Position numbers and translations under genes: made by a program | NCBI RefSeq assembly: GCF_030684315.1 | Contig: NC_081362.1 | Location: 3,220,228-3,284,227, forward strand | DNA length: 64,000 bases | Source: Stegostoma tigrinum | Taxonomy: Eukaryota | Direction: 5' to 3' | The notes under the pieces: model-generated | The model's database searches: none | Seen by the model: the letters and a program-made list of their open reading frames with translations, nothing else | What the model was told of the DNA's origin: nothing | Part shown: in pieces, positions 1 to 64,000 of the stretch | How the letters are laid out: each line of letters starts with the position of its first letter | How positions within the stretch are numbered: position 1 is the stretch's first letter

Positions 1-620
1 AGGCAAGAGAGGAGGAGGAGTGGCGTTTTTGATTTGGGAAAATATCGTGGCAGTGCATACAGAAGATATTTCTGGGTGATTGCCCATTGAAACATGGTAT
101 GAACTGAGAAATAAGAAAGTGATGAACACTTGGATGGGATTGTACTATTGGCTCCCCAACAGCCAGTGGGAAATTGAGAAGCAAATATGTAGGGCGTTCA
201 CAGACAGCTGTGAGAATAATAGGGTTGTAATAGTCGGGGATTTTAACTTTCCAAACATAGACTTGGAGTGACACAATGTTAAGGGCTTCAGTTGGGAGTA
301 ATTTGTTAAGTGCATTCAAAAAAACTTTCTCTATCAATGTGTAGGTGGCCGTGCTAGATACAGAGAAAACTTGACCTCCCCTTGGGAAATAAGACAGGGC
401 AAGTGATTGGGGTGTTAATGGGCAAGCACTTTGGGGACAGTGACCATAATTTTTATTCAATTTTAGAACAGTTACAGGTTAAAGTTCTAAATTGGGGCAA
501 GGCCAATTTTGGTGGCATTACAAACGAACTTACAAAAGTTTAATGGTGCAAGGGCAAGGCTGGCAGGAATAGAGAACACTGGATGACTAGAGATACTGAG
601 GCTCTGGTCAAGAAAAAGGA
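1..620 (+). mobile_element. CR1 LINE fragment (AP endonuclease region)
   Basis: GGGVAFLI and RVVIVGDFNFPNID motifs, interrupted by stops and frameshifts. Confidence 0.85.
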
Positions 621-964
621 GACACATGTCAGGAAGAGACAACTGGGTCAAGTGAATTGCTTGAGGAGTATAGGGTAGTGTGGGAGTACATTGGTACGAT
701 GACTAGGTTCTGGAGGGGAACCTGTATTTTTAGAGATGAGTGCGTTTTCAAGGGAACAATAGCTGGAGTCTTTGAAAGAGGCAGAAGTTGCTTTTCAATG
801 AAGGAGGACAAGATTTTGGAGATTTTAGAGATTTCCATAGGTCTATGCTAAGAAGTCTATCTTACCACTGAGTGGAAGTATGACCCAGGTCACTTTTCAC
901 TGGGTGAAGGGTCAAGTGTCCTTTATTAAAGGCTTTGTGGTTAATTATCAACACATTATAAAGC

Positions 965-1895
965 CATAGAGTCATGGAGACGTACAGCACAAAAACAGAC
1001 CCTCTGGTCCAACCTGCCCACACTGACCAGATATCCGAAACCAATCTTGACCCATTTGCCAGCATTTGGCCCACATGCCTCTAAACCCTTCCTATTCATG
1101 CATTCATCCGGATGCCTTTTAAATGTTGTAACTGTACCAGCCTCCACTATGTCCTCTCGCAGCTCATTCCACACATGCACCACTCTGCCTGAGAAAATTG
1201 CTCCTCATGTCAGTTTTAAGTCTTTCCCCTCTCACCTTAAACCTATGCCTTCTAGTTTTGGACTCCCCTACAGCGTGGCTCTTCACCTTATCCACACCTC
1301 TCATGATTTTATAAACCTTTGTAAGGTCACTCCTCAGTCCCCAACATTCCAGGGGAAAAGTCGCCTGCCTATTCAGTCTCTCCTTACTGCTCAAACCTTC
1401 CAATCCTGGCAATAGCCTTGTAAGTCTTTCCTGACGCCTTTCAAGTTTAACAACATCTCTCTTATAGCGGGGAGACCAGAATTGAATGCAGTGTTCCAAA
1501 AGTGATCTAACCAATGTTCTTTATAGCTGCAACATAGCCTCCCAACTTCTGCACTCAATGCACTGACCAATGACAGCAAGTGTGCCAAATGCCTTCTTCA
1601 CCACCCTGTACAACCACAACACTCCATCTTCAAGGAGCTATGCACATGCACCCCCAGATCTCTCTGTCTGGCAACATTCGCCAGGACCCTACCATTAAGT
1701 GTATAAGCCCTGCTCTGATTCATCTTACCAAAATGCAACACCCCGCATTTATCTAAATTAAACTCCTTTGCCCATTGGCCCATCTGATCACAGTCCCATT
1801 GTTCTCTGAAATAACCTTCTTCACTGTCCACTACATCTACAAGTTTGGTGTCATCTGCAAACTCACTAACCATCCCTCCTACATTCATGCCCAAG
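965..1895 (-). mobile_element. CR1 LINE 3' fragment (RT C-terminus + 3' UTR)
   Basis: FADDTKL, FNLDKCGVLHFG, RDLGVHVH and LEHCIQFWSP motifs. Confidence 0.92.
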
Positions 1896-2465
1896 TGCTA
1901 TCGGAAGATATTGTAGTTGATATATGTAGTTTGGCTGGATGTAGGTTTTTGAGACAGTTTTAGTTGAGCAGTTCCCTGTTCCCTTAGCCTAAAGTTTATT
2001 ACTGTACAATGCAGCCTCTGGTTCCAACTCCAACTCCTCTGACAAAAATATTAAAATTCTCCTTGAAAATTTGTAGGACAGTCATATTCCAAAAGACAGA
2101 TGTTTTGCTTATTTCCTTTTTCCTTTAGATCCATTTTTTAGTGTACATTTAAGTAGGAATGTTGATTGATTATTTAAACCTCCTGAGGCTGGGCAGCAAA
2201 GTCAGGAGTTTATGCGAGACTCCAAGTGATTAAGGATGTTGGATATGGTGCAATCATCACTTTCACTCCAAGCTTGTTCGCATTCTCCGCTGCAACTGTG
2301 CCTGAGCTATAGTTATTCTCCAGCTTGTTACACACTGATGTTCCTCATTATGCCTTCAAATAATTTACTGTTGAACAAACAGGGCCAGACAAGGGGAATT
2401 TCTTTTATGCGGTGAGTTGCTGTGATATGAAATGCGCTGACTGAAGGAGGGCTGGGATCAGATTC

Positions 2466-3352
2466 TTTTGATCCCAACTGATTTCACTACTGGACAAGTC
2501 AGATCCCAGAATGAAATTTGGCTTGATAGATTGTATTTTATCTATTTATCCTGCTAGACTTCCACTGAAATACGAGCTTGAAATACTACAGGTTTGGTTT
2601 TAATAATAAAGCAAATGTTTATTACATAAAAGAAATTAATATAAAATAGAACAAACTAAGCTATTTACATATAAGACAATTTGAAATTTCAAAACACACA
2701 GAAGTATACCATCCCATCTGTCCTCAACATCATAACTTAATGGAGTTCAAATACCAGTGACAGTTTCCTTCTTCATCATTTCTACGGGTTTGACTTTATC
2801 TTTTCTTTCAATTCCCAATCTTGAGATTTTGAAAATTTTTTCCTTCATTATTCACACAATTGAGCTTGAATTTTCTTTACATCAAATAACCATTTCAGCA
2901 TTCTAACCATTCTTCTGGTCTGGAATTTTCAAACCAAAATCCTTCCACTGAGATTATCTATTTTCTAAAAGTTCTGAACTAACTCCTTCCTCCAGGAGAA
3001 ACTCTTCTTATATCTAACCTCAGCCAGGTCTTCTATGAACTCCCACCAAAGCTTTCTAACCAGTTTTTCTTTTTAATTTGAAGTCACTTCTTGAAAGCAA
3101 GCTGCTGCCTTTCAATGCTAGCTCTTTCTGATCGTAAATTTCAAAATAGAAACAAATGCCCATTATCAGTCTAGGAGAGCCCCAGTCATCTGTTCTAACA
3201 GATACTGGTTTACAATCCAGGCTCCTGAGAGTTTGACAAGTTCAGCATTAAACTCCATTATACAGATAGACCAAAATTCACATGCCACCAGTTCAAAATC
3301 CAAACTCTGAAATCAACACTATTAACATATATATCACACACCTTACATTACA
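2466..3352 (-). mobile_element. Candidate solo LTR inserted into a CR1 3' end
   Basis: 6-bp TSD agattc (2460-2465 / 3353-3358). The minus strand starts TGTAA. CR1-like sequence resumes on both sides. Confidence 0.55.
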
Positions 3353-3554
3353 AGATTCAAAAGGAGCATTTGAAAGAGATTTGGAGGAATGCAAAAAGGG
3401 AGAAAGAATTGCAGGGCAATAGGGAAAGGGAGTGGAAAGTATTCACTAGTTTACCAAAGAGTCAACAACAGATGATGGCCTAATTTGTTGCTATTTCATT
3501 CCATGGCCATGCCATAACAGCACAACAAATCAATTGGGTCTTTGGAGAGAAATA

Positions 3555-3832
3555 GCAGCTGCTGCCAAGGCACAGTGGGGAAAGGCCAGTGTCTGAGGTC
3601 TTCATTCTGAAGTTAAATTGGGGTCCTTTCGGTAACTGAACCCTCCTAGTGCCTCAATGCATGTAAATATAGTCTTGAATGTACAAGAGATGTTTTTGAC
3701 TTGTTTGGATAGGGTAAAATTCCAATGTCTATTTCCTTGATATGCTACTGTACAGAACCAAACTGCATTTGTGACTGTGTATAAATGCAAAAAATTTTTA
3801 TGAATGAAATATATTTCTGAAACAAAGAAAAG
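3555..3832 (+). mobile_element. Probable L1/Tx1-type LINE 3' end
   Basis: AAAAKAQWGKASV* followed by a UTR ending tttatgaatgaaatatattt and an A-rich tail. Family assignment is from recall. Confidence 0.45.
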
Positions 3833-5029
3833 AAGTTGCAGCATGTGAACCACTATTATACATGCACTATATTATGCATTGTGTATATACATGCCCACCT
3901 TCTCTTAACATGCGCTTCCATAGCCATTCTGCATCATAGTAATGGAGCAGCAATCTTCACCCACTCACGTGTCACCAATTCATCATTTCCCCTGCTCCTT
4001 GGCCATTTCACCAACTACACAACAAGGTGCCAAACCTTACCACTGTACATGCTTCTGTTAGCAGGTTATCAGTTGTAATGTATTCACAATGGTGGGGGAT
4101 CAGATGCAGGATAGTTACAGTAACATTAGGTGACACAGCCGATCCAATTTCAATTCCATAAATGTGTTCAAAGGGTTTTGAATGAGGTAAAACTTCACCT
4201 GGCATGACGTGCCACCTAGAGGCATACAGTGCAACTTTGGTCTCAACAAATACGTAGCAATTTCAAAATAATGAACAGTACAAAAATCTACTAGGGAGAT
4301 AGGCAGGGAAATATCCACTCTTGCTCGATAGATTGGAGAGTTAGAACTGATTTCCTGAGAGAAAAAGCAGAAAGGAATAATGATAAAGGAATTTTAAATC
4401 CTGAGGGGCCTGGACTTTGTGAATAAGGAGTAATTGGTCCCATTCATAAAAGGATCAGAAATGAGAGGCAACAGATTTAGAGCAATTTGTTCATGTTAAA
4501 GAGGCATGAGTTGAATTTCAAACTGCATCAGTGAAATGAATTATCCCCCACAAATTCACAACACTCTCTTTGATATACCCAAAGCCCTACTAAATCTGGA
4601 AGATTGGTTTCATCAGAAGAGACAACAGAATTTGAAGAATCAGCTGAGCTCTTAAACATTTTTGAATAAACTTTGTCAGAATAATCAAAACTGAGTGTCT
4701 AATATTAGACAACTTTTCCAGAATTTGTAACTTGTTTTAGTTGAAAAAAAAGGACCTGATTAGAGTTGCAGCCAGCTGACTGTTGCGCATTTATAGGAAT
4801 TTGCTGCTTCCTGTTAAGCAACAGGAGCCTGGAGAAACAACGAGAAACTACCTTTCAATATGTTGACTTAACTCTTGTTGATCCCTCCCAGTTTGAAGTG
4901 GTTACTATGGAGTCAGCTGCAATGAGTTTTAGCACAATTCGTTGCTCTACTGTTATCCTTTTATATGATATTGCATACGCCCCAAAATCAAATGCCAAAG
5001 CAGCAACTACTCAGAAGATTATCAGAGCC

Positions 5030-5560
5030 CTTGTGCACTGGTGGTGGAGGAAGTGAATTTTGAGGGTACTTAACAACCAGGCAGTATTATCCTGGATGGT
5101 ATCAAGTTTCTTGAGTGTTGTTGAGTTGCACCCATCCAAGCAAGCAGAGAATATCCCATCAAACTCCTGACTTGCGCCTTACACGTGGTGGATAGGTTTT
5201 GGGAAGTCAGTGGGTCATTCACCCTCTGCTGGATTCCCAGCCTCTAGCCTGCTCTTGAGGCAAATATTTATGTGGCTAGTCCAATTGAGAATCTGGTCAA
5301 TGGTAACCCCCCCACCCCCTCCGCCAACCCCCTGGAACTTGACAATGGGGGATTTAACAGTGGTAACACAATTGAATGTCAAGAGATGCTGGTTAATTTC
5401 TCTCTGGTTGAAGATTTTCATTGCTGGGCACTTGTGTGGTAGTAAATGTCACTTGTCACTTGTCAACCCAATTTGGATGATGTCCAGGTCTTGCTGTATT
5501 TGGACATGGACTGCTTCAGTATTTGAGGAATCACAAGTAATGCTGAATGTCATAAACAGC
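5030..5560 (-). mobile_element. CR1/L2-group LINE fragment
   Basis: Similar to 17320-17690, 29610-30050 and 50530-51420 (ttcttgagtgttgttg, cctgacttgcgcct). Confidence 0.7.
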
Positions 5561-5574
5561 AAAGAAACAGGGAG

Positions 5575-6715
5575 TATATTGATTATGAAAGTAAATTGAC
5601 AAGAAATATAACAGGAAACAGCAAGATATTCTGGGAGTATATAAAGAGAAAGAGAATAGCTACAGTAATTGTGGAACCCTGGGAGGAAGCAACTGGGGAA
5701 TTAGGGTTAGGGCAGCACGGTGGCTCAGCGGTTAGCACTGCAGTCTCACAGCACCAGGGACCTGGGTTCAACTCCAGTCTCTTGCGACTGTCTGTGTGGA
5801 ATTTGCACGTTCTCCCTGTGTCTGCGTGGGTTTCCTTCAGGTGCTCCGGTTTACTCCCACAGTCCAAAGATGTGCAGTTCAGGGTGGATTGGCCATGGGA
5901 AATCACCCATAGTGTTCAGGGATGTGTAGGTTAGGGGGATGGGTCTGGGTGGGAAGCTCTGAGGGTTAGTGTGGACTTGTTGGGCCAGAGGTCCTGTTTC
6001 CACAGTGTAGGGAATGTGTGGATGAGGGAAACAACATGTAATTTAAAAAAAATTATAATGGTCTTCATGGTGGAGAACATTCTAAGCATCCCAAGGAAAT
6101 CACACTGACAAGGTGTTAACTGGAAGAAAGATCTTGAAACTGTCTCCACCATAAGGGAAAGTAGTTTGACGAACTAATGAGACTTTTCTAAGTGATGGCC
6201 TTATTCATGAAGGGAGATAGAAAGTAGGAAACTGTAGACCAGTTAGTTTAAGATCTACTATTAGGAAGATGCTAGATTCCATCATTCAGGAAAATATGTC
6301 AGGAGCATATTGAAAAGATGAACACATACATTGCATTGGAGGAGGTTCAAAGGTGATTTGCTAAGCTGACTCCTGGGGTAAAGCAGATAGCTTATTGAGA
6401 GTAGCTAACAGGTTAGGCCTTTATTCATTACAGTTTGGAAGAATGGGAAATTATCTTATTGAAATATACAAGATTCTGAGATGGCTTTACAGGTTAAATG
6501 TTGAGAAGATGTTTCTACTTTTGGGAGAATTTTGAAAGAAGGAACACAATAACAGAATAAGGAGGCACTTATTTAAAACTGAGATACAAAGAGATTTCTT
6601 CTCCCACAGGGTAGTGAATGTCTGGAATTCACTACCTCAGAGATCTGTGGGGGCTAAATCACTGAAAATATTTAATGGTTAGATGATTTTTGCAACGTAC
6701 AAGAGTGAGGGCTAT
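5575..6715 (+). mobile_element. Degenerate CR1 fragments interrupted by a SINE
   Basis: RNITGNSKIFWEYIKRKR, YRPVSL-like and 3'-end motifs. Confidence 0.7.
5710..6014 (+). mobile_element. HE1-like V-SINE (tRNA-derived)
   Basis: Box A tggctcagcggttagc, box B ggttcaactcc, V-domain tgtgtggaatttgcacgttctccctgtgtctgcgtgggtttcc and a CR1-type tail. Confidence 0.88.
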
Positions 6716-6744
6716 ACTGAGTCCTGCGGCAAAACAAACAACAA

Positions 6745-7125
6745 AGAAGTGTACAGCTCAGGAACAGGACCTTTGGCCCACCAAGACTTCTCAGATACAT
6801 GATTCCCTTCTAAACTAAACTCCTTTGTCTCTAAGCAGTCAATATCCCTCTATTTGTTGCCTATTCATACATTTGTCAAGATGCCTCCTAAGTTTTGTTT
6901 ATTGTAGCCGCCTCCACCACCTCCGTTGGCAGCATATTCCAGGCACTTTACCACCCTCTGTGTAAACAAAAATTGTCCCTCACATCTCTTTAAAATTTCC
7001 CCCTTTTACTTTAAACCTATGTTCCCTCGTATTTGACATTTCTAATCTGTGTAAAAGACGCCAGCTATCTATCCCTAACACTAACCCTAACCCTAGCCAT
7101 GCTTCTCATAAAGTTGTAAGCTTCT
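6745..7125 (-). mobile_element. CR1 3' end
   Basis: Similar to 965-1320. Confidence 0.7.
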
Positions 7126-9254
7126 AAAGAGCAAAGAACAGTGCAAATCAAACATGATCATGTTGAATGGCAGGGCAGGCTTCAGAGTCCAAATGGCCCA
7201 CTCCTGCTCCTATTTCTTCTGTTCTCAGGAAAACTTATCTCCTGTTGAGGATAAGACTTTGACAAAGTCAGTCACTTTGGTGGCGTTAGCAGCCCAAGTT
7301 AAATGTTGTCTAAGTTCAGTTGTGACCAGGCACAAACCGTTTCATTATGAGTGAAGATGGTGCATATTAACGCTTAAGGCAGCCCTACAACATGCCTACC
7401 TCCTACATTTTACTGGGAAGCTTTACACCATCTGAAATAAATGGGCCAAATCTCTATTAAAACAAGAGAACAGAATGTTATACCAGTGGGATGGATGTAC
7501 AAACACTAATATAATAACATATATTAAAAATAAGATAATATCCAGACTCAATTCTTGTATTTTAACCGTGCCAATAACTGAACATGTTCGAGATCTGTTA
7601 TAATAAATTCCAAAAGTAGCTACATGATTGCTGCAGTTTAAAAACTAATCATACAATAATGTTTAAAATGATGTCACTCATGACTATCAGCATACTATAA
7701 ATTAATGAAGTGATGAAGCAGTTTAAGAGCAGAAAAGATTTATAGAAATGCTTTTAGCTAATGCACTATTTAACATAAGAATATATTATCCTGTTGAGAA
7801 ATTAATGAAAGATAATTTGTCCCTAGTTAAATGTGACAAGATGAACATTTTCAGTGTCTTTACTGAGTGGCACTTGTAAAACAATGTTCCAAGACTTTTT
7901 TTTTTCATTTTCAACAAATATTAATAATATATGTAAGGTCAGGAGATTCATGTTAATTTTATAACTCTTTTGGAAAAGCGACTACGTAATGGACGTTAAA
8001 TAATGATGAATTATGCAGTGCATTTCAGCAAGATAAAAATGATGGATAGGTTGTTATGAAGTAGCAGTGTGAAGATGCAGATAGAAAAACCCAAACTGAT
8101 ATGTTTGTGCAAATGGACAGCACAGTGTGGCACCATGCCATGCAAACCAGGATAATCTTGTATTTGATGCCTGGACTTTGCTGATTTCAATTGGGCTCCC
8201 GTTAGAATTGACTCTAAGTTGCAGGTAAAAGTTGCATTGTTGAACAGGTTGATAATATCCACTTGTAGGAAACTGCTACACACAGGCAGTGCTAACTGAT
8301 TCAGATATTTAAGAGCTATATATGTTGCTGGATCTGCAGCCTGACGAAAAAAAAATCACTGTTTTAAAGAGTGGGGTAATTGTGCCAGAAATTAAAGGGG
8401 AAATTGATGGTAAATCTTAATGGAGAGACAACATTTAACAATCTCCATTAAAAGGTTAATGTTTGGCCTAAATGCAATGTTGTGCATCATATACCTGGGC
8501 TAAGAGCTGAAAAGTGGATCTTGTGTCGATAGAGATTCTTTGCCAGTATGGACTCAATTGTTCAAAGGACCTCTTATGTACTGTGTGATTCATTGAATCC
8601 ACAAAACCTTGTACCAAATTCTCCTCTACTATGTATATTATTTAAAGTATAATTTTATGGAAGGAATGATATTATGTCATTTTAGTAACTTCATTTTGCA
8701 CACTTTTAGGATCTTCATTGCATTTGAATTCTGAGGCAACCTTCTGCAAGAACTGACACACATTGGGTCATGGTGGAGCAACGCTTTCATTTTAAAATTC
8801 TCAAGCTTGAGATGAAATACCACCAAGACCCCACTTCTCCACGATCTCCTCCGGCCACTAAAACCTTCCAAGTGATATCTGCAGTCCTCTAAGTCTGACA
8901 TATTGTTTGTAATTACCTCCCATCATTGGTTGCCAAACCTTCAGCTATCTGGATCACAAGCTCTGGAACATCCCCATTCCACACCAACTCCCACCCCACC
9001 CCTACTAAACCTCTCCATCCGTCTATCTACATAAAGACGCGCCTTAAATCCATCTCTTTGTCCAAGCTTTTGACCATCTGACACAATATCTCAATGTGGA
9101 TCAGTGTCAGACCTTAATTTATCATTCTCCTCAAAAGCAACTTAGATCATTTTGCCGTGCGGATAAGTTACATAAATACAAGTCATTTTCCTCAACCACA
9201 TCAATTTATATGAGTAGAGAAATCATTTCTGATGAACGTTTCAATGTAGCCCCT

Positions 9255-9780
9255 GTGTGTTTGTGGGTGCCACATTATAGGAAAGACACGTAGATGTTGA
9301 AGAGAGAGCAAAAATGATTTACAAGAATGGTTCCAGGAATAAGAAACTTTAGTGATGAGGAGTGATTGGAGAAGTTGAGACTGTTCTCCGTGTGGAAGAG
9401 AAGACTGAGAGGAGAGCTGGTAGAGGCTTTTGAAATCATGAGTGGTCTATACAGAATCGTTGAGATGAAGCTGTTCCATCTTGTAAAATAAACAAGAACA
9501 GGAGGGTGTGGGTTTAAAATGACGTGCAAAAGAAGCAAGGGTGAGAAAAAAATCTTTTTAACAGTTTGTAGTTAGGGTCCAGAATGCACTTCCTGGAAAT
9601 GTGGCGGAGACAGGTTTAGTTGATGCATTCACGAGGGACCTTGGATGATAATTTGGATAGAAAGAGTGTGCCGGGTTATGGGGTAAAGGCAGGTAATGTT
9701 GCTCGCTTGAAGGTTCAGTGCAGATATAATGGGCTGAATGGCTTCCTTCTGCATTGTAACAAATCTGTGATTCTGTGAAC
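9255..9780 (+). mobile_element. CR1 3' fragment
   Basis: WVPHYRKD...FTRMVPGIRNFSDEE, RRLRGELVEAFEIM, and a 3' UTR ending gggctgaatggcttccttctgcattgt. Confidence 0.8.
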
Positions 9781-10434
9781 TCCAATAAAGTAGCAATATT
9801 CTGGATGCAAAACTATTTTTTTTGTCTTAGTTGTTGAATGCTGTAGGGTTACTGCTTTGAATCTAACTGACATTACTGTACATTCAGACCACCACCCACG
9901 ACAGACATAAACTCCAAAAGAACATTTGTCCCAATCGATTTTCAATCCCTGCACAAAAAATAAAGATAGAATCACATATTTATTGTAGGGAAGTTATAGT
10001 CTGGTACATCATTCAAAGTTAGGAAGAAACTCAAGGGTGCTTTTAAAGTAGTACTCGGGTTATACTACACTGTTGAGAGTAATAATCACACTCCCAAAAG
10101 TGCCATATAGAGATTCTGGCTGCGTTCAGTTTGATTTGAAATGAGACCACCTTTATGAATGTGTCACATGGTGGATTAGAACCTCTTTCCTTTCTTTCCC
10201 TTAGGTGGTCCCTTGGGATCAAGGATGACAGCGTTGGTGTGACACTTGGCATCCCCTATCAGCTTTCACATTACAAAGATATCCAGTTTTATTCAAAGGC
10301 AGTACAGAACATTTTCCTCACATTTGAAGCTGTAACTTTGTGAATCTTTAGGACCCAGGGTAATTTTGTGTACCATTGTGGTATTAAACAGGCACTATTA
10401 AAAAAAAACTGACATCCACTTTGCTTTTTTAAAT

Positions 10435-10750
10435 TTATTCTTCCAATGGGGCTTGGGCATTAGGCCACTATTTAGTACACATCCCTAATTGCCCCTAAAC
10501 TGCATGGTTTGCTGGGGCAGTACAGAATCAACCCCATTGCTATGGGTCTGGAGTCACATGTAGACTGCACTGGGTAAGGATGGCAGATTTCCTTCATTCG
10601 TGAACTGGGCAGGTTGATATTTTAACAGCGGTCATCGTCACTGACACTAGCTTTCAATTCCAGCTTGATGCAATGAGAATTAAACCCATGCCCCTCAAGT
10701 ATTAGCCTGAGGCCTCCCAACTACTCGCCCAGTAGCATGACACAGCACCA
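10435..10750 (-). mobile_element. tRNA-derived SINE with LINE-shared tail
   Basis: Similar to 23570-23850(+) and 30060-30420(-): ggagtcacatgtag, aaggatggcagatttccttc. Confidence 0.65.
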
Positions 10751-12599
10751 TCACTGCCTGCCTCTGATAAAGCTCCCATCACCCAGTTCACTCTTGAGAA
10801 CGGTCAAAATTAGCTCCAATTTGTATAAATTGGAATCCTGCATTCATGAGACTAGAATTTGAGATAGGAAAAAGTCAGTTCAAAGTGTGAAACAAATATA
10901 CTTTCAGTAGATTAAAACTTTGCTAACCGAACACTTTAAGTCACAGTTAAGTCCCAGAGAAAGCATGAGTCACCCAAACAACCCATAGCAACTAAGAACT
11001 TCCAGCAATTCTGATAAGGGGCCTCAATTTAATCTCTTACACTTTCAATGAGTGATTTTCCCTTTGCACATCTCTTTGGTTCCATGCAGACACTCATGTA
11101 CCAAACAGCACTGGCCGTGGTGAGATTTGAGTCCACAATTCTGTTTTAGTGGCTCAATGACCATTACCACTGTACAACCTTCTCTTGCCAGATTGTGAAA
11201 CATGAATGTACCAGATTGACTTCAAACCCCAGCTGCCTCATGAATGATCTTCAGAGAAGGAAATCTGCCGAACTTATCCAGCCTGGCCTATGTTTGACTC
11301 CAGACCTACAGAAATGTGGTGGACCCTAAAATGAGCTCTGAAATGACCCAAGCAAGTCACACGTGATTTACAACGGAACTGCAATAGCTCAAGAAAGTAT
11401 CTTCTTAAGGGTATTTAGGGATGGAATACAATTGCTGCCACTGATGCCTGCATTCCATGAATGAATGAAAAGGTCACAAACATGGACAGGTGTTGGATGA
11501 GGGAAGGGCCAGGCTAGAACCATGTTGACTTTTCCTGTGAATTCTCTCAATAATTGACAATCCCAACACTCCTCGATATAAAGGATCATTCACAAAGCCT
11601 AGCCAGCTGGGAGCTGTCAAAGTAACGACTGATAAGAGCGGACCCCAGTACGATACTGCAGGTCGGAAATTACATTGGGTCGCTAACACAAAGCGTTTGA
11701 TATTACGTCCACTGCCTGTTACAAGCCTCTGTTGTTGTTCTGCAGAGGGCAGTGAAATTGAATGTCAGGCTTGGTGTACACTGATGTTAAGTACAAACAC
11801 ATTGCATTCCCACCCAAGAGAAATCCCAGCTCTGCACATTAAGGCATGAAATGGTGCAAAAATGGAAGAAAAACTTAAGTATCAGTTCCAATACGGAATG
11901 AGCTGAGCAAGTAATTAACTCTATCTGTCACTTCCACCCTGTCTAAGCCACTATGGTCCTCAGACTGATTCATGGACCAATGAATGGGAGTAGGGATAGG
12001 GAGACAAAGATGCTTAATCAATGCCATATTAATGGAATGAGACTGTATCTTCTCCACTGGGATAATTGTCACCAGAAATGCTGAATATTGTAAAAGAGGG
12101 TATTCTGGTGACAGTAAAAGCGTAAAGTAGATTAATTAGAATTAAGATGGGACCAAAATGAAGAAACTTACATAAATTTTTTAAAAATTCTTAAAAGGAC
12201 AATGTAGCTCCAATCCATTAACCAGATAACATTCTTAACTTGATGGCACAGCTATATATTTTTTGTGGTTTAAATCAAACATTCCATTTTAAGGGACAAG
12301 GAGCTGTTCCAAATAAGTTAACAATGTGATGTTATAGCAAAGTCAAGCTTCAGAGTCATGGTCATTCATATGGAATGAGAAGTGGATGAATTTTGCCTCT
12401 TATGTCACTGACAGAAATGAGCTAACGAACAGGCAAGAGTGAGTCTCAGCTCCCACCTCCACAGACTTGTTCAGATTTTTGAGGTGAAGAAATGGTCAGG
12501 ATAGCAGAGCCCACAGTTATTAAAGGATAAATTGAGCAGTAATTCTGGTAATCACACTTGCTCAGTTCAGCACAGAAATCCAAATAATGCTGTGTGAGG

Positions 12600-12833
12600 C
12601 AACACAGTGTGGAGCTGGAGGAACGCAGCAGGCCAGAATATCAGAGAAACAGGAAAGTCACCATTTCAGGCCGGGGCCCTTCATCAGAACTGGCTTTGCA
12701 GTATGGATTTACAAGTTCTGATAAAGTGTTCTGATCAAAACATCAACTCTGACGCTGCCTGGCCTGCTGTGTTCCTCCAGCTCCACACTGTGTTGGCTCT
12801 GACTCCAGCATCTACAGTTCTTGCTGTCTCTGA
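12600..12833. mobile_element. Mini-PLE with two inverted ends
   Basis: caacacagtgtggagctggaggaac...gttcctccagctccacactgtgttg with the tail at right. Hammerhead remnants on both strands. Degenerate 14-bp TSD (12586-12599 / 12833-12846, 3 mismatches). Confidence 0.8.
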
Positions 12834-13333
12834 ATGATTTGCGAGGTGTACAGTATCACTGAATCCCACTTGGTGCAAAAAAGCAAGGAAGTTCTAAAGT
12901 TGTATCAGTTACTCAACTCACAGGCACCAGAAAAGGTTAAAGCTCATTTCTAACCTGTCAAGAACAAGTGGGGTTGAACAATCAGTATTGGTCCTACCAG
13001 CAGAGTTCACAACCCATATGTGACAGCAAGGGGTCACATGCTGACCTTCTGTCCACACATGATCAAGCCATCATGGCATAAGTTCTCTTTTTGTCAGGGT
13101 TAAGGATCTATTTCCAGGAGAATTCTGATCAAAGAAGATGTGAGGTTGGTTGATCACAAACCGACTTGAGGAGACTGTGACATCTCCTCAGTGTTGACAC
13201 TGTCCCGTCTGCTTCCTACGTCACAGTCCACAGTTCACACTCAGTGCTTAGGAGCGAGCGAATCCACAAGCAATGGAGCCAGGGATGAGAGAAACAGGGA
13301 GAACATGGATCAGGGAGACCCCCAGTCAGTGAC

Positions 13334-13830
13334 AGTCCGGGTCAGAGAGAGTCTGGGTCAGGGAGAGTCCGGGTCAGAGAAAGTCCGGGTCAGGGAGAGT
13401 CCGGGTCAGTGAGACTGGATCAGTGAGAGACTGTGTCAGTGAGAGTCTGGATCAGGGAGAGTCCGGGTCAAGGAATGTCTGTATCAGTCAGGGTCTGGGT
13501 CAGGGAGAGTCCGGATCAGTGAGAGTCCAGGTCAGGGAGAGTCCGGGTCAGTGAGACTGGATCAGTGAGAGTCCGGGTCAGTGAGAGTCCGGGCCAGGGA
13601 GAGTCCGGGTCAGGGAGAGGCCGGATCAGTGAGAGTCCAGGTCAGGGAGAGGCCGGATCAGTGAGAGTCTGGGTCAGTGAGAGTCCGGATCAGTGAGGGT
13701 CTGGGTCAGGGAGAGTCTGGGTCAGTGAAAGTCCGGATCAGGGAGAGCCCGGGTCAGTGAGAGCCCGGGTCAGTGAGAGTCTGGGTCAGGGAGAGTCCGG
13801 GTCAGTGAGAGTCCGGATCAAGGAGAGTCC
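13334..13830. repeat. 16-bp minisatellite (GTCAG[T/G]GAGAGTCCGG)n, ~31 copies
   Basis: Direct tandem units with point variants and occasional 14-bp units, no unique spacers. Confidence 0.95.
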
Positions 13831-14718
13831 AGTTCACTGAGGGAGTGAGTGTGGGTGCGTGAGGGGGCAGATGTCAGAGGGTGGTTACTGGAAGGGTGGT
13901 TCAGGGAGGGATAGAGGTTGCTGCAAAGTGCCCCTACCTCAGGGAGCAGAAAGCAATATCCGACCCTTTGTGTGAAAAACATGCCTCGCACATCTCTTTT
14001 AAATTTCACCCCTCTCACCCTGAACCTGTGTCCCCTGCTAATTGGCCTCTCCTCCCTGGGAGAAAGCCTCATACCTCCCACTCTATCTATGCCATTCACA
14101 ATCTTACAAACTTCCATCAGGAAAGTAAGGAAGCCCCTCATCTCTGTGCGATCGCTGGTTAACAATGGGAGAAAATAGGAGTCCGGTGTTTTCACTTTTT
14201 AGTAAATATGTACAAGGCTGAGATAAAGAGATTTTTATTTAGGGGCATCAAGGATTATGGGAAAAGGATAGGGAAGTGGGAAGTGGGAAGTCGGCCATGA
14301 TCCTCACTGTATGGCAGAGTCAACACAATAGGCTGAATGGCCTAGTTCTGCTCCTAGGTTTTATGGTTTTCTCTGTTCAGTAATGGACTTCCACTGTAGG
14401 CTCTACAATAATTACCAGGACAAAGAAAAGTGCCGAATTAATGATGAGTGCCTGGAACACACTGCCAGAGGAGTTGGTGGAAGCAGTCACATTGGCAGCA
14501 CCTGGACAAATACATGAACAGGAAGGGTATAGAAGGATATGGATCCTGTAAGTGAAGACTGTTTTAGTGTGGAAGGGCAAAGCGGAGTCAGCACAGGCTT
14601 GGAGGGCCGAAGGGCCTGTTCCCGTGCTGTATTGCTCTTTGTTCTGTTGAGGATTTTAAAAGAAGTTATTTAGTCTGGGAGCCATAAGATTCCCTTGCTT
14701 TGAATGATTTCACAGTCA

Positions 14719-14933
14719 CAGGTTGTCCTCTGGTTACAAGCAGGTTCTGTTCCTGACCACGTTTGTAAGTTGATTTATCCACAAGTGGGAACACCGAGTG
14801 GTATGATATAAAATATCCATCGCTTTGTAGAAGAAAACACTCACATGTCTGATCCTTAAAGTTAACATTAAAATGGGATCTTGTTCATCGGCACATGTTT
14901 GTAAGTTGGACACTTACATTTCAGGGATCCCTG
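14719..14933. mobile_element. Old Tigger/TcMar-like MITE
   Basis: CAGG...CCTG termini, TA at right, internal repeated tttgtaagttg. Degenerate TIRs. Confidence 0.45.
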
Positions 14934-15400
14934 TAGATTGAACCACGTTTAAATGGATGGTCACTGTATTTTAAAAATGTTAAAGACTTGAACCTGAATT
15001 CTGTACGTTCTTGTAGATTTTGCTGTGAAGGAAGGAAAGAGATATAGCTTGCTGAAGTGCAAAATCCAAGAAGACTATTTTTTCAACAATCAAAAGATAA
15101 ACAGAAAACTCTGTAGTTAGATGGTGATTTTTGGTTCAGTACAGAACCTGCACAGCTCTTACAGGTAAATTATGTTATTAGGGTCAGCCAGGATTTTCAA
15201 ATGAAGCTCATGTTGTTAACTGATATTCTGTTAATTTAGAGCAAATCTAACATTCAGAAATAACGAATGGCTTTCTGCAATTGCAAAAACATGGCAAAGC
15301 ATTAGGAGGGCAATTTGGTATTGGGACTTTACTCCACATTGCTGTTATTGCAGCCCTCACAACTCTCTCATCAGAAAATCACCTTTATACTGTGCATTTC

Positions 15401-15860
15401 GGGGTCAGTTAGCTCAGCTTCCTGTAACTTTGGTCTACAGTGTAGAATAATGACAGGGTTCAATTCCCACATCAGCTGAGATTACCACAAAGGACTCTCC
15501 CTCTCAAACTCTACCTTGCCTGAGACCTGAGGCAAGGTGACACTCAGGCTCAACCACCACCAGGCTGAAATAGCTCCACAAAGCTGGTCTCCCATCAGCA
15601 AGTCACCCTTTATTTACATGTGCATAGTACATGACACTGACCCAGCTAGCTCAGAGCTGACTCTGACAGTGAACAGAACTGCTGGCACTCTTGTTTATAT
15701 CTGTCAGCCAGGGCTCCCTGATTGGACCAGCTTAACAGCCACAATCAGGGAACTCATATTTTGTAAGATTCACCTGGCTGACTTCATTATAATCATTACA
15801 CAGTTGTCTTTTTTCTCCTGAGAGAGCAGCCCTATGGTCTGGTAAGGATGATGTAATTTT
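15401..15860 (+). mobile_element. tRNA-headed SINE interrupted by a solo LTR
   Basis: ggggtcagttagctcag...gggttcaattcc. The same head recurs at 63952-64000. Confidence 0.65.
15566..15800 (-). mobile_element. Short solo LTR (235 bp)
   Basis: Minus strand TGT...TCA with CCAAT, TATA-like and AATAAA in order. Diverged 5-bp TSD caggc/cagtt. Homologue at 61914-62141. Confidence 0.7.
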
Positions 15861-17268
15861 AGTAGCTTTTGTGTGAAATCCAATCCCAATGAACAATGTA
15901 AAAGTGGCTCACTGCACCGGGTGATAGAGTAATGGAGAAGGATTTAGAGGGAGATATTTTTCTAATCAACCTCTTCAGAGATGTTCCTACCCACCACTGG
16001 AGATGTTGGGACTTGAGCCAGATAGAAAGGGAATTCCAGAGTTCAGGAACAAGGGAATTGTCAAAGGTACATTGAATCATTCTATTCTGGGTAAATATAA
16101 GAGGGAGGGGACTTGTGGTGCATTGGCTAACATCCCAACCCCTGCTTCAAAACGTCGAGGTACAAGTCCCACTCCAGGACTTGTTCATCATGGAAAATCA
16201 TACAGAACAGAGAAGGCCTTTGGGCCCATGAAATCTGTCCCAAAAAAGAGACTAAATGTACATGAGCCCTGCTTTCCAGCATTTCCTCCATAGCCTTCAA
16301 TGTTATGACTTTTGAAGTGCTCATCTGAATAGGTTTTAAAGATTGTGAGGTTTTTTGCCACAATTACACCCCCAGGGGTGGGGTGGGGGGAAGAGCTGTG
16401 TTTATAATGTGGCTAAACAATTTGACAGGCTTGTAAATTCTTCCAATTTTCCTAACACTAGGCATTAAGAACAGGAGAGTCTCCTGGTCAGTTGTCCTAC
16501 CAAAGGTCATGACAAACCACGCCCGAGCTTTTTCCAGAAGCATGGATTAATCCAAAAGAAGCCCGTCTCCCAGTCATTCAGAAACAAGAACAGGAGATAG
16601 CTGGGCAACAGCAACATGAGGTCGAAATTAAAGAAGCACTAATATCCCAGAGGGGCATAAGACTGCAGGAGCTTACAGAGATGAGGGACAAATTCCTGGA
16701 TAAATTTGAAAAGAAAAGTAAGAAGTGTAAAATTGTGCAGTTCGTTTGCCTAATATGCTCAGTGGAGTTCAATCTAGCTTCCTTTTTAATCAAAATCAAG
16801 TCATTTCATTTTTTTTCTTTAATTGCAGCTGCTCTTAATTTTTTTCCCCAAAAGTATGTGTTGGCTATCATATAACATTATGTAAATCCATGACAATGCA
16901 TTGTTCAGTTAAAATATTACTGCTTCTTCATTCTCATGAGGGCCTCTTGTTTTTGTTTCAATCGCTCTTTTAATTTCAGTGTATTATGTGTCATTATTTT
17001 AAATTTTCTAAACTTTTGTTTATATCTGGCAAGCCCCAACAAATAAATCTGTGCACAGAACAAAGGTTGGGGGTTAAATGGAACTTCCTTCAAAATAAAT
17101 GACAAAATGCTGAAAGTGACAAATTTAGAGGGGCCTATGGAGATAACACTGTAGAATGAGACTAGCTGGTGAGCTCTTTTAGAAGCTTGCATAGGCGTGA
17201 GGGGCTGAATGGACTCCTTCTGTAATGTAAAATTCTATGATTCTACTTCAGACATTCATCACATTGAA

Positions 17269-17905
17269 AAATGGTTGACACTTAAGAAATATTGCATCCT
17301 TGGCTATTGGTAATTTTTTAAAATGTCTGTTCACAGGATGTGGATGTACATGGCTGGCATGGCACTTATTGTCCATCAGCAATTGCCCAGGAGAATGTAG
17401 TGGAGAGCTGCCTTCTTAGAAGACTGCAGTTCTTGAGGAGTAGAGCACCCACAATGCCGATAGGGAAGGAGTTCTAGGATTTGATGCAAAGGAACAGAGA
17501 TAGAATTCCAGTACCCAGCCGGGCAAGTGGGGAGTATTCCATCACACTCCTGACATGTGCCTTATAGATGGTGGACAGGCTTTGGAGAGCCTGGAGGTGA
17601 GTTACTTGCTGCAGTATAGCTAACTTCTGGCCTGCTCTTATAGCCAGTTCAGTTTCTGTCAATGGTAGACCCCACAGTGGTGATTGCAATAATGAAGTTG
17701 CAAGTGTGAGTACAACAAATGTGTTTCCAACTTTGCTTAGCTAACAAAAGCAATGGAAACATTGCAGCAGTCACTGCATTTTCCTGGGCAATTGCTGATG
17801 GACAATAAGTGCCATGCCAGCCATGTACACCCACATCCTGTGAACAGACATTTTAAAAAATTACAAGTATTCAAGGATGCAATATTTCTTAAGTGTCAAC
17901 CATTT
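17269..17905. repeat. 134-bp inverted repeat (17269-17402 / 17772-17905), 369-bp spacer
   Basis: aaatggttgacacttaagaaatattgcatcc... and its near-exact reverse complement. Confidence 0.92.
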
Positions 17906-19039
17906 CTCCAAGGGAGAATCTTGGAAATAAAAGCATCTGCTTCCTCTGCATCTCATTGGGGACAGTGGCTTGTGGTTTGACCAAATAAACCACAAACTGA
18001 TCTTTACTCACTTCCCTCAGCTCCACTTGATCATTCAATAATGGATGTGCAAGGGTTAAAACCTGGTACCACTGTGCGTGTGCTAAGGAGAAAAATGCAG
18101 ATTGATGCATAATGAGTCAAACAGGAAAGCACAAGTTCTACGTAAGACTCAGAGGGGAAAGGATCAATCTCACTGTGATGCCTTTTGCAATTCTATGAAT
18201 GAATCCACCAGTTGATTTACCACTGATTGTCAACTTCAGTGAGAAGGTGCATACCATCTGTGGCACCAAGGATCTTGCACATGCCAGTGTGTTACACACT
18301 TAAACATTCGGCTGATCCCCTCCAAACCCAGTTCCCCGAAAATGAGCATTGGAATTCCCTCCGTAAACCTCTTTCATTTAAGTGTCTGCTTGACACCTAC
18401 CCCGTTTGATCAAACTTTTGCTGACTTGCCTTAAGAACTCGTTGTGTAGCTTGGTCCCAAATTGTGTTTGATAATTAATGGGACCATGCTAACATTCTGC
18501 TGTGCTAAAAGTGTTGTGTAAATGCACATCTTTGCTGCTGCTCTGAGATTTTTTTAAAAATGGAAAATTAAGCTAGAACCTCTAATTTAGAAGCAATGCA
18601 ATGGATATCACAGGGCTTTAGTGATGTGCTTGCCGAGGCTATTGGCAGTTGTCCAATCTGAAGTTATCACTGCATCAGGAAAGCATTCTTGTCAGGCTGG
18701 CAGAAGACTATTAAAAGAATATGCAGATATCTGATGGTTCTACCTGCCTTGCAGAATTGTCAGTGCATTCTTGGTTATAGTACGTACCTCTGCCATACTT
18801 GTCCACCTTTCGCACTATCAGATTCACTAAACTCCTTAAAGACAACTTGTAATTCAAAAATCTGCCACTTGCCTCTTACAGCAAAAGTCTTCAGCAACAA
18901 GAGTGAAGCAAGCTAAAATGAACAGCAAATCTTTGTATCAGAGATAATGGGAACTGCAGATGCTGGAGATTCCAAGGTAATAAAATGTGAGGCTGGATGA
19001 ACACAGCAGGCCAAGCAGCATCTCAGGAGCACAAAAGCT

Positions 19040-19067
19040 GACGTTTCGGGCCTAGACCCTTCATCAG
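19040..19067 (-). ncRNA. Minimal type I hammerhead ribozyme core (left PLE arm)
   Basis: Minus strand reads CUGAUGA-A-GGGUCUAGGCCC-GAAAC-GUC. Palindromic ACGU stands in for stem III. Confidence 0.75.
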
Positions 19068-19291
19068 AGAGGGGGATGGGGGGAGGGAACTGGAATAAAT
19101 AGGGAGAGAGGGGGAGGTGGACCGAAGATGGAGAGTAAAGAAGATAGGTGGAGAGAGTGTAGGTGGGGAGGTAGGGAGGGGATAGGTCAGTCCAGGGAAG
19201 ACGGACAGGTCAAGGAGGTGGGATGAGGTTAGTAGGTAGCTGGGGGTGCGGCTTGGGGTGGGAGGAAGGGATGGGTGAGAGGAAGAACCGG

Positions 19292-20378
19292 TTAGGGAGG
19301 CAGAGACAAGTTGGACTGGTTTTGGGATGCAGTGGGTGGGGGGGAAGAGCTGGGCTGGTTGTGTGGTGCAGTGGAGGGAGGGGATGAACTGGGCTGGTTT
19401 AGGGATGCTGTAGGGGAAGGGGAGATTTTGAAACTGGTGAAGTCCACATTGATACCATATGGCTGCAGGGTTCCCAGGCGGAATATGAGTTGCTGTTCCT
19501 GCAACCTTCGGGTGGCATCATTGTGGCAGTGCAGGAGGCCCATGATGGACATGTCATCAAGAGAATGGGAGGGGGAGTGGAAATGGTTTGCGACTGGGAA
19601 GTGCAGTTGTTTGTTGCGAACTGAGCGGAGGTGTTCTGCAAAGCGGTCCCCAAGCCTCCGCTTGGTTTCCCCAATGTAGAGGAAGCCGCACCGGGTACAG
19701 TGGATGCAGTATACCACATTGGCAGATGTGCAGGTGAACCTCTGCTTGATGTGGAATGTCATCTTGGGGCCTGGGATGAGGGTGAGGGAGGAGGTGTGGG
19801 GACAAGTGTAGCATTTCCTGCGGTTGCAGGGGAAGGTGCCGGGTGTGGTGGGGTTGGAGGGCAGTGTGGAGCGAACAAGGGAGTCACGGAGAGAGTGGTC
19901 TCTCTGGAAAGCAGACAGGGGAGGGGATGGAAAAATGTCTTGGGTGGTGGGGTCGGATTGTAAATGGCGGAAGTGTCGGAGGATAATGCGTTGTATCCGG
20001 AGGTTGGTAGGGTGGTGTGTGAGAACGAGGGGGATCCTCTTGGGGCGGTTGTGGCGGGGGCGGGGTGTGAGGGATGTGTCACGGGAAATGCGGGAGACGC
20101 GGTCAAGGGCGTTCTCGATCACCGTGGAGGGAAAGTTGCGATCCTTAAAGAACTTGGACATCTGGGATGTGCGGGAGTGGAATGTCTTATCGTGGGAGCA
20201 GATGCGGCGGAGGCGGAGGAATTGGGAATGGGGGATGGAATTTTTGCAGGAGGATGGGTGGGAGGAGGTGTATTCTAGGTAGCTGTGGGAGTCGGTGGGC
20301 TTGAAATGGACATCAGTTACAAGCTGGTTGCCTGAGATGGAGACTGAGAGGTCCAGGAAGGTGAGGGATGTGCTGGAG
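19292..20378 (-). pseudogene. Inverted 5'-truncated copy of the PLE ORF (RT thumb, linker, GIY-YIG)
   Basis: ORF 19292..20434(-) is nearly identical to 20986..21855(+). Confidence 0.9.
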
Positions 20379-21855
20379 CTCACCTTTGTCGCCCTACAAC
20401 CACACATCAACGAATACCAGTCACGGTCGGACATAGAGCAGTTTTTCCGCCGTCTTCGCCTCCATGCCTACTTCTTCAACCGGGAACCCAACCCTCCTTC
20501 CACTGACCCCTTCACCCGCTTCCAACAAAAATCCCACTTCCTACAGACTAAGGGGGTGGCCATGGGCACCCGCATGGGCCCCAGCTATGCCTGCCTCTTT
20601 GTAGGTTACGTGGAACAGTCCCTCTACCGACACAGGCCCCAAACCCCACCTCTTCCTCCGGTACATTGATGACTGTATCGGCGCCGCCTCTTGCTCCCCA
20701 GAGGAGCTCGAACAGTTCATCCACTTCACCAACACCTTCCACCCCAACCTTCAGTTCACCTGGGCCATCTCCAGCACATCCCTCACCTTCCTGGACCTCT
20801 CAGTCTCCATCTCAGGCAACCAGCTTGTAACTGATGACCATTTCAAGCCCACCGACTCCCACAGCTACCTCGAATACACCTCCTCCCACCCACCCTCCTG
20901 CAAAAATTCCATCCCCTATTCCCAATTCCTCTGCCTCCGCCGCATCTGCTCCCACGATAAGACATTCCACTCCCGCACATCCCAGATGTCCAAGTTCTTT
21001 AAGGGCCGCAATTTTCCCCCCACGGTGATCGAGAACGCCCTTGACCGCATCTCCCGCATTTCCCGCGACACATCCCTCACACCCCGCCCCCGCCACAACC
21101 GCCCCAAGAGGATCCCCCTCGTTCTCACACACCACCCTACCAACCTCCGGATACAACGCATTATCCTCCGACACATCCGCCATTTACAATCCGAGCCCAC
21201 CACCCAAGACATTTTTCCATCCCCTCCCCTGTCTGCTTTCCGGAGAGACCACTCTCTCCGTGACTCCCTTGTTCGCTCCACACTGCCCTCCAACCCCACC
21301 ACACCCGGCACCTTCCCCTGCAACCGCAGGAAATGCTACACTTGTCCCCACACCTCCTCCCTCACCCCCATCCCAGGCCCCAAGATGACATTCCACATCA
21401 AGCAGAGGTTCACCTGCACATCTACCAATGTGGTATACTGCATCCACTGTACCCGGTGCGGCTTCCTCTACATTGGGGAAACCAAGCGGAGGCTTGGGGA
21501 CCGCTTTGCAGAACACCTCCGCTCAGTTCGCAACAAACAACTGCACCTCCCAGTCGCAAACCATTTCCACTCCCCCTCCCATTCTCTTGATGACATGTCC
21601 ATCATGGGCCTCCTGCACTGCCACAATGATGCCACCCGAAGGTTGCAGGAACAGCAACTCATATTCTGCCTGGGAACCCTGCAGCCATATGGTATCAATG
21701 TGGACTTCACCAGTTTCAAAATCTCCCCTTCCCCTACAGCATCCCTAAACCAGCCCAGTTCATCCCCTCCCCCCACTGCACCACACAACCAGCCCAGCTC
21801 TTCCCCCCCCACCCACTGCATCCCAAACCAGTCCAACCTGTCTCTGCCTCCCTAA
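20379..21855 (+). pseudogene. PLE RT + GIY-YIG endonuclease ORF, internally deleted and frameshifted
   Basis: QTKGVAMGTRMGPSYA, then a frameshift near 20630, then an open frame 20632-21855 with RYIDD (YIDD at 20662-20673), a Cys linker PCNRRKCYTC and VVYCIHCTRCGFLYIGETKR...RFAEH...VANH. Confidence 0.9.
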
Positions 21856-22079
21856 CCGGTTCTTCCTCTCACCCATCCCTTCCTCCCACCCCAAGCCGCA
21901 CCCCCAGCTACCTACTAACCTCATCCCACCTCCTTGACCTGTCCATCTTCCCTGGACTGACCTATCCCCTCCCTACCTCCCCACCTACACTCTCTCCACC
22001 TATCTTCTTTACTCTCCATCTTCGATCCGCCTCCCCCTCTCTCCCTATTTATTCCAGTTCCCTCCCCCCATCCCCCTCT

Positions 22080-22107
22080 CTGATGAAGGGTCTCGGCCTG
22101 AAACGTC
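22080..22107 (+). ncRNA. Minimal type I hammerhead ribozyme core (right PLE arm)
   Basis: CUGAUGA-A-GGGUCUCGGCCU-GAAAC-GUC. Confidence 0.7.
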
Positions 22108-22652
22108 AGCTTTTGTGCTCCTGAGATGCTGCTTGGCCTGCTGTGTTCATCCAGCCTCACATTTTATTATCAGCAAATCTTTGTAGCTGGTCTTAGGAAG
22201 GTGAAATTTTACATTCCTTTTATTCAAATGATTTCCCCTATTGTGGATGAAGGAATGAATGGAATCATTATTTTCCTCCACATCAATTCTTTTTGACAAA
22301 TTCAGTTACCTTGAAGAATGCCTCACAACTATTAAAGTGAGGTTATATCCTTTGGGAAGTTAGTACTTAATCAGTTAAATAGGGGTATTAAAGTCCCATT
22401 TACACAGCAGCGACTAATTCAGTTTTTGTATCGAGTTTGCAGCTGTTCCTCATTAAAATGCACTGTGTAAATGCCATAAGTTTGTTTACTCTTGCTGCAT
22501 TAAAAGGGACACCTCATGCTACCAGTTTTAAAGCAGCTGCAAATCACAGTGATCTAAATCAGACTCAGAAAGAAACTAATGCATATTCCCTCACTAGTTC
22601 CCAGCCTCACGGGCGCAGCAGACTGTGCACTAGGCAGTAACCCTATATGGTT

Positions 22653-22783
22653 TCAGAGATTGTAGGAACTGCAGATGCTGGAGAATTCTGAAGAAGGGTC
22701 TAGGCCCGAAACATCAGCTTTCCTGCTCCTCTGATGCTGCTTGGCCTGCTGAGTTCATCCAGCTCTACACCTTGTTACCTCTT
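22653..22783. mobile_element. Mini-PLE (inverted tail + hammerhead end)
   Basis: Homologous to the ends of the 18938-22170 element. 13-bp TSD accctatat(g/t)gtt at 22640-22652 / 22784-22796. Confidence 0.85.
22688..22715 (+). ncRNA. Hammerhead core in a mini-PLE
   Basis: CUGAAGA-A-GGGUCUAGGCCC-GAAAC-AUC, with a G>A change consistent with CpG decay at the cleavage triplet. Confidence 0.6.
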
Positions 22784-23084
22784 ACCCTATATTGTTGTTG
22801 GTTGTGTTCTCGTTAAGAGTATATCTGTGAATAGGACAAACAACAGCTCCCAGCTGGACTGAAACATTTGAAACTAATTTTGTTGATGTGCGGAAACAGT
22901 AATTTTACCAAGAAGAATGAATTTGAAAGAAGTGTGCATCAGCTTGCAGGGTTTAGTTCAGGTAAGCAAGGACTGGGTTTAGGAGCTCCTGGTGCTAACT
23001 CTCGTCAGCGATTTAAATATACCCAGCCTTGTTTCTAAATTGAGGACTGAGTGTCATAAATATGGTTACTGGGTCACTTGAACT

Positions 23085-23500
23085 GCAACAACAACCTGTA
23101 TTTGTATATCACCTTTAACACAGTGAAAGATCCCAAGGCACTTGAGAGTAGTGATCATCAGACAAAATTTGACAATGAGCTTCTTAAGCAGATATTGGGA
23201 GCAGATGTATTGGAGTATTTAAAACAGTATCTTAAAGGAGGGAGAAGGGCTTTGGGAGGGAATTCCTGAAGCTTAGGGCCCAGACAATCAAAACATGTGG
23301 CCGGAATGTACAATTCAGAGGCACACAAGAGTTCAGGATTGCAGGGACAAAACAATGTTGGAGAGTTGTGGAGCTGGAGGAGGTTACAGAGGTGGGGAGG
23401 ATGAGGATATGGAAAGGTTAGAATCTTCAAATGGAGCCATTGCTGGACTGGGAGCCAATGTCGGTCAGTAAGCACAATGGGGAGTAACAGACCAATGTGA
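23085..23500 (-). mobile_element. L2 LINE 3' fragment
   Basis: HWLPVQQWLHLKILT...PPHLCNLLQ motif and tail. Related pieces at ~8860-9185(+) and ~18300-18530(+). Confidence 0.7.
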
Positions 23501-23569
23501 AACAATGCCATGTAGGTACCAAGAGTTTTCTATGCAATCTCAAATTTACTGAGGCCTACTGGTATTGTT

Positions 23570-23855
23570 GCTGCTCTGTTAATCCAGAGACATAGGCAAT
23601 ATTCTGGGGTCCTGTGTTCGAATCCCCCAATGGCAGGCAGTAAAATTTGAATTTTCAAACAAGATCTGAGATTAAGAGTTCAATGATGACCATGAACCCA
23701 TTTCCAATTGTCAGGAAAACCCAACTGGTTCACTAATATCCTTTATTGAAGGAAACTGCCATCCTTACCTGGTCTGTGACTCCACACCCACCGCAATGTG
23801 GTTGATGCATAACTGTCCCCTGGGCAATTAGTGATGGGCAATAAATGCTGTCTGG
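23570..23855 (+). mobile_element. tRNA-derived SINE with LINE-shared tail
   Basis: Box B gttcgaatccc and ctggttcactaat...gaaggaaactgccatccttacc. Confidence 0.7.
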
Positions 23856-25035
23856 CAAGATCGAGCGTTCTTACGTGCTGGGGCTTGGCCTCGGTGACGG
23901 CGATGTCAGGGATTGCTTTTGGCAGTCTCAGTGTGGAGGCAAAACCTGCGAAAAACCATGATTTTTTTTTAAGAAGAATGGGAGATGGGAGGCTAGGGAG
24001 GAGAGAAGGTGTCAGGCGCAAGAGCGGTAGGTTCAGCCGCAGATGAACCGAGATGGGAGTAGAATCGAGAGATTGTACGGAATCTTGATGTTTGTACAGC
24101 CCTTGGAAATCAGAAACAGAGACAAGAGTTGTTCATGCAGTACCTGCGACTAGATATAAGTCAATAAACTCATGTTTTAGATGAGATGGAATTCATTTTT
24201 AGTTGCTAAATGGAGATGTTTTTGAAAAAGAAAATGCATGTTGCCTGGAGCCTGAGGGAGGTAAAACCCCTAATCTTAGCTCGCGTGTTTGAAAAGAGTA
24301 CCTGAGACTTGGTTCAAAGCAAACCTGTAAATGCAAAGACCGGCTGTGATTATATTTGATTGCATGTGAAAAAGTGTCATCGTTGCTTACGTCCCCGTTA
24401 TCTCATCTTGGTAGCAAGTACATTTTTTTCACACCCACACACATGCTCCTTTTTCTCGCTCTGTATTTCGCTCTCTCTCTGCCTCTTCTGTGATGATCAA
24501 TTAACAGGACGTCCGAAGGTGTGAGACTTGCCCCTGCCTTTCACCATTGGCCTGCCTGTGACACACACACTCTCTCTCTCTCTCTCTCCTGCTTGCCGGC
24601 AGCTCTGCTCCCAATGCATTACAATCGCGACATTCAGTTTTCACCTCTAGGCCACTTTCGTGCGTTGCAGGCAACAGATGCTGCTGGTAACTGAAGGATA
24701 GAATCACACTAATCCTTGGATTTTTCACACTGCTTTAATCCCATTAACACACCTGAAATAATAGTTCCTGGGGCAATACCCTCTTGCACCCCCCCCCCTC
24801 GCCTGTTGTGATTCGATCGGAGGTTGTAAATACTCCGCACTTTCTTGTTTTCTGAGCAGATCAAAGGAACCGGTGTCTTAAAACAACGCGCAAAAGCACG
24901 GATTCTCAGCTATTGTCAAAGTGGCAAACTTCTTTGGCAGCAAAGTGAGAATTGACTCAAGGACACGTTGTGCAGGAAAGGTTAAGTCACAGGATCGGTA
25001 CAGCAGAGGAGTATTTCTCCCTCTCTATGATTCAA

Positions 25036-25398
25036 TCATAGAATCCCTACAGCATGAAGACAGGCCGAAGGGTCCACATCGACTCTCGAAGCATCCCACC
25101 CAGACCCATCACCCTATAATGTACATGATCTCAGGATGCTGCTTGGCCTGCTGTGTTCATCCAGCTTCACACTTTATTATCTTGCACTCTCCAGCATCTG
25201 CAGCTCCCATTAACCCTATAGTGTACACGTTCCTGAACACTATGGGACAATTTCCCATGGCCAATCCAACCCAATCTGCACATGTTCGGACTGTGGGAGG
25301 AAACCGGAGCACCCGGAGGAAACCCACGCAGACGCGGGGAGAATGTGCAAACTCCACACAGACAGTCGCCCGAGGCTGGAATTGAACCCGGTCCCTGT
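25036..25398 (-). mobile_element. HE1-like V-SINE, 5'-truncated, interrupted by a PLE fragment
   Basis: Reverse-complement similarity to 5710-6014. Confidence 0.85.
25126..25212 (+). mobile_element. PLE end fragment nested in a HE1 SINE
   Basis: gatgctgcttggcctgctgtgttcatccagc...cagctcccatta. 15-bp TSD accctata(a/g)tgtaca at 25111-25125 / 25213-25227. Confidence 0.85.
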
Positions 25399-25466
25399 CT
25401 CTCCCTCCCTACTCTATCCAGACGTCTCATGATTTTGAACACCTCCATGCGATCTCCCCTTAGCCT

Positions 25467-25633
25467 GAAAACCACAAAAGCTGGAGATCACAGCGAGTCA
25501 CGCAGCATCCGTGGAGAGAGAGCAAGCTAATGTTTCGAGTCTCGATATGTTAGCTCGCTCTCTCTTCACGGATACTGTTATGATTTCCAGCATGTTTTGT
25601 TTTCAGTACAGATTCCAGCATTGCAGTAATTTG
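25467..25633. mobile_element. Mini-PLE, second subfamily, near-palindromic
   Basis: agcatccgtggagagagagcaagctaa...ttagctcgctctctcttcacggatact. Exact 13-bp TSD ctccccttagcct at 25454-25466 / 25634-25646. Nested in a CR1 fragment. Confidence 0.8.
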
Positions 25634-25981
25634 CTCCCCTTAGCCTTCTCTGCTCCCAACTTCTCCATTCTTTTCTCCTCTGAAATTCCTCATCCATTTT
25701 TGTAAATCTTTTCTGAACTTCCCCTCCAATCCCTTCACATGCATCCCGAAGAGCGGGGCGCAGCACTGGGGAAAATCCTCCGGCTGAGGCAAACTAATAT
25801 CTTACGCAAGATTTTTTTAACCAAACGATCTCTATTAGTGAGGAAGGGTCCTGATTTACAGCATCCGCAGTTCTTTCGGTTTTGATCTCTGTTAGTGGTT
25901 AAATCTTTGTGAAGTAGCGCTCACAGTTCTGTGCGGGCTAGCAGTATATGAGCTCACACACAACTGAGAGAGTGCCAAGGC

Positions 25982-26108
25982 GATAGCTGGAACTGCCGAT
26001 GCTGGAGTCTGAGATAACAAGGTGTGAAGCTGGATGAACACAGCAGGCCAAGCAGCATCAAAGGAGCAGGAAGGCTGACGTTTCGGGTCCAGACCCTTCT
26101 TCAGAAAT
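25982..26108 (-). mobile_element. PLE end (hammerhead + tail)
   Basis: Homologous to 18938-19067. Flanked by the direct repeat ccaaggc. Confidence 0.8.
26077..26104 (-). ncRNA. Hammerhead core in a PLE end fragment
   Basis: Minus strand reads CUGAAGA-A-GGGUCUGGACCC-GAAAC-GUC. Confidence 0.7.
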
Positions 26109-29100
26109 ACCAAGGCAGGCAAGCGGCAAATAAGGACCATGGTATCCTGAAGTTCATACACACACGGAGGTAGGCTGAAGACGTCAGTGAAGGAGGGTTC
26201 AGTGCGAGGAAGGGGAGTGAACTTGGGGTCAGGTGTACCGTGGAACCCCCTTCTCCCCGGCCCCAGCTCCCTTCTCCCTCACAACAGCCTGCCCCACATT
26301 TCTTCCAGACGACCCTTCACCCCCACCGCGACGGTAAAATAGCGATTGGAGGTGAGGGGTCGGATGAGGCACTTAAGCGACCGTTAATTGGCCGCCTCTG
26401 ATCCAAAGGCGGGGCGTGGGGGATTGGAGGACCTTGGGACCTCCATCACGCACCCATCAAATTATTGAGACAGATTGAGAGAGGGTGGGACAGCAGTGGA
26501 CAGACTACACACTGCATTCTCTTGCCCTACACCAACCCGCGCCCCAACCTTCAAACCCACTGACAGAGGGGCTTGCAACACCCATCCATATCTGGTAGTG
26601 TCCCTAACTCTGAGCCTGAAGATCTAGTATCAAATCCCAACTACCCCGGAGCTGTGCTCTGAACAGGTTAAAAAAAACCCTTCGCGGTTTTCTCTTCTCT
26701 ATGTGCATAATATTGATTACAAACATTGTACTTGAAACAATGCTAAACACAAGGTAAGGTTGTAGTTAATAATCTTTAAAACAAAAGTCAATATTTACTC
26801 TGAAGTCTTTAGGAACCCAGAAACAGGTTGAAATGTTGAATCACTTGATCTGGATTCGCGTTCTGTGAATTATCCCTTAAAAGCTTTGTTTCATAAAAAT
26901 CAATCAATGTCAAGTTTAAAGTTAACCATCAGCCACAAGTATGAGCCGTGCATTGCAAACATTCGACTTCAGCATCAGTGTGTGGAGCTGGTTCCTAGTT
27001 ACGCTCCTGGAAAGCCTGTTTCAGATGGCAGTAAATTTTCAGCTACTTGTGTGCTCACCTGTCACAGATTCACTTATTCACACAGCATTGCCTGTACACC
27101 TTTCACTGACTGTGCGCGTACAGTTCGCTTACCTGCGGACTTAAAGGAAAAATGAAGAATGGAACTTACTTTCCGGAGTAAACGTGTGCTCTGCACTGCG
27201 CGTGTACTGCCGGTGGCCTACATGCCATGTCCACCGTTTGGGAAAATCATTGATCGCAACGTTCTTCAGGAACGCACCCCTTAGCAATGGCTCGACTTCA
27301 CCATTTGTCCCTTCGCCCTAGACCTCCCCCAGCGAGCGGAAATACTTCCCGTCTGTCTTGAAAACTTTGACCAACTCCTTTCATTCCTGGAGGAATACAA
27401 GCCTAGTTCATGGAATCTCTCCTTGTAGTTTAATTGAGGTCCAGGTATCAGCCTGGTATATGTACTCCCTCGGAGATCAACACCTCCTTCCCAACAAGTA
27501 GAGCACAGAACTGCAAATGCAGAACTCCACGTTTTCAGCGAAATGATGGCTGTTATCATTTATGTGAATTCATAGTTACTGACAGTAAATACAGATCACT
27601 CTTCATGTAGCATTCAGTCAATAAAATGTTATCATTGCAATCCAAGTTACAGGCAATGCTCTTCCATTCATTGTAGTGGCCAGTAACGTATTTAATTCAG
27701 TGCAACAATCATTACAATTTGGAAATTGCCTCAGTGGTTGTAAAATGCTTTGGGATATCCTGGGATAGTGAAAGAGGCTATATAAATGCACATTTTTTTC
27801 TCAATATCATTGTAATATGATGCTACATTAATTTGTCCTTTGGGCTTTCATAGCTGCATCTGGCAATGTATATTGCTGCTATAATTATTTTTCTCAAAAA
27901 GAGGGAAGGGATTTATCCATTTATACGTAAGTAGTAATTAACAGCAGCAATTTAATAGCTTAAATTCAAAACATTAATCTGTATCCAGATTCACTTAACA
28001 TTGATGAAATTCTTGTGCTTTGTTCTTGTATTTCGGTAACTTTGGATCTTGCCTTTTAACATATTACTTTGCTTTGTCAATGTGGAGGTTGTTTTCACAG
28101 GAAAATAAGGAAAATTCATTGAAGTCAAACAGTTGTTCCTTTTCTTCAAAATACAGACCATATAATTGAAGAGTGTAGACGTTAAGTAAATACTGTTTAC
28201 TGTTCTTACCAGCAGCTTTCACCTACAATCAAGATAAGTAGCAAATAAATGTTTTGGGAAAGAAAGCATGATTTTTCACTACACCAATGGCTCCCACAGA
28301 AAGTGACAATTAATCAGGAGAATGAAAATGCCTTTTTGCTTTCAATGGTGGGAAGCCTCTCCACTCTTTTATGGATTCTGTGAGGTGGATGAATAAAAGA
28401 TAGAAATAAAGAAGATAGGAACAGGAGCAGGCCATTCAATCCCTCAAACTCTGCCATTCACCATGATCATAGCTGATGATTGATCTCCTTCCCTATCCCT
28501 TGATCCCTTTAACTACAAGAGTTATATCTATCTTCTTCATGAAAACACATAATGTTTAATCTTCAATCACTTGCAATGGTATTGAATTCCATAGCCTCAC
28601 CACTTTCTGGGTGAAGGAAGTTCTCACCTCAGATCTGAAAGGTTATTATCCTTAAACTATGATCACAGATTCTGCACGACCCCGCCATCAGGAACATCCT
28701 TCCTACATCAAACCTGCTGGAGTCCTAGGTTGGATACTGCCCAGTGGAATCAAATGTCATTGTTGTACAGCAATAATTTGACAATCACTGCTGCATTCGG
28801 TTTCCTTGTTCATTTTCAGGCTTAAGCCAGCAAAAGTAAAACAGAATTCTTGACCAATCTGGTTGCCCTATGAAGATACTGATAGTACATTTCCCGGAAC
28901 TGATGACTCTCTGAGCTGATAGTATTCCCTGATGGCATGAAATGTTTTGAGCACTCATATCTGCTTCTCACCTTCACCTCCCTAAATCATTGACTGTACA
29001 GAATTTAACCCTCTTTGACTTTCCATCTGTTTCTCCTTCTTTAATCATCTTCTTAAAACTAACTTTGTAATAAAGTTTTCTTGTAACTTGTTCCAATGTT

Positions 29101-30059
29101 CCCTTCTTTGACAGGGTGTTAATTATTTCTTGATTTTGCTCTTTTGGGTGGAAAGGTTTGCTATTGTAAAGGGAGAATACCAATGTAAGTAGCAGATTGC
29201 AAATGCTAGAATATGGGTCCCATGAAAATGTAAGAGCAGTGATAGATTCCAGTTCCGGTGTGTGCATTGGAAGGCACAGATTTGCTATGTTTGTCCTTCT
29301 CCCAGTGGTTCAGATTGCAATGTAATGAGTTGCTTTTGAAGTAACTTTGACAAAACTCTGCAGTGTATCCTGTGTCTCACAAATGCTGCAGTGATCTTCA
29401 GTGGTCTGGATGGTGTCAGGCTTCCTGAACATGTTAGCTGTACCCCACACCAGATGGATGTGCTTTCTAAGACATTACTGCAATGACCTTTACAGATTGT
29501 GATTAACCTTAAAGGGTCGGGGAGTGGTGGTGGATCTTTTTTCACAGTGGATCTAAACTGTGCCCTGTCGTTGAAGACACAAGCCTGCTGTGATTGGTCA
29601 AAATACTGTCTTCATTTTTTAAAAAAATCTTGCGTAAGATGTGAGCACTGCTGACCAGACCAGCAGTTATTGCTCACTCCCAATTTCCCTTGGAAGCTGG
29701 TGGTGAATTCAGTTGAATTCTGTCCATGTGCTGTTACAGAGGGAGGTCCAGGATTCTGCCCCTGCAAATGTGAAGGAATGGTGCTCTATTTTCAAGTCAG
29801 GATTGTGAGTAGCTGTGGCTTTCCAATGTATCTGCTGCTCTTGTCCTTCTAGATTGTAATGATAATCAGTTTTAAATGTACTGTTGAAGGATGATTGGTG
29901 AGTTGCTGCAGTACATCTTGGAGATGGTGGTGGAGTGGTTTTGAGGTGGTAAATGGGCTGCTTTGTCCTGGACGGTGCTAACAATCTTGAGTGTTATTGG
30001 ATTAACAATCATCTAAGCAAGTGAAAGACTTGATTCCTGACTCTGCTTCAAACCATTCT

Positions 30060-30420
30060 TTCTTCATTCTTTCAAGAGATGTGAACATCGCTAGCAACTC
30101 CAGCATTTGTTGCCCATTCCTAATTATCCTTGCACTGAATGGCTTTCTCTGCAGTTCAGAGGGCCGTTATCAGTCAATCACATTGCTGTAGGTGTGGAGT
30201 CACATGTAGGCCAGGCCAGGTAAGAATGGTAGATTACTTTTCCCTAAAGAGTAATAGTGAACCAGATGGGCTTTTACTATGATTGATGATAGTTTAACGG
30301 TCACATGACTGATTCTAACTTTCAATTCCATATTTATTAACTGAATGAATTTTCATTCCAACAGTTGCCCTGGTGGGATTGAAATGAGGACAGTGACATT
30401 ACCACAATGCATTAACTCCC
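30060..30420 (-). mobile_element. tRNA-derived SINE with LINE-shared tail
   Basis: Reverse similarity to 23570-23855. Confidence 0.65.
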
Positions 30421-33400
30421 ACTACCTTGTAAACATAGCATTTATCAAGAGGGTTTGGTTAAGTTGTTGTTGAACCACAGGATGTCGATAATGGGTTATA
30501 CAGTGGTAATAATGCTATTGAGTGTTAAGGGATATGATTAGATTTTCTGATGATGGATATGGTCATTGACCAACAATTGTGTGGTGCACTTTTTATGGTT
30601 TTTCAGCCCAAGCCTGAATATTGCCCAGGTCTCAATGCGTTGGACTCATTCCTGTGCTATATTGTGCCACATGTTTATACTCCAGTGTACTTGCTTTTTA
30701 TTTTGACTGCTTTGGACTTTTGAAACAGCCTTGGCCAATTAAAATATTTTGTCCATGGTTTTTGCCACCGCCATTTAACAATCGATTGGCAGGTTTTATA
30801 ATTCTCTGTCTCTAAAAAGGACAACAGAATGTAAGACGTAAATCATGATTTCTATTGGGCTCATTTAATGTTTGTATTGTAATGTATGTATGTGACAAAT
30901 GACCATGTTACAGTATATATAATGAATGTCAGGATCTTGTGTAATCATTTTCAGATTATCTCACTGTAAACCTGCAATAATTACACTACAAATGCCTTTG
31001 ATGTTCTTCTATAAATATCACACTATTGTGAGTGACTGTGAGCTGCTAAGTTACTGTAGAAATTCAGTGAGTTCTTAACAGAACTCGATACTTCAAAACA
31101 GCATTCCAATTTCACTGCAGCTTCCAATGAGTTTCCTTTTCTCACTGTTCCTGACAACACAGAAATGTTCGAATCAACCAGTGATACAAGAGCTAAACAT
31201 TAACAAGAAAATTGCTACTGACAGCAAAATGCAACTTTTCTTTATGCCCCCTCCAGATGTAGGGCTTTGGCTGAAAATCGCAATATTTATACCATTAGTT
31301 ATATAAACTAAAGGTACAATGTGAATTACAAGTAGTAACACTGACAGAAAGGGGAGTCATTGTTCAATCCTGGGTTTCAGACGACACTCATAAATGAGTT
31401 GAGCTTCACTCTTATTGCTTCATTGGTGTCTGCTGTATCACACAATAGCTTTCATTTTATATCTTGCCAATCATTATTATGAATAATATAAAAAATGCGA
31501 TGAACTTAACAATAAACACCTCAAACATCTGTTTCTATCCTTGATTGTAATTTTCAATGTTTTTTGAAAATTTTCCTTCAGAGTCCCACTCTCTGCAAGT
31601 TTGGTGATGTATTTAATATAAGTTTGCATCTGAGTCTGCAAATCTTCACATTTGATGATACATAACATATTTTGTTGAAACATAAGCTGTACTGAAATGT
31701 TACTGCAATGAACACTTTTATTCCTAACCCTATCATACCTTAATCAAAGATTAATATTTCACGTGTTAGAGGTTGAAGTTGAAATAAGATTTTTTGACTA
31801 TCTATTTCTTTGGTTGTAGTTACATGAATTTGTTTTCTAAAATGAAAGATAAAAGTTTAATGGATTCAATTTTCTTCCAAAAGCAAGCATAAAATCTATT
31901 CAAAGATTCTAAGATTTCTTTAAATGCTGCAAGGTTAGAATTTTACTGTAATTATTTTTATTTTCACCTTATAACCAGGGAAATTAGTCTTTAATCATCA
32001 AACAAGACAATACAAAGTAATCCAAAATGTGTTTTGAGAACAGATTTTAATGCTGTATAGTATAAAGATGACCAAGCTTGGCATGGATTTCATTTTGACT
32101 TTTACAAGACTTGTTTTAAACATAACATCTTGTTAGTATTTTGCTCAGCAATTGCTTCATAGTCCAGACCTCCAGTCCAAAGAAAATATTCCAACAGTTT
32201 ACGAAAGCCTAAATTCTTCTTATAAAGTAGAAAAGTGCGCTTTTCAACATTGAACATTGTGAGTTTTCATACTTATAAATGTCAGGGACAGCTGTAATAC
32301 ATGTTGGTTGATTGACAGCACAATTCCAGGAATGAAGTACACATTTTCAGCTTTTAATTGTTTGTGTTTATCTACCTTATTATCTTTTGACGTGCATTTG
32401 AAATGTTTTATGCAAGTAAGTTTGAGTGCAGAAATATTTGTAAATATGTATTCATGTTTACAAATGATTTGGATGACCTCAACTTGAATATGTTAACTTA
32501 AAACATTTAATGCTGGGATTCAATTAATTTGTGACAGTTTTAATTATTTTATTGAGTAAGAGAAAAATGAATATATTTGAGAGTAACATTCAACACGCGA
32601 ATGTTGTATGCGTAAATTAATGTACTTTACTATATAAATATATTTGTACAACTGTTGATTGTGAAAAATTAGAATCTTTTCACTATTCTGAAATGAATCA
32701 TTTTAACAAGATACAAATAACCAGACACCTAAAAGATTAAGTATATAATAACTCATGTGCATGCATTTGAAAACATCGGGCGTGTTTATACCGTGCAAAT
32801 TCACACTTTGGTATAAATTCTTCTAAGTCTCTTTATTACTAACCCTAAAGGAGTTAAGTATCACTATCACTTTGGAGACACGAGCATATAATCTATTAAA
32901 CATTCAACAGCCCAGTTACACTCCCAGGTTCTCGTTTTTCTTTCAGTGTAGATGTTGGAAGAGCTAAACAAAAACTTCTAAACAATTTATATTTCGGCGA
33001 CTGGTTTAGATTTATTGTTAGAGATCACACAGGGTTCTAAACAAAAATCTTTACGATTATAATGCACAATGCAGAGCAAATAAACAGCGAAGGAGTTTCG
33101 CCGATTAGCGTATACTCGATTACCATTTGCACAGGATTTTACACTAACAGGTCCGTTTGGGGGAAAAAAACTGACGCTAGGAGCTTTTAACAAATGTTAA
33201 AAAGGGGTTGGGTGATTAGGTTACCTCACCGCAATAAATACCATTCCCGAGTACATGCAAAAGACAACTGTTCCACAAGAGAGACCCGTTTTTTTAAAAA
33301 CAAAATCACTAATGTTGCATATGGTTTGGATGCGACGTTCAAACTTCTGTGGAAACGTCTCAGTGTGAGGCAGGGAGACAGCCGCCTGCACGTGAACAGC

Positions 33401-36400
33401 ATGGATCGGGAGAAAAGTCTGAGAGAATACGATGCCTCCTGCAGAACTTGTTACTCACCCTTTGCAACTTGTACCCAAGGAGCCCCTTAGGACGAGTTTA
33501 ACAAATATCCCACTGAAACAGATCGGCGGGCCGTGGCAAATCCCTGAAATAAATGCGAAATAAATGTTGCAGCTGCATATATAACGTCCGGCCATCGAAA
33601 AGCTCGCAAATACTTTTCGAAAAATGACATAACTTGGAAGAATTTTTAAATAAGTGCATGCCTTACAGAACCGAAACCGCGACCACGTAAATTAAACACG
33701 AGAGAGCGTGGAAGTAAAATGAACCAGTTTTACATTTGCCCTTTTATGAGAGGAGAGACTGGGAAAGTGGAAATAGAGAGTTAATTGTGAATATAACTGA
33801 TTGACCTCAAATATCCCAAAGTATTTGTAAGGCAAAAGTATACGAGAAAGTGTTGGCAAACTACGGTGCTGTGCGAATTTCTTCCAGCAATTCAAACTCT
33901 GGTACTTTTAAATTAGCATCAATCACGGAAATATTGCTTAATTTAGACTCCCAATTATTCTTTGATCTACAATGCTTCAGAAATGCGTCAATTAATTAAT
34001 TTAAAAGATTACAGATTAAAGCACCATTTACAATGAATCTCTGGCAGCGACACCTGTACAAAAACATGAAAAGTTTCGTAAACTCGCTAAAAGAACAGCA
34101 AGACGGGGTCCCGCGGATAACGAACGCCTTATTATATAGGGCCCAATATTTATAGTGACTGTTGAAACGTAATGATGACAGTTACTCTAAAATTTATGTA
34201 GGATAGATTATGTCTGATTGAGACCCTAATATATACTTCCAATTCAAGGACTGGACATTCTCTAAATTATGCATTTATAACAGCCAATGAATCGTAATAT
34301 AGTTCATATGTGAAGACGAGGGATTTCCACTTAAATTACAAGAGGAAAGCATTGTTTTGATGTCGCTTTTGTTTAGTTTCTGCCGTTTGTACAATTTGAC
34401 TTTCCAAACGCCACTGCCTCGATTCAAGTGTATATTTTCCATCTTAAAAATTGTACAGACCGTCTCTCATTGTGACATCGGTGATAACGGTCGACCTGTT
34501 TCTGCCCAAGTTTTAATATGTTGTCCGAAACGGCTGTTCCTACAGCCGCATATCTTGTGACTTTATACAGAGCGCCGGGGAGATTTACAGAGGGACCGTG
34601 TGACAGTTGCAGGGACACGGCCTATTCCTGTGAATTAACATGATCGCCCCCTCCCTTAACTCAGTCAGCAGTTGACGTGGGTTGCAAGTGGGGAACAGAA
34701 TGTACGATTCGGTCATTTATGTTTTAATTGCAAAAAGTTCCATGCGTCGCGTGAGATTCTGTAAATACAAGATCTCTGTGTTTAACCCCAGATATTCAGT
34801 AAACTTTTCTTTTTAAAAAAATAAACTTGAGAAAGACGCTAAATTAAGCGTAACAATCCTAAATCGCCACCCCTCACCGTTTTGCTTATGCTGTAAAATA
34901 TTTGCGTTAGTCGGGGTTTGCTGTTGCTGCGCCGATGGCCTGTAGACGGCGCCAGTGAGAAGGCACATTGAGACTGGCGTAAATCCCCAGTCAGTCCTCC
35001 CTGACCGTTTCTGAACAGGTCATTCTATAGAAATTCCCGCGGGTTCAAGTCCTTCTGGCGACATTCCCTCAAGCTTAAACTGGTCGTTCCATGGTACTTA
35101 ACAAGCCCCGCTCAGTTTAATTCGTTGTGTTCGCAAGTTACTCACGGTTAATGAGGGAGGGTAAAATAACTGGGGGAGGTCGGGGCGGAGAAGTTGTCTG
35201 ATGCGTTTCGTAAAAGGAGCTTTTTAAAAGAGAGAGAGAGAAAAAAATCAGCAATGCTCCCACAGTGAGACACAACAAGCGCATTGGGCTTTGCAAAATA
35301 TTAACGTGTTACAGGGTAAAATATTGTTCTGCAGAGACTGTGATGACTTTTAATACGTTCAGCGTGTGCCACATTCTACAGAGATCTCTCAGTGCTGAAA
35401 ATATTGCTTCATTAACTATCTTGCTCAGACAATCTCCCCTCACGTCTTGCGTTGCTTTTTAGCTTGTCTCCGTCCATTTACGTTTACTTCGAAATGAAGC
35501 AGGGAATTTCAATAACAAAAGTTCTCGCTGTGCTCACGGACGTATTATAAATATCATTCACGCCTCAATGTCACTTAATTACGTTCACAACTTTGCGAGG
35601 ATAAATTCACCCAGGGCTAGCTAGCGCCTCGCAGCCAAAGGGGAGCTCAAACCGGATCCAAATGTAAACTGGCGTTTTCTTTTCTCTTATTATATAGTGG
35701 CCTTTCTCTCCCCTTTTGCTTTGATTCCTTGATTACGGAGTCTCGATTTATTTTATTGTTCTGAAACAAAAGCGTTTGGATTAATTTCCCTGTCTCTTCT
35801 CTCCCCCCTCGATGCTCACTGTGCAGGGAATCTATCTCGCTGCCGAGTTGCTGGAAGTATTTTTTGGCTAGGAGTGTGGAATTGTGCTAGCGCCTTGTTA
35901 CCCAGGACGACCTCTGGATGACACAGGGAGTGGACAAGGCAGCCCACTGTTTCATAGAGGCATTTCACCTCTCCCCTACCCCCCACTCAATTCCCCCCCC
36001 CCCCCCGAACCCATCAATAAACATCTAGAGCACTCACTCGTCTCTCGAAAAAGCAACTCGCAAATAGACAAATAACGAGGGAAGGATCTTGCAAACAGCT
36101 CTCACATCCAAAACAAAATAGACTGTGGTGGGTTTGTGCCGTCATTTCGCGAGGCGTGTGATTGTCAATTTATTTAGAAGAGCATTTACGGTGAATCTAA
36201 CTTTGTGGCGATGATTTTTTGATGGCTACGAGGGAGGGTACAATTAGGTCAGTGTTTTAAACTGATCAGGAAGAAAGCGATCCTTTATGGATTTGTACTT
36301 TGGCCATATATGTTAAAAAAAGGGTGAAATGTTTAAGAATTGGCCGATTATTCCTGAACTAATGACTTTGATCATCTTTACTCCTTCTGTAGCTGTCTCC

Positions 36401-38424
36401 CCCTTTCCTCCTAATGGTCAGATTCCTGCCACCCCCATCCCTCCCCAGCTCCCTTTTCCTGGATAGTCAGCAACAGCCTCAGATTGCAGATTGACCCCAG
36501 GGTGGAGAGAACCTGTGGTGGTACATCAAAGAGCAGAAGAACGGTGGGACGGAGAAGCGAGTGGACATCTGCCCTACTGTTCATTGCTCGGAGTCAAGGA
36601 TGACTCCCCCAACCCCCAACCCCATTGCAGTTCGCCGTGTGGGGAGACAGGCAGCACACTGCATCTTAAAACAACAACTCAACCAACTCCCAGTATCCCG
36701 AAGATACAATTAGACAAGGAGAATAAAAACTCCTAATACTCAACTGTCCGCCTGTTTGGAACTCCAAACACCAAATGAAAACTCAGCATTTGGCGATGAT
36801 TTTTATTTAGCACAGGCGATTCATAATTAAATTCCCAAACTGCCCATTCCCGAATTCATAGTTCTTCTTTTTCATCGCCTGGGTGATGACTTCCACCAAA
36901 GATCTTTTTGTTTTAGATTGTATGTGTTCTGAAGAGAAAGCGATTTTAAGAAAATAAAACGCTGTTTGCTATTCTACATTTAGGTCAACAAAAACAAGTT
37001 AAGTTTTAACGACCTAAACATACACAAACATAAAATACAAACATGTGCAAATAGGCAGTGATAGAATTGATAACGATACGACTATCTGCTAAATGCTGAA
37101 GACACGTTACGAATGGACATTAAAGACAAATTAAATATTGTACACATCTTAACTGAAGTCTCCGTGTTCAGAAGCTATGCTAGATCGGAAAGAGGTGCAT
37201 TTAAACGTGCTCCTTAATTTCCTCTACTTTTCAGTTGTGGTTTAATTGGCTGGCCTCTGTTCCCGTGGTTGCAATTGTATAAATGGAGGAGTATTTTGAA
37301 CAATGTGCACTCCGCGTTTCCAGCTCTCGGCGGCTTCTCTCCAAGTTACAGTTCGATTTTGACGATTAAAAAGACAGGAATGATTCTCCAATTAAAAGTT
37401 TGTGGACTGGTCTGGCAGATAATGTATAACAGAGATGGGACTTTGAAAATGACTTGAGTTAAAATTTTAGTCGCAGAATCTTTTATTTCGCCTTTTTAAT
37501 AGGCTTCTCCTTTAATAAGAGCAGGTTTTTGTTTCGCCTACTCGGTCGGAGCAGATCGGAGCCCGTTCTGCTCCTCAAGTTCTGATCTTAATGACTGTTT
37601 ACTGACTCTAAAAGCAAACGGTGTCCAAATGAGGCTTGGCTAAACAAAATCATATCGTTTAAATTTGGCCTGTAAAATTGGATATATACCAATATCTGGA
37701 GGAAGTGTTAGGAGACTGGTCACCATTCGAATGAGATTTGTAAATTTAAAATACAACGTTTTGAAATTTTTCATTCGCATTCAATTACTTTAAGTCTCCT
37801 TAAGAACCGCAAGAAAATAAAACAGTTTCTTACCTGAAACACTGGATTTTTAATGTGTGTATATATATACCTGTGGGTGCCCAGCTTGAGATCTGAAATC
37901 ATTTTCCGATGTCTGAGAGGGTGTCCGTCGGAGCTGTGTCGTTGGCAGGAATCAGATTTTGATTCTGTGATTTTAGTTTTTAAAACAAATAGTGTCTTTT
38001 TCTGATTTTCTAACTCAAAAGTAGCCACGGCTAGATGTTTCAATGTCCCAGAGCGGATTGTTTACGGGCGAAACATTTAGAAGCTGAAAACAGAAAGGGA
38101 AATTAACCCTTGCAACTTGAAGCGAGGACTCTGGGTCTGATAAAGATATGTTATTGTATTTATGAGCGGGGTTTCCCCTCCTCCCTCCCAAAATAAGCAG
38201 CTTTTTGGACAAAGTCTAAAAGACATTTTAAGAAATTCAACGTGTAACACTTTCAAAGAACAATGAGAAGCCCTTTTTTAACATTAAGTTATTCTCATGG
38301 ATTTAGTGAGGGGTCGGGGGAGGGATTTTACTCTGAAGACCCTGAGAGGGTTATTTTTTTTGGACAGTGTGAACCTGGTGGCACTCACTCACTGCTCCAC
38401 TGTGGATCCACCTCCCCATGCATC

Positions 38425-38530
38425 AGGCTGAGCCAATCCGCTCGGAGAGCCGTGCAGCCTGCTCTAATTGATCACCTGGGCAGCCAATCAGAGCGGGGAC
38501 TTCCCACGGCACGTTCTGATTGGGCGCTGG
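38425..38530. promoter_or_regulatory. Triple CCAAT (NF-Y) box cluster, candidate upstream or bidirectional promoter
   Basis: agCCAATcc 38433, cagCCAATcagag 38484 and ctgATTGGgc 38519 in CpG-rich sequence. Confidence 0.6.
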
Positions 38531-39979
38531 TTCCAGGTCCAGAGCCCACAGAGCTCCGGGCTGTCCCATTTTCCCGAGAAAACAGGGGAGCGGGAGAGTG
38601 AAAAACAATAAGCGACCACAACTTTATACAGCTTGGGGGTTCACCTTTTATAAAAAGTAACAGCTAACAACAGCAGGGCATGTGTTAAATTGTGAAATTC
38701 ACTTTGACTTCCAGGAGTAATAATTCCTAATGGGAAGTGACAAAAGCGAGAAACGTGAACTAAGATCACAGATTTGAGCAAGTGAATTGAAGATGTTATT
38801 CTTTACAAAAATCTCAAGTCATCCCCATCATTGATCGAATGAGAATTCTGCAAAAATAAACCAGGGCGAATATTATAAGGTGTGGACAGTAAACAAAGTG
38901 TGATTACCGGGAGAATCTGGACAAACGTGAATGACAAAGGTGGAATTTGAAGTGAACTTAGTCTGGCCACATTCATTCAGCAAACACCACTGAATATAAC
39001 ATTTCATTCCTCGGCGTGGTTTAACTACACAAGGGTCCAGGCAGCAATCTCAGCCTGCACCCGCCGCTGGGAGAGATATTACCGCACGAAATGACAAAGT
39101 CAATGTTTTGGAATGTTTTTTTTCAAGCTGAGGAAGTTGCAAAAGGGACAGAGAGAGTGGAGAGAATGATAAGGAGTCACAATAATGACAAAGCAGCTTT
39201 GTCCCGGGCAGTCTGAAGAGTTCACCACAAAGTGTGCGCGCAATTGATACATTGTCTTCAATTGTCAACACAGAATCTAAGCCCGGCATTTGGAGGGGGC
39301 TGTTGTTGTGGGGTGGATTGTGAATGTAAAATGTGCAGCTTCTGGGCTTTGCGTGTTTGCGAGCCGTACCTGCCTCCTGTTAAGCTTTACATTTGCTGGA
39401 GCTGGCATCTCCCCCCCCTCTCCCTGTGCCTGTGCCACCCCTCCTGTGCGAGAGAGATGAGGTAGTCCAGTGCGCCTTGTGTAAGACGCGACCTGTTATG
39501 GCCACCACTGCTTCCGGGTTCTAGCATTCTCTCCCAAATCCACCTCTGCCCTTGCAACACGGGGGCAGCAGCAGCGGCGCCGGGCCCTTTTAAACAGCTC
39601 CAAACTCCGGAGAGAGTGAGATTGGTCTTCCCCACCCCACCAACCACCATCCAACAACCACCTCCACCACCCCCCTCTCCCTGGCCCCCCCTCCCCCCTC
39701 CCCACCTCCCTCCAGCTCCCCCCAGCCCCAGCACCGGTCTCTCCCAGGCGCTGGTGCTGCTTCATTTACACACGAGTAGAGGCGATCGAGAGAGCTGGAG
39801 CTCCTGCGGGGGAGATCTTGCTGCCGTTACCAAGGGTGCCCTCCATCTCCCCTCCCCAAATCCCATTCCACTTACTCCCCCCCCCCCCACAACCAACATC
39901 CGCCCCCCCTCCCCGCCCCACATACACCCAGTGGAAGTGCACGGCGGATAATTCATTCACAACCTTGACAGCGTTGGTG

Positions 39980-39989
39980 TGATTGACAG
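39980..39989 (+). promoter_or_regulatory. PBX-MEIS/PREP decamer TGATTGACAG
   Basis: Exact match to the consensus, with a second TGACAG at 39966-39971. Confidence 0.7.
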
Positions 39990-40007
39990 CTGGAGTGGCA
40001 GACAGCC

Positions 40008-40031
40008 ATGAGGCTCAGCAGTTCGGTTTGA
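40008..40031 (+). CDS. Upstream ORF (MRLSSSV*) in the MEIS1 leader
   Basis: gccATG AGG CTC AGC AGT TCG GTT TGA, with a purine at -3. Translation is not demonstrated. Confidence 0.5.
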   Translation: MRLSSSV

Positions 40032-40335
40032 GGGGTGCTTTCTCTCTCTCTCTCTCTCTGGCTTGGAGGGTGGGGGGGGGCGTGGAGGGGGGGCGGTGTG
40101 TGTGTTGGGGGTGGCGGGCGACTTGGGGAGTGTGTGCTGGGGGGGGGGCTGGGGGGGAGGGAACGAGATATCCCTCTATCCTCCCAGGTGTTGCACTGGC
40201 TACGAGTAATATTTCCACATCGCTTCTTTCTCGGTTTGCAAGCCAGAAGATCAGCAGTATCTTTCCGGGAGGTGCATCCAAGTTAACCTGAAGACTTTTG
40301 TGGGGAGGGGGGGTGGGTGGGGAGGGAGGGGGGGA

Positions 40336-40336
<1 letters not shown>

Positions 40337-40385
<49 letters not shown>

Positions 40386-40391
40386 GAGAGA
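40337..40391 (+). repeat. (GT)n(GA)n compound microsatellite in the MEIS1 leader
   Basis: Seen directly. Confidence 0.9.
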
Positions 40392-40528
40392 CTCACAGCG
40401 AAAGAGAGAGCTGGTCATCTGCATAAGGCACTTTGAGGGATCTTGATCTGGCTTTGGACTGTGTGTTTTTGCGTGGCACTGGCCTTTTCCAGACTCGAAC
40501 AGAAGCTGCTACAGAGAGACCGAGGCCG

Positions 40529-40540
40529 ATGGCGCAAAGG
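40529..40540 (+). CDS. MEIS1: MEIS1-like homeobox gene, coding exon 1 (MAQR)
   Basis: gaggccgATGGCGCAAAGG|gtgagt. A 12-nt first coding exon followed by a canonical donor is characteristic of MEIS genes. Confidence 0.93.
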
Positions 40541-40811
40541 GTGAGTACTTTTTGAACTGGTCTGTCTTCTGGTACGAGTGCTAAACGCGACGCTTTTGTA
40601 GACAGCGCGGTACTTTCAGGTGCCTGTGAAAACTTTTTTCTTAAATTTTGTGTTTGTGCGGTTATATTTTCTCTCGCCTGTGTTCTGTCAGGAACTTTGT
40701 CGAATTGCAAATGTGCGCTTTGTGCCTGTAACTTTGTTGACGCACGGATTTCTTCCCCGTTTGCTTCATGGTGCTCTCTCTGTCTCTCTCTTTTTTGTGT
40801 GTGTTGGGCAG

Positions 40812-41038
40812 TATGACGAAATCTCACATTACGGGGGTATGGACGGAGTCGGAATGCCGACAACAATGTACGGTGACCCTCACGCCCCCAGGTCTCTCCA
40901 ACCTGTACACCATCTAAACCACGGGCCATCGTTACACAGCCACCAATATCCGCACACTAACCACGCTAATACCATGCCCCCGAACATGGGCTCCTCGGTA
41001 AACGATGCATTGAAGAGAGATAAGGACTCGATTTACGG
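40812..41038 (+). CDS. MEIS1: MEIS1-like coding exon 2 ([14 protein letters not shown]...[11 protein letters not shown])
   Basis: ag|TATGAC...TACGG|gtatgt, 227 bp. The translation (within ORF 40620..41102) matches the MEIS1 N-terminus: [23 protein letters not shown]. Confidence 0.95.
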
Positions 41039-41598
41039 GTATGTTTTGACCATGAGTTGCTCAACGATATTCTGTGATCTGCGGCAGGGACGGTACACGT
41101 GACACGTTAGTTTTTTCATTGAAATTCTCAAACAAAATGACAAACACACGGAAACAGTAAAGCACCAAAGTTTCGCCTCGGCTTGTGATTGAAATTGACA
41201 TTCTGTGGAAGCGGTCTTGGAGCGAGTTACATTTCATTCGCTATTGTAAATAACATGAGAACTCGGGAGCGCACGCATGATGTTGCCGGATGTTTTTTAA
41301 TAAATATTATTTTCTAAAAAAAAAGAAAAATTGCCGTCCAAAATGGCTGCTTAAAAGGTTATTTCAGGGCCATTTCGCTCTTAAATTCTGGCTTGCTCGG
41401 TCGGGAGAGAGGATTGTTGAGATTTCATGTCGTTAGAAGCGACCGCGATGTTTTACCAGTGAGTACAGTACGTTTACGACCAGTAATTTATGTAGAGCCC
41501 GCAGTCAACAAGTAGATTTTAAAGAAGTTCAAACTGTAGCGGCTGTATCAATCAAAAGAGAATCTCCCTTTCGTTTGTGTGTGTGTGTGTGTTTTTGA

Positions 41599-41808
<210 letters not shown>

Positions 41809-42300
41809 TAATTTTGAAAGTTGCAATAGTTTCAGTGACCGGACTCGGGTTTTCCTTGGTCTGCAGCAGAGTTTAGCACAAATTAACACAGAGCGCTTGT
41901 TGTGCCGATAAACCGAATTGAAAATGTTAATAGCAGCAAAATTGAAATGGTATCAAAATGTTTTTCAACGAATTGGGGTAATTGTATAAAGCGATCACAA
42001 TCGGAGCATTTTATTTATGGATCACGTTGGTGCTACCAGTGAAAACGCAGTCAGTTTAATTGTGGATTTTTTTAATTTTTAACTTGTTTGAAAGAAGTTG
42101 TCATTGCCTTATAAAGTGTTCCTTTTGAAATTAAGTAATGTGCTATCTGTTGGGCTAATACTGAGGAGAGAGTTTCCTTGTCGCTAATGTGTGATGTTAA
42201 AGCAGATTTTTGGAAGTTTGCGAATCAAGTTGGATGTATCGACTGTGAAGAGCGGGAGCGGGGGGAGAAGTGACCATTTGTATTTCTCTTTTCACTCTAG

Positions 42301-42351
42301 GTCCGAGCAGAAAAACCTCTATTTTCCTCCAATCCTGAGCTGGATAATTTG
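42301..42351 (+). CDS. MEIS1: MEIS1-like coding exon 4 (VRAEKPLFSSNPELDNL)
   Basis: Polypyrimidine tract, ctctag|GTCCGA...AATTTG|gtaagc, 51 bp. Confidence 0.95.
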
Positions 42352-43416
42352 GTAAGCCTGACCGCCTGTTCAGTAGAGGGAAGGCGCTGTAGAGAAACTC
42401 GTAAAAGCGTTTCCACTGAACCAAAGCAAATATATATTTATTGTGGCAAATTGTCAGGACTTCTTGGGAGATGGGTCGGCATCTACTGTCAGTTTAGCGT
42501 AGCCGCATATTTGGGGGAAAGCAATGAGAGAGAGAGAAAGGAGAGAAAAAAAAAACGATCGTTACAATCCGTTGCAAATCTGCGTTTTTTTTTGATTTTC
42601 TGATAGCAGTGACTGTCAGGAGCGATAACCATCACAATTCAGTTCCTGTATGGCTGTCACTCCAGTGAAGACGATGCGTGATTCTTATATTATATATTTC
42701 ATTTAATTTTCGCTTTTTGGCCTGGGCAGTGAAATTTTGGGTCGTGGCGGCGGTGCGTTAAGGTTCGGAGTTCTGTTCTGTGTCCCAAGTTGCCTGGGGT
42801 GAACGGAGAGGGACGAGGGAAGGAAGATACAAGGGTTGGTGGGTGTGTGTGGGGAGGGGAGTGCGGGTTCTGGTGGCTGGGAGTAATCCGGCCCTAATGA
42901 ATTTAAGGAGGCGCTCTAATTTTTAAAAAAATGCTAGGTCTTTTTGACTCCCTTCCCCTCGCCACCCCCTCCTCCACAACTGATTTCTTTCTACTTCTCT
43001 TTTAATATAAACGGTTGGAAAGAAGTTTACAGCATTTCTAGGCGGTCTCAAAGAAAGGGAAGTGTTTGCGTGCATTTGTCGGCCGAGTTCCATGCCTGTG
43101 CGGTTCACGTAGACTTGGCCTTGCTCTCAGTAGGCTGGAGAGAGCTGGGGGTGGGGGAGTGGGGCACGAGGAACGGTATGGGGGGGGGGAGGTTGGCGTG
43201 GGTTTAGGAGCAAACAGGAACGATTTTTGCCTATTTTTGCAGTCCCCCCAACTTCCAGCGCGCCTCCCACCTCTCTCCCAGACACACACCCGTACACATG
43301 TAAGAAATGCTAAAGATGCTGCCTTCGGGACTATTTGTAAAAAATGGGGAGCAGGCCCCCTCCCCCAGGCCCGTGCGTTTCCGGCTGCTAAGAGATGTTT
43401 ACCTGTTTCCTTTCAG

Positions 43417-43467
43417 ATGATTCAAGCCATACAAGTGTTAAGATTTCACCTTTTGGAGTTAGAGAAG
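43417..43467 (+). CDS. MEIS1: MEIS1-like coding exon 5 (MIQAIQVLRFHLLELEK; MEINOX HM2)
   Basis: tttcag|ATGATT...GAGAAG|gtaact, 51 bp. Confidence 0.96.
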
Positions 43468-44416
43468 GTAACTACCTCCTGTTCTGGTCCGTGGATGGTA
43501 TTAGACGTTCGTACTCGGTGCGACCAGGATTTGCAATTACTGTCAAAGCCAATCCTGCCTCACATTTCTCTTGCTCTTTCATTACAATTCATTCCACTAA
43601 AACCCCTGACCACAAACGCCCCGCCGTTTTGTTCATTTTAATCTCGCTGTGGGATTTAATTTTGATCAGCTCCATTTTTAAAACAAAAACATAAATCCTC
43701 TTTCTCGCCCCCCCGCACCCTTCCCCCCATCGAGCCCACACGTTATAAATGATCTAAAATGTCAACAATCTGCCGAATCTGACTCTTTAGACGGGAAATC
43801 ATAATATTTTGTCCTGGTAGTCTGCGAGGAATATTTTAATCAAATCTAAAAGACAAGTCGAGCTAGTATTTCTGAGGGGGGGGGGGTGGTGGTGGGGTGT
43901 GAAAGGAAGTGTGAGCATTTTAGTTTACCATGCCTGGAATCTCCCAAGACATATTTACTTGTTGAAGATCTGAGCAGTGTTTATCTGTGTCTCACTCGAA
44001 TCCTACATATCCCCCTTTTTTCTCGGAATTGTTCAGAGTTTGTAATGAAATAACGAGACGAAATTAAACTGTTTACCTTAAATGTCATTCATGCGGGTCG
44101 GACATCTAATGGGCACAGCCCCGGGAGCAGGCAAATTTAACACGGGTGTTGAATGCGTTGTAGCTGTGAATCATCTTGTCACTGTCAATTTTGTACCGAT
44201 ATCTCTATTTTGTTGGTTATTCCAAATTCTTGATGCGTGTGTCTCTGGGGGGGGACATTCACAAGTGCTTCCAACTATTGGGAACCTCGCGTCACGCAGA
44301 CCTGAGCTGGACTTGTCGCTTCTGCTTGAGTGTTATAATTTATTTTTTGCTTTTGAAAAAAATGTATTTTTTAGCGTATTGTACTTCATTATTTTCTCAT
44401 CGTCGTCCAACTGTAG

Positions 44417-44569
44417 GTGCACGAATTATGTGACAATTTTTGCCACCGGTACATCAGCTGCTTGAAAGGAAAAATGCCCATTGACCTAGTTATTGATGAG
44501 AGAGAAGGCGGTTCCAAATCGGACAACGAGGAGATCACCAGGTCGTCGTCGGTTAATATCACAGATCAG
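44417..44569 (+). CDS. MEIS1: MEIS1-like coding exon 6 ([51 protein letters not shown])
   Basis: ctgtag|GTGCAC...GATCAG|gtacgg, 153 bp. No exon 7-like sequence (RDHDD...PGPSSGG) seen downstream in the window. Confidence 0.95.
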
Positions 44570-44745
44570 GTACGGACAGAGTTCAGCAGTGCTTGGGGGA
44601 GCACGGAATACCTACTGTAGCTGTGTGCCTGCTGGTTATTCGCATATTGTCAAGAGCGCTTTGAATCTCAGTCAGAAAGAATATGACATTATGTATTGTT
44701 GCTTACAGAATGTATGGTAGTTTTTCTGTCGTGTGTATGTTCGTA

Positions 44746-44800
44746 TGTGCGTGTTTGTGCGTGTGTCTGTCTGTGTGTGTGTCTGTGTGTGTCTGTGTGT

Positions 44801-44849
<49 letters not shown>
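44746..44849 (+). repeat. Imperfect (GT)n microsatellite, intron 6
   Basis: Seen directly. Confidence 0.95.
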
Positions 44850-44850
<1 letters not shown>

Positions 44851-46029
44851 ACTGATGGTTGTAATGTTGACCCAGTTTATTTTTCTCACACCTTCTCGTG
44901 CTCGTTTTATATCTTGTTTCCTTCAGGACATTGCTGTAGACGAGGCTTCATTTTTAACAAACTAAATAATACAAGTGGTTGCCGCTGCTAAATGGTATTT
45001 GAGACGGTGGTGTTTGTAATATAAGGGTGTCCAGAGAGAGACAGAGAAAGGGTTGAATTTTGCCTTTCGCTTGGTTAAGACTGAAGCTAGCAACTCTGGT
45101 CGCTGTGGGGCCGATTCTGTCTGAACTTCGGCAGATAAAGCATTTTTCTCAGTTCCGCGTCTATCTCGCTGAACACTTTTAACTGAAAAACGAGGTGGAA
45201 TTTGGCAATTGGTAATTTTCTTTTTGGATTTGCATTTTGTTAAATGAAGTGTAGACTCCTGGGGGTGGGGTGAGTGAGTTGTTCTCAGACTCTATCTGTA
45301 GCAGCGGCTCGGTTTAAAGATGAAGAAGGGAGGGCGGGAACGTGTCGCGCCGACGGCCGGCCAGAGCGCACTCGATTCGGGCAGACGCTGCAGAAAGGAG
45401 CCGGCGCCTTGGGAACGTGGTACTAGCTCCGTCCCGCCGCTTTGAGATTTGGGGAGGGTTTTGTTTTGGAGGAAAGGCAGTTGCTGAGGGTGTGAGGGGA
45501 GTGGGAGAATGGAGCGATCCTAGTGATCACAGGGAATCCCTGACATTTACTGCTCCCCCTTGGTGAACGGGACGAGAAACAGCGAGAGAGGAAGCTGGTT
45601 TCGCTGACCGCTCATTCTCGTTTGATTGCGGTCCCACACGGAGACAGTACCCTCTCGCCAGCATTTTTAAGCACAAACCCCTCTCCCCCATCCACCACCC
45701 CCCCCCCTCCGCCGCTCCCACATCGTGATATTTAGAAATACATTTACTCCTCTCACCCCAAGAACAACATGAGAGGGTCACAACATTTTTAAAAGCAACG
45801 GGTAAATTAGCAAGACGTGCAGAACCCATGGGGATTCCCAGCTCTCAAAATCTGATAAATCTGTTTTCTCTCTATCTCTGTGCTTGTCGTTTTAAAAAAG
45901 ATCATGCAGATAAACTCCTCGATGTTCAGACTCTGAATAAGAATCTCATTCGCACACGTTTCCAAATTAAACCGGTTAAAATGCTGCACAGACGCAGGGC
46001 ATTTGCGGGAAAAAGGGGATAGTTGTAGA

Positions 46030-46060
46030 GATAGCAGGAACTGCAGATGCTGGAAAATCT
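46030..46060 (-). mobile_element. Tail-only PLE insertion
   Basis: gatagcaggaactgcagatgctggaaaatct between gttgtaga direct repeats (46022-46029 / 46061-46068). Confidence 0.7.
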
Positions 46061-47564
46061 GTTGTAGATACCTAGGAGTGACAGAGCGCTGTCTGAGGAA
46101 TTACATCGTAAGGTTATTGACAGGACTAGCACCTTATTTTTAATCGAGTGTGGAAACTTGTGGGGCAGCTGTAGTGGGAGAAACTGACCGCTTCAAGTGG
46201 GTATGGAGGGACTACCTGGAAAATACATCAGTTTCCTCACATTCCCCGAATCACAAGGAGATGGACAATATTCCTAAACGAGTGATTTCAGATCCAGTGT
46301 GGTTACTTGTGCATTATGTTCCACGGATTTGCGGGATTTTCTTTTGAAAAGGTGGTTCAAATTTTCCACCGAATTCCAAGTCTGAAGGAGCGTTTCATTC
46401 CCATGTTCAAATTAAAACTGGTTAAAATCCTGTACAGTGTATTTGCACACAGAATGTTATAGCCACGTACTGCTTGGGGGAACAGTAATTAACCCTCTAG
46501 TTTTAACCTAAGCGAGGATTCCTGCCCTTCCTACTCAGTGAACACTTCCTCAGGTTTTTGCTCTCGCTGTCCGCCAAAAGCAGAAATCAGGCTTATTTAT
46601 ATTTTGTGGCTTCGATTTCACGAATATTTGTGAAGAAAAGTTTACACAAAAAATACTGCTTACTTCGAGAGAGAAAAAAAACGTACTCTTCTCCGATCTT
46701 GTCTGTTTAAAACAAAACCCTATCGCTCTCTCCTTTCCATTAGGTTCTGATTGGTGATATTAGCGCTGTAGTTTCGCTAGATTATTCCATCTTCGATGTA
46801 TTTCTAATATCTACCCTCTGGCAAAAATATAATCAAATGAACTGAACTGAAAACATCTTACAGCAATGTCAGAAGAAAAAGGAAATGTAATTTGTTTGAA
46901 GCCTACACATTTTTACTCCTGTGCTTGGCTGTGGCACCCAGTTATTGTCGCAGTTTGGGGTTTGCTCTGTAACCTTGTTCAGGCTGGGATTTCTTGGGGG
47001 ATTGGGAGGCGGGGGTGGTGGTGAGGGAGAGGAGGTTGGTGTTGTTATAGACTCCGGACTCATCCCTTCCTCCAAAGTCTAACACAATCTGCGGCCACTC
47101 CACAATGGGGTTGACCCAGTTTCAGGCCTCAACACTGAACATTTAGCAAAAAAACACTTGGCTCGTTAAGAATTGTCTGGAAAGAGTAGTTGGAAAAAGC
47201 AGAGAGAGCTCTGCCTGAGGCCAGCGTTGGTGTAGAAGCGGTACCGTCCCTGGACGGGGCGTGAGGACTCAGTTGCTGAGCTCCTGTTGCAATTACTCCT
47301 GTCCAGGATGGAAAGCGGACTGCCTGCTGGCCAGATTTTCATTCCTCTTTCCCAAACGATGCCACTGAGCGAGGAGACGCTTTGAAGAACGCTCTCCATA
47401 GTTTTGTTCCCTCTCTCAGGTATTGACCGGCAGCTCTGTTCATCATTCGCTGTTTTCTACGTTGTAGAGACGGCTAGAAACCAGCTGACATTGCACTCCC
47501 ACACACCGCTGCGCCTTGCCCACAGAGTGCCCGTGCCAACCTCATTCATTGGGAGTCTCACCGA

Positions 47565-48010
47565 TCCCATTGCTACACTATTGGCACCATCACATGACTC
47601 TCACCATGCCCATTCTGACACTGACCGTCGCCGTCACATGACTCTACTGGCACTGTCACATGACTCTTACCATGCCCATTGTTACACTGACTGGCACTGT
47701 CACATGATCCTCACCGTTCCCATTGTTACACTATTGGCACCATCACATGACTCTCACCATGCCCATTCTGACACTGACCGTCGCCGTCACATGACTCTAC
47801 TGGCACTGTCACATGACTCTCACCATGCCCATTGTTACACTGACTGGCACTGTCACATGATCCTCACCGTTCCCATTGTTACACTATTGGCACCATCACA
47901 TGACTCTCACCATGCCCATTCTGACACTGACCGTCGCCGTCACATGACTCTACTGGCACTGTCACATGACCCCCACCATGCCCATTGTTACACCACCTGG
48001 CACTGTCATG
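47565..48010. repeat. 153-bp higher-order tandem repeat (~2.9 copies) built from ~22-bp monomers
   Basis: TCACATGA spacing 44/22/44/43 recurs. CTGTCA recurs at exact 153-bp intervals. Confidence 0.93.
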
Positions 48011-50529
48011 TGCCCGGGACCAGCCGCATGAGACTGGCGTGCTGTGCCCTGAGCAATTCCCCCGGGGCCGTTTCTGACTCCAGCGCCTGCTCGCACTTGC
48101 CCCGGGCTTGTCGCAGTTCCCCCACGTCCTGCCACCATGTCCGTAGAAACTAGCTCCTGTTGGAGACAGACTGTCTTCTCTCGAACCTTGCTGCCTTTGT
48201 ACAAGTGGCGCGGTGTGAATGTGTCCTGGAAAAGCCGGTGCTTTGTGTGAGACATAACCTGCTAAGATAGCTCTCGTTTCCGACTGAGAAAACTGTCCCA
48301 ACACAAGCCAGTTGGATCTATTGAAGTAGGTGTTAACCAGATAAAAGATGCTCTAATTATGAACATCACTTTGCGATTTTGTACACAAATTGGATTTACA
48401 TATTCTTCGGAGAATGGAAAATGCAATCCAGTAACTCCAATTATACGAAGCGTAAGAATAAAACCCATGCGGCACAATTAGTAAATGGTTGCTATTTGTG
48501 AATTTCTGGGTCCTGATACAGCAGGCATGCTGGACATGTGATGTTATAGAGAGGGTGGTGACCGATTTCAATGATCATGACCTAAAAAGTACGTGGAATT
48601 TTGCAATTTACTGTTCATTATTGGGAAGGGAATAGATAACAGATTCTGTCTAAAGTATCTTACATAATGGAATGTTGGAAAGCTGGGTATAATTTCAGGA
48701 ATGAAGAGCATTCTAATAGAGTCACGTACCTTTTGAAACAAAGTTTGTTTTGCGCTGGGTGTGCCACTAACTTTACTGATATATATGATTTAAAATAGTA
48801 ATTGAGGATTTAATTTTAAAAAAGTAGCAATTTCAAGAATTAATCTAAGCACTAAAATATCGTAAATCTCTCCCTTTAATTTCTTGTGAATTAAAGTCAG
48901 TGCTTTGACCAGCCTCTGTTCAAGGACAGTTTCACATCACCTGTTTTGGCCCAGTTAGTATTTGTTTCATCGGGATTTACAGAATAAGTGTGAATTTGTA
49001 GTTTCTGGAGTTCATGTAAAACCCCCAAGCCTAATTCCTACTGTACAAAAATAAAAATCAGAAGTTGCCAAATTTAGAACAGTCCTTGTGTGTTTCAAAG
49101 GAAAACATAAAATAATCCTCATAAAAGAAAGCTCATGTTGATAACAAATAATTCCAAACAGTACTTGGCTCTGGTGTTGTGTTCAAATATTGTTCCAATT
49201 TTAAGTGTCTTCTGAATGGACGTGTGTTTTTTTGTGTTATCTTTATTATGCATTTTTTGATTGCCTTGTCTCAGTTTTATTTTGTATAATTTAGTTAAAC
49301 CATATTGCAAAAAACGCTGTCAAATATCTCATCTAGAAACTTTGCTCGTAATAGTTTGTAGAAGAGCAGAGATCTCATTAAATTTCTGTATTTCTCTTGC
49401 TCTCCACTTTTTTACTTTGATACAAGGCTAATTGTGAAATTAATGCACATTCCTCAAACAATCAAAACCTATGTTTCTACACTGAATTAAAAGTTACACC
49501 AATTGTTTGCAATATTGTTATCTGTTGCTCTGTCTTTAGATTCTTTGCCCTGTGAATGTGTCTGGAGTTTGTATAGATGACCATAACAGAACTATTAATC
49601 TTTTAATTACAAATAGATCTTTAATTACTGTGCTGTTCTGGAATTTTGCTCTAAATGTCATGTGACTTTTGATAACTTGTTTGACAGGTGAAGCTAAAAG
49701 GTATTGTAGTGTATCAAATAGTAAATATCAGTGAATTGAATTTATAGATTGCAATAATTTTATTGGCACATCAAGACGTATTGTGGCTTGTGACTGTTTA
49801 AAACTGTTACTCGAGCTTATATATGTGTTTTAGGAGGGAGGCAGGTTGGATCTCTTGTGATTGGACCTGGGTGTATAAGTCACAAAGGTGTTATATCTGG
49901 TTGTTTCATTGTTTGACGTGGTACTAGTCTATTTGTGGTACAGTTAATTCATGCTGACTGCTATAAGCTTGAAATAAAAATGTTTATGAATGAAGTATAT
50001 TCTGGATCTAACTTGTACTTTGTATCATCGAAAACCAAATTTGTATACAGTAATTTAGTTGGCAAATGATGGAATCATATTCTCTCGATACGGGATATGT
50101 CAGCAACCTTGCCCCCTTATTAGTGATGTGCTTGATTACAATCGCACAATGTTGTAAAGCTGTTTACGAATTTCTGGGATGGGTGTTTCTCAGTTTAATC
50201 GAGACTTTCATATTTGTTTCTATGGAGTTGTGACAAAAGATTAGAGGGTGCAGTTCCTAATGGAAGCTCTATTTTTTGTAAAAATATTTAAGCTAGTAAT
50301 TTTACAACACTGAAAAACTGACCCATTGGATTAACCATTAGTATTTAGTTTGGTGCAAAACGTTTTTGTCTAGTCATTCTGTATTTGTGCACGTATGTGT
50401 CACTTTGTAACAGTAAAGCTGGCCCACATTTTTTCATCACATTTCAATATTGATTTTTTTTTAGCCGATGTATTTTGTACATTTGCTCTTTGTTGTAATC
50501 AGATCATATTCTGAGTTAATGCACATAAC

Positions 50530-51420
50530 TAATTTACTCATGGGATTTTAGATTTTGTTGGATGGACCAACATTTATTGCCCATTCCTAATTGCCCTAGA
50601 GAATGTGGTGGTGAGCTGCCCTCTTGAACTACTGCAGTCTGTGTGGTGCATGTATCCTCACAGTGGTGTTGGGAAGGGAGCTTAAGGACTTTGACCCAAT
50701 GATAGAGCAATACAATATGTTTTCAAATCAGGATGTTGTGGCTTGAGAGGGTTTTTAAGGCAGTGGTGTTCCCATGTATTTGCTGGACTTGGTCTTTAAG
50801 TTGATAGGAAATGGTGAGTTTTTCTTTTAGGTGCTGTCAAAGATGATTTGGTGAATTGCAGCAGTACATTCTTGTAAATGGGACATGCAGTTCAAGATTT
50901 ACAGTGAGCGAATGTTTAAGGTGGTGGATGAGATGCTAGTTAAACAGTTTCCTTTATCCTGGATGGTGCCAAACCTCTTGAGTGTTGTTGGAGCTATACA
51001 TATCCAGGCAGTTGGATCGTATTCCATTCTGACTTGTGCCATCTTAGCAGTAGATTTCGAGGAGTCAGGAGGTGAGTTGCTCACTGCAGAATTCCCAGCT
51101 TCTGATCTGCTTATGTTGTCACAGCATTTGTGTGTTTTGTCTGTTTGGTATCTGGTTAATGGTAACATCCAGGATGTTGATGGTAGTTGATTTACTGATG
51201 GTAATGCCACTGAACGACAAAGAGAAGCTGTAGGATGTTATGGTGTCCAGGTCTTCAGTATTGCAGCTGGGATGTTTTCAGGGTCCATAACTTTTGTTCT
51301 ATGTTGTGTGCACTAACATGACTTGACTTGGAGTGAATTGAATTAGCTGAAGCCTGGTATCCTTGGCGGCAGGGACTTCAGGAGTAGTATAAGGTGGATG
51401 GATTTTCCATATACTTCCTC
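50530..51420 (-). mobile_element. CR1/L2-group LINE 3' fragment
   Basis: AQVRMEYDPTAWICIAPTTLKRFGTIQDK peptide. Tail catttattgcccattcctaattgccct. Confidence 0.75.
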
Positions 51421-54400
51421 TTTTATTTAAAATCTCTGAGTGTTGGGAACAAAATGGAAACATTTCAATTAAACATTTTTGAAATGAAGTGTGTACTTTG
51501 AAGTAGTTAATACGGCAATGTGAAATGTTCTTTTCTGTAATTTGCAGTTGGCTGTGTTCTAAATTGCAAGTATTTTGCTGTCACTACCACAGATGTGTTC
51601 AGTCTGTACTGCATGAGTAGGTTAAAGCTCAGTCTACAGTTACTCTTTAATAATCTTTCCAGCATTATTACTTTGTGACAGCTTGTGGAAGATAAACAAT
51701 GTTTTAAAATTAAAAAAGCTAACTATTCAAATAAATGTACTGATGTTAAATAAAAGTTTGCTTTACCAATCTTTTTCAAGTAAACATTTTACGTTAACAT
51801 TACTATTCAATTTTCGATTTAGTCTAAAATCTAATCAGGGAGCAAAATACAACAAATAAACATTCTGACAATACCGTTCTTAGATGTTGTTCTCCCCCAA
51901 TTTGCATAATTTTGCCTTTAATTTTGTGTTTATTTATTGCAAATGAAATAACATAACAACATCACATAAATTTTGCCTTGTAACTAGCCTCGCAGTTCTC
52001 TATGTGGCACTGTGTTGAATGATATATATGATATTATCAAGCAAATATTTATTTTTTTGTCATATTTTCATTGCGGGCTATGGATGTTCTACTTGTCATA
52101 ACTCACTATCAGGAAATTATATTAGTTTAGAAGAGTCTATGGTCTATGCTACAATTTTTGTGCAGTCTATGAAAGGGAGCAGTCCAAATGGGATAAAGAG
52201 TTTTCTTTCTCATTTCAGATATTCTTTAATTTTAAACTGACAATGCAGACCTGTAGTTTACTAAATGAAAACTATTGATACAAAATCTCAATCTCTTTAG
52301 CTTGTGTTTTATTTTTCTTTCAATGCATTTGTTATCTGTTGGATCACTGATGCTGTCTTGTACATGAGAGTACTCGCTTTTAAAGGTTCACATTTTATCT
52401 CCATATGGTTTGCAACAATCTGGAATCTTAAAATACCAAACATGGGTTGAAAATTTTACCAAATACTTCCAGAAGATGTTCTTTTAGTGAGTTGAAATGG
52501 AAAAGGAATGAAAGCCTTCTACATTTATTCATATAAGCAAAATTTTTTAATAACCAATCTCCTGACTTCTACCTCTTCCAGCAGAGAAGTGATATTGAGG
52601 GACAAAGCATAGTTTTTAAATAGGTTTTAAATTCTATTGTGGAACATCAATTGTTTTATTTCTGAATGAAAAGTAAAATAGCAAAACACTTGAAGTGTAA
52701 TTACTTAAAAAGTATTGCATTACACTTTATAGAATTTATTGTCTGAAGCATTGTCCAGAAAATCAAGTTTTGCTCAACATTTCTACATTTTGTCACACAC
52801 TGTGGAAGGTTGCAAACAGCACAATACTTTTCATGGTACACTGATCACATCTGGTTATTATCAGGTACATGTTGAAAATACTGAGCGATAATTAAAATAA
52901 CAGAAAGAGAGAAAACAATTTATGTTGTATATGTAAAGCTTACATAGCAGCATATGACAAGAAAAATAGCTTGAGGCTGCCTTTTGGAAAGTAATCTGCT
53001 CTAGAGAGCACACCATCCTAGAATAAAGCTTTCACTAGGTCTAAAAGGGCCTGCTTCCATCAACCTAAAACTCCATTCTTAATATTCTGCTTTAATCCAA
53101 AACCATGTTCCAGAGCTTGTGCTAAGTTTGTCTAATTTTGGTAACAAAAATACAAATACATGTCATTCTAATATTTCAACCGACTCCAGGCATAGCGGCT
53201 GGTTAAAATCATAGTAACCTTTATGGCTAAACAACATCCCATTAGAATCATTCCTACCAGCCTCTTGCTAGTTAAAGATGTAAATCAATGGGGTTGTAGG
53301 TTGTCCCTATCTGCACTATGTACCTCAAGGTGACATAATTTCCCAACAGTGAGCAAACACTGTCCTCAGTACTTTTTCTTTAACTCTTAGGCTTCAAAGG
53401 GTTGCTTTCATTTGGCAGGAATTTGGGTTTAGCTTCGGTTTAGCTTCTGTTTAGCAGCAGTGAACAATGCACAAATTAAAATGGTTATGAATGAGTGATG
53501 TTGCCATAATGAACAGTGAATTTGTGTTTTAACCACGTTGGTGGTAGATGTGAATTCTGCTGCACAGTTAAAGTTGGGCAGGAAACAGGAACTGCACAGT
53601 TGTATAGACCTTATTTGTACAGACTGAAGTTAAAGTGGAGGGCGGATTTATTTATAGAGAACAGTTGTTTAAAATGAGTTCTGTGCGTTCACTGTAACAA
53701 TTGTATTATAAAAAATTGCGTACGGAGGTTTGTTTCAACTGTTTTCTGTCGGCTTTCTTGTTACATTGTAAAAAAAGTTTGGCTGGGCATGGTCACCATA
53801 ATTTGTTTGCTGAGGTACAGCAATCCATGTTATAAATTATTTCATTCACTTCTAATTTATGACAGAATTGCATTTTTTTAAAATTTTCAAGCTTTACTTA
53901 TTTTGACTTTGGTAAATGAGGGTATGAAAATGATGAAGTTTTATCAGAACAAGCTAACACACCACTTTCTTCATGACTGTATATGAAAGTGATGGGTCTT
54001 TTAAAATGCTGCTCTAAAAGACTTTAATCACAAAATAAACACATCATATCTTCAAGGGGAAGCCTATTACCTGTGATTATTTATCAGCTTACAAAAGCAA
54101 TTAAATTAACTTGAGACACATTTTTACTTATGTCTGGCCTAACAAGAGATCAAGAGAGTGACATGCCAATTTTAATGAGTCTCAATCAGAATATTTGATC
54201 CTTAATTTGACTCAAAACAGAACTGCTCAGCTATTAAAATTATGACTTGGCATTTACACTTTGTTAGCTCATAACAAGCTTGTTAAGTGTAGCATTAAGA
54301 TTATGATTTATACTAATCCCCTAGCCTTGGGAAATTACAAGATTTCTATGACACATAGTGTGTGGCAAATTATGTAGCAAGAAAAATGGAAATTGAGGGA

Positions 54401-55865
54401 AATTTTAGAAAATACTTTATTGAAGAGCCCATTTTTGTTTTATCAATTAAAATACAGTAACAGCTACAGCATTGCCATTACCATACCAGCTACCATTAAC
54501 GTAAATGGTATTATAATAACCATTTTTTCTTTCATTAAATTATGATACTTTCCAAGCATAAGAACAGTTAGTCATCTAATTTTGCAAAATTTTATTTTGT
54601 TCTCTTTTAGTTTGTAGAATCATTGGCTAATGGGGAATTTGGTTAGCAGAATCTTTAGGCAGAAAACAATTAATGATGACAGACAGGCACAGCCTGTGCA
54701 ATATGACATGTATCAATGTGTAAATGCAGAAATCAAATCTGGTTATATACAGTAAACACAATATGCCTCTGGTTACTGGACAGATTTGTGAATTAGCTGC
54801 TGATGATTCACAGGGTGTGGGTGTTATTTTAAGCTTCATATAATAAACCTTCATCGAGTCATGTGATATGAAACTGCATTTATTATTCTAGTCAAAGCAC
54901 ATTACCTTTTGGTTAATGGAACTTTAGTAGGAGGTCCAAGTGTGCACAGTACATGAAATCTTATTATGTTACCTGATTTTGGTATCAGTGTCATTGGATG
55001 ACAAGGTCTTAAGTTTTTATTTGCAACATATGTATGTTTCACATTAATAACCTGATACAGTTCAGTTCAGTTCAAACAAATACAACTATGTCTGCTGTGT
55101 GAGACCCAATTTCTGTGACCTTGACTGTCTCCCTTGCCAACTCCTGATCATTCAGCTACCTGTCCCTGTCTTAAAGCTCAATGACCTTGTTACTGGCTCC
55201 ATTTGCATGAAATGTGTTCCCATCACTTTCAAACCTGGCAGCAGTAATTTACTGCAGAAACAGCCTGTTCAGGTTGAGTATGCTGAGCAATTCTATTCCT
55301 TGTTCCTACATGTCCAATTCTCTTGAAACGCTTCCTCAATCCCTATCAGTCCAATCAAGCTCTCTCCTGATTCTTCTCCTCTTCCTCCTTCTGTGTTCCT
55401 CTGATTCTGCTGTTGTTTTGCATCTTTTTCTCAACTTTAAGCGTCACAGGAAGCTACCTACATTGCGGATGCTACTATGAAATTGACGCAACTACAACAA
55501 ACTATCAATCTGACAGAAATGAGAACAGCAGTAATGTCCTTAGTTATTCAGATTAGTTGGAGTTTGGTTGTGATATTCCACAAGGATCAGTGTTGAGGTA
55601 CACTGCCACACACAATTTGCAATATCTACTCAGCACTTTCCAAATGTACTGCTGCTTGTATCTTCTCTTGCCAGGGGACATGCTGTCATAGGACGTCACA
55701 TTCTCCTGTTTAATGTCAGCCTTGAATTTTCACTCTAGCTCTCGTACAATGCTCTGTAACATACATCATCCAATTATGCCTGAGTCAACCCGTCATCCTA
55801 CTGCCCTTTGCCCTCTCGGGGAGATCTCTGCAGCTTTTCAGCTCTGATCAAGTGGCTAAAATACT

Positions 55866-56121
55866 TTGGAAAAAGAAAACAAATAACTGCAGTTTCTGGA
55901 AATTTGAAATGAAATGAAAGGTGCTGGAGAAACTCAACGGGTTTGGCAGCATCTGTGGAGGGAGAAAAGCAGAGTTAACATCCCAAGTCCAGTGACCCCT
56001 TTGTCAGAAAGGATTCTGATGAGTTCTGATAAAAGGCCACTGGACTTGAAACATTAATTCCGTCTTTCTCTCTGTGATGCAGCCGGACCTGCTGAGTTTC
56101 TCCAGCACTTTCTGTGCTTGG
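55866..56121. mobile_element. Mini-PLE, second subfamily, two inverted ends with decayed hammerheads
   Basis: gtgctggagaaactca...tgagtttctccagcac, containing gagttCTGATAAaaggccactggacttGAAACATTaattc. 12-bp TSD ggc(t/c)aaaatact at 55854-55865 / 56122-56133. Confidence 0.8.
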
Positions 56122-56257
56122 GGCCAAAATACTGACGTTTTAGTTTCTGAATGCCGCTTTTTAAGAGTTTTGTTCACGAGTGCTTCTTTATTTGTCTTGC
56201 GACCTGTGTGTAGAATTTTCAGTCTACGTCTGAGCATCCCCATTTCAAGTGATTAAT

Positions 56258-56331
56258 GTGTTCGGTAATATAATGGTTAGCAGCCCTGCCTGTCCACCTG
56301 GGAGACAGGGGTTCAGTTCTCTGTATGCTCA
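56258..56331 (+). pseudogene. Degenerate tRNA-Asp-like pseudogene or SINE head
   Basis: taatataatggttagcagccctgcctgtccacctgggagacaggggttcagttctctg resembles tRNA-Asp(GTC) after CpG decay. The acceptor stem is poor. Confidence 0.45.
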
Positions 56332-56753
56332 GCGAGCATTCAGCATTTTATCTGTGAAATTCCCCGCCCAGAGAAGCAATTGTGGCTACTTCATTTAATG
56401 TTTTTAAGGCGACACATAGATTTTTGAACAGTAAAGGAATTAAGGGTTATGGTGAGTTGATGGGAAAGTGGAACTAAGTCCATGAAAAGATTAGCCATGA
56501 TGTTCCTAATGAACAAGAATGTGGCATCTTACCAGTTTTTTCCTCATTTCAAAGTTGTGTTTCCTTCATTGTTAGCACTTCTTTCATCTTCTCAAGATTA
56601 CATCTGGCTATCTCTTCCCTCATTTTAAATTCCTCATCACATGTGCCCTCTTCTCTTATCATTTGCCCTATAAAGAGAAAATCTATCTCCTTGTTCCAGA
56701 TTTTTGCCATCCATTTCAATCTCCTCTCTCCTTTCCAATTCCTTCAAACTCCC

Positions 56754-56793
56754 TCAGAGATAGTAGGAACTGCCATGCCGAAAAATCTGAGAT
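56754..56793 (-). mobile_element. Tail-only PLE insertion
   Basis: tcagagatagtaggaactgccatgccgaaaaatctgagat between aactccc direct repeats (56747-56753 / 56794-56800). Confidence 0.7.
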
Positions 56794-56859
56794 AACTCCC
56801 ATTGTTTTTGCTTTTTAAGTGTTCCCACTTAATCCATATTCTCAACCTTTAGATTTTAA

Positions 56860-57560
56860 TTGACCTATGATATTTGTAGTGTATATGCAGATGACACTGT
56901 ATCAAAATGTGTACTTAATACAGAGGGGGACTATTTATCACAGACCAGGAGGACATCAATAAATGTGCAGAATGAATTTGTTATACACAGATTGATTTTG
57001 GTGTATGCAGACCTATGTGGTGGTATGTGTTGATAGTGGAAGTAGGCAGTGCTTATATAATCCTTGGAAATTTGCTGTGTAAGTGTGGCTGAGGAGCCGA
57101 GGTATGAAGGTATCTGAAAATAAAGACCTGGGCAGAAAAGAAAACATTAAATAAAAAGGGGCACTGGAATGGAATTGAGTACAAGAGAAATCATATCGAA
57201 TTTGTACACAAGTTTAATATACCACTCTTGGAGTACAGTGACCAGTTCTGGACTGCGTGTTTTAGGAAGGATATTGGGCTCCTGAAGAGGGTGCAATAAA
57301 GATTTACCAGAAATGGGAAGTGATTGAAAGATGACCAAATGAATGTTGTCAACTTTAAGAAAGGGGTTTGATGGGTTAGATGTAGAGGAGACACTTCCAC
57401 TTGTGGAAAGGCCAGGTTTAGAGACGATAATATTGATAGTTACTGGTGAATCCACAGTAAATATTATAATCCACAGTAAATAATAAATCCACAAGGAAAT
57501 TCAAGAAAAAAAGCTTTCATTCCTGAAGTTGAGTGAATGTGAAACTCTCTGTCACATATA
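56860..57560 (+). mobile_element. Highly degenerate CR1 fragment
   Basis: gcagatgacac (ADDT) and ttggagtacagtgaccagttctgg (LEYSDQFW). Confidence 0.65.
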
Positions 57561-60269
57561 ACAGAATAGAATCGAAATTAATTGTCATGTGTACTTTTAC
57601 ATGAAAAGTGTAGTGAAAGTTTTGTAAGTTGCTCTACGCGGCACCTACATCACTGACAGAACTCAGACAGAATAATTTTTTAAAAAGTAAAATTAAGACA
57701 AAGTTCATACGGTTCAGTTAACGGCTGCTGGACTTGGGGAAAGCTGATTTAGGAATGATGGAATGCCCGAAAGTATAGTTGCATTTACGGTGAAGCTGAA
57801 TGAACACAGGTAGGAGAAGATGAGTAGGAGGTGGGGAAAGGAGTAGAGTAATGTGTCGATGGGATTAGATGAAGTAAGGTGGGGAAATGTTCAGGTGGAG
57901 CTTAAGAACCAGCGTGGACCAGATGGGGTGAATGGCCTATTCCTCCACTGTAAGTACTTTGTAATCTTGATATGTTAAGCAGCTAAGACATGGATTTTGC
58001 TTTGTGCGCATTGGGAAGATTTATTGTTTACAAAAAATAATTTAGTCTTAAACTGACTTTGCTGCACTTCAAACTGAAGAAGCCAATTTGCACACAGTAT
58101 CTTCTGTTTTCTGCCCAGAGTCAGTCCTCACCCACAATGACTGATCTGCACCGTAAGGGAGGCCAAGGAGGTGATGGAATTCTTAATGTCACCTGAAGTA
58201 GTGGAATAGCAGAGCTGGAAATTGGTTTGATGTCTTGTCTGAAAGACATCAGCTCTGATAATGCAGCATTCCTTCATGGCTGCACATTCATTTCAATTCA
58301 ATCCATATGCCCTAGTCTGGGAAAGGGGCTTGAACTCACCACCTTCAGAAGGTGTGAGCTTTTATGGCTGAACTCATAATAGTTCTTGTAGCTGATTTTC
58401 TGTGAGTTTTTTTTTAAAACAATCATTATTTTTGACTAAGAATCTCCCAGTACACAGACTCAGTTTTACCAAACGATGTTCAGAAAACGTGTGTAAATTA
58501 ATACCTTGTCACTCCATATTGAGATCAATAGATGTTTGGGAATCAAGGGGTATGGGGATAAGGCAAGGAAATTGGGTTACTATTGAAAATCAGCCATAAT
58601 CTGATTGCGTGGCAGAGCAGACTTGAGGGGAAAAATGGCCTCCTCCTGCTTTTGGTTCTTATGTTCATGATTCCAACAATGAAGAATGGCTTTGCCAATG
58701 TCTTGGAATTTGGCCTGTAAGAGTGGAACTGCCCCTTTCATTAGAGGGTGCAGAGAATTCTGGATGAGGCAAGTCAGATAATTTTAGTTGTCAGGTTTAT
58801 TAGTGTTGGTAGGAAATACTGTGAAATTTTGGTTTGTGTCTAATACTGCTGAGTTTTCATTTCCAACCAAAAACCATGAATTGAATGGTAATAAAATCCA
58901 TCCATTTTGCTTGGTATGACCTTGTCAGTGTCGCTGAATTTGTGGAATACACTTCAGTTGCGCAGTCAGTCAGCTGAAGAATAAATATTCTTTTTCAGGC
59001 ACTATTTGATTTCTGGGATTAACGTTAACTTCATCCAGTTGGAGGAGATGGAAGGGTTCAGGTTCGATAGCCCAACTTTTTGCTCCGTTAATGTCAATGG
59101 ATTTAATTAAAATTGTCCCTATTGCTCGTGAGGAAGAAAAAGTTCACAATTATCCTCATGGCAGTGAAAGAAGTACCTCATACATTCAATTTCTGGGCTA
59201 ACGCTCCACATGCTGAACTAAATTTGTTTAGTTCGGCCTTTCTGACTCGCAAGCTGTCAGCAGGACAGTTCCCATACCCACGCCTGTAATTGCTGCCTAA
59301 CACGCTGACCATGCTGTGGTTTGTTTGGACCCAGTGTATACAGCGTATTCGACCAACTCTCAGGCACTGGTGATGGTACAGACAAGATCCTCTGATCACT
59401 ACTACTGCACATGGAGGAGTGGGCATCTCGTCAGGATGCCTTGTTGATTTTGGTGTGACTTACAGATGCCTACAACAGTCCTCCGTCAGAGATGGAAGCA
59501 GTCTGTGTTTGGAATTTCACCTTGGAATTTTTGAACACAGGAACCACTACAGCAACAGTGCAGCCATTCATGAGGAATGCTGCGCTGTGGCTTGGCCTGG
59601 GTAACCAAGGTCGCGACTGCAAATACCACTGGTGTGGCCATAAGTTCAGTGTTTGAACTAAGTGCATATTTTCAATGACCCAGTGTTGGATGTCTTGGGC
59701 TCTCCCCATGCAACTCATTGTCCAAGATAGTGTGAATGGCACCAACAAGCTCTTCAGTACTGAGGAGGCTCATGTAACTGGCCCTCAGCATGTTCTACCT
59801 TGTACTCATTGGCCCAATATCAACTCCTCTTTTTGGCAGTCCTGTGCTCTCACTCTGCAATGCCTCTCGCGTGATTTCTCCTCAGTACTACTCCCTGTAA
59901 TCATGTGTGTCTTACCAATAGTGAGGTTTACTTCAAAGTACATAGTGAGATTTGCTGCTCAGGTGAGTGGTGTTCTGATACTTTTAGAGGGCAGCTGTGG
60001 AATTGTGTGTACTTAATCACACATTAATTCAGGGCTGTGTGTTATAACAGGTGCCAATACAAACTTGTGGAGGATTAGTGTGTGAGAGCATGGTGATGCA
60101 AAGAATGATGCAAATCATAGTGTTTAATATGTCGTGTGCCAGCCAATCTCCAAACCTGCCCAGTATTCCAAACATCTTCTAGATTCTGTGCTCCACGGAA
60201 CGTAACCATGCTAGCCCCTGGTAGTGAGCACCTTTTATACACCGAGCTCACCATCTGCAGACAAATGAA

Positions 60270-60535
60270 CTTGGCATTTACATAGTGCCTTTCACAACCA
60301 CTGGGGACACCTTTCCAACCAATGAAATATGTTTGAAGTGTGACCTTTGTTGTAATGTTGGCAACACAGTTTGTACACAGCAAGCTCCCACCAACAGCAA
60401 TGTAATAATGAATGGATAGTGACAATTGAGATGTGAATATTGGCCATGGGGAGAACTCCATGGTTTTGCCTCAGATTGATGCCTTGGGATATTTGATGCT
60501 GACCTGAGCAGGTAGATACGACCTTGCTTCACTAG
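60270..60535 (-). mobile_element. Deu-domain SINE (SacSINE1/AmnSINE-like)
   Basis: ttggcatttacatagtgcctttcac tail and caagctcccaccaacagcaatg core. A related piece lies at ~58160-58345. Family assignment is from recall. Confidence 0.55.
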
Positions 60536-60599
60536 CTGTGAGGCACGTTGATATTGTCTGAGGTTGTGATGGGTGAAATGTTAGTCTTTAGATTTGGCT

Positions 60600-61640
60600 C
60601 AAGAGAATCCACTTCATCTTCTACAGTTATGATGTACATGGTGGCTACATCTGCAGGACAGCACCAAGATAGGTAGAAAAGTATGTTGTACGGATGATCT
60701 AAGGAGTTTGCAGATCGATATAGGTAGGTTGGGTGGCTGCGCAAAAGTCTGGCGGGTGAAGTATAATGTGGGAACTGTGAAATTGTTTACTTTGGCAAGA
60801 GAAATGAAAAACCAAGTGTTATTTACATGAAGAGCGACTGCAGAATCATTAAGTGCAGAGGGATCTAGGTAATATACAGTCGCGAAAGTTTAGTGTGCGG
60901 GTACAGCAGATAGTCAGGAAGGGTAATGGAATATTAGCCTTTATTATGAAAGGAATTGACAATAAATTTGATGATAGTATAAGGTAGGGGTGGAGGCTAG
61001 ATAGACCTTAGGCTTAGGGTAAAAGCTTGGCGCAACATCATGGGCTGAAGGGCCTGCACTGGTCTATATTTTATGTTCTATAAAAGAAAGAATGTTCTGG
61101 TTCAATTACACAGGGCATGGTAAGATTGCATCTTGAATACCATATGCAGTTGTGGTCTCCTTATTTATGGAAAGATATAAATGCATTGGAGGTGGTTCAG
61201 AGGAGATTTACTGGATTGATCCCTGGACTGAGTGGGCTGTCTTATGAGAAAAGTTTCCACTGGAGATTTAGAAGAGTGAGGGGTAATTTAATTGAAGTAT
61301 ATAAGATCCTGAATGACCTTGACAAGGTGGATGTGGAAAGGAGCTAGGGGCCTCTGCTTTAAAATTAGGAGTCACCCTTTCAGAACAGAGATGAGGAGAC
61401 CATTTTTCTAACATGTGACTTTGGAATTTCTTGCCTGCGAAGGTGGTAGAGCAGTGTCAGTGAATATCATGAAAGTAAAGGAGAAGTGTTTCTCGTTAGG
61501 CAGGGGACTAAAAGGTCAATTGGAGGTGGATGGAAATAAGAAATTTAAAACATAAGCAAATCCGCCACAATCTTATTGAATGTTGGGGCAGGCTCAAGGG
61601 GCTGAATGGCCTACTCCTGATCCCATTTCCTATATTCTGA
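60600..61640 (+). mobile_element. CR1 3' fragment with a nested short CR1-tail insertion (~60966-61079)
   Basis: MVRLHLEYHMQLWSPYLWKDINALEVVQRRFTGLIPGL and a 3' UTR ending ggggctgaatggcctactcctg. Confidence 0.85.
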
Positions 61641-61913
61641 TGCCATCCCTTATCCTTGCCAAGACATCTGTACGTCTTGGCGGTGTTTTGTTTAAACGCA
61701 TATTTCTAACAGCCACAACTTTCTTTCATGAACATTTATGTCTTTTGCTCCTCAGCTTTGCAGCAATGTTCCTGTCATTTCATGCCCTGCTTTTGCATCC
61801 AGACCTCCATCCCAGTCTTACAGAGTTGTGGCTCACACTCCACTCAGTTGTGGTGGGTGTGCTGGGCGGGGTGAATCTTTGAAATTCTGTACCCAGAGAG
61901 CCCATGGAGCCTC

Positions 61914-62141
61914 TGAAATAACTCCACAGTGTCCGGCATCGAGTCGCTCATTATTTACACATGAACAGCCCTTAACTTTAGTGTTGCCTCATTCAGAGTC
62001 AGCTCTCAGAGTGTCAGCAACTCCGACACTCCCCTTTTTATCTGTAAGCCAGGGCTCCCTGATTGGACCCGATTAACAGCCCCAGTTATGGACCTGATAT
62101 TCTATGAGGTCCACCTGACTGACCTCTTTAAAATCACGACA
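61914..62141 (-). mobile_element. Short solo LTR (228 bp), same family as 15566-15800
   Basis: Shared tgaaata(g/a)ctccaca and agccagggctccctgattggacc. Inserted in a CR1 3' end. Confidence 0.7.
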
Positions 62142-63069
62142 GCTTAGTCATTGATCATGTTCAAGGCAAAGATCAGTTCTAGATATTAAAGATATCCAGG
62201 GATGTGGGGATAGTGTGGGAGAGTGGTGTTGACCTAGAAGCTCAACCATCATCTAGTCGAATGGAAGAGCAAGCTAATTGGGCCAAATGGCCAATTCCTG
62301 TTCCGACTTCCTGTTCCTCCCCTCTTCCCCTATTCGGATCTGAATTTCTGTTTGTGTCATGTAACATCAGAAGGTGCCTGCTTGCGTGGGACCAACCAGA
62401 AACACTCACGTTTTTCTGATTCTTAGCCATTTTCCAGCAGACTGACCCAGCTGGAATAACAAACTATTCTGACATTGGTTGGCTAGATGGCTGTATGTTA
62501 TATGTTGTAGGGTCATTTTTGATCCTGATCAGTTCATACTTTATTTGTTACAGTCATAAAATCATATTCTTGGGAAATGTGCATTTAGAAAACTACAGTT
62601 CCCAGGATTTTGTAAGGGAGCTGTGCATTATGTTACAATACAAGCGCTTCTCCTGTTTTCATTCAAAAGGGAAAAGAAATCTCACCCCTAATTATTTTAC
62701 TACCTTGCCTGCTGCTACTCAAACTGTTACCATGATTGCAACTTAACTTGCATTGTTAAGAGAGAAATGGCAGAGCAACAATTACAGGAAAACCTGAAGA
62801 AAAAGAATAAGCTTAAATGTTGAAGGTTTTAATGGTTTTAGTAGCAATAAGATGTATCATTCTCAATATGAAGTTGCTTGAATTTGACTGTTTGGAAGAG
62901 CAAATGCTTAATTGCTTTAATAAGTTGTATTTGAACCTTTAAATAATTGCATTTTTAGTTTAATTTGTACTTAGACTTCTAACTTGTTTTGTGCAGGTTT
63001 TTCAGAGTTTCGTCCTATCTATTTTGACTGCATTTTGAATCTTTCCTACACCTATCTTGAAGTTAGTAT

Positions 63070-63710
63070 CCAGATAGGAACAGGAAAATAGGAACATATT
63101 TGGCCTGTTGAGTCTACTGTTCCATTCAATTAGATCATGGCTGATCATCTACCTCAGTGCTACAATATTTTGCACAGGATTCCTTGTCATTTGAGATCAC
63201 TTATATCCAGAAATTTGTCAAATTTTGTCTTTAATATATTCAATAATTGTGCTGTTACAGCCTGTCTGGGTTAGAGAATTCTAAAGATTCACCATCATTT
63301 GAGTGAAGAAATACCTCCTTATCTCAACCCTAAATGGCCTGCTCCTTAGCCTAATACTGTGTCCGCTAGTCCTAGACTTCCCAGCTAGGGAAAACATCCA
63401 GTCTGCAGCTGTGCTGTGTCGCCCTGTAAGAGTTTTGTAGATCAATGCTCATTCTTTGCAACTCTCAAGTACAGAAGCCAACCTTCTTCAATCTCTCCTC
63501 TTAAAATAATCCTCCCTGGCATCTCAGGGGTTTGTTTGTTGAACTGCCATTGAGCTCCTCCATCTCTCTGGCAAGCACATTAATCTTTAGATAAGGAGAC
63601 CAAAATGTACACTGTACTCCTGGAACCATCTCACCAAGCCTGCTACAACTGCAGCAAGACAACTTTTCCTATGTATCCACATCACCTTGCAATGAAGGTC
63701 AAGGTGAAGA
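63070..63710 (-). mobile_element. CR1 3' fragment
   Basis: agataaggagaccaaaatgtacactgtactcc (reverse of EY..FWSPYL) and the CR1 3' UTR. Confidence 0.75.
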
Positions 63711-64000
63711 CTTCACCACTAAATACTAGACATTACAGCTGCACTGGCATCCTGGAACATCACCTATGCAACCCCAAGTTGGTTCATTTATAATCATCTT
63801 TTCACATTACAGCAAAAGATGTATTTCTGTTTCTGATTTAGCTTCCTCCAAGGCCAGGTGAAATAAGGTCAAACTTCCTTCTGTTTGGATTGAAGAATGT
63901 ACTGCAAGGTCTGGGGCCTCTCAGTCCAACCAATCCATGCATGTTGCTTGGGGGTCAGTTAGCTCAGTTGGCTGAATGTCTGGTTTGTGAGGCAGAATGA

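Follow-up and report, generated by a model that had tools for sequence, protein, structure and literature searches.

Insertions of canonical EN+ Penelope-like elements (PLEs) with an inverted pLTR and a tail are described in PMC3846280, PMC8557442 and PMC2377424. In these accounts, as here, a 5'-truncated copy lies inverted and head to head with the element, a tail of 30-40 nt is often present at one end only, and TSDs, a promoter in the pLTR and partial tandems are found. PMC8557442 treats it as an unsettled question how PLEs come to make inverted copies and to carry a tail on one side. The sole in vitro study concerns Poseidon of Anolis carolinensis, whose PLE protein cleaves and extends both strands; two internal starts of the reverse transcriptase (RT) bracket the tail, a hammerhead lies in the pLTR and a dimer is predicted (PMC11167929). 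These features are also found in, or proposed for, the elements studied here. According to the same source, no difference in start site was seen between the strands, primer-template homology was not seen and ribozyme cleavage was not needed. Poseidon belongs to a different clade and was assayed on one target, and the study reports no coupling of strand and site and ends short of an insertion model for inverted copies.

Both nicks also prime in L1 twin and dual priming, which leaves inverted arms within one TSD and uses one RNA in the former case and two in the latter (PMC2837659). As presented there, this is a side path in which the second site is unfixed, arms made by twin priming show no overlap and poly(A) is used by one of the primers, whereas the elements described here have two fixed, internal sites and arms with almost complete overlap. 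The minimal type I core with a palindromic loop seen here is that of the minimal PLE hammerheads of PMC4209133. Close opposite-strand pairs of hammerheads have already been noted in Schistosoma, and short tandem derivatives, found here at L012, are another feature in common with minimal PLE hammerheads and non-LTR retrozymes (PMC4209133; bioRxiv 10.64898/2026.07.22.740005). Retrozymes are head-to-tail tandems, whereas the small two-armed copies described here (minis) are inverted and appear to be rebuilt at each insertion. In the published accounts of canonical EN+ PLEs, the one-sided architecture is optional, if frequent, and TSDs are 8-10 bp long; here it was near-obligate (105 of 108 copies) and TSDs were 14-15 bp long, primer homology was measured and the 5' run-off points were fixed. 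The architecture itself (inverted copy, one-ended tail) is already published, and the new element is the strictness with which the two types of ends are paired.

Nine insertions in the window

An earlier note had reported nine insertions in the window, i.e. the whole stretch of 64,000 nucleotides analysed. All nine are real and start within 0-3 nt of the positions first given. Each is either an end or a truncated copy of a Neptune-type PLE, a label suggested by the linker motif and the vertebrate host. Arms that keep the terminal tail are termed tail+ and those that stop short of it tail-.

12600..12832, unstranded: type-A two-armed mini, old; left arm tail-, right arm tail+
18923..18937, + strand: left copy of the TSD of the 3.2-kb insertion, 15 bp, exact; right copy at 22171-22185
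18938..20378, - strand: tail+ arm of the 3.2-kb copy, spanning -1434 to 0 in element coordinates
18938..18975, - strand: tail of ~38 nt, between both priming sites
19040..19067, - strand: core of a minimal type I hammerhead, its loop the palindrome ACGT (type after PMC4209133)
19071..19101, - strand: predicted core promoter, with a TATA-like box at 19094-19101 and transcription predicted to begin at 19071, 4 nt ahead of the hammerhead core
20379..22170, + strand: tail- arm of the 3.2-kb copy, covering -2589 to -2430 and then -1676 to -39 in element coordinates
22653..22783, unstranded: type-A mini; right arm bounded by the hammerhead edge and the internal site
25126..25212, + strand: single tail+ arm without hammerhead; TSD of 15 bp with 1 mismatch
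25467..25633, unstranded: two-armed mini whose ends are of a third type; tail- arm on the left, tail+ arm on the right; exact 13-bp TSD
25982..26109, - strand: single tail+ arm stopping at the 5' edge of the hammerhead; 7-bp repeat
46030..46060, - strand: solo tail, 31 bp; 8-bp repeat
55866..56119, unstranded: type-B two-armed mini of the second PLE family; left arm tail+, right arm tail-; 14-bp TSD with 2 mismatches
56754..56793, - strand: solo tail, 40 bp; 7-bp repeat

In all five two-armed copies (12600, 18938, 22653, 25467 and 55866) the arms point outward and one is tail+ and the other tail-, as had been claimed. Other parts of the earlier description held only partially. The family had been called hammerhead-bearing; full core matches occur at 19067 (-), 22080 (+), 22688 (+) and 26104 (-) only, whereas 12600 and 55866 have a decayed core, 25467, the arms of which stop before reaching it, has a partial one, and 25126, 46030 and 56754 have none. 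An Rfam scan of the window gave no match to a hammerhead model and the hammerhead fold was not recovered by energy folding (z=0.75). Instead of two sequence subfamilies, there are at least two separate ORF-bearing families, to which 25467 adds the third end type. Flanking repeats of 7-15 bp were recovered for eight of the nine insertions; at 12600, a decayed 14-bp TSD (copies at 12586 and 12833) is matched by eye at just 11 of 14 positions and none was detected by the script.

The tail+ arm of the 3.2-kb copy carries the pLTR and encodes the RT C-terminus, a CX4CxxC linker and a GIY-YIG/CCHH endonuclease; the tail- arm has an internal deletion of ~750 nt and a hammerhead core at 22080-22107. 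In mini 22653, the left (tail+) arm consists of the tail alone and the TSD is 9 bp long when exact (13 bp with 1 mismatch). A SINE-like repeat carries the arm at 25126 at its 3' end, and the solo tail at 46030 is intronic, within a gene of the MEIS family.

Identity of the elements

Both end families are tied to ORFs encoding RT and endonuclease (RT-EN), and the Penelope origin proposed earlier is supported. RT and, at the C-terminus, a GIY-YIG endonuclease are found in one ORF, as in EN+ PLEs; the RT motif YIDD was identified by eye and the Pfam GIY-YIG match (E=6.5e-4) is below the curated cut-off. The CCHH motif is present, its two Cys lying between GIY and YIG (VVYCIHCTRCGFLYIG ... HL..NH), and the endonuclease is preceded by the CX2-5CxxC linker characteristic of the Neptune/Nematis clade, in the form CNRRKCYTC. 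The full-length copy (L078-L079) has a unit of 3,528 bp with a frameshifted ORF, and shows the pLTR derived from a partial tandem, the tail and the hammerhead inside the pLTR that are traits of EN+ PLEs. Genome-wide, 54,678 occurrences of one 66-nt end motif were counted.

A 301-bp tandem array with promoter, hammerhead and tail is present at L012, in the head-to-tail order of retrozymes and comparable to their short tandem derivatives. For the nine window copies, membership of the non-LTR retrozyme class was rejected as they contain no head-to-tail tandem hammerhead units. DNA-transposon MITEs were rejected too, the ends being asymmetric and variable and the TSDs 11-19 bp long, against fixed symmetric TIRs and a constant short TSD. 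L1-type twin priming, which leaves arms without overlap and an internal deletion, was rejected because overlap of the arms was seen in a tabulated set of 65 simple copies; window copy 22653 is an exception.

Pairing and priming of the two ends

All the evidence comes from fixed genomic copies, sampled mostly from the first 4.4 Mb of one contig and around an exact young motif, a choice that enriches arms reaching -129. Among 108 two-armed copies, 105 were tail+/tail-, none was tail+/tail+, two were tail-/tail- and one was unclear; with a TSD of at least 10 bp, the pairing was tail+/tail- in 85 of 85. It was also found in 89 of 92 copies of a set not selected for the tail (P=5e-23 against 50%), and in 27 of 29 copies of family B, the second PLE family (16 of 16 among those with a TSD). 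Single-armed copies use both sites equally (34 tail+ vs 36 tail-). Long and short ends differ by ~38 bases; a constant tail offset was observed together with varied junctions, in line with the check named in the earlier note.

TSDs centre on 14-15 bp, with 68 of 85 measuring 13-16 bp. Their enrichment was borne out by a control: repeats of at least 10 bp flank 85 of 108 real copies, whereas none of 77 mismatched flank pairs exceeds 6 bp. Both ends carry a match of 1-4 nt between target and template, with a mean of 1.80 nt per site (51 ends each) compared to 0.65/0.69 nt for simulated insertions and 0.74/0.71 nt for real targets placed in the register of another copy (P<=5e-10). No clear fixed target motif was found at the insertion sites; T is enriched 2-3 nt beyond each nick.

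These matches bear on the suggestion, made in PMC8557442, that both arms begin at one start site and that resolution by the endonuclease keeps or trims the tail on one side. Although such trimming would yield one-sided tails, it is very unlikely here: tail- ends have register-specific target homology (-36..-42) equal to that of tail+ ends, and the limits of the tail coincide with the two RT starts reported in vitro in PMC11167929.

The two-armed copies probably result from coupled priming at both nicks of a staggered cut, the RNA being copied from two fixed sites. Priming at both nicks, as first proposed, is retained as the best reading. The proposal that one primer lies at the RNA end was not supported, as the full-length copy shows the tail continuing into the ORF, and it is also contradicted by PMC11167929, where both starts are internal. 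The element's enzyme would nick both strands ~14 bp apart, and both resulting 3' overhangs would be extended on the element's own RNA by two coupled RT subunits, each presumably fixed to one site, so that one primer would start at the end of the tail and the other ~38 nt upstream. The far ends of both cDNAs would then be joined, by short homology or by a template jump. When contigs of four sequencing runs were compared with L147:1-4400, no usable empty-site joint was obtained, the output being dominated by paralogues.

A more specific version, programmed double priming, is put forward tentatively: an asymmetric RT-endonuclease pair would make a 14-nt 3' overhang and copy one RNA twice, the second RT displacing the first cDNA. 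If true, this would be the main integration route for the entire retroelement class, and such genomes would hold tens of thousands of "MITEs" that are fossil cDNAs left by run-off, marking the transcription start and the ribozyme cut made in vivo. The family, young and with more than 50,000 ends, provides numbers that can be tested by assay (site coupling, a 14-nt stagger, primer pairing over 1-4 nt, template ends at the predicted start and at the ribozyme cut), and is of relevance for an enzyme that writes both strands at one cut.

One RNA or two

Either arm may be the longer one (15 vs 12 of 30 copies). In 29 long copies, 952 of 1020 informative sites are the same in both arms, and rare variants are shared at 1.45/kb within copies vs 0.03/kb between copies; the arms usually derive from one source lineage. 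Gene conversion or source pools of the same age could also make the arms similar. Both arms end within 35 nt in 7 of 29 long copies vs 1.2 expected (P=1e-4). In the terminal 90 nt of the long copies the arms are no more concordant than shuffled pairs (discordance of 8.6% vs 10.4%).

The same data bear on fold-back, in which a single primed cDNA (or an antisense RNA) would fold on itself, be copied back as far as a fixed stop close to the tail, and then join the second nick; this has been proposed for rotifer Penelope, and self-priming was argued in PMC3846280. The palindromic centres, the rare variants common to both arms and the 7 near-symmetric long copies, an excess that fits fold-back too, are on its side. 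It is nevertheless unlikely. A single order of events predicts that one class of arm is never the longer, but either can be far longer; target homology is equal at both ends; and some minis have arms of two haplotypes. Furthermore, among single copies with TSDs, tail- is found as often as tail+, which indicates that the internal site primes by itself.

If both nicks prime, the balance tips slightly towards one shared RNA rather than two. Counted against it were the 5 of 49 minis whose arms differ at two or more of 5 diagnostic sites (two of them with wholly different haplotypes), and the stops at -42..-48, the expected collision zone: a strong pile-up of tail-only arms was absent there, with 6 of 124 tail-bearing arms.

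Origin of the minis

Coupled priming would produce minis if it began at the pLTR copy adjoining the RNA 5' end, as both cDNAs would then reach the end of the template after 60-135 nt, either at the transcription start predicted at -133 or at the hammerhead cut predicted at -101. Arms stop at -129..-137 in 30 of 102 cases, vs 13 in -138..-250, and a TATA-like box lies ~30 nt upstream in both families. Perfect palindromes number 566 when centred on the hammerhead cut and 49 when centred on another 4-nt palindrome, the single control used, although the single-arm probes for cut and control were about equally common (168 vs 143). This excess supports the earlier idea that some templates start at the ribozyme cut, and points indirectly to self-cleavage of the minimal hammerhead, putatively as a dimer. 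Minis accumulate at a TATA/initiator-marked start, which lies 4 nt ahead of the hammerhead, and at the cut of the hammerhead itself, and they are likely products of run-off; for some copies, the template RNA may come from short tandem arrays.

Alternatively, the small palindromes could be an independently mobile non-autonomous family, either a DNA-transposon MITE or a retrozyme-like unit copied whole. The 4,144 palindromic centres near -133, the one centre type shared by 13 of 50 minis, the 566 identical cut-site centres and the tandem array at L012 argue for such a family. It is however highly improbable given the asymmetric and varying ends (26 end pairs in 30 minis), the 21 centre types among 50 minis, TSDs of 13-16 bp rather than of fixed length, the presence of an identical centre on different subfamily haplotypes (L166, L171 and L175), the 9 nt from beyond the tail held by 2 of 26 minis and the RT-EN ORFs linked to both end families. 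Independent mini-elements, considered in the earlier note, are not supported as the main source of minis, and its view of MITE-like palindromes as retrotransposition products is upheld. The run-off reading bears on repeat annotation, PLE minis being mis-filed as MITEs, and on whether minimal PLE hammerheads cleave in vivo. A third 5' pile-up, of 7 arms, was seen at -92.

Two-armed copies nearly always pair one tail-bearing with one tail-less end

All nine insertions claimed in the earlier note were found in the window with direct repeats, the one at 12600 being decayed (11 of 14 positions); their description as a hammerhead-bearing family held in part, since only four full hammerhead cores match there. 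Upstream of both end points lies an exact 66-nt motif, of which the 3.2-Gb vertebrate host genome contains 54,678 occurrences. We sampled 87 stretches around the first 100 motif hits, which form 71 segments and cover 862,641 bp of contig C1; the window itself and 13 loci picked from tail-bearing hits were added. Positions (x) along the element RNA are negative upstream of the final tail base (0) and refer to one natural full-length copy (L078-L079), in which a 5' partial pseudo-LTR (pLTR) and a 3' pLTR flank the ORF and the unit measures 3,528 bp. Ends were classed as tail-bearing (+) at x ≥ -15 and tail-less (-) at x ≤ -24. Two outward ends were present in 108 of the 282 clusters. Of these, 105 were +/-, two -/-, one unclear and none +/+, and all three exceptions lacked a target-site duplication (TSD). 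The pairing was +/- in 89/92 two-armed copies of the C1 set alone and, with a cruder reference, in 27/29 of a second family, B, to which the insertion at 55866 belongs. Single-ended copies (at least 88% identity) comprised 34 + and 36 - ends, so free choice would leave half of the two-armed copies symmetric.

The 3.2-kb copy at 18938 has both arms within the same 15-bp exact TSD.

Arms of the 3.2-kb copy
x -1434 to 0, antisense arm, tail-bearing
x -2589 to -39, about 750 nt deleted, sense arm, tail-less

Its reading frames encode the C-terminal part of the RT, a CX4CxxC linker and a GIY-YIG/CCHH nuclease, a layout that is the Neptune/Nematis pattern as defined in PMC8557442. Family B has its own RT-EN ORF, with tblastn matches at 9/11 long loci. 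The element is genuine and a typical representative of an established class.

Both target strands look like primers

TSDs of at least 10 bp flanked 85 of the 108 two-armed copies, 68 of them 13-16 bp long, compared with no repeat above 6 in 77 mismatched flank pairs. Chance extension contributes ~0.7 nt, which places the true stagger near 14. Priming fell mostly at -5 to 0 and -36 to -42, two sites sharing the heptamer ATTATCT. The earlier proposal of priming at the RNA end is not supported: in the 5' pLTR of the full-length copy the tail continues directly into ORF-leading sequence, so the tail end is internal. Primer match was measured in 59 copies with exact TSDs and at least 90% identity; exclusion of 8 ends per class with untemplated bases left 51. 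The TSD 3' end matched the RNA continuation over a mean of 1.80 nt (51 ends per class), against 0.65-0.74 in two null models. As this match occurs at both end classes, both target strands look like primers, and we infer the 3' overhangs that such priming would require. In contrast, the study of the in vitro PLE reaction (PMC11167929) reports no primer-template homology; it does describe RT starting at two sites and both strands being extended.

Inverted copies with a one-sided tail (PMC3846280, PMC8557442), L1 twin and dual priming (PMC2837659), a pLTR promoter (PMC2377424), hammerhead pairs on opposite strands (PMC4209133) and retrozymes (bioRxiv 10.64898/2026.07.22.740005) are already described. 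Coupled dual priming, primer homology and run-off minis were not found stated in the PLE literature covered, which leaves out most subscription papers, older reviews and repeat databases. With so many copies, a known PLE oddity can be stated as a quantitative rule, and it yields a mechanism open to testing.

One RNA or two

Junctions of long arms were unique, and either arm could be the longer. Arms within one copy agreed at 952/1020 informative sites, above the between-copy median in 29/29; rare variants were shared ~40 times more commonly between arms of one copy than between copies; and both arm ends lay within 35 nt of each other in 7/29 long copies (P=1e-4). These observations favour one RNA, or sibling RNAs from a single locus, as the template of both arms, although gene conversion might also produce such likeness. 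Against one RNA stand wholly different arm haplotypes in two minis, at least two arm differences in 5/49 minis, the lack of excess arm agreement at terminal sites of 30 long copies, and the scarcity of tail-only arms in the sample. One RNA would simply explain the coupling of the two end classes and would need strand displacement. Retrotransposon RTs can perform strand displacement and end-to-end template jumping. Two RNAs would instead need an asymmetric complex, perhaps aided by hammerhead dimerisation (PMC4209133).

Origin of the minis

Short copies (<300 bp) made up 58/92 two-armed C1 copies. Arm stops clustered at -129 to -137, -101 and -92, the last being a third 5'-end pile-up (7 arms sample-wide). 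Lengthening the 66-mer 14 nt upstream reduced its occurrences to 33,931, and 4,144 palindromic centres lay near -133. The 50 centres listed among these fell into 21 types, the commonest (13) having both arms end at -133; a cap-templated C on both cDNAs with 2-nt annealing could also produce this centre, indistinguishably from a blunt join. The sequence 30 nt upstream of -133 holds a TATA-like box (identical 16-mer in 102/118 long type-A copies), and TATAAA precedes TCAGTT at similar spacing in 10/11 family B copies listed (of 13 loci examined). Read against the Inr and TCT consensus motifs, the -133 stop is taken as the predicted transcription start. Fifteen of 29 family B arms stop 1-6 nt before the hammerhead core; one extends well past it.

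The predicted ribozyme cut (-101) is the centre of 566 perfect palindromes, and the single control palindrome, at a distance of 16 nt, of 49. This difference suggests in vivo copying of cleaved RNA. Because their ends and centres vary and several subfamily haplotypes are represented, the minis are likely rebuilt at each insertion from 5'-proximal start sites of ordinary transcripts, rather than being the independent mini-elements that some of them were earlier proposed to be.

Two tandem arrays were also seen. L012:896-1984 is a head-to-tail array of ~301-bp units (about -190 to +109) containing promoter, hammerhead, tail and ORF-side sequence; this retrozyme-like derivative could supply mini templates. 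At L147:6219-6540, each unit begins at the hammerhead cut (-101) and ends at the tail site (-3), a pattern that suggests template jumping from a cleaved 5' end.

Other features in the window

5755-5976 and 25072-25397, SINE-like repeat, two copies, 87% identical
13295-13843 and 47557-48008, minisatellite arrays, the second with a ~153-bp unit
17237-17936, inverted repeat unrelated to the PLE, 166 bp, 89% identical, 370-bp spacer
~40870-43500, + strand, MEIS-family homeobox gene exons (Pfam Meis_PKNOX_N, E=1e-5; N-terminal exon by eye)

Insertions 46030, 55866 and 56754 probably lie in an intron of the MEIS-family gene, and insertion 25126 is within the second SINE-like copy. A weak Rfam microRNA match (E=0.2) at 55976-56056, on the centre of the family B palindrome, reflects chance similarity of a hairpin and could mislead annotators.

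Follow-up and report, generated by a model that had tools for sequence, protein, structure and literature searches.

An old head-to-head copy of a Penelope-like element within a single target site duplication in a carpet shark genome

The insertion analysed here lies in a 64-kb stretch of Stegostoma tigrinum DNA (64,000 nt, the window; positions are counted from its first letter). The start of a MEIS-family gene lies at about 40529, leaving 18,344 bp between it and the element, in agreement with the position some 18 kb upstream of a MEIS gene that the initial annotation had claimed; the agreement holds at the level of the family. Its exon 2 suggests that this gene is MEIS1 rather than a paralogue; comparison with the protein atlas yielded no name for the MEIS exon. 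The element is bounded by a 15-bp target site duplication (TSD), CAGCAAATCTTTGTA, identical at 18923-18937 and 22171-22185 (both + strand), its only two occurrences on either strand of the 64 kb. Between them the order is: a 39-nt tail (18938-18976, - strand), an inverted copy of the 3' part of the element (18977-20378, - strand), and a direct copy (+ strand) that reaches further 5' and has a tail-less end. The direct copy consists of a 390-bp spacer (20379-20768) and a right arm (20769-22170). There is no second TSD at the centre. The arms (18978-20378 and 20769-22169) aligned over 1402 columns and were 98.07% complementary. They differ by two 1-nt gaps and by 25 substitutions, 20 of them transitions and 5 transversions; the outermost pair 18977/22170 is one more mismatch, for a total of 27-28 places. 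The near-perfect 1.4-kb inverted repeat, 390-bp spacer and exact TSD reported by the initial annotation were thus borne out by the alignment and the exact-match search, and the arm differences that it quoted (KDRNFPST/KGRNFPPT and SDP/SEP) are correct in the translations.

According to the arm alignment, the translations, the comparison with homologues and a motif scan, the left arm is a 5'-truncated copy encoding the end or thumb of a reverse transcriptase (RT), a CX4CX2C linker and a GIY-YIG endonuclease, followed by a C-rich 3' UTR and a minimal hammerhead-like motif; the right arm carries the same segment. Pfam matches to GIY-YIG were obtained in both arms (E 1e-3, below the gathering score), together with a weak RVT_1 match in the spacer, and the RT contains a YIDD motif. 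The sequence VVYCIHCTRCGFLYIG, followed by the histidines in RFAEH and ANHF, has the features that define EN+ Penelope-like elements (PLEs) in PMC8557442, and the linker CNRRKCYTC fits the CX2-5CxxC Zn-finger that the same source gives as a trait of Neptune/Nematis, absent in Penelope/Poseidon. Identity to the best 30 of 63 full-length homologues of the RT plus GIY-YIG type was 45-54%. Judged from its coding sequence, then, the element is an EN+ PLE, as had been proposed, with an ORF in which RT precedes a C-terminal GIY-YIG domain; it would be Neptune-type (Neptune or Nematis), a placement made by the linker motif, the tree being one without named references. We rejected the long terminal inverted repeats of a DNA transposon or MITE as a reading, because the arms are asymmetric and consist of RT/endonuclease coding sequence.

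The ORF is broken in the copy at 18923-22185. Over the whole 361-aa query, it is 94% identical to P0064 (labelled Stegostoma tigrinum) and 86% identical to P0065 (Rhincodon typus), which represent the same ORF and are annotated as uncharacterised proteins only. Both are without the 5-bp deletion seen in the element, and P0065 has normal RT sequence where the element has its large deletion. The family is abundant and 3'-biased in terms of summed contig depth, which is not a copy number, and tandem and tail-to-tail self-joints are frequent in its contigs; no locus was found in the metagenome, prokaryote and viral collections. Nor did an RNA sample turn up with the neighbouring stretch 14000-18930, a result that bears no weight on expression. 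The element is an old, dead copy of a high-copy carpet shark PLE family.

The spacer (57% GC), not recognised as such in the initial annotation, forms the 5' portion of the copy on the right: it belongs to the same ORF, has the orientation of the right arm, is 5'-truncated and carries two deletions (~0.78 kb and 5 bp), which may go back to a template jump, to the donor copy or to later events. Its first portion (20379-20534, +) encodes an N-terminal piece of the ORF, at about aa 185-235 of the full-length homologue P0003 (tblastn E 5e-4 to 2e-6 against P0003, P0005 and P0008). The joint of a ~260-codon deletion, by which most of the RT core is gone, follows at 20532-20535 (+); its size, ~0.78 kb, is estimated on a 52%-identical homologue. 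Family contigs from a related species (organism B) have a different sequence ahead of 20532. The remainder (20535-20768, +) contains the RT motifs GVAMG... and YIDD and, from the homologue comparison, the 5-bp frameshifting deletion at about 20626-20629; loose ends of the family occur at 20625-20629 in the family contigs listed. The inversion junction (20378/20379) is centred on a 6-bp palindrome, GAGCTC (20376-20381), which ~2.8% of random break pairs would give. No microhomology was found at the inversion point, where the left-arm side was examined.

The 39-nt tail is part of the element and occurs on the left but not on the right; it did not figure in the initial annotation. Comparison of family copies, and the clustering of family ends at 18933-18943 and 18973-18980 in the family contigs listed, suggest that its outer end corresponds to a downstream RT start site (site 2) and that the tail-less end of the right arm corresponds to an upstream one (site 1). 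A candidate minimal hammerhead-like motif (CUGAUGA, stem II, GAAA) lies at 19034-19067 (-) in the left arm and, with two changes in stem II, at 22080-22113 (+) in the right arm; at the sequence level, the motif scan recovered core and stem II in five copies. Such a motif is a feature of EN+ PLEs (PMC8557442). The Rfam search gave no hammerhead match, and folding of the 3' end was no better than that of shuffled sequences. At 25.5 kb the same search returned two weak matches to miRNA precursors, well short of the gathering score. A partial-tandem direct pLTR, a family trait that 5'-truncated copies lose, is missing from this truncated copy; tandem joints, e.g. 19062 to 18939, are present in family contigs.

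The main element has neighbours of similar build. Only 450 bp away lies a smaller and older member of the family (22640-22792), a miniature insertion built in the same way, with a 9-bp TSD. It combines an inverted piece consisting of tail only (22650-22684, equivalent to 18972-18935 of the reference) with a direct hammerhead-to-site-1 piece (22687-22780, equivalent to 19068-18975); the two pieces do not overlap, and an 8-bp palindrome is found at their junction. In all, three of the five 3'-end-bearing family insertions found in the window are head-to-head. In each of these three pairs one arm has the tail and the other does not, and the tail-less ends lie within a few bases of each other; in two pairs the 5' reach of the tail-less arm equals or exceeds that of the tailed arm, and in the third the two are about level. 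An inverted, 5'-truncated copy with a tail at one end and a TSD is also the layout published for PLEs and described as typical of them (PMC3846280, PMC8557442), so that the rarity implied by the initial annotation is wrong.

Comparison with individual systems brings out both likenesses and differences. In Pen2a_Av/Pen2_Av of Adineta vaga, as described in PMC3846280, an adjacent inverted copy likewise completes the insert, one TSD (9-10 bp there) surrounds the whole, the tail (31 bp there) is on one inverted repeat, and internal deletions and junction palindromes occur. The inverted part of those insertions is a pLTR of ~200 bp adjoining a full ORF that has direct pLTRs, whereas in the shark element it is 1.4 kb of coding sequence and UTR, without a direct upstream pLTR. 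EN+ PLEs in general and the Neptune and Nematis clades, in the account of PMC8557442, share with the shark element the inverted 5'-truncated copy at the 5' end, the 30-40-bp tail at one end only, the order RT then GIY-YIG with CCHH, the CX2-5CxxC linker and, as a candidate in the shark element, the hammerhead motif; no structural difference emerges from that account.

In the related species (runs X6 and X8), a contig of 1720 nt matches 18003-18937, the match ending with the last base of the TSD. The contig continues for 498 letters beyond the match, a length close to that between 22186 and a point just within the next repeat at 22650-22683. Organism B thus fits an empty site at this locus and a single event; because one exact TSD also encloses the whole structure, the single integration claimed at the outset is supported.

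The differences between the arms look like neutral decay after insertion, to judge from their pattern. Of 18 coding differences, 14 are non-synonymous and 4 synonymous (neutral expectation 0.69-0.76; P<=0.004 under omega 0.1-0.3). Among the 19 that could be polarised (6 of 25 could not), the derived changes number 9 in the left arm and 10 in the right. CpG positions were hit at 8 of ~92 sites, the others at 18 of ~1309. The differences are evenly spread (KS p=0.22), without a long conversion tract; gene conversion between the arms was rejected, the longest identical run (126 nt) being shorter than the random median (187). An editing signature was likewise rejected, as the differences in spectrum are not significant (non-CpG sense C>T, 5 left versus 0 right, p=0.06; transversions, 0 of 9 versus 3 of 10, p=0.21). 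The arms probably were identical or nearly so at the start and have since drifted by 1.8%, which puts the age of the insertion at roughly one quarter to one third of that of the split from organism B. The initial annotation had the arm divergence either date the insertion or reveal two template RNAs: it does serve as a rough clock, and its neutral spectrum gives no pointer to two different templates. In the tree, the arms and the nearest homologue branch as a star without resolution, which leaves a single RNA and a pair of RNAs from one subfamily indistinguishable.

The structure is probably the product of one integration of a Neptune-type PLE, in which both target nicks primed RT at two start sites 39 nt apart, the cDNAs were joined head-to-head and the arms have since decayed. 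The GIY-YIG endonuclease would nick the two strands 15 nt apart; one 3' end would prime RT at site 1, 39 nt inside, yielding the right copy, and the other at site 2, the end of the tail, yielding the left arm. Both cDNAs would end early and be joined head-to-head, host repair filling in the rest. They may both derive from one RNA, with strand displacement, or from a pair of RNAs of one active source. The tail is on the shorter arm, whereas the spacer runs on from the arm without a tail; neither strand can therefore be a simple fold-back copy of the other, and the geometry of the insert still requires two cDNAs. A precedent exists in the Poseidon PLE PAc of Anolis carolinensis, with an AT-rich target as here: in vitro, both strands are nicked and extended and two RT start sites delimit the tail (PMC11167929). 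PAc differs in belonging to another clade, Poseidon, without the linker Zn finger; its two strands showed no difference in start site, and PMC11167929 gives no model for inversions and does not treat inverted insertions.

Priming from both sides of a target site is also known from L1, where the twin-priming pieces do not overlap. Both sides of a staggered break prime RT there, leaving an inverted 5' piece within one TSD, as here (Ostertag and Kazazian 2001, as described in PMC2246262). In the shark element, unlike L1, there is no poly(A) priming, priming would begin at two fixed sites separated by 39 nt, and the pieces have 1.4 kb of sequence in common; absence of overlap is seen only in the miniature, and the element was not placed among L1-type twin-priming inversions.

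The 1.4-kb overlap would be easiest to obtain with two RNAs, and one may ask whether the two primers copied two already diverged, possibly dead, donors, much of the 1.8% then being older than the insertion and the age overestimated. The great abundance of the family and the predicted dimer of the PLE protein (PMC11167929) agree with this, as do the slightly, not significantly, different mutation spectra of the arms, a weak hint of separate histories. We regard it as unlikely, given the even split of changes between the arms, the CpG excess, the many changes at residues invariant among homologues (e.g. D>E, F>I) and the sharing by both arms of Y353 and D146, found in none of 23 aligned homologues; two active donors are excluded because synonymous changes are not in excess. 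Self-priming has been proposed for head-to-head PLE repeats (PMC3846280): one antisense strand would fold back and be copied to form a hairpin, one tail then being lost by endonuclease trimming, or the centre being lost later. The palindromes at the two junctions speak for it, as do two deletions within the 390-bp centre against only two 1-nt indels in the arms, and a later central deletion could have removed the fold-back signature. Yet the spacer runs on from the arm that lacks the tail, a fold-back of that strand would have no template for the tail, the two pieces of the miniature have no sequence in common, and chance alone gives a 3-nt match at the junction 2.8% of the time; we hold this origin to be quite improbable.

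About as little, or slightly less, credit is due to a formation in two steps, be it a second copy inserted at the 5' end of the first, neighbours fused by deletion, or a ready-made inverted unit copied from elsewhere. The family does join to itself in its contigs, and PLE endonuclease cleaves its own element in vitro (PMC11167929), but everything here is within one exact TSD, with none at the centre, the arms are of equal age and the organism B match ends at the TSD. Finally, a chimeric or fold-back read is very improbable as the cause. None of the contigs listed bridges the inversion point or the spacer deletion joints, and inverted PLE structures are difficult to assemble (PMC8557442). Such an artefact would not produce a one-sided tail, an exact TSD or 27-28 differences with a natural mutation spectrum; moreover, the left junction is present on a contig in two samples (reaching only 19 letters into the element, for a bridging threshold of 31) and the empty site is consistent.

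Returning to a single integration primed at both nicks, we tentatively suggest that leader/trailer twin priming at two fixed sites on one RNA makes the head-to-head insertions of this family. The RT starting at site 1 would lead; that starting at the tail end would trail, stalling at site 1 (the miniature at 22640) or displacing the leader cDNA (the main locus, with its 1.4-kb overlap). The tail is then expected on one arm and not on the other, and the arm without it should extend 5' to the same point as the tailed one or beyond it; the head-to-head pairs that can speak to this number three. No such model was found in the literature searched, older subscription papers lying outside its reach, and the formation of PLE inverted structures is still called undefined in PMC8557442.

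As for the DNA itself, extrusion of a cruciform from the duplex, as had been envisaged, is unlikely because the spacer is 390 bp long with 57% GC; inverted repeat-induced recombination was reported to fall 300-fold when a spacer was lengthened from 12 to 100 bp (PMC10164571). A hairpin of the arms is possible in single-stranded DNA or RNA. The copy is apparently fixed and no host function is indicated. The locus itself is ordinary: a dead copy of an abundant element in a layout already described. Its modest value is that of a mechanistic test case: taken together, the main unit and the miniature favour priming from both nicks, at the two RT start sites already known, and speak against simple fold-back. 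The two arms can further serve as an internal clock in the manner of the paired LTRs of an LTR element, a resource absent from other non-LTR insertions; used genome-wide, it could date PLE activity in sharks. If priming by a leader and a trailer on one RNA holds true, the very many copies of this family would make the formation of PLE inverted repeats directly countable.

The Penelope-like element (PLE) unit at 18923-22185 consists of two head-to-head copies inside a single 15-bp target site duplication (TSD), CAGCAAATCTTTGTA, whose only two occurrences in the window, both strands considered, are 18923-18937 and 22171-22185. The left, inverted arm (18977-20378) and the right, direct arm (20769-22170) flank a 390-bp spacer (20379-20768), as the initial annotation had proposed; when realigned (18978-20378 against 20769-22169), they were 98.07% identical over 1402 columns (25 substitutions and two 1-nt gaps), and this similarity and the exact TSD far exceed chance. 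The unit is asymmetric: the 39 bases between left TSD and left arm (the tail, 18938-18976) have no right-hand counterpart. From left to right come the TSD, the tail with the inverted 3' copy (1.44 kb), the direct copy (1.79 kb), which extends further 5' and has a tail-less end, and the TSD. The spacer has the right arm's orientation and encodes ORF residues ~185-235, then jumps to about residue 494 (numbering of the protein homologue P0003), ~0.78 kb being absent at the jump relative to P0003; there is also a 5-bp frameshifting deletion near 20626. Sequencing contigs of the family carry different letters at both deletion points, so these deletions are not the family norm.

The coding sequence of each arm covers the end of the reverse transcriptase (RT), then a CX4CX2C linker, then a GIY-YIG domain that bears the PLE CCHH motif. 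There were 63 matches to full-length homologues (730-1100 aa), and the nearest partial homologues, at 94% and 86%, carry the labels Stegostoma tigrinum and Rhincodon typus, respectively, which makes a carpet shark the most probable host. Under the definitions in PMC8557442, the linker points to Neptune or Nematis, not Poseidon; the element is a putative Neptune-type PLE (Neptune or Nematis), assigned by linker definition. A motif scan found a hammerhead-like core at both 3' ends of the unit, and these cores gave no score with Rfam. PMC6155905 reports minimal hammerheads from PLEs.

Contigs from 4 of the 19 listed runs were compared with 18000-20768 (left flank to spacer end). Samples S1 and S2 of organism A each gave one 1081-nt contig over 18000-18956, with no differences, that passes the TSD unbranched and ends 19 nt inside the tail, a reach below the 31-letter bridging rule; S1 or S2 may be the assembly's own source. 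This suggests that neither sample has an empty allele. From organism B, a related species (two samples, runs X6 and X8), comes a contig of 1720 nt that aligns to 18003-18937 at 51-52 differences; the match ends at the last TSD base and 498 letters follow. Counted from 22186, 498 bases end at 22683, just within the next repeat, where a contig would break; the contig fits an empty site with a single 15-mer, its downstream side being fitted by length. A point against is that, among the matches listed for 18000-20768, no contig bridged the inversion point (20378/20379). The single integration event initially proposed is supported by the one TSD and by the organism B match, which stops there as at an empty site. 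The insertion is real, single, old and dead.

The arm differences had been taken either to date the insertion or to reveal two template RNAs. The arms have 945 coding bases in common, and of the 18 differences within these, 14 are non-synonymous; the share expected without selection is 0.69-0.76, and for two active donors (omega 0.1-0.3) P<=0.004. Relative to the homologues P0064 and P0065, the right arm has 8 derived amino-acid changes and the left arm 6, and a by-eye comparison of the 3' UTR with the P0064 read-through adds 2 and 3, respectively, i.e. 10 and 9 of 19 polarised differences (6 of the 25 are unpolarised). CpG sites changed ~6 times as often as others (8 of ~92, counted by eye, versus 18 of ~1309), the differences are distributed evenly along the arms, and in a tree both arms and P0064 form a star without resolution. 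Two residues common to both arms occur in none of 23 aligned homologues. Given the neutral coding ratio, even split, CpG excess, even spread and shared residues, the differences are best read as post-insertion decay. The divergence retains its value as a rough relative date, and the 14/18 non-synonymous changes and CpG excess speak against templates from two already diverged donor copies. The non-CpG sense C>T changes (left 5, right 0; p=0.06) are a weak hint against pure post-insertion decay. Flank divergence between organisms A and B is 5.5%, and the ratio of arm to flank divergence is 0.34 (95% CI 0.20-0.56) for all changes and ~0.25 without CpG, in line with the insertion's absence from organism B.

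The neighbouring MEIS gene is indeed present, as a homeobox gene of the MEIS family with Pfam Meis_PKNOX_N in two exons and an ATG near 40529; its first exons span 40529-44570 (+ strand), with a GC-rich upstream region at 39-41 kb. Were the unit transcribed from end to end, its RNA would pair into a duplex of very high stability. The proposed cruciform is unlikely to arise from duplex DNA with a 390-bp spacer, judging from PMC10164571, according to which repeats set far apart still pair in single-stranded DNA. Within a MEIS gene intron, a tandemly repeated unit at 47386-48153, probably a minisatellite, yields a 255-aa His/Thr/Asp-rich open frame. Elsewhere, a different repeat forms an inverted pair (17237-17402 / 17772-17936, 89% over 166 nt) in which no TSD of at least 7 bp was found; related pieces lie at 23716-23848 and 30157-30274. 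The strong local hairpin at 25498-25580 gave weak miRNA-precursor matches, far under gathering score and probably due to chance. By eye, the G-skewed then C-skewed kilobases at 1-1900 look like two opposed LINE-type fragments.

Five 3'-end-bearing insertions of the family were found in the window, three head-to-head and two plain tailed. The former are the unit itself and miniatures at 22640-22792 and 12594-12835, with the tail confined to one arm in each. In the first miniature (9-bp TSD) the inverted piece is tail only and the direct piece ends at site 1, the putative RT start 39 nt inside; the second, an older insertion, shows no clear TSD, has an unassigned middle of 21 nt and carries its tail on the right-hand arm. 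The plain short copies are at 25119-25212 (8-bp TSD, 25111/25213; ~16 unassigned bases at the 5' end) and 25982-26109 (7-bp TSD, 25975/26110). In organism A, five of the best-supported joints listed (9-53 contigs each per run) link tail end to site-1 end on opposite strands (reference 18934-18943 / 18973-18980); these are tail-to-tail junctions elsewhere in the genome, possibly with intervening letters, and self-insertion into the element's end or target-site reuse would account for them. Many family copies have their start at ~19068, immediately before the hammerhead core (541 loose ends in each run, among the matches listed), and so have four short pieces within the window. With tandem units of 123-124 nt (reference 19062-19068), they form a short retrozyme-like class of the family. 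PLE-derived short tandem elements appear in a 2026 preprint (10.64898/2026.07.22.740005). A head-to-head pair at ~55870-56120 (71% alike, with a hammerhead-like core) looks like an older related family.

An inverted 5'-truncated copy, a one-ended tail and a single TSD, all shared by the present unit, are typical PLE traits according to PMC3846280, PMC8557442 and PMC8969392; its arms are longer than those of the published examples compared, a difference of degree. Simple fold-back self-priming, as proposed in PMC3846280, is at odds with the structure: it is the shorter arm that bears the tail, the spacer is continuous with the tail-less arm, and the two pieces of the miniature at 22640-22792 have no sequence in common. 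Fold-back followed by trimming or later loss of the centre is an unlikely alternative.

The start of the left arm coincides with the tail end, whereas that of the right copy lies 39 nt further in. PMC11167929 reports that, in vitro, a Poseidon PLE makes nicks in both strands of its target and extends them; its RT has two start sites, which bound the tail. The unit most likely formed by twin priming, a mode known for L1 (as summarised in PMC2246262): both target nicks would have primed RT, one at each of two start sites. Either one RNA or two may have served as template, and leader/trailer twin priming on a single RNA is a tentative reading, somewhat more doubtful than probable. In a literature search that took in few subscription papers, and not the 2005/2006 PLE reviews, neither the shark PLE family nor a two-primer origin of PLE inversions was the subject of any paper listed.
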